This document shows, one piece after another, positions 1 to 64,000 of a stretch of 64,000 nt of DNA. The notes beneath the pieces were generated by a model that made no database searches, was not told the DNA's origin, and saw nothing but the letters and a program-made list of their open reading frames with translations. Position 1 is the first letter of the stretch. Every line of letters begins with the position of its first letter. The stretch lies in NCBI GenBank assembly GCA_038087875.1, contig CM075994.1, forward strand, positions 9,426,001 through 9,490,000, read 5' to 3'. The stretch is from Malacoraja senta. Its lineage: Eukaryota. Position numbers and translations under genes: made by a program.

Positions 1-1610
1 TGGTCAAAGTTGACTGGAAAGATACCCTAGCAGGGATGACAGTGGAACAACAATGGCAGGTATTTCTGGGAATAATACAGAAGGTGCAGGATCAGTTCAT
101 TCCAAAGAGGAAGAAAGATTCCAAGGGGAGTAAGGGGCGACCGTGGCTGACAAGGGAAGGCAAGGACAGTATAAAAATAAAAGAGAAGAAGTACAACGTA
201 GCAAAGATGAGCGGGAAGCCAGAGGATGGGGTAACATTTAAAGAGCAACAGAAGATAACTAAAAAGGCAATATGGAGAGAAAAGATGAGGTACGAAGGTA
301 AGCTAGCCACGAATATTAAGGAGGATAGTAAAAGCTTCTTTAGGTAAGTGAAGAGGAAAAAACTAGTTAAGGCCAAAGTTGGACCCTTGAAGACTGAAAA
401 GGGTGAAATTATTATGGGGAACAAGGAAATGGCAGATCTGTTAAACAGGTACTTTGGATCTGTCTTCACAAAGGAGGACACAAACAATCTCCCTGGTATT
501 AGAATTCATTTGATAAGGTCCCACATGGGAGGTTAGTGGGCAAAATTAGAGCACATGGTATTGGGGTAGGGTGCTGACGGATAGAAAATCAGTTGGCAGA
601 CAGGAAACAAAGGGTAGGAATTAACGGGTCCCTTTCAGAATGGCAGGCAGTTGCCAGTGGGGTACCGCAAGGCTCGGTGCTGGGACCGCAGCTATTTGCA
701 ATATACATCAATGATTTAGATGAAGGGATTAAAAGTACCATTAGCAAATTTACAGATGACGCAAAGCTGGGTGGCAGTGTGAACTGTGAGGAGGATGCTA
801 TAAGGATGTAGGGTGACTTGGACAGGTTTGGTGATTGGGCAGATGCATGGCAGATGCAGTGTAATGTGGATAAATGTGAGGTTATCCACTTTGGTGGCAA
901 AAACAGGAAAGCAGATTGTTATCTAAATGGTGTCAAATTGGGAAAAGACGAAGTACAACGGGATGTGGGAGTCCTTGTTCATCAGTCACTGAAAGTAAGC
1001 ATGCAGGTACAGCAGGCAGTGAATAAAGCGAATGGCATGTTGGCCTTCATAACACGAGGAGTTGAGTATAGGAGCAAAGAGGTCCTTCTGCAGTTGTACA
1101 GGGCTCCAGAGAGACCACACCTGGAGTATTGCGTGCAGTCTTGGTCTCCAAACTTTAGGAAGGACATTTTCTTGCTATTGAGGGAGTGCAGCGTAGGTTC
1201 ATGAGGTTAATTCCTGGGATGGAGGGACTGTCATATTCTGAGAGAATCGAGCGGCTGGGCTTGTATACTCTGGAATTTAGAAGGATGAGAGGTTATCTTA
1301 TTGAAACATATAAGATTATTAAGGGTTTGGACACGCTTGAGGCAGGAAACATGTTCCCAATGTTGGGCGAGTCAAGAATCAGGGGCCACAGTTTAAGAAT
1401 AAGTGGTAAGCCATTTAGAAACGGAGATGAGGAAAAACCTTTTCACACAGAGAGTTGTGTGTGTGTGGGAATTCTCTGCCTCAGAGGGCGGTGGATGCTG
1501 GTTCTCTGGATGCTTTCAAAGAGTTAGATAGAGCTCTTAGGGATAGCGGAGTCAGGGGATATGGAGAGAAGGCAGGAACGGGTACTGATTGTGGGTGATC
1601 AGCCATGGAA
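1..1610 (+). mobile_element. CR1-clade LINE ORF2/3' end fragment, degenerate, with an internal deletion near 500
   Basis: Fragmented ORFs with CR1 RT motifs ([45 protein letters not shown]) and a CR1-type 3' end. Confidence 0.92.
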
Positions 1611-1614
1611 CCCG

Positions 1615-1905
1615 GGTTGATGCCTCACTGCTCCAGAGACCCGGGTTCCATCCTGAATACGGGCGCTGTCTGTACGGAGTTTGCACGTTCTCCCAGTGAC
1701 CTGCGTGGGTTTTCCCCGGGTGCTCCGGTTTCGTCCCACTCACACTCCAAACACGTGCGGGTTTGCAGGTTAATTTGCTTCTGTAAAAATTGTCAGTTGT
1801 CCCTGGTGTGTAGGATAGTGTTAGTGTACGGGGTGATCGCTGGTCGGGGCGGACTCGATGGGCCGAAGGGCCTGTTTCCGCGCTGTATCTCTAAACTAAA
1901 CTAAA
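1615..1905 (+). mobile_element. tRNA-derived SINE (HE1-like), 5' end clipped
   Basis: B-box-like GGTTCCATCC, core GGAGTTTGCACGTTCTCCC, CR1-like 3' tail GGGCCGAAGGGCCTGTTTCC and (CTAAA)n end. Confidence 0.8.
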
Positions 1906-1964
1906 TTCTGTGCCAAGAGCTAACGTGCAACTTGCTTGCTATCCGTCAGGGAAATCCCATGCTT

Positions 1965-2790
1965 TAGAAACAAGGAACTGCAGATGCTGGTTTACACAAA
2001 ATAAAAGGCACAAAGTGCTGGAATAATTCAGCGAGTCATGCAGTATCTCTGGAGAACATGGACAGGTGACGATTTGGGTCGGGACCCTTCTTCAGACTGC
2101 TGATCTGATCGCTTAGAACGCAAAGCAAAGGCTTATTATCAAAGTAGACACTAAAAGCTGCAGTAACCTTGAAGAACGACGCAGCAAGCTGGAGTAACTC
2201 AGCGGGACAGGCAGCATCTCTGGAGAGAAGGAATGGGTGACCTTTCGGGTCGAGACCCTTCAGTCTGAAGGAGACCCGAAACGTCACCCATTCCTTCTCT
2301 CCAGAGATGCTGCCTGTCCCGCTGAGTCACTCCAGCGTGTTGTGTATATCTTCGGTTTGAACCAGCGTCTGCAGTTCCTTCCGACACGTTACTGATTGAA
2401 GAAGGACACAAAATGCTGGAGCAACTCATCTGGTCAGGCAGCATCTCTGGAGAACATGGATAGGTACAAAGTGCTGGAGCAAGTCAGCGGGACAGGCAGC
2501 ATCTCTGGAGAACATGGATAGGTACAAAGTGCTGGAGTAACTCAGCGGGTCAGGCAGCATCTCTGTAGAAGAGGAATGGGGAGATGTTGGGTCAGCACCC
2601 CAATATCATCAGGTAACAATCCCACGAACCAAAACTTGGCCAGTCATGTCCCTTCACGCCCCTAGAAGGTCCCTTAACTCCCCCAGAAAGAACTGATGAA
2701 GGGTCCGGACCCGAAACGTCACCTATACATGTTCTCCAGAGATGCCGCCTGACCTGCTGAGGTACTCCAGCATTTTTTGTGTCTTTTTTT
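1965..2790. mobile_element. Cluster of Penelope-derived short repeats in both orientations, partly tandem
   Basis: Repeated CTGAAGAAGGGTCTCGACCCGAAACGTCACC...AGAGATGCTGCC...GAGTTACTCCAGCA module, dispersed throughout the window. Confidence 0.65.
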
Positions 2791-2894
2791 TTAATCAATG
2801 CTTTAGAGATCACAAAACCAAACTCAAACTGAAATTTGTCCCGGTAGACTTATCTAATATGCTTTGGTGGCCTATGTCAGAGTTTTGTTTCTGA

Positions 2895-3302
2895 ATGCAC
2901 ACATTAACACTATCCTACACACACAAGGGACAATTTCCAATTAATCCAAGCCAAATAATCTACAAAGCCGTACGTCATTCGAGTGTAGAAGTTTAATTTA
3001 GTTTAGATTAGAGAAACAGCGCGGAAACTTGCCCTTCGGCCCACCGATTCCGCACTGAACAGCGATTCCCGCATACTTAACACTATCCTACACACACTAG
3101 GGTGTGTGGGAATTTACAAATATTTCCGAAGCCAATTAGCCGACAAACCCAGTGCGTTTTAGGAGTGTGGGAGGAAACCGGAGCTCCCGGATAAATCCCA
3201 CGCAGGTCACGGGGAGAACGCGCGAACTCCGTACAGACTGCACAGGTTCGAAGTCGGGTCTCTGTCGCTGTGAGGCGGCAACTCTACCGCTGCGCCACCG
3301 TG
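2895..3302 (-). mobile_element. HE1-like tRNA SINE(s), one near complete plus a partial copy
   Basis: Reverse complement begins CACGGTGGCGCAGCGGTAGAGTTGCCGCCTCACAGCG; same body as 1615-1905. Confidence 0.8.
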
Positions 3303-3431
3303 AGAGGTTGAGGTAACTGTGCCTCCTCTTTCTCCCACCGGTCCTCCGCTCCATCGCATTAATCTCTCCCTCTATTTTCCTCTTTATCCCCCCCTCTCTC
3401 CAGACATTTCGGCTTCAAGATACACCCCATG

Positions 3432-4100
3432 GTCAGGGGAGTCAGGGGGATATGGGGAGAAGGCAGGAACGGGGTACTGATTGGGGATGATCAGCCATGA
3501 TCACATTGAATGGCGGTGCTGGCTCGAAGGGCCAAATGGCCTACTCCTGCACCTATTGTCTATTGTCTATTGTCCAGAGCACTAATGAGACCACACCTGG
3601 AGTATTGTGTGCAGTTTTGGTCCCCCTAATTTGAGGAAGGACATTCTTGTTATTGAGGGAGTGCAGCGTAGGTTCACCAAGTTAATTCCCGGGATGGCGG
3701 GACTGTCATATACTGTGAGAATGGAGCAGCTGGGCTTGTATACTCTGGAGTTTAGAAGGATGAGAGGGTATCTTATTGAAACATATAAGATTATTAAGGG
3801 TTTGGAAAGCTTAAAAATAAGGGGTAAGCCATTGAGAACTGAGATGAGGAAACACTTTTTCACACAGAGAGTTGTGAGTCTGTGGAATTTTCTGCCTCAG
3901 AGGGCGGTGGAGGCCGGTTCTCTGGATACTTCCAAGAGAGAGCAAGATAGAGCTCTTAAAGATACCGGAGTCAGGTGATATGGGGAGAAGGAGGGAACGG
4001 GGTACAGATTGTGGATGATCAGTCGTGATCACATTGAATGGCGGTGCTGGCTCGAAGGGCCGAATGGCATACTCCTGCACCTATTGTCTATTGTCTATGT
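3432..4100 (+). mobile_element. Two adjacent CR1 3'-end fragments
   Basis: ORF 3607-3978 is a CR1 ORF2 C-terminus; both end in the CR1 3' hairpin region and (CTATTGT)n tail. Confidence 0.88.
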
Positions 4101-4490
4101 AAACAACCTTCCTGGATTGAAGGAAACGAGGAGAATGTGCTGTGTGGGGGTGGGGAGGGGGGGGGGGGGTTGGAAAGTTCAGATTGGATCCAACAGGGTG
4201 GTTAAACTTTCGAGGTGGGTTGGCTTAAATAAAGATGCTGTCGCTTTAACCTCTGGGGTTGGTTCCAGTCTGTCAGGGCACACAGTTGGGAGCCGGGTCC
4301 GGATAATGATGAGAATTTGCAGCCATTTGAACCGCAGCCAAACTAGAGGCTTCACTCAGGAGTGGATCGCAGCTCCCCAGCTGACGGGACCTGTTCTCGC
4401 TCTGTTTGAAGGAGGCGCCGCCCGTGGGCAAACGCGGAGCCAACCCGTGATATGAGTGGGAGCATTTTCTCAATCAGACTTTGTTGACAG

Positions 4491-4888
<398 letters not shown>

Positions 4889-5323
4889 GATGCCGCACAG
4901 ATGGAACAGTTTAATAACAACACATTAAAATCCGCCCTTCGGCCACTCGGCAACCTGCGCTGGTCTGATCTGTCCAGCCCTCTCGCTAGCTCGCTGCGTG
5001 CCCGATCCTAACGCAGAACCTCCACAAAACCTGTGGGCTTCAGGTAACACCTGCACCAAGAGCCTCTGCTAACAAGGGCTGGTGAACTGTGCTGTTCAAC
5101 ATGCACTGGGCGAGATGGCTGGGGGAAACACACCACAACCACCGCAAACTTGGAACAACACAGACCCTCCACTCAATCTATTCAATACTAAAGGGCAGGC
5201 ATCTCACAGTTAAATGTCTTATATCAGATTGGCGGCTCCTTCACAGGCCCAACCCTGTACTTAGTTTTCCTCGGAGATGAATCTTTGCCTTAACGGTACA
5301 TTCCCACCACCTGTAGGTGAAGC

Positions 5324-6642
5324 ATCATTGGACAAAGTCAGCATGGATTTACGAAAGGTAAATCATATCTGACGAATCTTATAGAATTTTCGAGGATGTA
5401 ACTAGTAGAGTGGATAGGGGAGAACCAGTGGATGTGTTGTCTCTGGACTTTCAGAAGTCTTTCGACAAGGTCCCACATAAGAGATTAGTATACAAACTTA
5501 AAGCACACGGTATTGGGGGTTCAGTGTTGATGTGGATAGAGAACTGGCTGGCAAACAGGAAGCAAAGAGTAGGAGTAAACGGGTCATTTTCACAATGGCA
5601 GGCAGTGACTAGTGGGGTACCGCAGGCTCAGTGCTGGGACCCCAGCTATTTACAATTTATATTAATGAACTGGATGAGGGAATTGAAGGCAACATCTCCA
5701 AGTTTGCGGATGACACTAAGCTGGGGGCAGTGTTAGCTGTGAGGAGGATGCTAGGAGACTGCAAGGTGACTTGGATACGCTGGGGTGAGTGGGCAAATGT
5801 TTGACAGATGCAGTATAATGTGGATAAATGTGAGGTTATCCACTTTGGTGGCAAAAACAGGAGAGCAGACTATTATCTAAATGGTGGCCGATTAGGAAAA
5901 GGGGAGATGGAGCGAGACCTGGGTGTCATGGTACACCAGTCATTGAAAGTAGGCATGCAGGTGCAGCAGGCAGTGAAGAAAGCGAATGGTATGTTAGCTT
6001 TCATAGCAAAAGGATTTGAGTATAGGAGCAGGGAGTTTCAACTGCAGTTGTACAGGGTCTTGGTGAGACCACACCTGGAGTATTGCGTACAGTTTTGGTC
6101 TCCAAATCTGAGGAAGGACATTATAGCCATAGAGGGAGTGCAGAGAAGGTTCACCAGACTGATTCCTGGGATGTCAGGACTTTCATATGAAGAAAGACTG
6201 GATAGACTTGGCTTATACTCGCTAGAATTTAGGAGAGTGAGAGGGGATCTTATAGAAACGTACAAAATTCTTATGGGGTTGGACAGGCTAGATGCAGGAA
6301 GATTGTTCCCGATGTTGGGGAAGTCCAGGACAAGGGATCACAGCTTAAGGATAAGGGGGAAATCCTTTAAGACCGAGATGAGAAAAAACCTTTTCACACA
6401 GAGAGTGGTGAATCTCTGGAACTCTCTGCCACAGAGGGTAGTTCAGGCCAGTTCATTGGCTATACTTAAGAGGGAGTTAGATGTGGCCCTTGTGGCTAAA
6501 GGGATCAGGGGGTATGGAGAGAAGGCAGGTACGGGATACTGAGTTGGATGATCAGCCATGATCATATTGAATGGCGGTGCAGGCTCAAAGGGCCGAATGG
6601 CCTACTCCTGCACCTATTTTCTATGTATCTATGTATCTATGT
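5324..6642 (+). mobile_element. 5'-truncated CR1 LINE, same subfamily as 29483-32678
   Basis: RT motifs ([20 protein letters not shown]), ORF 5808-6542, (CTATGTAT)n tail, flanking AAGCATCA at 5320-5327 and 6643-6650. Confidence 0.93.
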
Positions 6643-7164
6643 AAGCATCAGCCCACATCACACTGATACAGTCGCTGCCTGCCTCAGATTCAATATATTT
6701 TTACACATAAATTATGATTAAAGATAAGAAAATGTTTCATACACAAGTAATATTTTCTTATTCCAGTAGCAAACACATTAAGGATTATATGAAAATAATA
6801 AATTCTTTAACTTTATGAATCTCATAATTGCAGAATAATGAACTGAACTAGAACTGGGACTGTGTGAGTCACGTGTGTGAACAGCAGAACAAGACAGGAA
6901 GCTGTAGAGTTGACAGAATTCTAGATTACTTCCTTGGTGGAATAGTTAACAATTTATACACAGTTTATACAGCGGTGAGTTCGCTTGCTTATCCCGAATG
7001 ACCTTTGACAAATCCCATGATTCCTTGCGTTAACCGAGATACCGAACTTGCTTATCGGTCCGTACACACACATTCGCTCCGCTGGCGAGAATGTTTATCC
7101 CGAATGACCCATGACCTGGGCAGTTGTAATACCGAGTTTGCTTATTCAAGGACGTTCCTTTAGG

Positions 7165-7420
7165 AAAGAGAGGAGGAGGAATATCTTCAGTCAGAGGGTG
7201 GTGAATCTGTGGAATTCATTTCCACAGAAGGCTCTGGAGGCCAAGTCAATTGATATTTTTAAGGCATAGATAGATTCTTGATTAGTACGGGTGTCAGAGG
7301 TTATGGGGAGAAGGCAGGAGAAGGGGGATAGGAGGGAGAGATAGATCAGCCAATATTGAATGGTGGAGCAGACATGATGGGCCAAATGGCCTTATTCTGC
7401 TCCTATCACTTATGACCATC
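7165..7420 (+). mobile_element. CR1 3' fragment
   Basis: TCAGAGGGTGGTGAATCTGTGGAATTC (QRVVNLWNS) and CR1 3' UTR. Confidence 0.8.
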
Positions 7421-7477
7421 TGACACGAGTGCTATGTTATCCCACTTTCACATCCAGTTGGACAATTGACAACTGTC

Positions 7478-8250
7478 AATAGACAATAGACAACGGGTGC
7501 AGGAGTAGGAGTAGGCCATTCGGCCCTTCGAGCCAGCAGCGCCATTCAATGTGATCATGGCTGATCATCCACAATCAGTACCCCGTTCCTGCCTTCTCCC
7601 CATATCCCCTGACTCCGCTATCTTTAAGAGCCCAATCTAGCTCTCTCTTGAAAGTATCCAGAGAACTGGCCTCCATCGTCCTCTGAGGCAGAGAATTCCA
7701 CAGACTCACCACTCTGTGTGAGAAAAAGTGTTTCCTCGTCTCCGTTCTAAATGGCTTACCCCTTATTCTTAAACTGTGGTTCCTGGTTCTGGACTCCCCC
7801 AACATTGGGAACGTTTCCTGCCTCTAGGAAAGAGGTATTATGGGACAGGTTTGGAGGGATATGGATCAAACGCAGGCAGGTGAGACTAGTGTAGCTGGGA
7901 CATGTTGGCCAGTGTGAGCAAGTTGGGCCGAAGGGCCTGTTTTTGAAAGAGAAAAAAAATCACGTGATCAGTCTGAAGAAGGGTTTCGGCCCGAAACGTT
8001 GCCTATTTCCTTCGCTCCATAGATGCTGAGTTTCTCCAGCACGTTTGTCTACCTTTCATGCCTCTAGCGTGTCCAAACCTTTAATAATCTTATATGTTTC
8101 AATAAGATCCCCTCTCATCCTTCTAAACTCCAGAGTATACAAGCCCAGCCGCTCCATTCTCTCAGCATATGACAGTCCCGCCATCCCGGGAATTAACATG
8201 GTGAACCTACGCTGCACTCCCTCAACAGCAAGAATGTCCTTCCTCAAATT
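7478..8250 (-). mobile_element. CR1 3' fragment interrupted at ~7826-8057 by short CR1 and Penelope-derived pieces
   Basis: ORFs 8056-8247 and 7575-7805 are contiguous parts of the CR1 ORF2 C-terminus; TGCCTCTAG is repeated on both sides of the interruption. Confidence 0.85.
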
Positions 8251-8252
8251 AG

Positions 8253-8650
8253 GCGGATGTCATCCTCAAACTGACACCTGTCAACTGTCAGAGGCCGGGA
8301 CCCTGTCACGTGAATGTTGACCTGGCTGTTGACAGTGGTCAGTTGTCCAGCTGGTGCTCTTCCCATTAACGAGAGCTCACGAACCATTTTTTCCCTCTAC
8401 CAGATGCCCGTGTGGTTTAAATGTTGGTTTGACAATAAAACTATTTTACTCTACCTGTTTGGTCTCGCTACATTCCGATGGTCTGAACGTATTCGGATCG
8501 GCCGTTATGGACGCAGCCAATAACCTCGACGCCGACCCGACCCAGCTAAACACAGTCTCACTAAAGCTGCCTGTTTTCCGGGCGTCACAGCCTCAAGTAT
8601 GGTTCCAGCACATCGAGGCCCGGTTCGACTCATTACCGCCAGATAATTTA
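8253..8650 (+). mobile_element. Gypsy-type LTR retrotransposon remnant (LTR 3' part plus gag N-terminus)
   Basis: AATAAA followed by a ...CTCGCTACA LTR-like end near 8472; peptide VSLKLPVFRASQPQVWFQHIEARF resembles the KLPxFW..P..WF.Q.EA.F gag start. Confidence 0.55.
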
Positions 8651-8719
8651 ACGTGGTCGGCGTCTACCAGCAGGGTGTGGGCCCGTGGAAAATCGGCCCC
8701 TAACAATGATTGGGAGACA

Positions 8720-9075
8720 TTGGCGATGGTGAAATACCATTTTGGAGTAATTCTGGATATCACAGACACGCATGCACGCAGACAAGATAAGTGTTTTAGT
8801 AATATACTAGAAAGTGGGGTTTTTGAAAACTGATAAATATCTGACGGTAATGAGTTGAACCTGTAACTGGGCCACGATGTGCTGGAACCATACTTCAGTT
8901 TGTGACGCCCAGAAAACGGGCAGCTTTAGTGAGACTGACTTTTGCTGGGCCGGGGTTTTGAAAAGTATTAAATGTCAATATCTTGTAAAATATACCATCA
9001 ATCTGAACGAAACTTGACACAGGACAATGGTGAGTAAGGTGGTATTTTAGTGCTATTGTATACCATTTTGGAAAC
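8720..9075 (-). mobile_element. Fragments of Helitron family A, minus strand
   Basis: Reverse complement CTAG|TATATTACTAAAAC...TCTTG at ~8817 and the CCACCTTACTCACCATTGTCCTGTG body match the family A units at 18014 and 29187. Confidence 0.65.
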
Positions 9076-9077
9076 AG

Positions 9078-9208
9078 CAGCACCCGGAAAAAACCTACGC
9101 AGTCACAGGAGAACATGTAAACTCCATACAGACGACACCCGTGGTCAGGATGGAACCCGGGTCTCTGGCGCCGCGAGGGATCAACTCTACCGCTGCACCA
9201 CCGTGCCG
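9078..9208 (-). mobile_element. HE1-like tRNA SINE 5' part
   Basis: Reverse complement GCGGCACGGTGGTGCAGCGGTAGAGTTG...GACCCGGGTTCCATCC (A and B boxes). Confidence 0.8.
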
Positions 9209-9461
9209 CAGAATTACACAGTGTAGTAATAATATGTGAGACAGTTTATAAAATTGCTTTGAAGAATTTGATAGAGGCTTTGACAGATTCTTGATTAGTA
9301 CAGGTGTCAGGGGTTATGGGGAGAATGGGGTTGAGTGGGAAAGATAGATCGGCCATGATTGATGGGTGGAGTAGACTTGATGGGGCCGAATGGCTTAATC
9401 CTGCTCCTGGAACTTATGAAAGAAAGAAATACGCTCACATTTTTTTTTTCAAAATCAATAC

Positions 9462-9467
9462 TTTATT
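9462..9467 (-). terminator. Candidate polyadenylation signal (AATAAA) of the Ly6 gene
   Basis: TTTATT on + strand, ~235 nt downstream of the stop codon in unique AT-rich sequence. Confidence 0.55.
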
Positions 9468-9700
9468 GAGATGCGGCAACAGATGAACAGAATAATGGTA
9501 CAAGCTCCAAGTTATATGATTATTATAATTATACAGATTATTAAAATATCGAGCATTGTGGATGAGGGTTACTGATTTTGAAATGAAAAGGATTTGCACA
9601 TCTGTTAGATTAAGTTGCTCATCTCTTGGAAATCAAGTGTTAAGACCCATTATCCCTGATCTTCAGACAAAAAGCACCCAGAAGATTGCACTTTGCATTA

Positions 9701-9903
9701 TTATTCTGCACTTGCTTCACATAAATATTGCGAACCCGACTGAGACCAGAGTAGGGACAGCAGCAGAGATAATTTAACTTGGTCACTCGCGTTGCAGAGG
9801 TCAGCATTGCAACATTTGTTAGAACCTGAGGCACCATTATAAGCTGGCAGTTTATTACAATCAGCAAGGGTCATACATCCAGCGTTGTAAATTGTAGCAC
9901 CAG
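9701..9903 (-). CDS. Ly6/uPAR (three-finger) protein, last coding exon
   Basis: Acceptor ttctgtttttccag, phase 1; encodes AGATIYNAGCMTLADCNKLPAYNGASGSNKCCNADLCN (CCxxDLCN signature) plus C-terminal tail. Confidence 0.9.
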
Positions 9904-9959
9904 CTGGAAAAACAGAATGGACAGTTAAATAATTTCTGTGTTCATAGTTCATGTACAAT

Positions 9960-10700
9960 TTTAGAGTGATACAGTGTGGTAACAGGCCCTTCGGCCCAAC
10001 TTGCCCACACTGGCCAACATGTCTCAGCTACACTAGTCTCACCTGCCTGCGCTTGGTCCATATCCCTCCAAATCTGTCCCATCCATGTACCTGTCTAACT
10101 GTTTCTTAAACGTTGCGATAGTCCCAGCCTCAACTACCTCCTCTGGCAGCTTGTTCCATACACCCCACCACCCTTTGTGTGAATGCCACTGAGTTTTCAC
10201 ATTTCTACGAGTAAATCAGCTATTTATTCAATAGACAATAGACAATAAACAAGAGGTGCAGGAGTAAGCCATTCAGCCCTTCGAGCCAGCACCGCCATTC
10301 AATGTGATCATGGCTGATCATCCCCAATCAGTACCCCGTTCCTGCCTTCTCCCCATATCCCCTAACTCCGCTATCTTTAAGAGCCCTATCTAGCACTCTC
10401 TTGATATTCACAGAATCGCACAGTCTTAACATCTTTACGAGGATGTTGCCAGGACAAGAGGGTGTGAGCTATAGGGAGAGGTTGAGCAGGCTGGGTCTCT
10501 ATTCCTTGGAGCGCAGGAGGATGAGGGGTGATCCTGCAGAAGTGTATAGAATCTTGAGCGAAATAGATCGGGTAGATGCACAGAGTCTCTTGCCCATAGT
10601 AGTTGAATTGAGAACAGGTTTAAGGTGAAGGGGGAAAAGATTTAATAGGAATCTGAGCGGTAACCTTTTCACACAAAGGGTGGTGGGTGTATGTTTCCGC
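9960..10700. mobile_element. Three CR1 3' fragments (two minus, one plus) in the Ly6 last intron
   Basis: CR1 3' UTR motifs; ORF 10401-10628 contains LGLYSLERRRMRGD. Confidence 0.8.
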
Positions 10701-10749
10701 GCTGTATCTCTAAACTAGAGGTGTGCATCTCAAATTGGTTCTCACTTAC

Positions 10750-10857
10750 CAGTCTTCTTAACCCCAATGTGGCATTGATCCTCCACAGTGCATTTAGTAT
10801 TTTTACCATCGCATCTATCTGTTGTTGAATTGCAAGAGTAACACTCCAAACAGTTAC
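10750..10857 (-). CDS. Ly6/uPAR protein, middle coding exon
   Basis: Acceptor ttttgttctcaatgtacag, donor G|gtaagtgag, 108 nt, phase 1-1; encodes NCLECYSCNSTTDRCDGKNTKCTVEDQCHIGVKKT (LxCYxC LU-domain start). Confidence 0.9.
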
Positions 10858-11933
10858 CTGTACATTGAGAACAAAACAGATGAGGTTGTGTGAGAGACTC
10901 CTGTAGCTCGTTCTGCTGCTGCTCTGAAAACGAGCAACTCCTTTCAATAAACATAGAACAGTACCGACACAAAATGCTGGAGTAACTCAGCGGGTCAGGC
11001 AGCCTCTCTGGAGAAGAGTGTAGGTGATGTTTTGGTCGAGACCCTCGCTCACCCAAGTGGTTGTACTGGCTTGTAAGTCGTCTAGTTGAGTCTCATTGTC
11101 TGTAACTCGTTCTCTCCCAACCCACAGCTAACAATGGCCTCTTTCCTCTATCATCTTAACTTTTTTGCATAATATTCATTCATCTATCTTCAATCTATAT
11201 ATTACTTAAGCTCTCATCTTGTTTGTTTGGATGTCTGCGTGGGAGTGAGACACTGAAATTACACCAAAACGGTACACGATAACGCTACAATCTTGGACCA
11301 CCTAACTCACAATTGTCTTGTGGTGTGTTTTTATCAAGTTTCGTTCAGATTTATGTTATATTTCACAAGTTATTCACATTTAAAACTTTACAAAATCCAG
11401 TTTGACAAAGAATAGTAAGATTAAACGAGAACTTACCAGTTGGAAGTTTGATCTTTATTTTATGAGGAGTTACGATGAGCGATTACGTGAAGAAGGCCGT
11501 CAACCCGCATGCACATCAATCTTCAAAGCAGCGGTGTGAAATCACAGATAACAGTTGTTGAACTAACATAGTAAGATTAGAGATGACTAGAACTACCAGA
11601 TGATCTTTATGATACGAGGGTTGGGAGCGGAGTGCACGTAATCGCTCATCGTAACTCCTCATAAAATAAAGATCAAACTTCAAACTGGTAAGTTCTCGTT
11701 TAATCTTACTATTTTACTTCGGCGTCACGTGAGTGACTACGTGAATATTTTAAAGCTCTGTGATTTCATGCCGTGGAAACGAGTCCATGCGTCACACACT
11801 GCATCAGTTGACCAGGATGAGTGAAAATAATTAATGCATACAGACATGACATAGATACAAAATGCTGATACTTTAATAATCAAAGAAAATAATAGTGACC
11901 CCTCTCACCCAGGGGGAAACTATAAAACAGAAC

Positions 11934-12990
11934 CTAAAATAGAATTAGCAAAAGTTTGTTATAAAACCTTTGGTACGTCAGTTCATTAGACCATCCTGCA
12001 GCCGCTAGAATGTGGTCGAGAGGGACATCTATATCCCTCACTGCTGAAGTAGATGCAGCCCTGGTGGAATGAGGTTTAAAAGTGTCAGTGTCCACTCCTG
12101 CACATGCCAGCACCTGTTTTATCCATCTTGAAATGGTCTGCACTGTAACCTTCCTATGAGGTTTAGTGTAGCTGATGAATAAGGATAATTCCGAGCCTCT
12201 GAGGCTCCTAGTGACCTTAATGTATTGTAGTATGTGAGAAACCACACACAACCGTAGGTCTAAGGGGTATGCCATAAAAATTAATTTGAGCCCCGACACC
12301 CCTGTCTGCTCTGCTTAATTAAATCATAAACAAAATTGGTGATGTTGTCAAAAGATGAAACCATGCTGTCCAGTCTAAGTTTATTTAACGTCTGGACCCG
12401 TTGTGCTGAAACCAGCGCCATGAGCATGACCACCTTGAGAGTGAGATTAGGCAGAGACAGAGATGAAGCTGGAGCCCCCTGGCGAAGCGTGAGTACCATG
12501 CTCACATCCCATATCTGTGAATATCTGGGCATAGGGGGGTAGAGTTAAAAATGCCCTTCATAAATCTGGTTATTAAGGGGTGAGATCCGACAGTGTGGTT
12601 CCCTGACCCCAGCCATAAGTAAGATGATAATGCACTCCTAGCACTATTTATGGCACTATAACTGAGTTTCTGATCGTAGAATAGACTTCTAAAAAAAAAA
12701 AAAAACTGGAGAGTCAAATGCAACGAAAATTTCGTTCTAGGTGCACTGTGTATAGGTGTATATCTGAATGACAATAAAGTTTTCATTCATTCATTCATTC
12801 AAAGGAACTCCAAAACATCCGTAATGGAAGCCGTGCCATACGGAATTTTCGAGAGAGAGCAGTACATCTCCCATTTCCTTATATGAGAGATGTACTGTTT
12901 CTGGGTGCTCTTCCTCCAGGCCGCAGTGATCACATCAACCATACAATCTGAAAGTCCGAGCCCCAGGAACGGTCTCCTCAGAATCTTCAA
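11934..12990 (-). pseudogene. DIRS tyrosine recombinase, frameshifted and interrupted
   Basis: Motifs SAQRVQTL, FKPHSTRAAS, AAGWS..TYQRFY; SAM-like N-terminal part (AWRKSTQKQY, SYSAINSARSALS). Confidence 0.9.
12690..12800 (+). mobile_element. Short retroposon 3'-tail insertion in the DIRS YR gene
   Basis: A-run, CAACGAAAATTTCGTTC...CTGAATGACAATAAAG and (TTCA)n tail; interrupts YR coding continuity. Confidence 0.7.
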
Positions 12991-14945
12991 ACCAATAAAT
13001 TGATTCGGTCATGAAGAGGATGGTTTTCCCCTGTCACAGGATGAACCAGCAGATTTCTGCTTTTGGGGACAGCTATAAAAGGCTGTGTAATCATACCTAG
13101 GACGAGTGGGAACCAATGCTGTGTGGGCCAGTCTGGTACTACCAATATGCCAGAGGCGGAGTCTTGCTTGATCTTGGCCAAGCATCGACTGATGAGGCAA
13201 AATGGGGGAAAGGCATACAAGAACTTCCCACCCCAGTGTAGCGAGAATGCATCTACTGCTACTGCCCCTGGGTCTGGTTCCCATGAAACGTAATTTGGTA
13301 ACTGATGATTTAGTCTAGATGCAAACAAATCAATATCCGGTACGCCATACCGAGCGACAATGTCGTTAAACACTTCATGATTCAACATCCATTCTTTGTT
13401 GTCATTGAATTTCCATGACCTGGTGTCCGCCACCATATTATATCTACCTGGTAAGTAGATAGCTGTAACCCAGATGTTTCTCGTAATAAACCAGTGCCAA
13501 ATAAGGTTAGACAATTTATCACAGGATACAGACTTAATTTCACCCGTGATTAATTTATGCCACCGCTGTAGTGTTGTCAATCTGAAGTTGAACATGCACA
13601 TGATGCATATTGCTACAATAAGCCTTTAGCCCATAGAGTGCTCCCAACAACTCTAAGTAGTTAATACCATGTGACTGAAGAATTGATGATTCCTGCATAT
13701 TCCATCTGCCACCGCAGCTTGAGACGATGTTGGTAGCACCCCAACCTAGAGCACTAGCATCAGTTTGTAGGATACCTGATGGTGTATCAACTAAAATTGT
13801 ACTGGAGCAATGCCGAATTGTAACTCAGCAATGGCTTCAGCTGGCAACCGCATAGGTCTACCGAAGTGACCTTTAATAAGTTTGAGTGCCTGCTCCTTTG
13901 CACGTTGTAAGTTTTGGTAGGGCGAAGGGCCGAACTGAGCAGCTGGGAAAGAAGCCGCTAATTTGCCAATTATACTAGCCACATGTTGGTTCTTAACAGT
14001 GAGATTGCTACAGGCTTCAATTAATTCTAGTTGCTTGCCCCAAGGCAGAGTCACTGACATGTGAATAGAGTTAATGGTGAATCTCAAATAATCAATTACT
14101 CTAGATGGTGCCAATTTGGATTTAACTGGATGGATGAGGAACCCCAATCTCTCAAACATGAGTTTAGTAGCTGACACAGATAATTCAGCTAATTTCATAG
14201 TTTTCCCTATGATTAGGATGTCATCCAAGTATGCCATGACAATATGATTCTGTGCCCTGAGTAGCCCCAGGACTGGTTTTAGCAATTTAGTGAATAGTCT
14301 GGGGGCTGAGGTTAACCCATTAGGCAATGCTTTTAACTGCCACAGTTGCCCCATCCAGCTAAACTTAAAATATCTCCGGTGGTCCCCATGAATGGCCACT
14401 GAATAATATGCATCTTTGAGGTCGATGCATGCCATATAACATCCCTTGGAAATCAGTTGTTTGGCAGTAGCAAAGTTTTCCATTTTGAAGTGTTTATACT
14501 GCACACAGGTGTTACACTCAGTCAAGTCAAGAATAATTCGGCATCCTCCATCCTTCTTTTGCTTAATGAATATATTGGACACAAATTGGTGAGACTCATG
14601 ACTCAACATCTCAATTACCCCTTTTTTGTGTAAAGATTTGTTTTCAGCTTGCGCATCCGCACACTCCTGTTGTGAAGGAACAAATGTGCGGTTCGGTGTA
14701 TGCTGTGTGAGTGGAGGCGAATTTAAAAGGAACTCAATTTGGAAACCTTGTATACTGTGCAGTATAAACGGATCTGATGTTATCCAATGCCATTCATTCA
14801 AGATAAATTGTAATCTCCCCCCAACTTGTAACTGATCCATAGACAATGTGTTACGCAAACAACCAGACTCACTTACCTCAATGGTTATCGGCGGAATGGT
14901 GTTTGTTTCTGCCCCCGAGGTCTGGGGGCTGTTGGAGGGCGCCAT
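12987..14945 (-). pseudogene. DIRS pol: reverse transcriptase, RNase H and N6-adenine methyltransferase-like domain, frameshifted
   Basis: IDLKDAYY, LPNGLTSAP, AYLDDILI; ILQTDASALGWG near 13740-13775; DLFASRLN and YAFPPF. Confidence 0.93.
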
Positions 14946-16110
14946 CCGCGCATCTTGAATGTGGACCGGCTTGGGCCTTGCCCTAAAAAAGGTCTCTGTG
15001 CCTGGTGTTCGTGCTGCCCACCATATCCGGCGAACCGTCTGGTGTTGAGAGGATAGGGGTACGGCCGCCGGAAAGATGAAGTCTTGGAAGGTGTTGGGAC
15101 CTTCATAAGCCTGACCGCTTTAGCCTCATCATCCAGCTCCCTGACCTGCTTTGGCAGATCTTCACCAAACAGGAGGTTTGGTGGTTGGATGTTCCCGGCC
15201 TTGCACAATGCTGCAAATTTGGGGTTCAGAGCAGGACGGATGGCATTCTTACAAAGGCAATTTATCTCAAAATGTGCATTGCACATTAATGCCATGGCGT
15301 CCTGTTGAACATCAGAGAGGGGCCCCCCATCCACCGACCTGGCAAAGGCCGTGATGCCTGAGGCAAGTAATCTTAACATTTTTTGTAGTTTTACCTCCTG
15401 GGCTTTGACGCCCCCTCCAATGTAACCCCAGATGGAGTGATTTACTGCCGGGACATTCAATGAGGCACAGTTTGCTGGGGTATGGTATTTGGTGGTGGTT
15501 TCCTCCATGGCCTGATCTTGGAGCTGGTGAGAGGCCAGGTAATGAATGCTCATGGCTAAATCCTCTCCCAGCGGTTCCCGTTAGGGAAGGTATAGCAAAT
15601 TTGGATGCCATGGGGGGTATTTCCGAATCTTGCCCTTCATGCCTAGAAGTATGCTCCCCAGGTGTGCCTCCGTACTTTGAGTCAGTGTAGAACTGACCTC
15701 GTATGCTCCCCTCCTCAGGGGGGGGGGACATTGTGCAGCCCTGAGACAGGTGCCGCTGCCGCGGGCTCTCTAGAATACCCGGGCTCAGATAGCTCCCTCC
15801 TTTGGAGTATATCACTTTGGAGCAACCTCTCCATTAGGTGCTCCATGTGGGTCAGTTGCCCAAAGACGCTGCCCATAGGAGGAGGAGAATCCTCCTGGCC
15901 CAACTCTTCTGAGTCCAGGGGCCTGACAGACTTCTTGGTGGCTTTCCTCCCCAGCGGGGTAGCCAAGGTGCTTTCTATCGGCACCAAGTCTGTAGCCGCT
16001 GGCTCCACTGCCAGCGACCCGGAAGGCGAAATTGGTGGCCACCCGCTACCCGCAGGCTCGCGGTCTTCAGTAGCCGGTTTCCCTGCGGCCCGCCTCTTCA
16101 CCTTAGACAT
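14885..16110 (-). pseudogene. DIRS gag-like ORF1, frameshifted
   Basis: ORFs 15715-16110 and 14885-15553 (P.NC..L.VP.VN..IW, LLFGEDL) lie upstream of and overlap the RT ORF. Confidence 0.75.
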
Positions 16111-16856
16111 AGTCTCCGCAAAGTTCGAATACTGTCTGTAAGTAGAGTAAATGAACCTTGAGCAACGATCTCAAAGAGAGTATAAGCACTTACCTGGGGG
16201 GTTTTAAACTTACCGCTGGAAGGAGCGACGCGCCCGCCAGGCAGTCGTTGCGCAATGCGTTAGTAATGACGCGCATGCGGGTTGACGGCCTTCTTCCACG
16301 TAATCACTCACGTGACTCTGAAGTAAAATCAGCGGTGGCAGTTACACCTATGACATCACAATGGGATTTCATTCATATAACTTGCCTGTGAGCAGTGTTC
16401 CAGCAGCTTCCACCTCCATGAGGGTAGGGAGGGAGTGAGATTTAAAAAAACAACCGGTTTTAATCAAATACCTTGGGTTTCATTTAAAAAAACATCATGG
16501 CTTTGACTGTGCGTGTGGTGGAATAGGGGAGAGGTTTCATTTACAAAAAAAAATCGACATTTTCATTGTGGGGGGTGGGATGGGTGGGAGGGGAGTCTGT
16601 TGATTGGCTCCAGGGAGCGCCGACAACACCCTCCACCCACGTGGGGCCAATTGATTGCCACAGGGGAGCGCAGACTGAGGGTAGGGGAAAGAAGAGGGGA
16701 GGGAATGCTGAGGGATAAGGGGAAATGAGACGCTGTTGAGGGCTATGTGTGAGTGGTGGAATATTGAGTTGGGGGAACGGTTCCGTTGGGGGAATGGATG
16801 TGTGGTGGAAGATTGCGTTGGGGGAATGGGGCCCAATGGGTCCCACTGGTCTAGTA

Positions 16857-18013
16857 TCTATCTATATACTTAAAAGTCTAATCTTGACCACTTCCTGTTT
16901 GCGCTCTATAATGATTTAGAAAAAACGCTACCACGTACGGCTGTGGTTTTTGGCTGTCGTACTCAGAGTCCCCTCCGCTCATCAGGTGCCGAGGATTTTT
17001 TTCCATAGATGAAAAATAAAAGAGTTATTAGTGTTTAAAAAATGTTGAGATTCTCTTTCCTTTCAACCACGCCCCGAAGGCCACGCCTCTTCTGGTGGGA
17101 GGGGGAGGGGCTATAAACCCGGAAGTGTGGGCGTGGCTCAGTCTCTGCAAGATGGGTGAGGGAGAGGACATGACTCTCTGTCTGAGCTGTGAATCAACTG
17201 AACACACTGAATGTCTACTGAACTGTGAGGTTTGTGGTGTTTTGTGGAGTTTCATGCGGGTTTATGACGGTTTTATGGTGGTTTCACCCTGAATTTGAAT
17301 TTGCTTGCCTTGCACCCTGCTTGAAATGGTATGAAACTGCACTTGAATTTGGTGGCCCTGCACCCTGCTTTAAATGGTATGAAACTGCACTTGAACTTGG
17401 TTGCCTTGCACCATGCTTGAAATGGTATGAAACTGCACTTGAATTTGGTGGCCTCGCACCCTGCATGAAAAGGCATGAAACTGCATTTGAATTTGGTGGC
17501 CTTGCACCCTGCTTGAAATGGTATGAAACTGCACTGGAATTTGGTGGTCTTGCACCCTGCTTGAACTGGTATGAAACTGCATTTGAATGTGGTGGCCTTG
17601 CACCCTGCTTGAAATGGTATGAAACTGCATTTGAATTTGGTGGCCTTACACCCTGCTTGAAATGGTATGAAACTGCATTTGAATTTGGTGGCCTTGCACC
17701 CTGCTTGAAATGGAATTTCAAGAAATAGCCGTGAATCAACTGTCAGCCCACCAGCCGTGAGTGAGTGAGCTGCCAGCACACCAGGCTTGAGTGACTGAGC
17801 TGCCAGCCCAATAATCCATTCGGCCCACAATATCCATACTAGCCCTCTGGAAGCAAGTCCCTTCAGCCCACAACACCCATACTAGCACTCCAGAATGCCC
17901 CCCCCCCCCCCCACTGGCCACCAATATTGGAATTTGTGGAGAGGTGGAATATTGCATTGGGGGACCTTCCCTCTCATGTGAACATGGGACCCAACGGGTC
18001 CCACTTAGTCTAG
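16857..18013 (+). mobile_element. Non-autonomous Helitron, family B, unit 2
   Basis: 5' TCTATCTATATACT; 3' perfect hairpin GGGACCC-AAC-GGGTCCC, then ACTTAGT-CTAG|T. Confidence 0.8.
17290..17720. repeat. 48-bp minisatellite, ~9 copies, inside Helitron unit 2
   Basis: Unit GCACCCTGCTTGAAATGGTATGAAACTGCA(C/T)TTGAATTTGGTGGCCTT; 16-aa periodicity in the ORF track. Confidence 0.95.
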
Positions 18014-18977
18014 TATATTACTAAAACTCTCATCTTACTTGTCTCTATGCGCGTGTGTGTGTGTGTGTAATTATGATCACGGAACTACGCCAAAACGGTA
18101 CACAATAGCGCTAATAGATTTTGCACCACCTTACTCACAATTGTCCTGTGGTGGTTTGTATCAAGTTACGTTCAGATTGATGTTATATTTCACAAATTAT
18201 TCCACATTTTTTAATTTAAAAAATCCAAATTTGAGAAACAATTCTTCCCTCTGCAGCTATGACTTCACAATGGGATTGTAACCATACCAGCTACAATGTT
18301 GCAATCCCGGGACACTCAGTCCTGACAGCACTAGCAAGTGCAATTGCAAGCTACAATTAGGCTGTGGGCCGAGGAGCTTTATTCTGGTGTTTCGTGACCC
18401 AAATCACGGAACTACATGAAATTTTCGCATATTGTGTAAAAATATTATATAAATCATCCCTGAAACTCGTCAAGAACAAAACTTGCACATTTTTATTAAA
18501 TTAGAGAAAAAACGGAAAATCTTTGGGTATTTTTAGTCCAATCAAAGCACGTTTAACACGGACGCCAGTTGGCCAATCACGCTCTTTGTTTCAGGCTGGC
18601 TAGGCAGGGAGCACACAACATGGCTGAGAGGACTTCACTGATGCCTGTTTTACTGGAGTTTCTGATGAAGGTTCTTTCTAGTTCTGTGGAATACATGTCG
18701 TGGAAACTTGCAGCAGGGTCATTGAATTTAGTGAGAAAAGCATTAAGAAGTCTGAAGAATGTGCAGCTAAGTGGATAGAAGTGGAAGAAAGTCTTGAAAG
18801 CAAAGTCCCTGCTGAGATGCTGCAACACGAAGTCGTGAAACCAGTGAAACATTGTGAATCAATGAACTGAAAGGTAAGATCTAAAGTCTGAATTTATGAA
18901 AATTAATCTGTATGGACTTTAATTAATTTAATTGCACCCTTTTATAATGTGAAAAAATGAGATTTGGAGGCTGTACA

Positions 18978-19098
18978 TTCACTCATTCATTCATTCATTC
19001 ACTCATTCATTCACTCATTCATTCACTCATTCATTCACTCATTCATTCACTCATTCACTCACTCATTCATTCACTCATTCACTTATTCATTCATTCAT
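18978..19098. repeat. (TCAT/TCAC)n microsatellite
   Basis: Directly visible. Confidence 0.95.
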
Positions 19099-19894
19099 GA
19101 AGTTGAAGGCCTAAACTATGTGTATCCATAACAAGATAAATTAAACATTTTCACTAATGCCAGCTTGTTGGAGTGTAATAAGTCTTTAACATCTAATCTC
19201 GGAGCTGCCTGCGATAACTTACCGAGTACAAGTGCTCCGATCGCGGGGCCTAGGTACTTAACATAGTGAAGCCGCGGTCTCAATTAAGAAGCGGCCGATT
19301 CGCGAACGCGGAGCCGCGGAGTGTGTTTGGATCATCTCCGCGGGGGGGGGGGGGAAGGCTGTACATAGTGCCGTCCGTAGAGGCCGCTTCCAGGCCCCGA
19401 CCACGGGAGAAAAACGGACGAATATTCATTGCACTTTAAAGGCTTCCATTGAAGTGAGAAATGGTCAGAAATGGCTGATGTTTATGTAGAAATGAATTGG
19501 TGTATGTGAACTTGAACTTGAATTAATTTATCTATGGTAGTAACAGTGTTATTCTCATTAACATTAAGAAGAGGTTGAAATTTTATGAATTGAAGTCTAT
19601 GCAGACTTAATGACTATGAGATGTTTTTTTTTGTAGCCTCTGCCTGACCCTCCACTTGAACTTGAACTAACTTATCAATGGGCATCAAAACTTATCAAAA
19701 GACTTGGAATCTGATGAAGAATATTCAGATGAAGATCAGATGTAATGTAAACAAATAAATTGGGGAAATAAATGATTATATAAAGTTTTATTTTAATGTC
19801 GATCGTTTCACTGTTTATTTGGTCAAATTATTTAAACAATGAGTGAATTAATTATGACAATGGCGTGCTGGTGAATGACAGTGCAACAGTCCAC

Positions 19895-20182
19895 CAACCC
19901 ATCCACACATACATACATACACAGATACACACACACATCCATCCATACGCACACTTCCATGCATGCACACACACACACATACATGCACACATACATCCGC
20001 ACACACACATCCACACATACATCCGCACGCAGACATACATATACACATCCATGCACACACATACATCCACACACATACATCCACACATACATCCACACAT
20101 CCAGCCATCCACACATACATATACACTTACATCCACACATCCACAGATACACGTTTGACAGGTATGCACAGACACACACACA
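19895..20182. repeat. Degenerate CA/CAT-rich simple repeat
   Basis: Directly visible. Confidence 0.9.
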
Positions 20183-20889
20183 AACTACAGATACTCAAAC
20201 AATGCAACACTTTTAGGGTTATTTTAGGTTAAAGGTAATAGCCCTCATTTGCAAAGGCACCATGGGGGGTCTCTAACATAAATATAGTCTCATTGTAGCT
20301 TAAAATGAATATTCATCGAGTAAACATCAGAGCATTCGATTCTTGGTCAGGATGTGACATTTACATCAGAAATAAGACAGGTCTCTTACAGATCTGTCCC
20401 CCAGCCTGGCACTGCCCCAGTCCCACATTGGCCGTTACCCCCATTCTCCCCACTATGGCAGTCAGTGGGGTTCAGTAAACGGGGGAACCTAGAGGCTCTG
20501 TCCTGGCCCTTTAATTAGGCAGGTTCATGAGCCCTTAAAACCTGGGACCTCTGCTGCAGTCTCATTAAATTTCCTATTAAAGCAACTGGAAGATGCCTTG
20601 CAGGACTGTCCCCCAGCCTGGAACTACCCCAGTCCCACTATGGCCGTGACCCCCACTCTGCACACTGGCAGTCAGTGGGGTTCAGTAAAGGGAGGAACCC
20701 ACAAGATCGGCCCTCACCCATTAATTAGACTGGTTCAGGAGCAGGACTTCTGCGACAGTGTCATTAAAAAAACACTCACAATTATATTCATCATATTATT
20801 TTTATATAATATAATATACTTAATTATATATGATTACAGTCATATTTACATAATATATATATATATATACCTATATATACCTATATATA

Positions 20890-20923
<34 letters not shown>

Positions 20924-21844
20924 TATAATAATATCTAGGTATAATAATATATAGTTTAAATGGACTGCAACACGGAAATAGGCTGCCTATGGTGTAATAT
21001 GGGATTGGCCACTAGATGGCGCTTACTTTCCCGATCTCATTTTCTAATTAGTTTAATTTATTAATGTGCAACTTTTGGCACTGACGAGTTATGACATCCT
21101 TCTCAATTATGTTTCATCTAAATCTGTGGAAAGTTTCATGTAGTTCCGTGACGTGGGTCACGAAAACCGATTTCTAGACATGGCCTGAATATTGCAATCC
21201 CTTATTTTTATATTCCTGGCAGCAAGTATATTCCTGGCAGCAAAGATTTTTTTTAAGTGCATTTGCATTTTTTTAAGTCACAGTACACTGAGCTCTGCCA
21301 GCTAGCAAGTGCAATTGCATTCTTTTAAAGTTTAAAATCAAGGAGGGTGAATAAGGCAAAATGAGCAGCCCCTGTGCAGCTGGAGGCTATGGGTGAATGG
21401 TGGAATATTGCGTTGGGGTAATGGGTTGCGTGGGGGACCAGGCCTCCCGTCTGACAGGGACCCTATGGGTCCCAATTGGTCTATTGTCTATCTATATTAC
21501 TAAAACTAAGATCTTGACCACTTTCTGACTTTCTGTTTCGTGATTTCCGAAAGAACGCCATCACTTACGGCCGTCATTTTTGGCCACCTCTCTCAGAGTC
21601 CCCCTCCGCCGGATTGAACTGGAGGATTTTTTCCATCGATGAAAAATCAGAGAGTTATTAATGTTTTTTTAAATGTCGCCATTCTCTCTGCTGCCCCCGC
21701 TGGCGGCAGGGGGGACTATAAAACCTGGAAGTGTCGTACCTCACTCAGTCTCTGCAAGATAGAGGAAGCGAGAGGGTCACGGCTCTCTGAGCTGCGAATA
21801 ACACTGAACGCATGTCTACTCGATGGTGAGTCCCCTGAATGTGG

Positions 21845-22045
21845 TTGTAAAGTGTTTGCCAAATTGTCTTGGCTTTTAAAAAGTTTTCACAAAATGGATT
21901 GGGTGTAAAGTGTTTGCCAAATTGTCTTGGCTTTTAAAAAGTTTTCAGAAAATGGCTTGGCTGTAAAGTGTTTGCCAAATTATCTTGGCTTTTAAAACGT
22001 TTTCAGAAAATGGATTCGTTGTCAAGTGCCAAATTGTCTGTCTTG
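21845..22045. repeat. ~58-bp tandem repeat (second array at ~26095-26300)
   Basis: TGTAAAGTGTTTGCCAAATTGTCTTGGCTTTTAAAAAGTTTTCAGAAAATGG recurs at a 58-bp period. Confidence 0.9.
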
Positions 22046-23319
22046 GTTTTTTTTAATGTTTTTTCGGATGGATAAAGCGTGAATAAACATTTTATTAGAT
22101 CAGGACTGTGTTTAATTGCAAAATTGGTGCTTATTCCGTGACTTCCGCTTAGTGGCAAGATGGTGCCGATGACGTCATTTCCGGTTAGCGCCAAGATGGC
22201 ACTGAGTGCGTCATTTCCGGTTCGTGGCAAGATGGCGCTGACTGCAGAAGCAGGGCTCGAAATTAGCTGTTGCCCGGGTGCCAATGACCACATAAAGTGC
22301 CGCCGGGCAATCTAAACGCCGAGTCATTTTGCCTGGCTTGGCACTGCAGATACTGGTTCATACCGAAGATAGACACAAAAAACTGGTGTAACTCAGCAGG
22401 TCAGGCAGCATCTCTGGAGAAAAGGATCGTGACGTTTCCTGTCGGCGACGGCTGTATTGCAGGGCAAAGATACGGGGTGTGGGGTGATGAAGTGTTGGAG
22501 CGAATGACGGGCCCCGCACAGCGGCAGCAGCGGCCGCGAGAGCGGCTCCACCTCGCCCTCCTCCCGCACCCCGCCCGCCCTGATAGTGGCCGCTGCTTGG
22601 AAATCCGCTAATGGCGCTTTCAAAACAAACCCTCCCGCACGCCGAGGCCGGGAGGAGGGAGAGAGGGGGAGGCCTCCTTCCGCCGTGTGAAGCAGCTGCA
22701 CCAACGATCCTATAGCGATAGGATCTGTGAGCTGCACCGCTCGGCCCCGCACCTCGCTGTTGGCTAGCGGAGAGGAGGCGGTGGCGAGGAGTTCCTAACA
22801 GCTTCCCCCTTAGGCGGCAGCACTTGGCGGTGGACAGGGATGGCCAAGGCAGCGGGGCGATGTTATCCGAGGAGCGCTGACCTTCCTTCCTCCCTCCCCA
22901 CCTCGCCCCTCTCTCTCTCTCTCTCTCTCTGTACGCCCTCTCCACCCCTCTTATCCTGAGACCCCTCCTCTCCATTCCACACTGATTCCCGCCTCTATTC
23001 AGTCCTCACTGACATCCCCTGTGCTCCCCTCCCCATCTACCCCCCCCCCAATCTATTCATCCTGCGTTGATCACCCTATCCACCTCGCATTGTTTCTCCT
23101 GCCACCCTCCCATCCATCTTACACTGGTCCCCCAATTCATCCTGTACTGACCCCCCCCCTTCCCATCCATCCTGCACTGCTCCCCCCACTCAAGAAGAAT
23201 GGGGGAACAGTCGGAAGAAGGGTCTCGAACCGAAAAGTTGCCTATTTCCTTCGCTCCATAGATGCTGCCTCACCCGCTGAGTTTCTCCACCATTTATGTC
23301 TACAACCATTCACCCTGTG

Positions 23320-23580
23320 CTGATTCACCCATTCATCCTGTACTGATCCCCAGCATCCATCCCATACTGAACCCCCCATTCATCCTGTACTGATCCCCTC
23401 ATTCATCCTGTAGTGATCCTCCATTCATCCTGCACTGACCCTCCGATCCACACTGAACTGACTCCCCACATTCATCCTGTACTGATCCCCACATTCATCC
23501 TGTACTGATCCCCACATTCATCCTGTACTGATCCCCACCCATCCATCCCGTACTGATCCCCCCATTCAACACCACTGACA
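23320..23580. repeat. ~22-27 bp minisatellite (ATTCATCCTGTACTGATCCCC)
   Basis: Directly visible tandem units. Confidence 0.9.
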
Positions 23581-24409
23581 TCCCCCGTGCTCTCCCCTCA
23601 CAATTTTACATACTCCAACCAACATGCACTAATTCCCCTGCCTCAATCCATCCATTCCGCACCGATTGCCTTCTCAACACCCCCCCCGCCATCTATCCAC
23701 CCCGCACTGATTCACACACACCCCCCCTCCCTGACCCTATTGTGCTGTAAATGTCTTCAGAGCGAACATTGACTATGTTTGATAACGGAATGCAATCAAA
23801 TGTGTTTTAATTCCCAATGTTATTATGTGTTTTAGTCCATAAAGATGGATTAATTAAATTGTGAACACGTGAAACAGTATTCGATTGACACGTTATTACA
23901 GAATTAATTTTATCAGCAAATCAATGCTCTTAATATGGAGTATCAGTACTGTCGTTATTTAATGAGCAACATTCACAACTATACGTTGGATTTATCCAGG
24001 TTTTACTTCTAGTCGGTCATATACATCACAAATTTGGTCAGGAGATATTTCAGTTGAAATTTTAACGTTAATTCTGAAGTGGGAATGATGGAAACAGCGT
24101 TTAGCAATAATTTTTTTTAAATCTAGTGCGTACAAACTGGGTATCTTCATTGCTGTTCACAACACGAACATCTAATCTGAATGTCCGGTAATGTGGCGTT
24201 TTGACACCTTTAAACATATTACCAAAAGAAGCAGTTATGTCCTTTGGCCATCTCTTGTCAGTTAGTGTAATGTTTAACCTGTCAGATGGGGATGGTCTGT
24301 TTTAACAGCTATTATCATAAAATGCCTTTAGAAGTTTCCATGCAACCTGTATATTTTGTTGTGGATAAATTATGTGGGAAGCGTGAGTGTTTCTGTGCCA
24401 ATAGCAATA

Positions 24410-25254
24410 GAGATTAGAGATTAGAGATTCCTTTATTTGTCATTCAGACCTTTCGGTCTGAACGAAATTTCGTTGCCTGCAGTCATACATATAATAATAA
24501 ATAACAAAACACACAATAAACACAAATTAACACCCACCACGGTGAGTTCACCAGGCACCTCCTCACTGTGATGGAGGCAAAAGTCTTAGTCTCTGTCTCT
24601 TCCCACTTTGTTCTTCCTCTGCGCTGAGGCGATCCAGGCTTCTGATGTTGTGACCCCGCCGGGTGATGGTAAGTCAATCCCGCGGCTGAATCCGTGCTCC
24701 GCGACGGGCCGGTTCAAACTCCGCGGCCCGGGGTGGCCGAAGCTGCCGAAGCTGCCGCCCTCCAGTCCAGCAGACGCAGCTGTAGTTGCGGGAGCTCCAG
24801 AAAAACAGGTCACCTACCTGTGACCTGCGAGCTCCCGACGATGTCGTCCACCGGGCCCGCGGCCGAGCCTCCGGATTCAGGTCGCCACCAGTGTCTTCGG
24901 TCGCCACCGCCGGAACGCCACCGCAGCCCCGAAGCCGGCCAGCCCCGCGCTGGTAAGTCCTGGCTCTGCCTCCGGAGCCTCGAGGTCGGTCGGTCGCAGT
25001 TGGAGTTGGAGGCCGGCAGCTCCGCCATTAGGCCTCGGCGCAGACGGAGGCAGAGAAGGGGGATATGACAAGTAAAAGTCGCATTCCCCCGAAGGAAGAG
25101 ACAAAAATCATGTTTCACCCCCCCCCCACCCCACACATACACAACCCAATAAACTAAAATTTAACTAAAACAGGACAATAGAAAACAACAAAAAAATTAA
25201 AAAACAGACGGACTGCAGGCGAGCCACTGCTGTTCGACAGCGCCGTCACTTCCG
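24410..25254 (-). mobile_element. Non-autonomous retroposon with GC-rich body and (CTCTAAT)n tail
   Basis: Minus strand starts CGGAAGTGACGGCGCTG and ends CAACGAAATTTCGTTCAGACC-GAAA-GGTCTGAATGACAAATAAAG plus tail; CAATA on both flanks. Confidence 0.65.
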
Positions 25255-25910
25255 CCAATAACGACCCATGCTATGGCCATGTCATGGTAATTTTCGGTCC
25301 TTCACAGAAAACATGCTTGCATCAATCTGTAGTGTGCACGGTTAAGCATATATGTTATCATGGTCCAGGATTTATTGACACAGGTTGATCATACACTGAA
25401 TAATCCAACCACATTTTTGTTTGGAAGTGGAAAGAACCAATAGAAATTGCATTAATTGCAATGTGTAAAAAGAGTTGAGATACTGTATTATAATTTTGCT
25501 GCATGTCATTGTGGTATATATCACGTCTTGATTGGTGAATATGTTTAGTTTGTGACTTTATTTGAAGGAGAAATAATATGTGAATGCTTCATTGAGCATA
25601 ATTCCGACTGGTAACTAACTACGCACTTCGTCCGAGCACATTATCGCACGCGTCAAGCAAACCATCTTAAATGACCACCTAAACTGTCAATTGGCAACCT
25701 AAAAAGCTGTCTAGGTTGCCCGGCTGGCAACAGGGAAAAAAAGTTGCGAGAGCCCTGCTTCAGAAGGCATACTGTAGATGTCGTTGAATAATTGTCTGTC
25801 TTGGTTTTTTAAATCGTTGCAACAGTCTTCGGATGGAGGCTTTAAACGTTTGAATCATTCGGTTTACACACTGTATGTTCACGACGTTCTGAAGTTACTA
25901 GGCATTTTAG

Positions 25911-25912
<2 letters not shown>

Positions 25913-26007
<95 letters not shown>

Positions 26008-26020
26008 CGCGCGTGCGCGC

Positions 26021-26051
<31 letters not shown>

Positions 26052-26067
26052 TGTGTGCGTGTGTGTG
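25913..26067. repeat. (GT)n/(GCGT)n microsatellite
   Basis: Directly visible. Confidence 0.97.
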
Positions 26068-26711
26068 GTTTTTTTGTTTTTGTTGAAAAAGTATTGGCTG
26101 TATAGTGTTTGCCAAATTGTCTTGGCTTTTAAAAAGTTTTAAGACAATGGTTTGGTTGTAAAGTATTTACCAAATTACCTTGGCTTTTAAAACCTTTTCA
26201 GAAAATGGATTGGTTGTAAAGTGTTTGCCAAATTGTCTTGGGTTTTAAAAAGTTTTCAGAAAATGGATTGGTTGTAAATTGTTTGCCAAATTGTCTGTCT
26301 TGGTTTTTTAAATCATTGCAACAGTTTTCAGATGGATAAAGCGTGAATAAACATTTTATTACATCAGGACTGTGTTTAATTGCAAAATTGGCGTTCATTC
26401 CGTGACTTCCGCTTAATGGCAAGATGGCGCCGATGACGTCATTTCCAGTTAGCGGCAAGCTGGCGCTGAGCGTCATTTCCGGTTCGTGGCAGGATGGCGC
26501 TGACTGCAGAAAGCATAGTGAAGACGTCGTTGAATAATTCAAGAGAGCTTACTGCTCTGTCTATGGTGAGTGTGTTTGTTGGACATTATTTAAAGCACGT
26601 TTTTGCTTCAGCAGCAGCAACCTCTACAGGAGTCTTTAAACGTTTGAATCATTCGGTTTACACACTGTATGTTTACCACGTTCTGAAGTTACTAGGCATT
26701 TTAGTATTGGT

Positions 26712-26935
26712 TGTGAGTGTGTGTGAGTGAGTGAGTGAATGTGTATGTGTGTGAGTCTCTGTGTATGTGTGTGTGTGTGTGTGTGTGTGAGTGTCTGTGT
26801 GTGAGTGTCTGTGTGTGTGTGAGTGTGTGTCTGTGTGTATGTGTGAGTCTGTGTGTGTGTGAGTCTGTGTGTGTGAGTGTGTGTGTGTGTGTGTGTGTCT
26901 CTTTGTGTGTGTATATGAGTCTGCGTGTGTGCGAG
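26712..26935. repeat. Degenerate (GT)n microsatellite
   Basis: Directly visible. Confidence 0.93.
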
Positions 26936-27354
26936 AGACATCTATCCTACTTCAGATTTCCAAAAGTGAAGAGAAATTAAAGTAAAGAGAAGCGAGCGCT
27001 GAAGGGACAAAAACAGCTAAAGTGTTTGGCGAACATTGGCCGTGCAGTTATCGAGATTGAAAATATTGGGAATTATCGCCTTTGCTCACTGCATTTCATC
27101 AACAATAATGCATTATTTGTGTTTTCTCTTGATTCCTTTGGTATCTGAAAAGTTTCAGAAGTGATAAATCTGGCTGTAAAATTTTAAAATCGCCCATGGT
27201 TCTGAAGTGGGTTTTACATGCAAAAAGAAAACACTTCTGACGCTAAATTTATCTTCCCCTCCGCCCTCTGGGCGTACGTGACCAGGAGCTATGTGTCGAA
27301 ACATGGCGTAATTTAATTGCGCAACTATAGAAACTTGCAAGGCTTACCTTTGGC

Positions 27355-28508
<1,154 letters not shown>

Positions 28509-29186
28509 TCCGATAGACCACGAGAGGCAATATCAGGAGACAGGACATGGAACTGATACGAGAATAGAGAAGTGACGCAAGAACAGAGATGTACAGAATA
28601 TAGATAGGTTCACATATGGCCATGTTGGGATATCAGCTGCCAATCAACAGTGTTCCATCCAGTGCAATGAGAGATCTTACATTGTTGTGAGGAGAGGGAG
28701 TGAATGGGGAAGGGAGCGAGTGGGGGAGGGGAGAGTGAAGAGGGAGGGAGAAGAGGGAGGGTGAAGAGGAGTGAGAGGGAGAGTTGGGGGATGAGGGGAA
28801 ATGAGCCGCGCCTGCGCAGTTGGGGGCTATGGGTGAGTGGTGGAATATTGCGTTGGGGGAACGGGTTACGTTGGGGGAAACGGGTTACGTTGGGGGAACG
28901 GGTTACGTTGGGGAAAACAGGTTACGTTGGGGGAACAGGTTCTTCATATTGAGTCCACACACATGATTAGAAGCTGTTCAGCCAGAGCTGAACACATTTC
29001 TCGGCATCTGCATACAAGGTTCTGCATACAAGGTGTCTGTCTTGTCGTCTCTTGTGCGCGGTGGTGGAAAGATTTGGTGGAAACAGGGCCGCGATGTGAA
29101 CGTTCTTTCCTTGACCCCGGGGGAACGGGTGAGTGGTGGATTTTTGCATTGGGGGAACGAGACCCAACGGGTCCCACTTGGTCCAG

Positions 29187-32100
29187 TACATTACTAAAAC
29201 TCATCTTGTTTGTTTGCCCAGATTGTACCTATATTTGCGCAAAAATGGTACACACTAGCAGTACAATTTTTGCACCACCTTACTCACCATTGTCCTGTGA
29301 TGTGAAAAAAAAGACTTTTGTTCAGATTGATGCCATCTTTTACAAGTTATTCGCGTTTAAATCTTAAAAAAAAACACTTAAAACCACCTGTCTGCCCCAC
29401 AGCAGTGATGCTCCCCACAATGACATCACAATGGGATCTCATTTACATATTGTCTGCTCCTCAGCAGTGATCCACCCACAATTGGGGAGGGACTCAAATA
29501 GAGAAAGCTATTAGACAGTGTGAGGCAGGAGGCAGAGAAGGAAAGCACTCAGACCCAACATGTAGGGGGGAAAGAAGAAAACAATAATAAACAGAGAATA
29601 AGAGGTGGTAGGGTTCTTAAATGGGTGAGCAGAGAAACAGAGGGGTGTAAAATGGGGGCGGAAGCAATAGGTAGCAAGATGAAAAGTAAAAGTGGCAGGC
29701 AGACAAATCGAGGGCAAAAATCAAAAAGGGCCACTTTTCAACATAATTATAAAAGGGGTAAGAGCGTTGTAAAAAGAAGCCTGAAGGCTTTGTGTCTCAA
29801 TGCAAGGAGCATTCGTAATAAGGTGGATGAGTTGAACGTGCAGATAGCAATTAATGATTATGATATAGTTGGGATCACGGAGACATGGCTCCAGGGTGAC
29901 CAAGGCTGGGAGCTGAACATCCAGGGATATTCAATATTCAGGAGGGATAGAGAGAAAGGAAAAGGAGGTGGGGAAGCGTTGTTGGTTAGAGAGGAGATTA
30001 ACGCAGTGGAAAGGAAGGACATTAGCTTGGAGGATGTGGAATCGGTATGGGTAGAGCTGTGAAAAACTAAGAGGCAGAAAACGCTGGTGGGTGTTGTGTA
30101 CAGGCCACCGAACAGTAGTAGTTGGGGATGGCATCAAACAGGAAATTAGAAATGCGTGCAACAAAGGTAAAACAGTTATAATGGGCGACTTCAATGTACA
30201 TATAGATTGGGTGAATCAAATTGGCTGGGGTGCTGAGGAAGAGGATTTCTTGGAATGTATGCGGGATAGTTATCTAAACCAACATGTAGAGGAACCAACG
30301 AGAGAGCAGGCTATTCTAGACTGGGTATTGAGTAATGAGGTAGGGTTAGTTAGCAGTCTTGTTGTGCGTGCCCCCTTGGGCAAGAGTGACCATAATATGG
30401 TTGAGTTCTTCATTAGGATGGAGAGTGACATAGTTAATTCAGAAACAATGGTTCTGAACTTAAAGAAAGGTAATTTGAGGGTATGAGACGTGAATTGGCC
30501 AAGATTGACTGGCAATTAGTTCTAAAAGTGTTGACGGTGGATATGCAATGGAAGGCATTTAAAGACTGCATGGATGAACTACAAAAATTGTTCATCCCAG
30601 TTTGGCAAAAGAATAAATCAGGGAAGGTAGTGCATCCGTGGATAACAAGGGAAATCAGGGATAGTATCAAAGCAAAAGATGATGCGTCCAAATTAGCCAC
30701 AAAAAGCAGCATACCAGAGGACTGGCAGAAATTCAGAGACCAGCAGAGGAGGACAAAGGGCTTAATTAGGAAAGGGAAAATAGATTATGAAAGAAAACTG
30801 GCAGGGAACATAAAAACTGACTGCAAAAGTTTTTATAGATATGTGAAGAGAAAGAGATTAGTTAACACAAATGTAGGTCCCTTGCAGTTAGAAACAGGTG
30901 AATTGATCATGGGGAACAAGGATATGGCGGACCAATTGAATAACAACTTTGGTTCCGTCTTCACTGAGGAAGACATAAATAATCTGCCGGAAATAGCAGG
31001 GGACCGCGGGTCAAAGGAGATGGAGGAACTGAGTGAAATCCAGGTTAGTCAGGAAGTGGTGTTGGGTAAATTGCATGGATTAAAGGCCGATAAATCACCT
31101 GGGCCAGATAGGCTGCAACCCAGAGTACTTAAGGAAGTAGCTCCAGAAATAGTGGATGCATTAGTGATTATTTTTGTCAAAATTCTTTCGGTTCTGGAGT
31201 AGTTCCTGAGGATTGGAGGGTAGCAAACGTAACCCCACTTTTTAAGAAGAGAGGGAGAGAGAAAACGGGGAATTACAGACCAGTTAGTCTAACATCGGTA
31301 GTGGGGAAACTGCTAGTCAGTTATTAAAGATGGGATAGCAGCACATTTGGAAAGTGGTGAAATCATTGGACAAAGTCAGCATGGATTTACGAAAGGTAAA
31401 TCATGTCTGACGAATCTTATAGAATTTTTCGAGGATGTAACTAGTAGAGTGGATAGGGGAGAACCAGTGGATGTGTTGTATCTGGACTTTCAGGAGGCTT
31501 TCGACAAGGTCCCACATAAGAGATTAGTATACAAACTTAAAGCACACGGTATAGGTGGTTCGGTATTGATGTGGATAGAGAACTGGCTGGCAAACAGAAA
31601 GCAAAGAGTAGGAGTAAACGGGTCCTTTTCACAATGGCAGGCAGTGACTAGTGGGGTACCGCAAGACTCAGTGCTGGGACTCCAGCTATTTACAATTTAT
31701 ATTAATGATCTGATTGAGGGAATTGAAGGCAACATCTCCAAGTTTGCGGATGACACTAAGCTGGGGGGCAGTGTTAGCTGTGAGGAGGATGCTAGGAGAC
31801 TGCAAGGTGACTTGGATAGGCTGGGTGAGTGGGCAAATGTTTGGCAGATGCAGTATAATGTGGATAAATGTGAGGTTATCCACTTTGGAGGCAAAAACAG
31901 GAAAGCAGACTATTATCTAAATGGTGGCCGATTAGGAAAACAGGAGATGCAGCGAGACCTGGGTGTCATGGTACACCAGTCATTGAAAGTAGGCATGCAG
32001 GTGCAGCAGGCAGTGAAGAAAGCAAATGGTATGTTAGCTTTCATAGCAAAAGGATTTGAGTATGGGAGCAGGGAGGTTCTACTGCAGTTGTAGAGGGTGT

Positions 32101-32940
32101 TGGTAAGACCACACCTGGAGTATTGCGTACAGGTTTGGTCTCCAAATCTGAGGAAGGACATTATTGCCATAGAGGAAGTGCAGAGAAGGTTCACCAGACT
32201 GATTCCTGGGATGTCAGGACTTTCATATGAAGAAAGACTGGATAGACTCGGCTTATACTCGCTAGAATTTAGGAGATTGAGAGGGGATCTTATAGAAACT
32301 TACAAAATTCTTATGGGGTTGGTCAGGCTAGATGCAGGAAGATTGTTCCCGATGTTGGGGAAGTCCAGGATAAGGGGTCACAGCTTAAGGATAAGGGGGA
32401 AATCTTTTAAGACCGAGATGAGAAAAACAATTTTCACACAGAGAGTGGTGAATCTCTGGAACCCTCTGCCACAGAGGGTAGTTGAGGCCAGTTCATTGGC
32501 TATATTTAAGAGGGAGTTAGATGTGGCCCTTGTGGCTAAAGGGATCAGGGGGTATGGAGAGAAGGCAGGTACGGGATACTGAGTTGGATGATCAGCCATG
32601 ATCATATTGAATGGCGGTGCAGGCTCGAAGGGCCGAATGGCCTACTCCTGCACCTATTTTCTATGTATCTATGTATCTAATTACATCAAAGTGGGTTCTC
32701 ATTTACATAAAATAAAAAAACACAGTAGCTTCCATCTCGCAATGACATCAAGGGCGATAGGGAGAGGAAAGGGATTATGGAGGGAGGGAGGGAGTTACTG
32801 AGGGTAGGGGAAAGGAGAGGGTGGGAGAGGTTAGGGAGGGAATAGGGAGGGGAGAAGGAGAGGGGAAAAAGGCTGTTAGGGGCTATCGGTGAGTGGTGGA
32901 ATATTGCGTTGGGGGAACGGGCCCGACGGGTCCCACCTGT
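29187..32940 (+). mobile_element. Non-autonomous Helitron, family A, unit 5 (contains a CR1)
   Basis: Starts TACATTACTAAAACTCATCTTG with family A body; ends GGAATATTGCGTTGGGGGAACGGGCCCGACGGGTCCCAC; terminal CTAG not preserved. Confidence 0.65.
29483..32678 (+). mobile_element. CR1 LINE with near-complete degenerate ORF2 (APE endonuclease + RT), 5'-truncated
   Basis: [38 protein letters not shown]; (CTATGTAT)n tail; AATT on both flanks. Confidence 0.95.
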
Positions 32941-33364
32941 TTGTTCTATATCTACATCTATTTTTCTCATTTTCCTTTCACCTGACTCTCAGTCTGAAGA
33001 AGGGTCTCGACCCGAAACGTCACCTATTCCTTCTCTCCAGAGATGCTGCCCATCCCGCTGAGTAAATAGACGGGACTGAACCTTGGAGAGGAGGGAGAGG
33101 GAGTTGGGGAGGGAGCGGATGAGGGAAAGGGAGAGATGGGTGTAGTGGGAATGGGGAAAAGGGAAGGGGTGAGGTGGAGGAGAGAGGGGGAGGGGAGAGA
33201 GGGAGGGGAGAGGGGAGGGAGAACAAATACTCATTGATATTTTATTTAATGGTACAACAAACTGAACAAATGAATTCAAACTTGTATACGATAAAATCTT
33301 AACTGAACACATAACTTCATAATTTGCATTCATATTTCTACAAATATGATATTTGTATTATATT

Positions 33365-33705
33365 AAAAGGACAAAGGACAAGGACAAAGGACAAAGGACA
33401 TTTATTGTCACATACACCAAATGGTGTAGTGAAATTTGTCTTGCCATGCAGCACAAATTAGATACATTAAAGAAATTTAACATAAAACATAAAAACATTC
33501 CCCCACAATGGTTCCCACTGTGGGGAAGGCACACATTCCAGTCCCCCATCCCATGCCCACCGATAGTCGGGCCTATTGAGGCCTCCACAGTCGCCTTCAC
33601 GGAGGCCCGATGTTCCAGGCCGTTCTCGCCGGGTGATGGTGCTCCGGTGTCGGGAGAAACCCTCTCAGCGGCTTGGGACACCTGGAACGGCCGCCTCCTT
33701 ACTCG
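33365..33705 (-). mobile_element. Non-autonomous retroposon 3' part with (CCTTTGT)n tail
   Basis: Same tail architecture as 24410 and 39010 (hairpin + TGACAATAAA + microsatellite). Confidence 0.55.
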
Positions 33706-33940
33706 AAACATGGCAACATGGCAATACAGCATAAAAGAATGCACTATACAAGATTTCTGCGCACACGAACTACTAAAAATTAGAGGATAATGGTTTTGAC
33801 CTGAAACGCACCATTCCTTCTATCTGGGACATATAACAATAAAACACTCTTGCCTTGACAAAAGCTAACTTCATATTCAGTAACAAACTCTCTACGTGTG
33901 AACGAACACACAGCTTAATGTTTAACCAATAATTCCAATC

Positions 33941-36900
33941 ATAGAATCATAGAATCATAGAATCATAGAAAGTAGGTGCGAGAGCAGACCACCAGGTCCA
34001 TCGAGCCCGCACCGCCATTCGCTCATGGCTGAACACCAAACAAACAAACACCCCCACCCACAAACAGTAGACACAAGACACAGAACACAAGACACTACCC
34101 TCCCCTTTATAGCGCTATCACCCCTCTCCACCCCAAGAACCGAGTGATCTCCTGGGGGAGGCAAAAAACCGGATAAAAACCCAGGTCCAATTCGGGAAAA
34201 AAATCCGGGAAATTCCTCTCCGACCCCAATCCAGGCGATCGACACTTGTCCCAGGAGATCACTCAGGTCTTACTATACTAACCCTACCTAGGTCCATATC
34301 CCTGCCCTCTCCCCGTAGCCCCTTATCCCCTTGGCAGCTAAAAAACCATCTATTTTAGACTTAAATATATTTAATGTTTCTGCTTCCACTGCTCCCTGGG
34401 GCAGTGAATTCCATAAATTAACCACCCTCTGGGTGAAGAAGTTCTTCCTCATCTCAGTTTTAAAAGAGCCCCCCCTTATTCTACAACTATGTCCCCTAGT
34501 TCTAGTTTCCCCGATCATTGGGAACATCCTCGGTGCATCCACCCGATCAATGCCCCTCACGATCTTATATGTTTCAATGAGATCGCCTCTCATTCTTCTA
34601 AACTCCAAAGAGTAGAGTTCCAGCCTACTTAACCTTTCCTCATATGTCAATCCCCTCATTGCAGGAATTAATCTTGTAAACCTTCGCTGCACTGCCTCCA
34701 GGCCAGTACATCATTTCTTAAGTATGGGACCCCAGAACTGTACACAGTATTCCAAATGTGGTCTCACTAATACTGTGTACAGCTGCAGCAAGACCTCCGT
34801 GTTTTTATACTCAATCCCCCTAGCAATAAAGGCCAAAACTCCATTGGCCTTCCTGATAGCTTGCTGCACCTGCATACTAACTTTTAGTGATTCATGTACT
34901 ACTACCCCTAGATCCCTTTGCGTGCATTACAGCGCAGCTCCTCCTCATTTAGAAAATAACTCGCCCTATCATTTTTTTTCCCAAAGTGTATGACTTCACA
35001 TTTATTAGTATTAAATTTCATCTGCCAAGTTGTTGCCCACTCACCTAGCTTATCTATATCCTTTGCAGACTCTTCCTATCCTCATCCCCTACTTTCTTCC
35101 CATTTTTGTATCGTCCGCAAATTTTGATATATTACACTTGGTTCCCTCCTCCAAATCATTTATATAAATTGTGAACAACTGGGGTCCCAGCACCGCCTTG
35201 CGGAACCCCGCTAGTTACCGGTTGCCATCCCGAATATGAACCATTTATCCCCACTCTCTGCTTCCTATTTGTTAGCCAATCCTCTACCCATGCTATATAT
35301 TACCCCCAATCCCATAATTTTTTATTTTTAGCAATAGTCTCTTATGTGGCACCTTGTCAAAAGCCTTTTGGAAGTCCAAGTATACCACATCCACCGGTTC
35401 CCCTTTATTCACCCGGGTTGTTACTTCCTCAAAGAATTCGAGCAGATTTGTTAAACAGGACTTCCCCTTCACAAAACCATGCTGGTTCTGTCCGATGAAG
35501 TCATGTCTATCCAAGTGCCCCGTTAGTGTTTCTTTAATAATTGTCTCTAACATTTTACCCACCACCGATGTTAGACTAACCGGTCTATAGTTACCCGCCT
35601 TCTGTTTACTTCCTTTTTTAAATATAGGTGTTACATTGGCCAATTTCCAATCCACTGGGACCGTTCCTGCCTCCAGGGAGTTTTGGAAAATTATCACCAA
35701 TGCATCCACAATCCCCACCGCTATCTCCTCAAAACCCTTGGATGTAATCCATCAGGCCCAGAGGATTTATCCTCCTTCAGTCTCATTAATTTCCCTAATA
35801 CCACCTCCTTGGTGATCTTAATAGTATTTAGCTCCTCATTCCTACCTCCCCTGTTTATCCAGCGTTGGAATATTTTTTGTGTCTTCTATGGTGAAGACTG
35901 ATACAAAATACTCGTTTAATGCCTTTGCCATTTCCATGTTCCCCACCAACAACTCTCCAGTCTCACCCTCCAATGGACCAACGTTCACCTTAGCCACCCT
36001 TTTTCTTTTTATATAGCTATAAAAACTCTTACTATTAGTTTTTATGTTGTTCGCTAAATTCCTTTCATAGTCTATTTCCCCCGTCTTAATTAATCTCTTA
36101 GTTATTTTTTGCTGACCTTTAAATGCTTCCCAATCCTCTACCCTCCCACTATCTCTGGCTACCTTATATGCCCTTGCCTTCAGCCGAATACTATCCTTTA
36201 TGTTTTACTGAGCCATGGCTGACTGTTCTTACCCTTACCCCTTTTTTTCTTCATAGGAATAAATTTTTCTTGAAGGTTATACAGTAGATCCTTAAACGTA
36301 CACCACTGCTCATGTACCGTCTTATTCTTGAGTCTGCTATCCCAGTCAACTTTGATCAGCTCAGTCCTCATACCTTCATAATCCCCCTTATTTAGACTAA
36401 GTACCCTAGCCTGAGTTTCAACCTGCTCCCCTTCTATTTGAATATGGAATTCGACCATATTGTGGTCACTTGTTCCCAACGAGTCCCTAACTATGACATT
36501 TTTAATTAATCCTGCTTCATTACACAGGACCAGATCCAAGATTGCCTCCCCCCTTGTCGGTTCTGTGACATACTGTTCTAAGAACCCGTCTCTAATACAT
36601 TCTATAAACTCTTCTTCTAGTTACCCTGCCCAGTTTGGTTTGCCCAATTAATATGAAAATTGAAGTCCCCCATGATTACAGCAGTTCCCATTTTACATGC
36701 GTCAACTATTTTGCAGATTTATGTTCTGACTAACAGCGTCACAGCTATTTGGAGGTCTATAAATTACACCCACTAGTGTTTTTTCCCCTTGTTATTCTTT
36801 ATCTGTACCCAAGCTGTTTCACTATCCTGATCCTTCAATGCAATATCCTTCCCTCTCTATTGCCGTTATTCCCTCCCTTATTAAAAGGGCCACCCCTCCT

Positions 36901-38437
36901 CCCTTTCTTTCCTGTCTATTTTTTCTAATTGTCGAGTACCCCTCTATATTTAACTCCCAGTCCTGATCCCCTGCAGCCATGTCTCCGTAATGGCCACGAT
37001 ATCATAACTATATATACTTAATTGCACCGTTAATTCATTTATCTTATTTCGAATACTCCCGTGCATTTAGATACAGCACTTTCAGATGATTTTTACTACC
37101 CTTCCTTTCTGTTTTTGCCTCTTTTACATCTAGAGCTTTATCTTCACACATTCTGAATCCTCCTGTCACATTTTGATTTTCCGTTTCCCCACTGATACCC
37201 TGCTCTATTTCCTCTACCCCTGCCGTTATTACCACCCTTGATACCTCCCCCCCGCTACTTAGTTTAAAGACCTCTCTACTGCCCTAGTTATATGATTTGC
37301 CAGGACCCCAGTCCCAGCACCGTTCAGGTGAAGTCCGTCCTTACAGAACAGATCCCCCCTGTCCCAGTACTGGTGCCAGTGGCCCAAGAAAACCAAACCC
37401 ATTATTCCCACACCAGTCTTTTAGCCACGCATTCAGCTTTTTAATTTTACGTACTCTCGCCGATTTGGCCCGTGGCTCAGGTAGCAATCCGGAGATCAGT
37501 ACCTCGAGGTCTGCTTTTTAATTTATTCCCTAACTGCTCAAACTCCTTCAGCAGATCCTCCTTCCTCGTCCTTCCTATGTCATTGGTCCCCACATGGACC
37601 ACGACCACTGGATCCTCCCCCTCCCTCTGCAAATTTCTCTCCAGCATCGCAGAGATATCCTTAACCCTAGCACCGGGTAGGCAACACAGCCTTCGGGACA
37701 TGTTCTGCTGGCCACAGAGAACCTTATCTACCCCCCGAATAATACTATCCCCTATCACAACGGCATTTCTTCTAACTCCCCCCTCTTGAATGTCCCCCTG
37801 ATCCACGGTGCTGCAGCCAGGTTGCTCATCCCTCCCACAGCCCCTGTTCCCGTCCTCACATTGAGTAAGAGCCTCGGTCATGCTCGTCAGGAACAAGGGC
37901 TGTGGCTCCTGCCGCATCTCCTCCTGGTTCCCCCTACCTGCCTCGCTTATGGCCACACCTTCCTTTCCTTGCTCACTCACTACTGAATTAGTTAAACTGG
38001 TCGGTGTGACCATCCCCTGGTACAAAACATCCAGGTAATACTCCCCCTCCCTGATGTACCGCAGCGTATGAAGTTGGATCTCCAGCTCCTCAATGCGGAG
38101 CTCGAGTTCCGCTAGCCTCAAACACTTACTGCAGCTGTAGGGATCATCCACACCATCTACATCAATGGTGTCGACAAATTCCCACATCTCACAGTATTGG
38201 CACATCTCCTGGCCGCCCATCTTATATAAGTAAATAACTGGTCCTATTTAAGAATCCCCTACCCGGATTACTATATTAATACACCCCTTATTTATATAAT
38301 CCTACCTCCTATTGATACACCCCTTATTTATATAATCCTACCTCCTATAAATGGGAAAGTACTCACCCCAGCCGTAAATTACCTACTGGTTTGGCTGTCT
38401 AATAGTAATCCGTCCGCTCTTCCTGTCTGGTCCACTG
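33941..38437 (-). mobile_element. Full-length CR1 LINE (ORF1 with Zn-finger, coiled coil and SGNH esterase; ORF2 APE + RT, frameshifted)
   Basis: ORF 37477-38220 has CxxC...CxxC, IGDSIIR, CLPGA, VHVGTND; ORF2 fragments; (TTCTATGA)n tail; boundaries set by the empty site at ~61475. Confidence 0.95.
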
Positions 38438-38507
38438 CCCACTTGAGAATCTAAAATGCCTTTCCACAGTTAAACTAGAGGACAACAAAATAGTTATATT
38501 TCCTTAC

Positions 38508-38559
38508 CCGGAGAGGCACTGAGAATGACACCAGCTACCAGGACCACAAGGCAATTCAT
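38508..38559 (-). CDS. Ly6/uPAR protein, signal-peptide exon (exon probably 38580-38508 including 5' UTR)
   Basis: aaagATG context; MNCLVVLVAGVILSASP+G, 52 nt, donor G|gtaagg in phase 1 matching the 10857 exon; upstream acceptor ttttctctcttgccctcgaag. Link to the downstream exons is inferred. Confidence 0.78.
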
Positions 38560-38816
38560 CTTTGGATTTGAACAGCTGAGCTTCGAGGGCAAGAGAGAAA
38601 ACATGAAAATTTTGAACTGAAGTCTTCAAATTTCCTGAAATCTGAAGAAGGATCCCAACAGGAAACGTCACCAGTCCGTGTTCTCCAGAGATGCTGCCCG
38701 ACTCGCCGAGTTACGCCAGCACTCTGAGCCTTTATTGAAAACCCCTTGTGATTTTGACTATGGGATGGTCTTACAGAGGTAGGGGGGAGGAGGCAAGGAA
38801 AAGATTGAATTACTGA

Positions 38817-39198
38817 TGACTACATGATAGAGAAATCCTGAATTACTGGAAGAGATGATAATGATGATAATTACTAGAGCCAGGATTTTCCCATAAATGT
38901 TGTTGGTTCATTTCATTTCAAACAAATAAAAACGCAATAAAATAAGTAATCAAGTAGTGAATCTTTATTTCTCCAGGCGGGTGTGGTAGTGAGTCTTACA
39001 CGTTCAAGTTGAAGCTCAAGTTTACATTTATTGTCACATGCACCAAGTGGTACAGTGAAATTTGGGTTACCCATACAGCCATATGAATAGAAAAGAACAC
39101 AACACACGATAGAATTTAACATAAACATCCCCACACAGCGGAATCAACGTTTCCCACTGTGAGGGAAGGCAATAAAGTTCAGTTGGATACAGACTATA
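38817..39198 (+). repeat. ~380-bp direct duplication, copy 1 (copy 2 at ~41166-41547)
   Basis: Colinear match from ATGACTACATGATAGAGAAA to GATACAGACTATAC. Confidence 0.9.
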
Positions 39199-39241
39199 CA
39201 GAACTCTAATCCCCACACAATGGGGTTTGTTTAAGTATATA

Positions 39242-40040
39242 CTAGACTAAGTAGGACTCGTTCGGTCCCATGTTTACACGGGAGCATTGGTCCCCGAACG
39301 CAATATTCCGCCTCTCCGCCACTTCCAATATTGGTGGCCAGTTGGGGGGAGGGGGGGAGGGGCGAAGGGACTGGTTTCCAGAGGGTAGTATGGACTGGTG
39401 GCCTGGCAGCTCAGTCACTCAGGCCTGGTGGGCTGGCAGCTCAGTCACTCAGGGCTGGTGGGCTGGCAGATCAGTCACTCAGGGCTGGTGGGCTGGCAAC
39501 TCAGAAACTGCCAGAAATTCTGCCCAAAAGAGGTGAGTGACTGTGAGAGAGAAGGGGGAGAGGGTGGAGAATCAATTTTTGACATTTTTCATCTTTTTCT
39601 ACAGATCACAGCAATGAAGGAGGAAAGGCTATCCTGGCCTGGATCGCACAGGGAGCCAATGAAGGGAGGGAGAAAAATACTGGGGTGAGGTTTAATACTT
39701 ACTGGGGGAATACTTACTGATGGGCCTTAGGGAGCTCCTGGGCTAGTACAGGCCTGATGGGCCAAAGGGACTCTTTAAAAAAAATCAGAGTGAAATCTCA
39801 GTGAAAGGCACTTTTTCTGGATTTTTCCTGGCCTGGCACGGGCCTTTTTGTCCAAAATGCTCCCCCTGGGCTAATGTGGGCATTTTTGGAAAGAGGGACT
39901 GGTTCCTGGACTAATAGGGGCCTTGTAGGCTGAAATGAGTGGTTTCAGGTAGGCCAAAGGTGGGCTGGCAATTCACTCACTCATGGCTGGTGGGCTGGCA
40001 GTTGACTCGCGGCTGGTGGGCTGGCAGTTGACGCACGAGG
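39242..40040 (-). mobile_element. Helitron-derived element, 3' part, minus strand
   Basis: Reverse complement ends GGGACCG-AAC-GAGTCCT-ACTTAGT-CTAG; GGCTGGTGGGCTGGCAG repeats are the inverse of 17740-17810. Confidence 0.65.
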
Positions 40041-40149
40041 CAACTGCCTGCCTAGTCTGGTTATTTATTAAAGCAAACACAAGTAAAACACAGAAAACTA
40101 TCAATAAAGAAATAATACAAAATAACTCTTACGCCCACCTGCGTATTCG

Positions 40150-40151
<2 letters not shown>

Positions 40152-40216
<65 letters not shown>
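40152..40216. repeat. (CT)n microsatellite
   Basis: Directly visible. Confidence 0.97.
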
Positions 40217-40218
<2 letters not shown>

Positions 40219-43200
40219 CTCTTTTCTCTCCCCGAAGGTGAAGCTAATGCTCTCATGGAAGAGCCATGTACTTATATATATTTTTAATCTCCAAGAATAA
40301 CATGGTGAAACCAAAATGTGTAAAAATGGCCTTTATTTAAATGTGACAACCACATGAGATTTTTTCTATTACAAATCTCAAATTGTGGAGTACGGAAGCA
40401 AAGAAATAAATAATGTCCCAAACATTATGAGGGCACTGTATTTAGCTGCAGACATTTCAAACTAGGCTGGGTGGGTTTTCAGGAAAGATACTAGAGCAAG
40501 AGCAAGATGGTCGTAGTGGCTCATGGGTAATTTTTTTGCGCCATCTTGGGAAGCGATTAGTATCTTTGCCTGCAAGTACAGAGTACGCAGCGCCACGTTA
40601 GTCATGCCAGCGCCGCACATTAAAGCACATTCATTATATTAAGGCACATTAATGGGGGAGCCCATTAGGCTGCAGCCGTGATTATGTGATTCGAGTCAGC
40701 TTGCACCTTAACAACAACGTTCTTAGCTCCGTGTACTTACCGCTACATGCCTTTTTTTGTAAATAAAAGCCGCCTTCGTACCTTTTTTGTAATTTTATTA
40801 TGACATTTTGCCTGCCTATTTCAGATTTTTATAGTGCCTAAATATCCTGGCTCTGGTAATTACGAAAGAGATTTGCACGAAATGCTGAAGTTACCAATAG
40901 GGTCGACTCTGGAGAGAAGGAATCAAGAAAGTTGATACAAGGAACTGCAGGTACTGGGAACAAGCATCCTCCCACAAAGTTCAGGAGTAGCTCAGGAGGT
41001 CAGGCGACATCTGTGGAGAACGTAGGCTGGTGACGTTTCCGGTCGGGTCACTTCTCCAGATTTTAGGGAACAGGAACGTGGCGGTAGATTTGCTGCCGTT
41101 CCTGCTTTTTCCCCAAATCCCTTGATTCCGTCAGCGCTAAGGGCCAAATCTCTTGAAGACCACAAATGACTACATGATAGAGAAAATCTGAATTACTGGA
41201 AGAGATGATAATGGAATTATAATTACTAGAGCCAGGATTTTCCCATAAATGTGTTTTCGTTCATTTCATTTCAAACAGACAAAAACGCAATAAAATTAGT
41301 AATCAAGTAGTACAATCTTTATTTCGCCAGGCGGGTGTGGTAGTGAGTCTTACACGTTCTAGTTCAAGTTTACATTTATTGTCACATGCACCAATTGGTA
41401 GAGTGAAATTTGGGTTACCCATACAGCCATACGAATAAAAAAGAACACAACACACGATAGAATTTAACATAAACATCCCCACACAGTGGAATCAACGTTT
41501 CCCACTGTGAGCAAATGCAATAAAGTTCAGGTAGATACAGACTATACCCAGGGCAGCCAACATAGGATTAGAGTTGGGAGTGAGAAATTGTATGAGACCA
41601 AGCCCGCGGGTGCGTAGTGCCCGGGGGGGGCCTGGTGTGTGGGAGGGGGGGGCGTTGGAGGGGGGGTGTCCCCGCTCCCATCGGTACGGAGCTTTTACAT
41701 TTTTCAGCTTGAAATTGTGCAATCTGGTGCATACTGCAGCGAGTCTTTTAACTTACACTTGAATGCAATATTTATGCTTTAAATTGGATTAGCTATGAAT
41801 AAGGTTAGGCTAAATTACATTCCTAATTACATTGCACAGTAGAGCCAGGCTCTGATCAACAGGTGCAGCACATGAATGATCTTAGTGTATTCATGTATGT
41901 AAATCAGATTATAATCAAACACTTGGCCCATGTTGACCAACCTGGGTCTCACTGCACACCTGGTACTACTCCTGACCCTGACGCCTGTTGCATACCTTCT
42001 CTCATTCCTGACCCTGTCCAGCCTTACACCTGGCATCCTATTCTACCCTGATCATAGCAGTTTACCTGCTTAGGTTCCCAGTGCATTGTCCCAGCTTTGA
42101 CTGCACACCTAGTACTATACCAGACCTTGATTCTGGATGCACATTTGGCCTTGCTCCTAGCTCCTTCTGCACTGACAATATAACTGGCTCACACATAAAG
42201 CCCCTTATCTGACCCCGTGGACTTAACCTATTACTTTCAAGTCCACAGGTGCTTATCTAATGCGGTCATCTATTATGGGGCATTTCACGGACCAAATTTT
42301 GTATAACAAAATTTGCTATATCGATTGGCTTCGATATAGATGACATGTTATCTAACATGCTAGTTGCTTTGTCAAAGAAGTAATCAATTGGTTGAACACA
42401 ATTTCTCATCCATAAATTATACTCACTCAGCTGTATAAGAAGTTACTTTCACCCCCAATATTTTCAGTATTTTGCTGTATTCCTCTCAGCTGGGACTTTT
42501 CTGAAATGCAGTCCAATAACTATATATTTAAGTAATATTATTCTATTAAATGTGATCTTGAGAGTACATACTATTTTCTGTGGTATTCATAACACATCAA
42601 TGATAAAAATATCTTTGTTTTGATTACACCTACCAACATGCATACATTATTATATTACAGAGGGCAAATTTTTGTTCCAATGTTCCCCATTCCCAATTCC
42701 CTTTACATTGAAGTGATTGAAATCCAAGTGAAGTTTAAATGGCATCATAAAAATAAAACCTCCGGAATGGAAGATATTCTTTACGTGGTTGATTGGAGTC
42801 ATTATCAGCACAATTACTATATTAAACTTTGAATCTTCAGATGTCCTGGTTCAAGCTAAAACTAAAGACAAATAATAACCTCCTCACATATTCCCTTGCA
42901 AGTATCTCTGTCACTCCTTTAAAATATGCTCCTTCTTTGAACAAGCTCTTAAACATCGCATCTGAATCAGTTTCCATCTGATTACTCTCCTTGAGGATGT
43001 TCATCTTCGTGTTCAATGAATAAAACAACGAGATTGGGGACACTTCTATTCAACCTGTCGAAGGAATTTGGGGGGGGGGGGGTTTAGAAATAGTCAGTGA
43101 GGTAAACAAACATAATAGTTGAGTGGCAAATGACATTAGTGCTACCTTCTCAATATTTAACTGAAGGAAATAATGGGTTATTGGGGCTGTATGTTGTGAC

Positions 43201-43654
43201 AGACAGCCTGACACCTTGCATGTCATTTTAATATTACACTTATCCCATCCCCCTGGATATTCCGGATTAATAAATTGAGGTTTTGTCAACTAATTACAAA
43301 TCAGGCTAATTACAAATCAATAACATTAGCCAACTCCGAAAAACGAAGCGCTGAGCTTTGGGATCCAGACATCACGGAAAATTGGCCTCAGTGCCCCACT
43401 CACATCTGGCAGTGCTCTCTGTCTGAACCCGGGGCCACGGAGCGTTTTTGAAAGTGGAGAAGCTGAGCGATCACTGATCACTGGCCTTGTGGGTACCTGG
43501 CGAGGGAGTGGAGCAAGTGAGTGGGGGGAGGGGGGTATCCCCCCTCCCACGGTAGGGTCTTTTTGAAATTTGATGTATTAAAATCATGTTTTAGTGCATT
43601 GTAGAAGTATGATTTCAATGTTTTTTGTTTGAAGTATTTTTAAGAGGTAACTTT

Positions 43655-44280
43655 AAGGGCTAACTTTTTCCACACAAAGGGTGGTCGGTGTATGGAACAA
43701 GCTGCCAGAGGAGGTAGTTGAGGCAGGGACTATCCCAACATTTAAGAAACAGTTAGACTGATACATGGATAGGGCAGCTTTGGAGGTATGGACCAAAAGC
43801 AGGTAGTGTAGCTGGGACACGTTGGCGGGTGTGGGAAAGTTGTGCCGAAGGGCCTGTTTTCACACTATCACTCTACATTATACCTCCACCATGCATGAAT
43901 GCTACAAAATTAAGTGGTCGAGTTTTATTGTCATATACTCAAGCATAGAAACATAGAAAATAAGTGCAGGAATAGGCCATTCGGCCCTTCGAGCCTGCAC
44001 TGCCATTCGATATGACCATGGCTGTTCATCTAAAATCAGTACCTTTCCTGATTTTTCCCCATATCCTTTGATTTCGCTAGCCCCAAGAGCTAAATGTAAC
44101 TCTCTTGAAAACATCCAGTGAATTGGCTTCCACTGCCTTCTGTGGCAGTGAATTCCACAGATTCACAACTCTCTGGGTGAAGAAAGTTTGTCCTCATCTC
44201 AGTCCGAACTGGCTTACCTTTATTCTTAAACTGTGACCCCTGGTTCTGAACTCCCCCAACATCGGGAACATTTTTCCTGC
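43655..44280. mobile_element. Two CR1 3' fragments (plus 43655-43875, minus 43945-44280)
   Basis: CR1 ORF2 end (TQRVVGVWNKLPEEVVEAG) and 3' UTR motifs. Confidence 0.82.
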
Positions 44281-45378
44281 ATTTACAGTAAGTGAAAATC
44301 TAGCAGGCAAGCAGGATGCTTTCTCCAACCACCCCCATTTGAAGGCCACTATCTTCCACCGTTTCTACCCAGTGCTTGGTACCTACTTCCTGCAGCCACT
44401 GGTTGTCCTCCAGGATGCACCGAGCTGCAGCCTGAAGGGCCTGACCTTAGGCAATCTTTTGGGCGACTACAAGCGACAGTGGCAACAATTTTTGCTGTCG
44501 GAGGTTGTCGTCGGTTGTCGCGAGGTGTCAAAGGTGAATGCTAGTAAAACTAGTCCTTGACAGTCGCCTAAAGAGTCGCCTCATAAGTGTGTGGGAATAG
44601 CATAGATCAGGGGAGCCGCAACCAGCTGCGTCACTCGTTGTCCAGCCCACTCTCCAAGTCACTGAAAGACACAAAAAGCCGGAGTAACAGCCAATTTCCT
44701 CTCTGTGCTGTGGACTGACTCCAAGCACCAGAGGCCCATTGATCTGCAGCGCTGCTCGATACGTGATTGGCTTTGTGGAGATCAGAGCAAGATGTCACCG
44801 TGTCCCGGCACTCGGCCCTACACAGCCCTGCTAGCCGGACAGGATTCAGTTTAGAGATGCAGCACGGAAACAGGCCCTTCAGCCCACCGAGTCCGCACCG
44901 ACCAGCGATCCCGCACATTAACACTATCCTACACACACTAGGGACATTTTACAGTTATACCAAGCCAATTAAGCAGACCTTCAGTCCTTCCCTCCAGAGA
45001 TGCTGCCTGACCCGCTGAGATACTTCAGCACTTTGTGTCTATCAGTTTAAACCAGCATCGTGCAGTTCCTTCCTACACGTGTACCTGTCCAAATGCCGTA
45101 TAAATGTCATTGTGGTAATTTCAAGTGTAGAATGAAGACAAGAGTGTTTAGTTGTTGCGTGCAGCAACATCAGAACAATGACATTCTCAGTTGCTGCACC
45201 TTAACAGGCCGGTTAAAGCAACAACACACAGATACATGTAAATAGATTGATTTTAGTTTACTATTGCCACCTGTAGCGAGGTACAGTGAAAAGTTTTTGT
45301 TGCGTGCTATCCGGTAAATGCAAGCAAGCCACTCACAATGTACAGGTAAAGGAGAACGGGCGCAAAATATATAATCAA

Positions 45379-46280
45379 CTGGACTAAGTGGGACCCGTTG
45401 GGCCCCAGCATCACACGGGAGGGCTGGTCACCCAATGCAGTATTCCACCTCTCCACCAATTCCAATATTGCTGGCCAGTGGGGGGGGGGGGGCTTTCTGT
45501 TGCGCTAGTATGGGTGTTGTGGGCCGAAGGGTCTGGTTTCCAAAGGGCTAGTATGGACATTGTGGGCCAAATAGATTATTGGGCTGCCAGCTCAGTCACT
45601 GAGGCCTGGCAGTACAATCACTCAGACCTGGCAGGCTGGCAGCTGAGAAACTGCCAGAAATTGTGCCCAAAACAGGTGACAGACTGTGAGAGAGAAAGGG
45701 GGAGAGGGTGGACTGAATGGATTATTGGGCTGGCAGTTCAGTGAGTCATGGCTGGATGGCTGGCAGTTCACTTACTCAGGGCTGGTGGGCTGGCAGTGCA
45801 GTCTCACAGCTGCTGGGCTGGCAGTTCAGTCACTTACAGCTGGTGAGCTGGCAATTCACTTACTCACGGCTGGTGGGCTGGCAGTGCAGTCACTGACGGC
45901 TGATGGGCTGGTAGTTCAGTCACTTACAGCTGATGGGCTGGCAGTTCACTTACTCAGGGCTGGCAGACTGGCAGTGCAGTCACTCACGGCTGGTGGGCTG
46001 GCAGTTCAGTCACTCACGGCTGGTGTGGTGGCAGTTCATTCAGTCAGCCCTCCTCCCTTCATCCCGCCACTCTGCTCCTTGCCATTCCCCTCCCCCCCCC
46101 CCCCACGCATTCAGTCCATCTCCCCACAACCTCCCCCCATGCGGCTCACCCACAGAGCAGCCATTCCTGCCCATTAGGTTCCCATTGCGATGAAGAACAC
46201 GCCGGCATGAAAAGTGGAAAAAGGATTTATTAAAGTTTTAAAATGTGAATGACTCTTAAAATATAAGAACAATTTAAATG
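45379..46280 (-). mobile_element. Helitron-derived element with ~30-bp minisatellite (45725-46045)
   Basis: Reverse complement ends GGGGCCC-AAC-GGGTCCC-ACTTAGT-CCAG; homologous to 17740-18013; tandem GGCTGGTGGGCTGGCAGTTCAGTCACTCAC. Confidence 0.7.
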
Positions 46281-46344
46281 TTAAAGATGAGAATTATTAA
46301 GTTCTTTCTTGTTGTATACTTAGATGCCTATATGCCTCTAGATT

Positions 46345-49300
46345 CACTTCGAAATCCAGAGGCACGTCAATCATTATAAGAAAAGGTATACCATTTAAAG
46401 CAAAGAATATAATAACAGATATAGAAGGGAGATACTTAATAGTTAATGGAGAAATTCATGATACTCCACTCACCTTGGTAAATATATATGCCAACTTTGA
46501 CAACCCCCACTTTTTCAATAAAATTTTCAACATAATTGCAGAGTTTAACTATCTAAATGTTATAACAGGAGGAGACTTTAACTGTGTTTTAGATCCGTAC
46601 TTAGATAAATCAAGCCAAAAACAGAGAGGGAATATGAAATCGAAAACCGGGGAACTTTACAATACTTATATAAACAATACTAATATAGCAGATGTTTGGA
46701 GAATTGTTAATCCACCTGGCAGGGAATACTCATTTTATTCAATGGTACATAAGACATACACACGTATAGATTACTTCCTGCTGGATACAAAATTAATCCC
46801 TCAAACATTTAACCCCAACATACACACAAAATTCGATTTCAGACCATTTCTCCATTCTTTAACTTTAAACCTGGAAGAAATGTTTAAGAATAAATCGTTT
46901 TGGAGATTTAATTCTCAAATTCTAAAAGATCCACAAGCGAGTATATATTTAAAAGAACAAATGGATGCCTTTTTTTCAAATAAATGATACTCCAGATATA
47001 TCGTCTACTGTATTATGGGAATCTTTTAAAGCATACATTAGGGGTATTATAATTTCATATCAAGCTTTTCAAAATAAAAAGAATAAGAATGAACAAAGAA
47101 AGTTAGAAGAACTTATTAGATAAATGGATATAGATAATGCTAAAGATCCATCAATAGATAAACATAATAAAATAATAATTTTGAAATTTAAATTAAATAA
47201 ATTATTATCTGCCAAACTTATAAGACTTTTTCAAATTACAAAACAAGAGCACTTTGAATTTGGGGATAAACCGCATAAACTTTTGGCTCGCCAGCTAAAA
47301 AAACGAGAAAAGGAAACATACTATCCCAAAGATTAAATCAGATAAAGGGGAATTATTAACAACACCGAAGGATATTAATAAAAAGATTTGCGCAATTTTA
47401 TGAGAATTTGTATACATCTAAAAACGACAATTGATTCCAATAATATCACAAAGTTTTTGGATAATTGTAATCTTCCAAAGTTAGAGCTGAAGGAACAAGA
47501 GGAATTGGGTGCACAAATTTCAATTAAGGAATTAGAAGATACAATAAACTCACTAAAGAATGGAAAAACACCAGGTCCTGATGGATTTACTAATGAATTT
47601 TATAAAGGTTTTTAAGATAAAATAACACCAAGATTACAAAAAATGTACCAATATGCTTTTAAAAAACAAATACTACCTGATACATTAGCGGAATCAACGA
47701 TTACACTAATACTTAAGAAAGACAAAGATTTAGAAGAACCGGGTTCATATAGAGCTATAGCATTGTTAAACACAGATCAAAAAATATTAGCGAAAACATT
47801 AGCTAGAAGATTAAGTAAATACATTAGTAAATTAATAAACCCAGATCAGACGGGGTTTACCCCTAAGAGATACTCATCTAACAATATGAGACGTTTACTC
47901 AACATAATGCACTCACACAAATCTGAAGATCAAGAATTATCAATTATTTCGCTGGATGCTGAAAAAGCATTTGACCAAGTAGAATGGAATTATATGGATA
48001 AAGTATTACAAAAATTCCAACTGGGAGAGAATTTTATTCTATGGATCAAATTACTATATAATAAACCTACAGCTAGAATACTAACTAATAACATATTATC
48101 CTCGAAATTTCAACTATCAAGGGGAAATAGACAAGGATGCTCATTATCACCACAGCTGTTTGCTCTCATTATTGAACCGCTAGCAGAAAAAATTAGAACA
48201 CACCCTGATATCCATGGATATAATACTAAAGATTCATATAATAAAATATCTTTATACGCGGATGATATATTACTGTACATTACAAAACCTCAAATCACTA
48301 TACCAAATATATTAAATTTAATTGAAGACTTTGGATCTTTTTCTGGATATAGAATAAATTGGAATAAAAGTGAAATTATGTCAATAAAACCGAAAGATTC
48401 AACACATCTTTTAAAATTCCCTTTTAAAATAGCTACAGAAAAATTTAAATACTTGGGAATCGAAATTACTAGAACATATCAAGGTATGTTTAAGGCAAAT
48501 TTTGAGCCCCTACTTAATAAATTAAACACACTAATTAAATTCTGGAAAACGCTGCCGATGTCTTTAATAGGCCGAATAAATGCAATAAAAATGATCTTTC
48601 TACCACAAATTTTATACCTATTTCAATCGATTCCTATATACTTACCAAAGAAGTTTAAAAAAAAACTCGACTCAGATATCACTAATTTTATATGGGACTA
48701 TAAATCACATAGAATACAAAAAACTCATCTGAATAAACCTAAAGTATTAGGGGGTTTAGCACTACCTAATTTTATCTATTATTATTGGTCAGTAAATATT
48801 AAAAATATGATTCAACTGATGGATAACTCCACCCAGCAAGTGGACTGGATTGTAATGGAGAAAGAGGATTGCTCCTCTGGAAACACTGGAGCGATCCTTC
48901 TCTCTCCAATGAAACTGAATAATATAAATTATAATAAGAACCCAATTATTCATAGCACAATCTGAATTTGGAAACAAATAAAACAAAATTTAAAATTAAG
49001 AAATTTATCACTTTTATTACCCATAGTTAATAACCCTTCGTTTAATCCCTCTATTACAGATAAAGCTTTTACACATTGGGATAGACTAGGAATTAAAACG
49101 TTCGGTGACTTGTATGAAACTGGAAAATTACTTTCATTTCAACAATTACAAATAAAATATAAACTCGGAAATAATCAATATTTTAAATATTTTCAAATAT
49201 GCGACTATTTGAAAAAATATACAAAAGATCATTATAATAATCCAGCAGATGTATTGGATGAGGCAATGCAGATAAAAGCTGAATCAGCAAACTTAATATC

Positions 49301-50293
49301 ATATTTGTATAATATTATCTTAAATGTAGAAATACCATCTATGGAGGGTATCAGAAGAGACTGGGAACAAGAGTTAGCTATTAAAATTTCAAAGGAAAGT
49401 TGGAATGAACACTTATTAAACGTGCATAAATGTTCGATTAATGTAAGACACACTTTAATACAATTTAAAATTTTACATAGATTATATTATTCCAAAACTA
49501 AAATCCATAAATTTTTCCCAAATGTATCATCTATTTGTGATAAATGTCAATCCCAAGAAGCTACTATAGTGCACTCATTTGTTTTCTGTACAAAAATTCA
49601 AAAATTTTGGAATGAAATTTTCGAAATCTTTACAAAATTATTTAAAATAAAACTGATACCCAAAGCAGAATGGATTATCCTCGGAATAACGGAAGATGGT
49701 CCAGAACTAAATGTGTTTCAAAAGAAACTAATAGACTATGGGTTAATAACTGGAAAAAAGCTAATCCTAAAATTTTGGAAGAAGGCTCCAACTATAAACA
49801 TGTGGATTTCAAATATGTTCGAAACATTACACCTAGAAGAGATAAGACTCCTCCTAGCAGGTAAACCAGATCACTTCCACCTGACGTGGTCTGCATTTAT
49901 AGAATTATTACAAATATAGGGTGCAAAGGTACCTTAAAAAAAAAATTGAGGTCAGGTAATGGGGGATGATAGTTGAAGAGTTGGTATGTCCCATTTGCGT
50001 AATGCTCATAAAAAATATTTGTTTCTCTCTTTTTCCTCTTTCTCTTTCTCCTTCTTTTCTAGGGTCTATTTCTTAACTCTTTTTCTTTTGTTCTTAATTT
50101 TGTTCTTATAGGGTCTTCGTCCTTTTTTGTTGTCACATTTTCTACACTCACTTTTTCCTTCACTTTCTTCTTTCTTTCAATCTTATCCTTTCCTTTTACT
50201 AGTGTAAAAAACAAATGGAGTACATTAATTGTAAGAAGACATAAGTGACGAGTACTAATGTATGTGGTTGTAATGTAATATACTTCTAATAAA

Positions 50294-50295
<2 letters not shown>
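46345..50295 (+). mobile_element. 5'-truncated L1 LINE (ORF2 with several stops and frameshifts), same family as 53579-59856
   Basis: GGDFN, TPGPDG, SLDAEKAFD, RQGCSLSP, LYADD and C-terminal CCHC; 3' UTR with AATAAA; high identity to the second copy. Confidence 0.96.
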
Positions 50296-50325
<30 letters not shown>

Positions 50326-50476
50326 TAATATATATATATAATATAATATATATAATATATAAATATAATATATAAATATTATATAATATATAATATATAT
50401 ATATATATATATAATTTAAAAAAATATTTATATACATATATATCACATATATAAATATATATATATATATATATAG
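50296..50476. repeat. (TA)n-rich tract at the L1 tail
   Basis: Directly visible. Confidence 0.95.
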
Positions 50477-50493
50477 GACTTGCAGGAGTCCAG

Positions 50494-50592
50494 CCAAAAA
50501 CCAATCAGACACAAGTTACCAAAAACCAATCAGACACAAGTTACCAAAAACCAATCAGACACAAGTTACCAAAAACCAAGCAACACAAGTTT
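50494..50592. repeat. 25-bp tandem repeat (CCAAAAACCAATCAGACACAAGTTA) x~4
   Basis: Directly visible. Confidence 0.93.
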
Positions 50593-51024
50593 TTACCTGA
50601 GTGGGCAAGGCATTGTCTGAAGATGGCACTTCTGAGGAAAAAAACCATTTGAAGGTCAATCAGCGTTGACCCGAGATTGTAGTTCCCGCCCGCTGGATGA
50701 TGTGACCATCCGCGCCTGCGCACAGGGGGGGGGGGGAGCCAGTGACGCTGTCGGGACGCTGTCTCTCCGCGCGTGCGCAGTGGGGCGGGGCGGGAACAGG
50801 CGGCCATTTGTAGTCCACAAGGTCAGCGATCGCCTCGACGCCTCGTGTCCACTCTGGGTAAGTGGTGGGATGTTGCGTTGCTGGAGCGAGGGAGGGGGGG
50901 GGGACTATCCGCGAGGGGTCTAACAGGAGACAGTCCGCGGGTGCGGCAACGACGGGCGGGAGCGGTCGTAACCAAAGATCCCAGAGGAGCTGCTCTAGTA
51001 TCTGATCCTAACCTCGACACCAGA

Positions 51025-52005
51025 CGCCCCCCCCCCGGGCCCACGTCACCGCCTCTCCCCCCCCCCCACCCGCTAGGCCCACGTCATCACCACCACCACC
51101 CCCACCGGGCACACGTCACCACCCCCCCCCCCCACCCGCTAGGCCCACGTCACCACCCCCCCCCCCCGCTGGGCCCACGTCACCACCACCACCACCCCCA
51201 CCGGGCACACGTCACCACCCCCCCCCCCCCACCCGCTAGGCCCACGTCACCACCCCCCCCCCCCGCTGGGCCCACGGCACCAACCCCCCCCCCGCTGGGC
51301 TCACGTCACCAACCCCCTCTCCCCCCCGGGCCCACGTCACCACCACCCCCCCCCCCGGGCCCACGGCACCAACCCCCCCCCCTGCTGGGCCCACGTCACC
51401 ACCACCCCCCCCCCCGCTGGGCTCACGTCACCAACCCCCTCTCCCCCCCGGGCCCACGTCACCACCACCACCACCCCCCCCCCCCACCCGCTAGGCCCAC
51501 GTCACCACCACCACCACCCCCACCGGGCACACGTCACCACCCCCCCCCCCCCCCCGCTGGGCCCACGGCACCAACCCCCCCCCCCCCTGCTGGGCCCACG
51601 TCACCACCACCCCCCCCCCCCCCCCCGCTGGGCTCACGTCACCAACCCCCTCTCCCCCCCGGGCCCACGTCACCACCACCACCACCACCCCCCCCCCCCC
51701 CCCGCTGGGCCCACGTCACCACCCCCTCCCCCACGCTAGGCCCACGTCACCAACTACCCCCCCCACGTTGGGCACACGTCACCAACCACCACCCCCCTGG
51801 GCCCACGTCACCACCCCCCCCCCACGTTGGGCACACGTCACCAACCACCCCCCCCCGCTAGGCCCACATCAACAAACCCCCCCCCCCCCCCTCGTAGGGC
51901 CCACGTCACGGCACCCCCCTCCCGCCGTGCCCACGTCACCAACCCTCCCTGAGCCCACGTCCCCCCCCCCCCGCTGGGCCCACGTCACCACCCCCCCCCC
52001 CCTCC
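51025..52005. repeat. C-rich minisatellite, core GGGCCCACGTCACC plus poly-C
   Basis: Roughly 30 variable-length tandem units. Confidence 0.95.
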
Positions 52006-52007
52006 CC

Positions 52008-52685
52008 TGCTATAGGGAGAGGTTGCGTAGGCTCGGACTCTATTTCATGGAGCACAGGAGGATGAGGGATGATCTAATAGAGGTGTATAAAATCATGATT
52101 TGAATATATCTGGTTGAGTCTTTTGCCCAAAGTAGGTGAATCGAGGAGCAGAGGACATAAGTTTAAGGTGAAGGGGAAAAGATTCAATAGGGATCTGAGG
52201 GGTATATTTTTCACACAGAGGGTGGTGGGTGTATGGAACGAGCTGCCAGAGGAGGTAGTTGAGGCTGGGACTATCGCAACATTTAAGAAACAGTTAGACA
52301 GGTACATGGATAGGACACATTAGGAGGGATATGGATCAAACGTGGGCAGGTGGGACTAGTGTAGATGGGACATGTTAGGCCGAAGGGCCTGTTTCCACAC
52401 TGTATCACTCTTTGACTCTCTATCTTTCCCTCTCAAACCCATTCTCCTGCCTTCTTCCCATTACCTCTGACACCCGTATCAATCAAGAATCTAGCAATCT
52501 CCTGAAAAATGTCCATTGACTTGGCCTCCACAGCTGTCTGTGGCAATGAATTCCACAGTTCGCCTCCCTCTGACAAGAAATTCCTGCTCATCTCCTTCCA
52601 AAAGGAATGTCTTTTAATTCTGAGGCTGTGGCCACTGGTCCTAGACTCTCCCACTAGTGGAAACATGCTCTCCACATCCATTCCA
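52008..52685. mobile_element. Two CR1 3' fragments, tail to tail
   Basis: ORFs 52114-52323 (+) and 52433-52681 (-) encode CR1 ORF2 C-termini. Confidence 0.85.
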
Positions 52686-52869
52686 TCCAGGCTTTTACCA
52701 GGGTGGGACAGACTGCAACAGCTTCACACCATGTCCCAAAGCTCATGTCCTGTCCTGCATCACCCAAGGCAGCAGAGACGTTATAGGAGAGGGCAAGCAC
52801 CGTCACAAAGTAGCTCACGATGGCTTGGGTAACATTCAGGAATGTCTATGCATGTCACATCATGCATAT

Positions 52870-53158
52870 TACTGAAGAAGGGTCTTGACCCGAAATATAA
52901 TCTATACCTTTTCTCCAGAGATGCTGCCTGACCCACTGAGTTACTCCAGCACTCTGTGAAACGTCACCTATCCATGTTCTCCACAGATGCTGCCTGTCCC
53001 ACTGATTTACTCCAGCACACTGACATGTCACCTATCCATGTACTCCATGATGCTGCCTGACCCACTGAGTTACTCCAGCACTCTGTGACATGTCACCTAT
53101 CCATGTTCTCCAGAGATGCTGCCTGACCCGCTGAGTTACTCCAGCACTTTGTGTCTAT
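52870..53158 (+). repeat. Penelope-derived module with ~4 tandem ~65-bp tail units
   Basis: CTGAAGAAGGGTCTTGACCCGAAA followed by repeated GATGCTGCCTGACCCACTGAGTTACTCCAGCAC. Confidence 0.75.
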
Positions 53159-53771
53159 TTTCCCTTCACCCATCTGCCCAAACCCACTCTCCCCCCTCCT
53201 TTCCACCCATAAACCTCTCTCTGCCTTTACATTTCACTCCTCTTTCAAATCTGCATTACTTATTTACATGCATTTTTCTTCTTAACCTTTTAGTCATAGA
53301 ATGATGCAGTGTGGAAACAGGCCCTTCAACCCAACTTGCCACACCGACCAACATGTCCCACTCACACGCGTTTGGCCCATATCCATCTAAACCTGTCCTA
53401 TCCATGTACGTGTCCAAATGTCTCTTAAACATTAGGATAGTCCAAGCCTTAAGGCAAGGCAAGGCAAGGCAAATTTATTTGTATAGCACCATTCGTGCAA
53501 ACAGCAATTCAAGGTGCTTTACAGGAAAGAAAAAATAAAATAGTCAATAATTAAAAATTGCAAAATAAGCAATACGACGACTTCCGGTGGCGTCATGTTG
53601 GACTAACAGACGTGCACCTAGCTCCTCTCCCGAAAAACTTCACGATTTATCGTGTAAAACGGGTCCAGAAATCGGGATTGTTTTTAAAAACCTTACCGGA
53701 GCTTCTGGTTACCGCGCTGATGACGTCATCGTTAAACGCGATGTTTTAAACGGTGGTTTGAAGCCCTTTAA

Positions 53772-54836
53772 ATGAGTAAATTGTCTCCAGCTGTGAGCCC
53801 TCAGAGAGCAGTGAAAAAGCTGCTGAAAAAGTCTGAAGCAGAAGTTACCTCTGAAGTCTCTGAAGTGGCTGCAGAAATGGATACAAGATCTAAGAAAGAC
53901 TTTGATGACTTGAAGAAATCAATGAAAAATTTGAAAGATGAGATTTCGGATAATAGGGTGGAAGATAAGAAGGAAATGAAGGAAAATACGGCAAAAATGA
54001 TGGAAGGAATGGAGAAGATGATGAAGGATTTAAATGCTGGTAACCAGAAGAATATGATGGATTTACTGGACATTATGAATAAACGAATTGATGAGGTGAA
54101 AGATGGACTATCAGAGAAAATGGATAAGATGGATGTAATTACTACGGATAAGTTCACGGCTGTACTTGAAACAGTAGCTGCAAGTATGCACACAATTACG
54201 GAATTGGAGAAAAACACGGCTCGACTGGTTGAAGACATGGCGAAATTGAGGCAAGAACATGAGCAAATGAGGCGAGAAAATGAACAAGCGTCACTACAAA
54301 TGGGGACTCAATTAGAGAAAGTCTCAGTCAAATGCCTGGACCTGGAAGCTCGCTCTAGACGCCAGAATTTGAGAATTCTTGGTGTTTCAGAGGGGGCAGA
54401 AGGGGAACAGGTACGTGAATTTGCCATGGGCTTGTTGAAACAACTGTTGAATCTTTCCAAGGAACCGAAAATCGAAGTGGCTCATCGTGTCCCAAGATTT
54501 GGAAAAAGATCTGGTGCGGGAAAAGCTTATCCACGACATATTATAGTGAAATTTCGAGATACTGCAGAACTGGAATATGTTATGAGCAAAATCAAATATG
54601 GTGTACAATTGCGGCTGGACAAGGACACTATTAAGATATTCAGGGACTACCCGTATGAAATTGTGCAAAAAAGAAACAAATTTGATAAGGTTAAAGATCT
54701 TTTAAGAGGGAGAGAAGGGGTCAGATTTGGGGTTTTTTATCCCGCGAAAATGCGTATTTCCTTTAATGGTCTTGAAAAGTCATTTGTTAAGCCTGAAGAC
54801 GCATTCAAATATGCCCAAACGATCGTTGAAAAATAG
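53772..54836 (+). CDS. L1 ORF1p (coiled coil, RRM, CTD), intact, 354 aa
   Basis: DLEARSRRQNLRILGVSEG, AHRV, PRHIIVKF, IFRDYP, FYPAKMRI motifs. Confidence 0.93.
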   Translation: MSKLSPAVSPQRAVKKLLKKSEAEVTSEVSEVAAEMDTRSKKDFDDLKKSMKNLKDEISDNRVEDKKEMKENTAKMMEGMEKMMKDLNAGNQKNMMDLLDIMNKRIDEVKDGLSEKMDKMDVITTDKFTAVLETVAASMHTITELEKNTARLVEDMAKLRQEHEQMRRENEQASLQMGTQLEKVSVKCLDLEARSRRQNLRILGVSEGAEGEQVREFAMGLLKQLLNLSKEPKIEVAHRVPRFGKRSGAGKAYPRHIIVKFRDTAELEYVMSKIKYGVQLRLDKDTIKIFRDYPYEIVQKRNKFDKVKDLLRGREGVRFGVFYPAKMRISFNGLEKSFVKPEDAFKYAQTIVEK

Positions 54837-55648
54837 AAATGAAAGGGAGTTTTGGCAGATCCGAACCATTCTCAGCAATGTTTTGTCTGGGGATAGTTAC
54901 ACTGTTATCTCTGGAATGTTGAATCAAGGACATTTTCTGTTCAAAACGTGTAAACAACTGAACAGTTGGAATATAAATCAGAAAATAATTGCTTATTGAT
55001 TAAAATATTATAACCAATTGTAAGAACTTATCCTATTAACAACTTAACAAGTTATGCAGGTTAGATTAGAATACTAACAAAAAAATAAAAATAATGAACT
55101 AACATACTAATATGAATTTTTAATAAATTGTAACCTTATCTATAAGCGGGAGGAGGGGATGAGAAACGAGCTCCTGGCTTATGTCCAGGAGCACGTCTCG
55201 TTAACCCCTTCAATCAACAGTTGATTCTTATTGAAATCAAAAATATTGGTTTAATAATTAAACTCCGATATATATATATGTTATAAGGAAATATCAGGGT
55301 AAAATTGTATTATATATCTGAATGTGAGGCCTCGTTTTAATATTTTAATATGTTATGATTAACTAAGAGAGCGGAGCTATTTGAGTAACAACGCAATGGA
55401 AGTCAAAACAAGGTTTTTTCCCACCTACAGGTGGGACACTCGCTACAGTGCCGACTATATCAGACACTGTAGCCTCACTTTTTTAGTTTTTTTTTTATCA
55501 CATAAAATCACTTGTTTGTGTTTTGTGTTTAGTGATAAGAGTAAAATGGACATACCAGCAAAAGTTAATAATTCAAAAACTCCCCCAATACCTAAAGACC
55601 TGGGACATGGACGCACCACAAGATTCAAAGGTACTATAATTATTCAAA

Positions 55649-58600
55649 ATGCATGACACCACACAAAAGAACCTAGGAGGAATCTCATTTTGTAGTTGGA
55701 ATATAAGAGGTATTAACGAACCTATCAAAAGGGGTAAGATATTAGCTCAGCTAAAAATGTACAATTCTGACATTACCTTCCTACAAGAAACACACCTAAA
55801 ACCTCAGGATCAAGTTAGGCTGAGGGCGAAATGGATAGGTCAAACATACCATTCTTCATTTACTTCAAAATCTAGAGGCACGTCAATTATCATAAGAAAA
55901 GGTATACCATTTAAAGCAAAGAATATTATAACAGATATAGAAGGGAGATACCTAATAGTTAATGGAGAAATCCATGACACTCCACTTACTTTGGTAAATA
56001 TATATGCCCCTAACTTTGATAACCCCCACTTTTTCAATAAAATCTTCAATATAATTGCAGAGTCAAACTATCAAAATGTTATAATAGGCGGAGACTTTAA
56101 CTGTGTTTTAGATCCGTACTTAGATAAATCAAGTCAAAAACAGAGAGGGAATATGAAATCGAAAACTGGGGAACTCCTCAATACCTATATAAATAACACT
56201 AATATAGCAGATGTTTGGAGAATTGTGAATCCAACTGGCAGGGAATATTCGTTTTACTCAATGGTACATAAGACATACTCACGTATAGACTACTTTCTGC
56301 TGGATACAAAATTAATCCCCCAAACATCTAATGCAATATACCATACAAATTCAATTTCAGACCATTCTCCACTAACTTTCTTTTTAAAACTGGAAGGATT
56401 GTCTAAGAATAAATCATTCTGGAGATTTAACTCTCAAATTTTAAAAGATCCACAAGCGAGTATATATTTAAAAGAACAAATGGAGGTCTTTTTTCAAACA
56501 AATGATACTTCAGATATATCGCCTACTTTACTTTGGGAATCTTTTAAAGCATACATTAGGGGTATTATAATTTCATATCAAGCTTTTCAAAATAAAAAGA
56601 ATAAGAATGAACAAAGACAGTTAGAAGAACTTATTAGACAAATGGATATAGATAATGCTAAAGATCCATCAATAGATAAACATAATAAAATAATAATTTT
56701 AAAATTTAAATTAAATAAATTATTATCTGCCAAACTTATAAGACTTTTTCAAATTACAAAACAAGAGCACTTTGAATTTGGGGATAAACCGCATAAACTT
56801 TTGGCTCGCCAGCTAAAAAAACGAGAAAAGGAACATACTATACCAAAGATCAAATCAGATAAGGGGGAATTATTAACAACACCGAAGGATATTAATAAAA
56901 GATTTGCGCAATTTTACGAGAATTTGTATACATCTAAAACGATAATTGATTCCAATAATATCACAAAGTTCTTGGATACCTGTAATCTTCCAAAGTTAGA
57001 GCTGAAGGAACAAGAGGAACTGGGTGCACAAATCTCAATTAAGGAATTAGAAGATACAATAAACTCATTAAAGAATGGAAAAACACCAGGCCCTGATGGA
57101 TTTACTAATGAATTTTATAAAAGCTTTTATGATAAAATAATACCAAGATTACAAAAAATGTACCAATACGCTTTTAAAAAACGAATACTACCTGATACAT
57201 TAGCGGAATCAACGATTACATTAATACCTAAGAAAAATAAAGATTTAGAAGAACCTGGCTCATATAGAGCTATAGCATTGTTAAACACAAATCAAAAAAT
57301 ATTAGCGAAAACATTAGCTAGAAGATTAAGTAAATACATTAGTAAATTAATAAACCCAGATCAGACAGGGTTTATCCCTAAGAGATACTCTTCTAATAAT
57401 ATGAGACGTCTACTCAACATAATGCACTCACACAAATCTGAAGATCAAGAATTATCAATTATTTCGCTGGATGCTGAAAAAGCATTTGATCAAGTAGAAT
57501 GGAATTATATGGATAAAGTATTACAAAAATTTCAACTGGGAGAGAATTTTATTTTATGGATTAAGTTACTATATAACAAACCTACAGCTAGAATACTTAC
57601 TAATAACATATTATCCTCGAAATTTCAACTATCAAGGGGAAATAGACAAGGATGCTCATTATCACCACAGCTGTTTGCTCTCATTATTGAACCGCTAGCA
57701 GAAAAAATTAGAATACACCCTGATATTCATGGATATAATACTAAAGACTCATATAATAAAATATCTTTATATGCGGATGATATATTATTGTATATTACAA
57801 AACCTCAAATCACTATACCAAATATATTAAATTTAATTGAAGACTTCGGATCTTTTTCTGGATATAGAATAAATTGGAATAAAAGTGAAATTATGTCAAT
57901 AAAACCGAAAGATTCAACACATCTTTTAAAATTCCCTTTTAAAATAGCTACAGAAAAATTTAAATATTTGGGAATCGAAATTACCAGAACATATCAAGGT
58001 ATGTTCAGGGCAAATTTTGACCCCCTACTTAATAAACTAAATACATTAATTAAATTCTGGAAAACGCTCCCGATGTCTTTAATAGGCCGAATAAACGCAA
58101 TAAAAATGATCTTTTTACCACAAATTTTATACCTATTTCAATCAATTCCTATATACTTACCTAAGAAGTTTTTAAAAAAACTCGACTCAGATATCACTAA
58201 TTTTATATGGGACTATAAATCACATAGAATACAAAAAACCCATCTGAATAAACCTAAAGTATTGGGGGGTTTAGCACTACCTAATTTTATGTATTATTAT
58301 TGGTCAGTAAATATTAAAAACATGATTCAACTGATGGATAACTCCGCCCAGCAAGTAGACTGGATTGTAATGGAGAAAGAGGATTGCTCCTCTAGAAACA
58401 TTGGAGCGATCCTCCTCTCTCCAATGAAACTGAATAACATAAATTATAATAAGAACCCAATTATTCATAGTACAATCCGTATTTGGAAACAAATAAAACA
58501 AAATTTAAAATTAAGAAACTTATCATTTTTATTACCTATAGTCAATAACCCTTCGTTTAGTCCTTCTATTATAGATAAAGCTTATACACAATGGGATACT

Positions 58601-59438
58601 AGGAATTAAAACGCTTGGTGACTTGTATGAAACTGGAAAATTACTTTCATTTCAACAATTACAAATAAAATATAAACTCGGAAATAATCAATATTTTAAA
58701 TATTTTCAAATATGCGACTATTTGAAAAAATATACAAAAGATCATTATAATAATCCAGTAGATGTATTGGACGAGGCAATGCAGATAAAAGCGGAATCAG
58801 CAAACTTAATATCATATTTGTATAATATTATTTTAAATGTACAAATACCACCTACGGAGGGTATCAGAAGAGACTGGGAACAAGAGTTAGCTATTAAAAT
58901 TTCAAAGGAAAGTTGGAATGAATACTTATTAAACGTGCATAAATGCTCGATTAATGTAAGACACACTTTAATACAATTTAAAATTTTACATAGATTATAT
59001 TATTCGAAAACTAAAATTCATAAAATTTTCCCAAACGTATCATCTATTTGTGATAAATGTCAATCCCAAGAAGCAACTATAGCGCACTCATTTGTCTTCT
59101 GTACAAAAATTCAAAAATTTTGGAATGAAATTTTTGAAATCTTTACAAAGTTATTTAAAACAAGACTGATACCCAAAGCAGAATGGATTATCTTCGGAAT
59201 AACGGAAGATGACCCAGAACTAAATGTGTTTCAAAAGAAATTAATGGACTATGGGTTAATAACTGGAAAAAAGCTAATTCTAAAATTTTGGAAGAAGGCT
59301 CCAATACCAACTATAAATATGTGGATTTCAAATATGTTTGAAACATTACACCTAGAAGAGATAAGACTCCTCCTAGCAGGTAAACCAGATCACTTCCACC
59401 TGACGTGGTCTGCATTTATAGAATTATTACAAACATAG
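55649..59438 (+). CDS. L1 ORF2p (APE endonuclease, RT, CCHC) with a single frameshift near 58600
   Basis: 986-aa ORF (SWNIRG, FLQETH, GGDFN, SDHSP, LYADD) continued by ORF 58623-59438 (CDKC...H....C). Confidence 0.93.
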
Positions 59439-59828
59439 GGTGCAAAAGTACTTAAAAAAAATAAAAAATTGAGGTCAGGTAAGGGGGGATGATAGTTGAA
59501 GAGTTGGTATGTCCTATTTACGTGATGCTCAAAAAAAAAACATTTGTTTTTCTTTTTTTCTCTTTCTCTTTTCTTTTCTTAGGGCCTATTTCTTAACTCT
59601 TTTTCTTTTTGTTTTTAATTTCGCTCTTATAGGGTCTTCGTCCTTTTTTGTTGTTACATTTTCTACACTTTTCTACACTTGCACTTTTTCCTTCACTTTC
59701 TTCTTTCTTTCAATCTTTTCCTTTTCTAGTGTAAAAAAATAAATAAAGGGAGTACATTAATTGTAAGAAGATATAAATGATGAGTATTAATGTATGTGGT
59801 TGTAATGTAATGTACTTCTAATAAATAA

Positions 59829-59860
<32 letters not shown>

Positions 59861-61083
59861 TAAGCAATACGACAAATGTATGAATAATAAAACAACGTCA
59901 ATGAAGCAATAAAACAATTTTAAAAAGCACATAAAAGGGTTAAAATTAGGCAGTTAAGGTTACCTGCATGTCGGGTTATGGAAAAGCTATAGTAAACAAC
60001 AGTGTTTTAAGGCCTGATTTAAATGCGCTTACAGTCTGTGTACACCTCACGTGTTCAGAGAGCTTGTTCCACAGGTGTGGAGCATCAAAACCGAATGCTG
60101 CTTCAGCCTTTTTAGTTCTGACCCTGGGAACACAGAGTAAACCTGTCCCTGAAGGCCTGAGGAGTCTAGGTGCCTCATATACAACAAGTAGGTCAGAGAT
60201 GTATTTTGGACCTAGACCATTCAGTGCTTTGTAGGTCAGTAACAGAATTTTAAAATCTATCCTCTTACACACAGGGAGCCAGTGCAAAGATTTAAGGACA
60301 GGTGTAATGTGGTCAATTTTCTTGGTGTTGGTCAAGACTCTGGCAGCGGCATTTTGGATAAGCTGCAGTTGTTTAATTGATTTTTTATTGAGACCTGTAA
60401 AGATGCCATTACAATAATCTAACCTACTAAAAATATATGCATGAACAAGTTTTTCAGTGTCTTCTTTGGACAGAAATCCCTTGATTCTTGCAATATTTTT
60501 TAGATGGTAATAGGCAGATCTGGTAATGGTCTTTATATGGCTATTAAAATTCAAATCCGAGTCCATAACTACACCAAGGTTTCTGGCTTTGCCTGTGGTT
60601 TTCAGTGCAATTGAGTGGAGTTGAGCACTCACCTCTAGCCTTGTTTTTTTGGGACCAAAGACAATAATTTCTGTCTTATTTGCATTGAGCTGGAGGAAGT
60701 TCTGGTTCATCCACTCATTGATATGTTTGACACATTGGCTCAGTGAGTGTAGGGGACTATGGTCATGTGGTGACACTGCGATATATAGTTGTGTATCTAC
60801 GTCCTCTGGCAGCTCGTTCCATGCACCCACCACCCTTTGTGTGAAAAAGCTACCTCTCAGATTCCTGTTCATTTCTGAAATATTGGTCATAAATTTGGTG
60901 CAAAAATGCTACAAAATAAGGCTCAGAATGCATCAGAGAGCATCTAAAACCCCTGGACCCCGGCATCGAGCAACTTCACGCTTCACACTCGTGATGTGCG
61001 CAGCGCGCACATTTTTCACATTAAAGCATTTTGTAATCCTGTCATGCCACCCCACCTTTTTGAAAAGCTTCGTACAGGCCTGT

Positions 61084-61502
61084 ATCATGTAGTCATCAGT
61101 AATTCGATCTTTTGCTTGCCTCCTCCCTCTACCTCTCTCCCTCAGACCATTCCCTAGTCAAAATCACAAGGGAATTTCAATAAAGGACAGAGTGCTGGCG
61201 TAACTCGGTGAGACGGGCAACATCTCTGGAGAACACGGACTGGTGACGTTTCCAGTTGGGATCCTTCTACAGATTTCAGGGAATTTGAAGACTTCTGTTC
61301 AGAATCTTTCCTGTTCTCTCTCTTGCCTTCGAAGCTCAGCTGTTCAAATCCAAAGATGAATTGCCTTGTGGTCCTGGTAGCTGGTCTCATTCTCAGTGCC
61401 TCTCCGGGTAAGGAAATATAACTATTTTGTTGTCCTCTAGTTTAACTGTGGAAAGCCATTTTAGATTCTCAAGTGGGATTGGAATTCTTGGTTAGACATT
61501 TA
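61084..61502 (+). repeat. Inverted duplicate of 38438-38828 plus ~33912-33940
   Basis: Colinear reverse-complement match that includes the signal exon, its splice sites and an old Penelope-derived repeat. Confidence 0.9.
61356..61407 (+). CDS. Signal-peptide exon of a putative second Ly6 paralog (remaining exons not seen in the window)
   Basis: MNCLVVLVAGLILSASP+G, 52 nt; acceptor ...ttgccttcgaag ending at 61334; donor G|gtaagg. Confidence 0.72.
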
Positions 61503-62060
61503 GCCAGGGCCGGATTTACGTATAAGCTTCATAGGCTTAAGCCTCGGGCCTCGAAATCTAGGGGGCCTCCAACCAAGGCAGGACACCTGCCGTTCAACTC
61601 TGGGCGGGCCCCCCTCTCTATCTCTCTCTCTCTCTTTGTCTCTCTCCGTCTCCTCCCGCCATCCGTGTCCGGGCCGCCGGGCTCCGCTCTCCACTCGCTC
61701 CTCATCCGCCGGCAAGGCAGGCCGCCTTGCACATGCGCACTGCTACGGCCAGCACATCATCGGCCGCCCTGCACATGCGCACTGCCACGGCAACTGGTCG
61801 GCGCTGGTTACTTTCTCCCTCGTTTTGAATTGTGGGAGATCTGGCCGCCATTGCTGTCCGGTCGCCTCCTTGCTGCCACCGCTGAAAGCCAACGCAGAAT
61901 CACTCCCTGACCCTGGAGCTGGAGTAACTCCCTGGAGTAACTCTTGCTTCTGGTTTCCTGGTCCTCCAAAAATATTCTAAATGGAATTTAAACTGGAGGT
62001 AGTGGAGGGCTGAACAATAACAGCCTATTGTATTTTATCTGTTTATTTATTGTGTATATA

Positions 62061-63645
62061 CAGTGGCTTGCAAAAGTATTCATACCCCTTGAACTTTTCC
62101 ACATTTTGTCACGTTACAACCACAAACGTAAATGTATTTTATTGGGATTTTATGTGATAGACCAACACAAAGTGGCGCATAATTGTGAAGTGGAAGGAAA
62201 ATGATACATGGTTTTCAAATTTTTTTACAAATAAAAAACTGAAAAGTGTGGCGTGCAAAAGTAGCAGCCCCCTTTACTCTGATACCCCTAAATAAAATCC
62301 AGTGCGACCAATTGCCTTCAGAAGTCACCTAATTAGTAAATAGAGTCCACTTGTGTGTAATCTAATCTCAGTATAAATACAGCTGTTCTGTGAAGGCCTC
62401 AGAGGTTTGTTAGAGAACATTAGTGAACAAACTGCATCATGAAGCCCAAGGAACACACCAGACAGGTCAGGGATAAAGTTGTGGAGAAGTTTAAAGCAGG
62501 GTTAGGTTATAAACAAATATCCCAAGCTTTGAACATCTCACGGAGCATTGTTCAATCCATCATCCGAAAATGGAAAGAGTATGGCACAACTGCAAACCTA
62601 CCAAGACATGGCCGTCCACCTAAACTGACAGGCCGGGCAAGGAGAGCATTGATCAGAGAAGCAGCCAAGAGGCCCATGGTAACTCTGGAGGAGCTGCAGA
62701 GATCCACAGCTCAGGTGGGAGAATCTGTCCACAGGACAACTATTAGTCGTGCACTCCACAAATCGGGCCTTTATGGAAGAGTGGCAAGAAGAAAGCCATT
62801 GTTGACAAAAAGCCATAAGAAGTCCCGTTTGCAGTTTGCCACAAGCCATGTGGGGGGGACAGCAAACATGTGGAGGAAGGTGCTCTGGTCAGATGAGACC
62901 AAAATTGAAGTTTTTGGCCTAAATGCAAAACGCTATGTGTGGCGGAAAACTAACACTGGACATCACCCTGAACACACCATCCCCACTGTGAAACATGGTG
63001 GTGGCAGCATCATGCTGTGGGGATGCTTTTCTTCAGCAGGGACAGGGAAGCTGGTCAGAGTTGATGGGAAGATGGATGGAGCCAAATACAGGGCAATCTT
63101 GGAAGAAATCCTGTTAGAGTCTGCAAAAGACTTGAGACTGGGGCGGAGGTTCACCCTCCAGCAGGACAACGACCCTAAACATACAGCCAGAGCTACAATG
63201 GAATGGCCCAATCAAAGTCCAGACCTAAATCCAATTGAGAATCTCTGGCAAGACTTGAAAATTGCTGTTCACAGACGCTCTCCATCCAATCTGACTGAGC
63301 TTGAGCTATTTTGCAAAGAAGAATGGGCAAAAATTTCAGTCTCTAGATGTGCAAAGCTGGTAGAGACATACCCCAAAAGACTTGCAGCTGTAATTGCAGC
63401 GAAAGGTGGTTCTACAAAGTATTGACTCAGGTGGGGCTGAATACTTTTGCACGCGACACTTTTCAGTTTTTTTATTTGTAAAAAAATTTCAAAACCATGT
63501 ATCATTTTCCTTCCACTTCACAATTATGCACCACTTTGTGTTGGTCTATCACATAAAATCCCAATAAAATACATTTACATTTGTGGTTGTAACGTGACAA
63601 AATGTTGAAAAGTTCAAGGGGTATGAATACTTTTGCAAGCCACTG
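62061..63645 (+). mobile_element. Tc1-family DNA transposon, IR/DR type, TA TSD
   Basis: TA|CAGTGGCTTGCAAAAGTATTCATACCCC ... CACTG|TA; ~210-bp TIRs with inner direct repeats. Confidence 0.97.
62439..63425 (+). CDS. Tc1 transposase, open ORF of 328 aa with an in-frame deletion in the DDE domain
   Basis: Paired-like HTH, GRPPK, WSDETK, QQDNDPKH, SPDLNPIE; D-E spacing is 23 rather than 34. Confidence 0.93.
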   Translation: MKPKEHTRQVRDKVVEKFKAGLGYKQISQALNISRSIVQSIIRKWKEYGTTANLPRHGRPPKLTGRARRALIREAAKRPMVTLEELQRSTAQVGESVHRTTISRALHKSGLYGRVARRKPLLTKSHKKSRLQFATSHVGGTANMWRKVLWSDETKIEVFGLNAKRYVWRKTNTGHHPEHTIPTVKHGGGSIMLWGCFSSAGTGKLVRVDGKMDGAKYRAILEEILLESAKDLRLGRRFTLQQDNDPKHTARATMEWPNQSPDLNPIENLWQDLKIAVHRRSPSNLTELELFCKEEWAKISVSRCAKLVETYPKRLAAVIAAKGGSTKY

Positions 63646-63659
63646 TATATATGGTCAAT

Positions 63660-63953
63660 GGCGGAGAGCTGGGAATGGGAGGGGAAGGAGGGAGAAAGCA
63701 AGGACTATCTGAAATTAGAGAAGCCAATGTTCATACCGCTGGGGTGTAAACTACCCAAGCAAATATGAGGTGCTGCTCCTCCAATATGCGGTGGGCCTCA
63801 CTCTGGCCATGGAGGAGGCCCAGGACAGCAAGGTCGGATTCGGAATGGGAGGGGGAGTTGTAGTGTTGCGCCACCAAGAGATCAGGTTGGTTATTGCGAA
63901 CTGAGTGGAGGTGTTGTGCGAAGCGATCGCCAAGCCTGCGCTTGGTCTCACCG
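63660..63953 (-). mobile_element. Penelope-like element GIY-YIG endonuclease C-terminal fragment
   Basis: GETKRRLGDRFAQHLHSV...VAQHYNSPSH...LEEQHLIF. Confidence 0.85.
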
Positions 63954-64000
63954 AGGTTGATCATACGCTGAATAATCCAACCACATTTTTGTTTGGAAGT

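What the first reader, a model, noticed from the sequence alone, without database searches (positions are those of the whole stretch)
9701..38580. Hidden three-finger (Ly6/uPAR) gene whose first coding intron is inflated to 27.6 kb by nested TEs
Seen: three minus-strand exons with canonical splice sites and matching phase 1. They join to MNCLVVLVAGVILSASPG-NC-LECYSCNSTTDRCDGKNTKCTVEDQCHIGVKKT-AGATIYNAGCMTLADCNKLPAYNGASGSNKCCNADLCN-tail. Known: this is the 10-Cys LU fold with the usual Ly6 layout of signal exon plus two domain exons. Inference: the 38.5 kb exon belongs to this gene; removing recognisable TEs leaves at most ~1.4 kb of intron. The ORF track misses the spliced gene, so it may be unannotated. 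An acceptor before the ATG implies a non-coding first exon that I could not locate.
Basis: partly seen in the sequence, partly recalled or inferred. Interest (0 to 1): 0.72.

Follow-up and report, generated by a model that had tools for sequence, protein, structure and literature searches.

The report
Skate Ly6 gene, anchor signal frameshifted
This is a real three-finger (Ly6) cell-surface gene from a fast-diversifying, multi-copy skate family; its long transposon-filled intron is ordinary, but this copy's membrane-anchor signal is one base out of frame, which is either an assembly error or a natural loss of the anchor.

Summary
The three minus-strand exons are real (38559-38508, 10857-10750, 9903-9701; AG/GT, phase 1/1). 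They encode a 120-aa protein with a 10-cysteine LU domain. It falls inside a skate clade of RefSeq 'PSCA-like/CD59-like' proteins (98/97), whose members start with nearly the same signal peptide (mean 82%). That supports the distant exon, and none of 303 candidates inside the intron qualifies. Splicing itself was not observed. The 27,650-nt intron is about 90% repeat; 2.7 kb remains, not 1.4 kb.

(1) A second signal exon lies on the plus strand at 61356-61407, so this is probably a cluster. (2) The family keeps its signal and GPI tail nearly constant while the mature domain varies (97/66/99% within Rhinoraja). (3) This copy's GPI tail is one base out of frame: spanning contigs in 3 of 4 relatives' runs carry an extra base at 9756. 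Error versus real loss is about even; 4 of 27 skate proteins also lack the tail.

Verdict: new member of a known superfamily. No description of the skate expansion was found in the searches run.

The parts
38508..38559 (-). Exon A coding part: ATG and signal peptide (17 codons + 1 base), phase-1 GT donor
   Evidence: family profile hit E 2e-6
38560..38580 (-). 5' untranslated part of exon A, behind a polypyrimidine/AG acceptor; implies an upstream non-coding exon (not located)
   Evidence: 0 of 21 mismatches against the second copy
10858..38507 (-). Intron 1 (inferred), 27,650 nt, about 90% repeat
   Evidence: 24,904 nt covered by TE spans, self-matches and tandem repeats
33950..38437 (-). CR1-type LINE (GDSL-like ORF1 and RT; class label recalled), frameshifted; ends approximate
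29430..32690 (+). CR1-type LINE, 5'-truncated; its 3' part is 96% identical to the copy at 5316-6639; ends approximate
27357..28507 (.). (GT)n microsatellite, 576 copies
22252..25757 (.). Element with short terminal inverted repeats and a 9-bp flank duplication (8 of 9 match); hAT-like label recalled
18390..21165 (.). Element bounded by 37-bp inverted repeats (92%); non-autonomous DNA transposon inferred
11411..16329 (-). RT retroelement with inverted and internally complementary terminal repeats; DIRS-like label recalled
   Evidence: RVT_1 E 7e-17; repeats
10750..10857 (-). Exon B, 108 nt, phase 1/1: end of the signal peptide and LU cysteines 1-5
9904..10749 (-). Intron 2, 846 nt, 659 nt of it repeat
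9701..9903 (-). Exon C coding part: LU cysteines 6-10, CCxxxxCN, spacer and tail to the stop as read in the window
9756..9757 (-). Site where relatives carry one more base; downstream the family's hydrophobic GPI tail lies in another frame (stop at 9719-9717)
9462..9700 (-). 3' UTR ending in AATAAA (9467-9462)
   Evidence: covered by relatives' contigs
61335..61407 (+). Exon A': second signal exon (ATG 61356, GT donor at 61408), 51 of 52 coding bases identical to exon A, pointing away from this gene; its domain exons are not in the window

Best explanation
One gene of a skate-expanded, clustered family of single-domain Ly6/uPAR proteins. A non-coding first exon (inferred) splices to signal exon A, across a transposon-swollen intron to exon B, then to exon C. 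The signal peptide is cut just before the LxCxxC motif (inferred) and five disulfides fold a three-finger domain. In typical members a 24-residue C-terminal signal puts the protein on a GPI anchor at the cell surface. The family evolves by birth and death: trafficking signals stay fixed while the binding surface changes. I read that as diversifying selection on a surface recognition or decoy protein at an epithelial or immune interface (function inferred, about 0.5). In this copy a one-base gap shifts the anchor signal out of frame. I put 0.55 on it being real, giving an anchor-less (secreted or decaying) copy, and 0.45 on an assembly error. Shown: exons, LU identity, family membership, variability pattern, the one-base difference. 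Inferred: the splice, expression, anchor loss, function.
For: Exon boundaries and phases. Family profile: joined protein 127.8 bits; mature part 71.0 versus at most 5.1 in 200 shuffles. Only 2 of 953 ATG-to-phase-1-donor candidates pass donor and hydrophobicity cut-offs, exons A and A'; 0 of 303 in the intron. Best real phmmer hit is Rhinoraja XP_078272409 (E 3.3e-7), above Pfam cut-offs for CD59, Toxin_TOLIP and UPAR_LY6. The 21 best of 57 profile hits are all from three skates. The window protein lies in the skate clade (98/97) and 10 Rhinoraja rows form their own clade (100/97). 24 of 72 mature columns have 5 or more residue types, against 0 of 20 signal and 0 of 24 tail columns. Extra base behind 9756 at full depth in X1 (2 contigs), X20 (1) and X21 (1). 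Window tail's last 15 residues average -0.66 hydropathy, against 2.14-2.35 in 20 of 21 family rows.
Against: No exon-exon joint was listed in the three RNA-guess runs; the tables were swamped by repeats, with 582 joints hidden. No run held half of the query words, so the window's own DNA and RNA were not tested. Single exons stay below Pfam cut-offs. The nonsynonymous excess against the nearest relative's contig (13 versus 1 among 14 listed of 17 differences) is not significant: p 0.13, and 0.68 if the 3 hidden ones are synonymous. One-base indels separate repeat copies in this window at 8 per 3,941 and 4 per 1,321 aligned bases, and the gap sits at a two-base run in relatives, so an error is plausible. 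All 4 tail-less relatives come from one species' annotation. No tissue or binding data.
Confidence: 0.72

Rival explanations
1. The gene is an ordinary intact GPI-anchored family member and the one-base gap is a consensus error. (This shares the gene model of the best explanation and differs only on the tail.)
For: Every spanning contig in X1, X20 and X21 has the extra base. In X1 this includes a low-depth contig (about 20) inferred to share the window's letters at 9752 and 9764, so probably the orthologue (my reading of the depth sums). The shifted frame still encodes a near-perfect tail, 2 of 12 residues changed. One-base indels are frequent between repeat copies here.
Against: A nearby L1 keeps a 989-codon open frame with one break in 3.8 kb, so errors are not dense everywhere. 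One tail codon invariant in 20 of 20 family rows is also changed only in the window. Other tail-less members are annotated.
Confidence: 0.45
2. The copy is a decaying pseudogene: frameshift plus TE load, and its long branch reflects relaxed constraint.
For: Frameshifted tail with an extra cysteine; terminal branch 0.75 against a median of 0.21; a threonine invariant in 21 of 21 rows is changed; Amblyraja P0035 is a frameshifted copy ending in the same frame (15 of 17 residues identical).
Against: All 10 cysteines, five splice sites and the poly(A) signal are intact, with no stop in the domain. Exon A and its adjacent bases differ from A' at 2 of 143 positions against 25 of 251 upstream (p 7e-4), though gene conversion would give the same.
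Confidence: 0.2
3. Exon A is an orphan or belongs to another model; exon B splices from a different signal exon further upstream or lost.
For: Signal exons come in near-identical copies. Amblyraja isoform pairs X1/X2 differ only in the signal peptide, which suggests more than one signal exon can be modelled onto the same domain exons. DNA beyond 64000 was not available.
Against: Exon A is the only qualifying minus-strand signal exon anywhere in the window and no other domain exon lies between A and B; A' is on the other strand.
Confidence: 0.08
4. The family diversifies for reproduction or chemical signalling (as Bouncer/SPACA4 or salamander PMF), or modulates nicotinic receptors (as Lynx1/PSCA), rather than acting at an immune barrier.
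For: Hypervariable coding sequence with near-constant flanks is the PMF pattern (PMC6487043 passage: about 30% protein identity, about 98% UTR identity). Bouncer and SPACA4-like proteins are among the profile hits. Human PSCA is the first Foldseek row for the family model, E 0.011.
Against: Bouncer/SPACA4 rows form a separate long branch outside the skate clade. A conserved host receptor would not be expected to drive this variability (inference). No tissue data either way.
Confidence: 0.35

Closest known systems
Skate RefSeq 'PSCA-like' / 'CD59 glycoprotein-like' proteins (Rhinoraja XP_078272408-414 and XP_078271930-937 in part; Amblyraja XP_0329035xx-9043xx; Leucoraja XP_0554/0555xxxxx)
   Same: Signal peptide (mean 82%, best 94%), 10-Cys spacing, spacer after CCxxxxCN (95%), same clade.
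   Different: Mature domain only 36-49% identical to any of 21 members; the tail after the spacer is out of frame (23%). Their names are automatic best-hit labels, not tested functions.
Single-LU GPI-anchored Ly6/uPAR proteins: CD59, PSCA, LY6E, LYPD2, GPIHBP1
   Same: Three coding exons, phase-1 introns, GPI signal in exon 3, clustered genes (PMC4839075 and PMC6600238 passages). The family profile finds CD59 (E 1.6e-8) and PSCA (E 3.9e-6) in the PDB.
   Different: No orthology shown: the skate proteins form their own clade on a long branch and synteny could not be tested. Multi-copy and hypervariable, unlike CD59 or PSCA in mammals (recalled).
Snake three-finger toxins and secreted SLURPs
   Same: Fold, exon layout, birth-and-death cluster with orphan exons; origin by loss of the membrane-anchoring region (PMC10421932 abstract and passages).
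   Different: 23 of 27 skate proteins keep the GPI tail; this copy has a 29-residue read-through tail rather than ending at CN; no venom context or activity evidence.
Salamander plethodontid modulating factor (PMF)
   Same: Many-copy three-finger family with hypervariable coding sequence and conserved flanks.
   Different: PMF is a secreted pheromone with shown positive selection; the skate family is mostly GPI-tailed and selection is untested.

Membership tests
Ly6/uPAR (LU) superfamily | Ten cysteines in LU spacing with LxCxxC start and CCxxxxCN end | tested here: met
   definition from PMC4839075 section 7
Ly6/uPAR (LU) superfamily | Signal exon plus two domain exons with phase-1 introns | tested here: met
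   (DNA level); definition
Ly6/uPAR (LU) superfamily | Pfam UPAR_LY6 / Toxin_TOLIP / CD59 match above cut-off | tested here: inconclusive
   Single exons below cut-off; the joined protein was not scanned against Pfam; homologue P0007 passes all three and the family profile recognises the window protein
Ly6/uPAR (LU) superfamily | Three-finger fold | tested here: inconclusive
   Model is of homologue P0007, not the window protein (mean pLDDT 66.7); Foldseek top rows PSCA and GPIHBP1, none at E 0.001 or better
Skate PSCA/CD59-like expansion | Family signal peptide and spacer; placement in the skate clade | tested here: met
GPI-anchored LU proteins | C-terminal hydrophobic GPI signal in frame | tested here: not met
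   Window frame ends in a polar tail; the hydrophobic tail is in a shifted frame; may be an assembly error
Snake three-finger toxins | Secreted protein ending at the LU domain, from the snake 3FTx clade | tested here: not met
   29 residues follow CN; the protein groups with GPI-tailed skate proteins (which held no snake toxins)
Snake three-finger toxins | Venom-gland expression and toxic activity | not testable with these tools
   no expression or activity data
CD59 / PSCA orthologues | Synteny and complement or nAChR activity | not testable with these tools
   no genome held; no other host gene recognised in the window

The most novel reading that the evidence does not exclude
Skates carry an undescribed, species-specifically radiating repertoire of hypervariable three-finger proteins under diversifying selection, in which the GPI anchor is being lost repeatedly (this copy; Amblyraja XP_032903525/526 and XP_032868473). 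That would be a living, independent replay in a cartilaginous fish of the membrane-to-secreted step proposed for the origin of snake three-finger toxins, with this gene a young secreted member.
Probability: 0.27. Interest if true: 0.7.

Novelty: new member of a known kind. Interest (0 to 1): 0.42.

Why it matters
The gene and its long intron are ordinary: elasmobranch introns are known to be long and repeat-filled, and lineage-specific expansion is called a hallmark of LU proteins. What deserves follow-up is the family. Ten or more near-identical signal and anchor cassettes with strongly diverged binding domains in one skate point to an unidentified fast-changing partner. If the anchor losses are real, skates offer a second vertebrate case in which the tethered-to-secreted transition can be dated and tested. 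RefSeq's 'CD59-like', 'PSCA-like' and toxin-like names hide that these are one family.

Tried and rejected
No genome is held for the window, so the cluster beyond 64 kb and synteny could not be examined. Pfam on single exons was below cut-off; PDB phmmer with exon C gave 0 hits; a word-seeded homologue search with exon C gave 8 candidates, none significant. 4 of 5 phmmer hits were repetitive proteins with unrelated Pfam matches and were dropped. No RNA holder was listed. In one search exon B (10772-10823) had no cover in any of 4 runs, 9836-9887 was covered by one X1 contig only, and no exon joint was listed; these blanks are not used as evidence. The exon-B Atlas score of 0.77 is a lead only. 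Rfam: 0 matches. The motif scan gave two further hits (+14749, -2186), rejected because the family profile does not recover them. The upstream non-coding exon was not located; a TATA scan between the two signal exons was uninformative. Three look-ups of earlier findings returned nothing. Literature on a skate Ly6 expansion: searches listed no such paper; the Rhinoraja genome preprint's main text has no Ly6, CD59 or PSCA mention, but its supplementary tandem-cluster table was not seen and may list the cluster. The library lacks most subscription papers. No complex prediction was sent: there is no candidate partner.

Full report
Observation. Exon A (38559-38508) has an ATG, 17 codons plus one base and a GT donor. 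Exon B (10857-10750) is 108 nt between AG and GT. Exon C starts behind an AG at 9903 and runs to a stop at 9703-9701. Both introns are phase 1. AATAAA lies at 9467-9462. Joined, they give 120 residues with ten cysteines in the mature part.

Identity. Single exons miss Pfam cut-offs. A phmmer search with exon C gave 5 hits, of which 4 were repetitive unrelated proteins and 1, P0007, aligned over the whole query (E 3.3e-7). P0007 is Rhinoraja longicauda XP_078272409 'prostate stem cell antigen-like' and passes the CD59, Toxin_TOLIP and UPAR_LY6 cut-offs. It found 19 proteins among 24 candidates: 7 Rhinoraja, 7 Amblyraja and 5 Leucoraja rows. A profile of 21 sequences found 57 among 1,713 candidates; the best 21 (E 3.4e-23 or better) are all skate, and the next is a teleost at 2.6e-12. 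No shark or ray was listed, but that search is word-seeded and does not show absence. The profile scores the window's joined protein at 127.8 bits, and a mature-only profile scores its mature part at 71.0 against at most 5.1 for 200 shuffles. In a tree of 41 rows (24 of the 27 skate proteins fetched, 16 of the 36 non-skate hits, and the window protein cut before the frameshift) the window protein lies in the skate clade (98/97) on a long end branch (0.75). The window is therefore inferred to be from a skate.

Does exon A belong? Family members begin with nearly the same signal peptide (mean 82%, best 94% identical) directly in front of an exon-B-type domain. Of 953 ATG-to-phase-1-donor candidates on both strands, 2 pass a donor score of 5 and a hydrophobicity of 2.2; none of the 303 in the intron does (the donor matrix is an approximate one from recall). 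A six-frame search with the family profile finds only exons A, B, C, the shifted tail and one more signal exon at E below 0.05. The splice itself was not seen: no run held half of the query's words, and laying four relatives' runs listed no exon joint among tables dominated by repeats.

The intron. It is 27,650 nt. Three RT elements take 12,668 nt. With two TIR-bounded elements, self-matches and tandem repeats, 24,904 nt are covered and 2,746 remain; 7,496 remain if the TIR interiors are not counted. No repeat library was available, so these are upper bounds, but the figure of 1.4 kb was not reproduced. Class labels (CR1, DIRS-like, hAT-like) are recalled. The intron is about 13 times the little skate median of 2,167 bp (PMC10115646 passage). 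Intron elongation by repeats is the reported elasmobranch pattern (bioRxiv 2025.06.08.657570 passages), so it is long but not surprising.

Missed feature 1: a second signal exon. Region 38438-38832 matches 61477-61080 at 92% over 400 nt in inverted orientation. The copy has its ATG at 61356, its donor at 61408 and the same acceptor, and 51 of 52 coding bases are identical. Exon plus adjacent bases differ at 2 of 143 positions against 25 of 251 upstream (p 7e-4), which fits selection or gene conversion. It points out of the window, so it is probably a head-to-head paralogue, or an orphan exon.

Missed feature 2: a hypervariable family. Pairwise identity among 21 members is 84% in the signal, 53-60% in the domain exons and 93-98% in the tail. 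Among nine Rhinoraja rows it is 97, 66 and 99%. Of 72 mature columns, 24 hold five or more residue types, against none of 20 signal and 24 tail columns. Ten Rhinoraja rows form one clade (100/97) and all report the same 41.5-Mb contig length; some may be isoforms of one locus. Against the nearest relative's contig over exon C, 13 of 14 listed differences (of 17) are nonsynonymous, but this is not significant (p 0.13; 0.68 in the worst case). Diversifying selection is thus suggested, not shown.

Missed feature 3: the anchor signal is out of frame. In the window the tail has about ten hydrophobic residues and then a polar end (last-15 hydropathy -0.66; 2.14-2.35 in 20 of 21 family rows). The family's hydrophobic end lies in a shifted frame. 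Contigs of X1, X20 and X21 carry one more base behind 9756 at their full depth; X18 shows none, its listed contigs ending at 9757. For an error: one-base indels separate repeat copies at 8 per 3,941 and 4 per 1,321 bases, and the shifted frame is still nearly intact. For a real change: a nearby L1 keeps 989 open codons, a tryptophan codon invariant in 20 of 20 rows is also changed only in the window, and 4 of 27 skate proteins lack the tail: P0029 and P0033 (one locus), P0034, and frameshifted P0035, whose last 17 residues match the window's tail at 15. All four are from Amblyraja and could themselves be errors. I give 0.55 to real.

Mechanism. Typical members are GPI-tethered single-LU proteins, whose loops and concave sheet face mediate protein binding (PMC6600238 passage). 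Fixed trafficking signals around a changing domain suggest a changing partner. I favour a recognition or decoy role at an epithelial or immune surface (about 0.5, inference), over reproduction or signalling and nicotinic-receptor modulation (about 0.35 together). A UPAR/Ly6 fragment is listed in shark skin mucus (PMC10707392 table row), but its relation to this family was not tested. If the gap is real, this copy would be secreted, retained in the ER or decaying.

Comparison and novelty. It meets the LU definition (PMC4839075 passages and section 7). It fails the in-frame GPI test as assembled, and it is not a snake three-finger toxin. An AlphaFold model of homologue P0007 (pLDDT 66.7) gave PSCA and GPIHBP1 as top Foldseek rows, none at E 0.001 or better. 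The family profile finds CD59 and PSCA among 23 PDB sequences, and the Atlas ranks PSCA, CD59 and LY6E clusters at 0.92-0.93. Loss of the anchor is the step proposed for toxin origin (PMC10421932 abstract and passages), and hypervariable coding sequence with conserved flanks is known from salamander PMF (PMC6487043 passages). Lineage-specific LU expansions are a known hallmark. Seven searches listed no paper on a skate expansion; PMC6337849 and PMC9605692 were read as passages only and did not describe one; the Rhinoraja preprint's supplements were not seen. Verdict: a new member of a known superfamily, interest 0.42, carried by the family pattern and the possible anchor loss, not by the intron.

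Noticed in passing
window 38816-39199 and 41166-41547: Direct duplication (92% over 388 nt) of the DNA just upstream of exon A; its end overlaps the start of the block shared with A' (61080). Possibly a scar of the duplication that made the two genes.
   Followed up: partly
window 41548-43638: Longest stretch without self-match between the two head-to-head signal exons (2.1 kb); candidate place for promoters or non-coding first exons. It holds a 70-codon stop-free minus frame at 42837-43049 of unknown meaning.
   Followed up: partly
window 53580-59860 (+): Nearly intact L1-type LINE: 354-aa ORF1, 989-aa endonuclease/RT frame with one break, poly(A) tail; a 93.5% identical truncated copy lies at 46342-50293.
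   Followed up: partly
window 62055-63651: Tc1/Sleeping-Beauty-like transposon with 96% identical 219-nt inverted repeats and a 332-aa transposase frame, about 650 nt into the first intron of A'.
   Followed up: partly
window 59976-60908 (-): 310-aa stop-free frame resembling the 3' end of an L2-type LINE (label recalled); no Pfam hit at E 0.001.
   Followed up: no
window 51027-52007: GC-rich (77%) minisatellite of about 30-bp units.
   Followed up: no
proteins P0026/P0031 and P0029/P0033: Amblyraja RefSeq isoform pairs X1/X2 differ only in the signal peptide, suggesting alternative or mis-assigned signal exons in the cluster.
   Followed up: no
protein P0017: One Rhinoraja member lacks two cysteines (8 instead of 10), the 2-3 pair whose loss is described as frequent in diversifying LU families.
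   Followed up: no

What the first reader, a model, noticed from the sequence alone, without database searches (positions are those of the whole stretch)
11183..32940. 21.7-kb head-to-tail array of alternating non-autonomous Helitrons (A-B-A-B-A)
Seen: five same-orientation units. Each ends in a GGGACCC-NNN-GGGTCCC-type hairpin; units 1-4 continue ~6-7 nt to CTAG or a variant (16854, 18013, 21484, 29186) with the next unit's TATAT(T)ACT start immediately after, while unit 5 (~32940) lacks the CTAG. Units 1, 3 and 5 share one 5' body; units 2 and 4 share another. The same CTAG|TATATTACT junction occurs on the minus strand at ~8817. Both outer flanks look like halves of one Penelope-derived repeat split at A|T. 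Known: TC...hairpin-CTAG, no TSD and an A|T target are Helitron hallmarks. Inference: these families target each other's ends or move as composite rolling-circle multimers, building a landing pad for other TEs.
Basis: partly seen in the sequence, partly recalled or inferred. Interest (0 to 1): 0.7.

Follow-up and report, generated by a model that had tools for sequence, protein, structure and literature searches.

The report
Stack of five old Helitron transposons
Five old, gene-less rolling-circle transposons sit end to end because later copies most likely landed inside the first few bases of earlier ones, a real but largely known kind of pile-up.

Summary
The array is real. There are five same-strand units, each with a 3' hairpin, and their 5' bodies alternate A-B-A-B-A. 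Units 1-4 end in CTAG or a one-base variant.

In three other runs, this 3' end is a very abundant repeat. Its depth falls about tenfold right after CTAG, and in the one run whose loose ends there are shown the flanks are unrelated. That is a Helitron1-type boundary, and joining to a neighbour is not obligatory.

A rolling-circle multimer is not supported. None of the 4 inner joints is CTAG|TC, and the two B units differ in interior and 3' end. Both B-to-A joints lack A's first TCTA, while both A-to-B joints carry a spare TCTA. That fits each B inserting at an ordinary A|T four bases inside a resident A's 5' tip.

A retrotransposon and a LINE later landed inside, and unit 3 holds another insert. 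Adjacent and self-inserted Helitrons are already described in maize and Fusarium. No genome was available, so genome-wide adjacency, empty sites, the Penelope split and an autonomous partner remain untested.

The parts
10965..11182 (.). Left flank. 10965-11045 is an inverted copy of the short repeat that also forms the right flank. The label 'Penelope-derived' is recalled and comes from no call.
   Evidence: 10985-11045 vs 33063-33001, 81%; no intact copy in the window
11183..11193 (+). 11-nt linker of TCTA-like pieces before unit 1; possibly displaced 5' tips of units 3 and 5 (inference)
11194..16854 (+). Unit 1: A 5' body starting TC, X-type 3' end with hairpin 16828-44 and CTAG; about 740 nt without the insert
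11411..16329 (-). Nested retrotransposon with reverse transcriptase, a weak tyrosine-recombinase match (below cut-off) and split inverted repeats. The label DIRS-like is from my knowledge.
16855..16860 (+). Linker TA + TCTA; the TCTA is read as the displaced first four bases of unit 3
16861..18013 (+). Unit 2: B 5' body starting TC, 48-bp tandem array 17295-17713, 30-bp repeats, Y-type 3' end with the best hairpin (z -3.1) and CTAG; 1153 nt
18014..21484 (+). Unit 3: A 5' body lacking TC; 3' end G-rich with a Y-like last 55 nt; hairpin 21457-73; ends CTAT
18358..21177 (.). Insert in unit 3: a separate repeat with a 37-nt inverted motif near both ends and its own small hairpin-CTAG at 21177 (followed by A); right limit approximate, family not identified
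21485..21490 (+). Linker TG + TCTA, in the same register as 16855-16860
21491..29186 (+). Unit 4: B 5' body starting TC, 58-bp and 36-bp repeats present twice (21842-22249, 26095-26511, 88%), 1.15-kb GT run, inner X-type 3' segment without hairpin (28689-28940), final hairpin 29159-75 and CCAG; probably composite
29187..32939 (+). Unit 5: A 5' body lacking TC; X-type 3' end with decayed hairpin 32918-34; CTAG lost
29480..32679 (+). Nested LINE (endonuclease plus reverse transcriptase), 96% over 1327 nt to 5316-6639; left limit approximate
32940..33063 (+). Right flank, starts with T; includes a short repeat found many times in the window
8735..9071 (-). Rearranged A-type fragments outside the array; CTAG remnant (8810-8807) without hairpin directly before an A start at 8806
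39242..39581 (-). Y-type 3' end ending CTAG at 39242, followed by 12 nt like the start of unit 2 but no body
45379..46266 (-). Element with an A-body remnant (46266-46223) and a Y-type 3' end ending CCAG at 45379, followed by T and no family start

Best explanation
The array is a stack of separately inserted, long-dead non-autonomous Helitron1 (HLE1) elements of at least two 5' types and two 3' types, once moved in trans by a RepHel transposase that is not in the window.

Shown: the termini, the joint letters, the structural differences between units, and the nested inserts.

Inferred: every element began with TC. Each B went in at an ordinary A|T site between the TCTA and the TATATTACT of a resident A. 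That leaves TCTA in front of B and a TC-less A start behind B's CTAG. The upstream A elements went in a few bases further left in the same TA-rich tip, which would explain the TA in the linkers and the TCTA-like pile at 11183-11193.

Also inferred: the 5' tip is favoured because it is an AT-rich run of AT steps that the enzyme normally binds and nicks. Whether this is true recognition or plain AT preference is open. Later retrotransposons landed inside the stack.
For: - 2 of 2 B-to-A joints lack TC, and 2 of 2 A-to-B joints carry a spare TCTA in the same register.
- Unit 1, the only A not preceded by a B, keeps TCTA directly before TATATTACT.
- B2 and B4 share only about 360 nt, and the pairs 2+3 and 4+5 share no interior.
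- An A-body remnant is paired with a Y end outside the array, so ends are modular.
- In runs X1, X15 and X2, depth falls from 2.84M to 0.26M, 1.03M to 0.10M and 1.14M to 0.086M across 18013/18014. In X2, 159, 130 and 105 contigs have long unrelated AT-rich loose ends behind 18014, 18015 and 18016 (agreement 0.41).
- No TSD or TIR was found.
- AT richness alone does not give 5 of 8 in this window (P 2.5e-5 against the 326 most AT-rich A|T sites).
- Precedent: adjacent Helitrons by consecutive insertion (PMC2267711), self-insertion at 5' ends (PMC5148889), and A|T plus AT-rich 3' preference in Helraiser (PMC4778049).
Against: - The parse rests on 4 joints in one selected window.
- The true 5' end of solo A and B copies was not seen. 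One search showed 18 of 1870 loose-end rows, none at the 5' side of 18014.
- No empty site was seen.
- The 11-nt left linker fits the expected remnants only with several small changes.
- Outside the array only 1 of 3 ends precedes a start with a body, and that one lacks a hairpin (P 0.006-0.16 by null).
- 0 of 24 listed contig pieces bridge the unit 2-3 joint by the tool's 31-letter rule; two X1 pieces have 28 letters on the left. Recurrence elsewhere is hinted at, not shown.
- Sequence identity alone cannot separate independent copies from an old local duplication.
Confidence: 0.68

Rival explanations
1. A B-A pair formed once, became a composite element (B's 5' end, read-through of B's hairpin, A's 3' end) and spread as a unit; the array is A plus two such composites.
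For: Both joint types repeat in exact register. End bypass and compound Helitrons are documented (PMC4778049; PMC4224331). Two X1 contigs carry hairpin, CTAG and A body together, with 28 letters on the left side.
Against: Pairs 2+3 and 4+5 share only the B and A 5' bodies and short 3' motifs, and B2 and B4 have different inner repeats and 3' types. In X2 hundreds of Y-type ends run into unrelated flanks.
Confidence: 0.15
2. An ancient local tandem duplication (unequal crossover) of an A-B or B-A block, later overwritten by insertions and deletions.
For: Same orientation and strict alternation. Pairwise identities of 70-82% are what two old copies of one family could show. Unit 4 holds an inner duplication.
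Against: Unit 2's 3' part is closer to dispersed minus-strand copies (85-87%) than to any unit of the array. There is no shared interior or shared nested insert between the supposed duplicates.
Confidence: 0.09
3. One rolling-circle multimer of a composite A-B circle integrated in a single event.
For: Head-to-tail order. Tandem arrays from rolling-circle copying are reported for bats and plants (as cited in PMC5876387).
Against: Helraiser circles have precise CTAG|TC joints, and 0 of 4 joints here do. Units of a multimer would start identical, but these differ in structure.
Confidence: 0.04
4. The units are not Helitron1 elements but another repeat class whose ends only resemble TC and CTAG.
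For: No autonomous partner or RepHel frame was found, Dfam and Repbase could not be consulted, and the 5' boundary was not seen in other copies.
Against: Hairpin plus CTAG followed by T and unrelated flanks, TC starts in units 1, 2 and 4, and no TIR or TSD match the HLE1 definition read in PMC11417382.
Confidence: 0.04

Closest known systems
Non-autonomous Helitron1/HLE1 elements (definition from passages of PMC11417382, and PMC4778049)
   Same: TC start, short 3' hairpin then CTAG, T after the 3' end, no TSD or TIR, no coding capacity
   Different: The hairpin lies 6-7 nt before the last four bases. No autonomous partner was identified. Two units have lost TC at their joint.
[quoted passage not shown]
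   Same: Different elements joined head to tail by consecutive insertion rather than by multimer formation
   Different: The maize joint is exact CTAG|TC between two elements. Here there are five units, and the joints are shifted a few bases into the 5' tip.
Self-inserted FoHeli elements of Fusarium oxysporum and the Metarhizium triple (PMC5148889, passages and section 16)
   Same: Insertion at or into the 5' end of a resident Helitron, giving multiple termini and composites
   Different: FoHeli are Helitron2-like with inverted repeats. These are HLE1-like, in an animal-type repeat landscape.
Maize helA elements with multiple termini from nesting (PMC3288121, passages)
   Same: Preference to insert near or inside other Helitrons; inner 3' ends with damaged CTAG (here CTAT, CCAG and a hairpin-less inner end)
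   Different: No captured gene fragments were found here, and the nesting is at the very tip rather than in the interior.
Helraiser circle junctions and tandem arrays in bats and plants (PMC5876387, passages)
   Same: Head-to-tail order
   Different: Those joints are precise CTAG|TC between copies of one element; none here is.

Membership tests
Helitron1/HLE1, non-autonomous | 5' end starts with TC | tested here: inconclusive
   TC is present in 3 of 5 units (1, 2, 4) and absent at the joint in units 3 and 5, where it is explained only by inference. The boundary was not seen in other copies.
Helitron1/HLE1, non-autonomous | 3' end CTRR with a short hairpin just upstream | tested here: met
   CTAG in 2 of 5 units, one-base variants in 2, lost in 1; hairpin motif in 5 of 5. 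Family-wide depth falls after CTAG in 3 of 3 runs with data.
Helitron1/HLE1, non-autonomous | Insertion between A and T | tested here: inconclusive
   T follows 4 of 4 intact ends in the array, and A precedes the TC at 11194, 16861 and 21491. No empty site was seen.
Helitron1/HLE1, non-autonomous | No target site duplication | tested here: met
   No exact duplication of 2-12 nt at the outer limits of the array. Old age could hide a short one, and single units could not be tested against flanks.
Helitron1/HLE1, non-autonomous | No terminal inverted repeats | tested here: met
   The longest inverted match between the first and last 60 nt is 4-6 nt in 5 of 5 units.
Helitron1/HLE1, non-autonomous | Dispersed multi-copy family with a shared boundary and unrelated flanks | tested here: met
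   24,587-29,516 contigs were laid in each of 3 runs; unrelated loose ends lie behind 18014-18016 in X2. Shown for the Y-type 3' end only.
Helitron1/HLE1, non-autonomous | Autonomous RepHel partner with the same termini | not testable with these tools
   No genome is held. There was no Helitron Pfam match among 77 frames scanned, 71 of them over the array.
Rolling-circle multimer (tandem Helitron array) | Precise CTAG|TC joints | tested here: not met
   0 of 4 inner joints.
Rolling-circle multimer (tandem Helitron array) | Units are copies of one monomer | tested here: not met
   B2 and B4 share about 360 nt only, and their 3' types differ.
Helitron2/HLE2 (Helentron) | Short terminal inverted repeats and a T|T target | tested here: not met
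   No inverted match above 6 nt; A precedes the TC starts.
   No intact copy in the window. The 3 loci from motif scans were chance matches of 19-24 nt. Only the inverted likeness of the two flanks supports a single element.

The most novel reading that the evidence does not exclude
In this lineage the RepHel enzyme actively picks resident 5' termini as targets and cuts at a fixed shifted position, TCTA|T. That site differs from the element's own TCTAG|T end by one base. Ordered multi-family stacks would then build up genome-wide, and the spare TCTA pieces would record the order of insertion. This would be sequence-directed self-targeting rather than loose clustering.
Probability: 0.3. Interest if true: 0.55.

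Novelty: new member of a known kind. Interest (0 to 1): 0.3.

Why it matters
As it stands this is repeat archaeology: a tidy example of Helitrons piling onto each other, useful for curating these families. A tool that pairs the first TC with the last CTAG would call one 21.7-kb element. If the fixed TCTA|T register holds genome-wide, it would turn the known tendency of Helitrons to land near each other into a testable target-choice rule for the transposase. It would also explain how 5' and 3' ends get swapped between families.

Tried and rejected
- The own genome is not held, so no genome-wide mapping was possible.
- Scans for the 3' end pattern found 0 matches in viral contigs and 0 in metagenome contigs.
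- Scans for a left-flank motif found 1 and 2 loci, all chance matches of 19-24 nt.
- The run search found 20 of 22 rows holding part of 16300-19300, none with half of the words (best 0.36). I laid 4 of the 22. X22 gave 0 reads, which is no test.
- Protein-level searches meant to read the flanks of other copies failed. One gave 1 hit matching 12 of 30 residues, not followed up; the other gave no candidate.
- Rfam found 0 matches in 8000-47000.
- Look-ups of earlier findings by place, sequence and words found nothing; one search listed 5 findings from other genomes.
- Rejected: a rolling-circle multimer (joint letters, unit structure); HLE2 (no inverted ends); the ~8807 junction as independent proof (no hairpin, rearranged); sequence identity as proof of separate subfamilies (two old copies of one family could be about 80% alike).
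Full report
Setting. The window is almost wholly repeats: LINEs with endonuclease and reverse transcriptase, a Tc1-type transposase and simple repeats. No genome is held for it. The repeat landscape reminds me of skates and rays; that is recalled and comes from no call.

Observation. Five hairpins of the stated type lie on the + strand at 16828-44, 17986-18002, 21457-73, 29159-75 and 32918-34. Units 1-4 end 6-7 nt further on in CTAG, CTAG, CTAT and CCAG. Unit 5 runs into its flank at 32939 without CTAG. Units 1, 3 and 5 share about 220 nt of 5' body plus a short inner motif. Units 2 and 4 share another body of about 360 nt. Of 7 hairpin-bearing ends folded, 2 stand out from shuffles (z -3.1 and -2.1), as expected of decayed copies. 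About half of the span is later cargo: a 4.9-kb retrotransposon in unit 1, a 2.8-kb insert in unit 3 and a 3.2-kb LINE in unit 5. The native A units are about 550-740 nt. No Helitron protein family matched any of 77 frames scanned, 71 of them over the array.

The joints. Joints 2-3 and 4-5 read CTAG or CCAG directly into TATATTACT or TACATTACT, with no TC. Joints 1-2 and 3-4 read CTAG, TA, TCTA, then TCTATA, in the same register (the second with two substitutions). Unit 1 keeps TCTA directly before TATATTACT and is preceded by 11 nt of TCTA-like pieces. So 0 of 4 inner joints is the precise CTAG|TC of Helraiser circles (PMC5876387, passages; PMC4778049, passages). The simplest parse (inference) is that each B inserted at an ordinary A|T between TCTA and TATATTACT of a resident A. 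The missing TCTA of units 3 and 5 then sits in front of units 2 and 4. The upstream A elements would have gone in slightly further left in the same tip. The left linker fits this only with several small changes, so the order among the A units is speculative.

Not one multimer. B2 has a 48-bp inner array and a Y-type 3' part that is 85-87% like two minus-strand copies elsewhere in the window. B4 has 58-bp and 36-bp repeats and X-type 3' parts. Pairs 2+3 and 4+5 share no interior. A minus-strand element at 45379-46266 joins an A-body remnant to a Y end, so 5' and 3' parts are modular and the A-B-A-B-A label applies only to 5' bodies. Identity by itself does not prove separate subfamilies.

Evidence from other runs. 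20 of 22 listed runs hold part of 16300-19300, none more than 0.36 of the words, so they probably come from relatives. I laid 4 of them on 17720-18950 at 80% likeness. X22 gave no reads. X1, X15 and X2 gave 29,516, 24,587 and 25,200 contigs. Summed depth falls about tenfold across 18013/18014 in all three. In X2, 159, 130 and 105 contigs have long loose ends behind 18014, 18015 and 18016 with agreement 0.41, meaning unrelated AT-rich flanks. This supports CTAG|T as a true boundary and suggests that most Y-type ends are not followed by an A start. Depth is no copy number, and only 18 of 1870 loose-end rows and 24 of 79,900 pieces were shown. None of the 24 bridges the joint by the tool's 31-letter rule. 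Two X1 pieces (17986-18202 and 17986-18193) have 28 letters on the left, which hints that the joint recurs. The 5' boundary was not visible in the rows shown.

Chance. 5 of 8 recognisable 3' ends in the window are followed within 10 nt by a start with a family body. P is 1e-12 against all A|T sites and 2.5e-5 against the 326 most AT-rich ones outside young inserts. The window was picked for this and the events are not independent. Outside the array it is 1 of 3 (P 0.006-0.16), and that case, near 8807, lacks a hairpin. A second, at 39242, is followed by 12 nt like unit 2's start but no body.

Flanks. No TSD of 2-12 nt and no TIR were found. The left flank holds an inverted copy of the right-flank repeat (81%), which is compatible with one split element. 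No uninterrupted copy was found in the window or in two scans. The Penelope label and the A|T split remain untested.

Mechanism. Shown elsewhere for Helraiser: insertion at A|T with an AT-rich 3' side, nicking at the 5' TC, no local hopping, and bypass of the 3' end (PMC4778049, passages). Inferred here: the TA-rich 5' tip of a resident offers several A|T steps in a sequence the enzyme is built to bind, so new copies land in it. Read-through of inner hairpins can then swap ends between families. Whether this is active recognition or passive AT preference cannot be settled from one window.

What is known. Adjacent head-to-tail Helitrons formed by consecutive insertion are described in maize (PMC2267711, passages). 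Nesting that yields multiple termini is described in PMC3288121 (passages). Insertion at or into 5' ends is described in Fusarium and Metarhizium (PMC5148889, passages and section 16). Compound elements are described in bats (PMC4224331, passages), and short Helitron-derived tandem arrays in Xenopus (PMC12001565, passages). The preference to insert near other Helitrons I saw only as a citation of Yang and Bennetzen 2009 (PMC12477314, passages). The HLE1/HLE2 definitions are from PMC11417382 (passages). Eight searches (listings only, apart from the papers named) showed no paper on such stacks in cartilaginous fishes or on a fixed TCTA|T register. The library lacks most subscription journals, I read no supplements, and Dfam and Repbase were not available, so the families may already be catalogued.

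Verdict. A real stack of old non-autonomous HLE1-type elements, most likely built by serial insertion into resident 5' tips (0.68). It is a new member of a known kind; interest 0.3. The bolder reading, fixed-register self-targeting genome-wide, has probability about 0.3 and would merit about 0.55.

Noticed in passing
window 17112-17144 and 21717-21751 (+): Both B bodies keep a TATA-like word, an ETS-like word 7-8 nt later and an initiator-like word 26-28 nt after the TATA (labels recalled). This may be a retained or captured promoter.
   Followed up: partly
window 22125-22241 and 26418-26503 (+): The 34-36-bp repeats in unit 4 contain YY1-like, CRE-like and ETS-like words (labels recalled).
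   Followed up: no
window 18358-21177: The insert in unit 3 has a 37-nt inverted motif near both ends and its own hairpin-CTAG. In X1 (2 contigs) and X15 (1 contig) a joint runs from 18015 to 18358, so Y-type ends may also abut this family elsewhere.
   Followed up: partly
window 8333-9071: A-type fragments occur in permuted order around a 120-nt duplication (8536-8648 and 8835-8954) inside a 166-aa frame with no Pfam match; it looks like a local rearrangement.
   Followed up: partly
window 50857-51010 (+): A decayed match to the X-type sub-terminal motif and a CTAG followed by TATCT lie just before a 1-kb C-rich tandem array; possibly another related remnant.
   Followed up: no
window 46342-50293 and 55858-59825 (+): Two copies of an AT-rich LINE, 93.5% alike over 4 kb; the second has a 989-aa endonuclease-RT frame and an upstream 354-aa frame.
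   Followed up: no
window 62427-63425 (+): A 332-aa Tc1-type transposase frame, with 219-nt inverted repeats at 62055-62271 and 63433-63651 (96%).
   Followed up: no
window 27357-28507: A 1.15-kb almost perfect GT run inside unit 4; its length may be an assembly effect.
   Followed up: no
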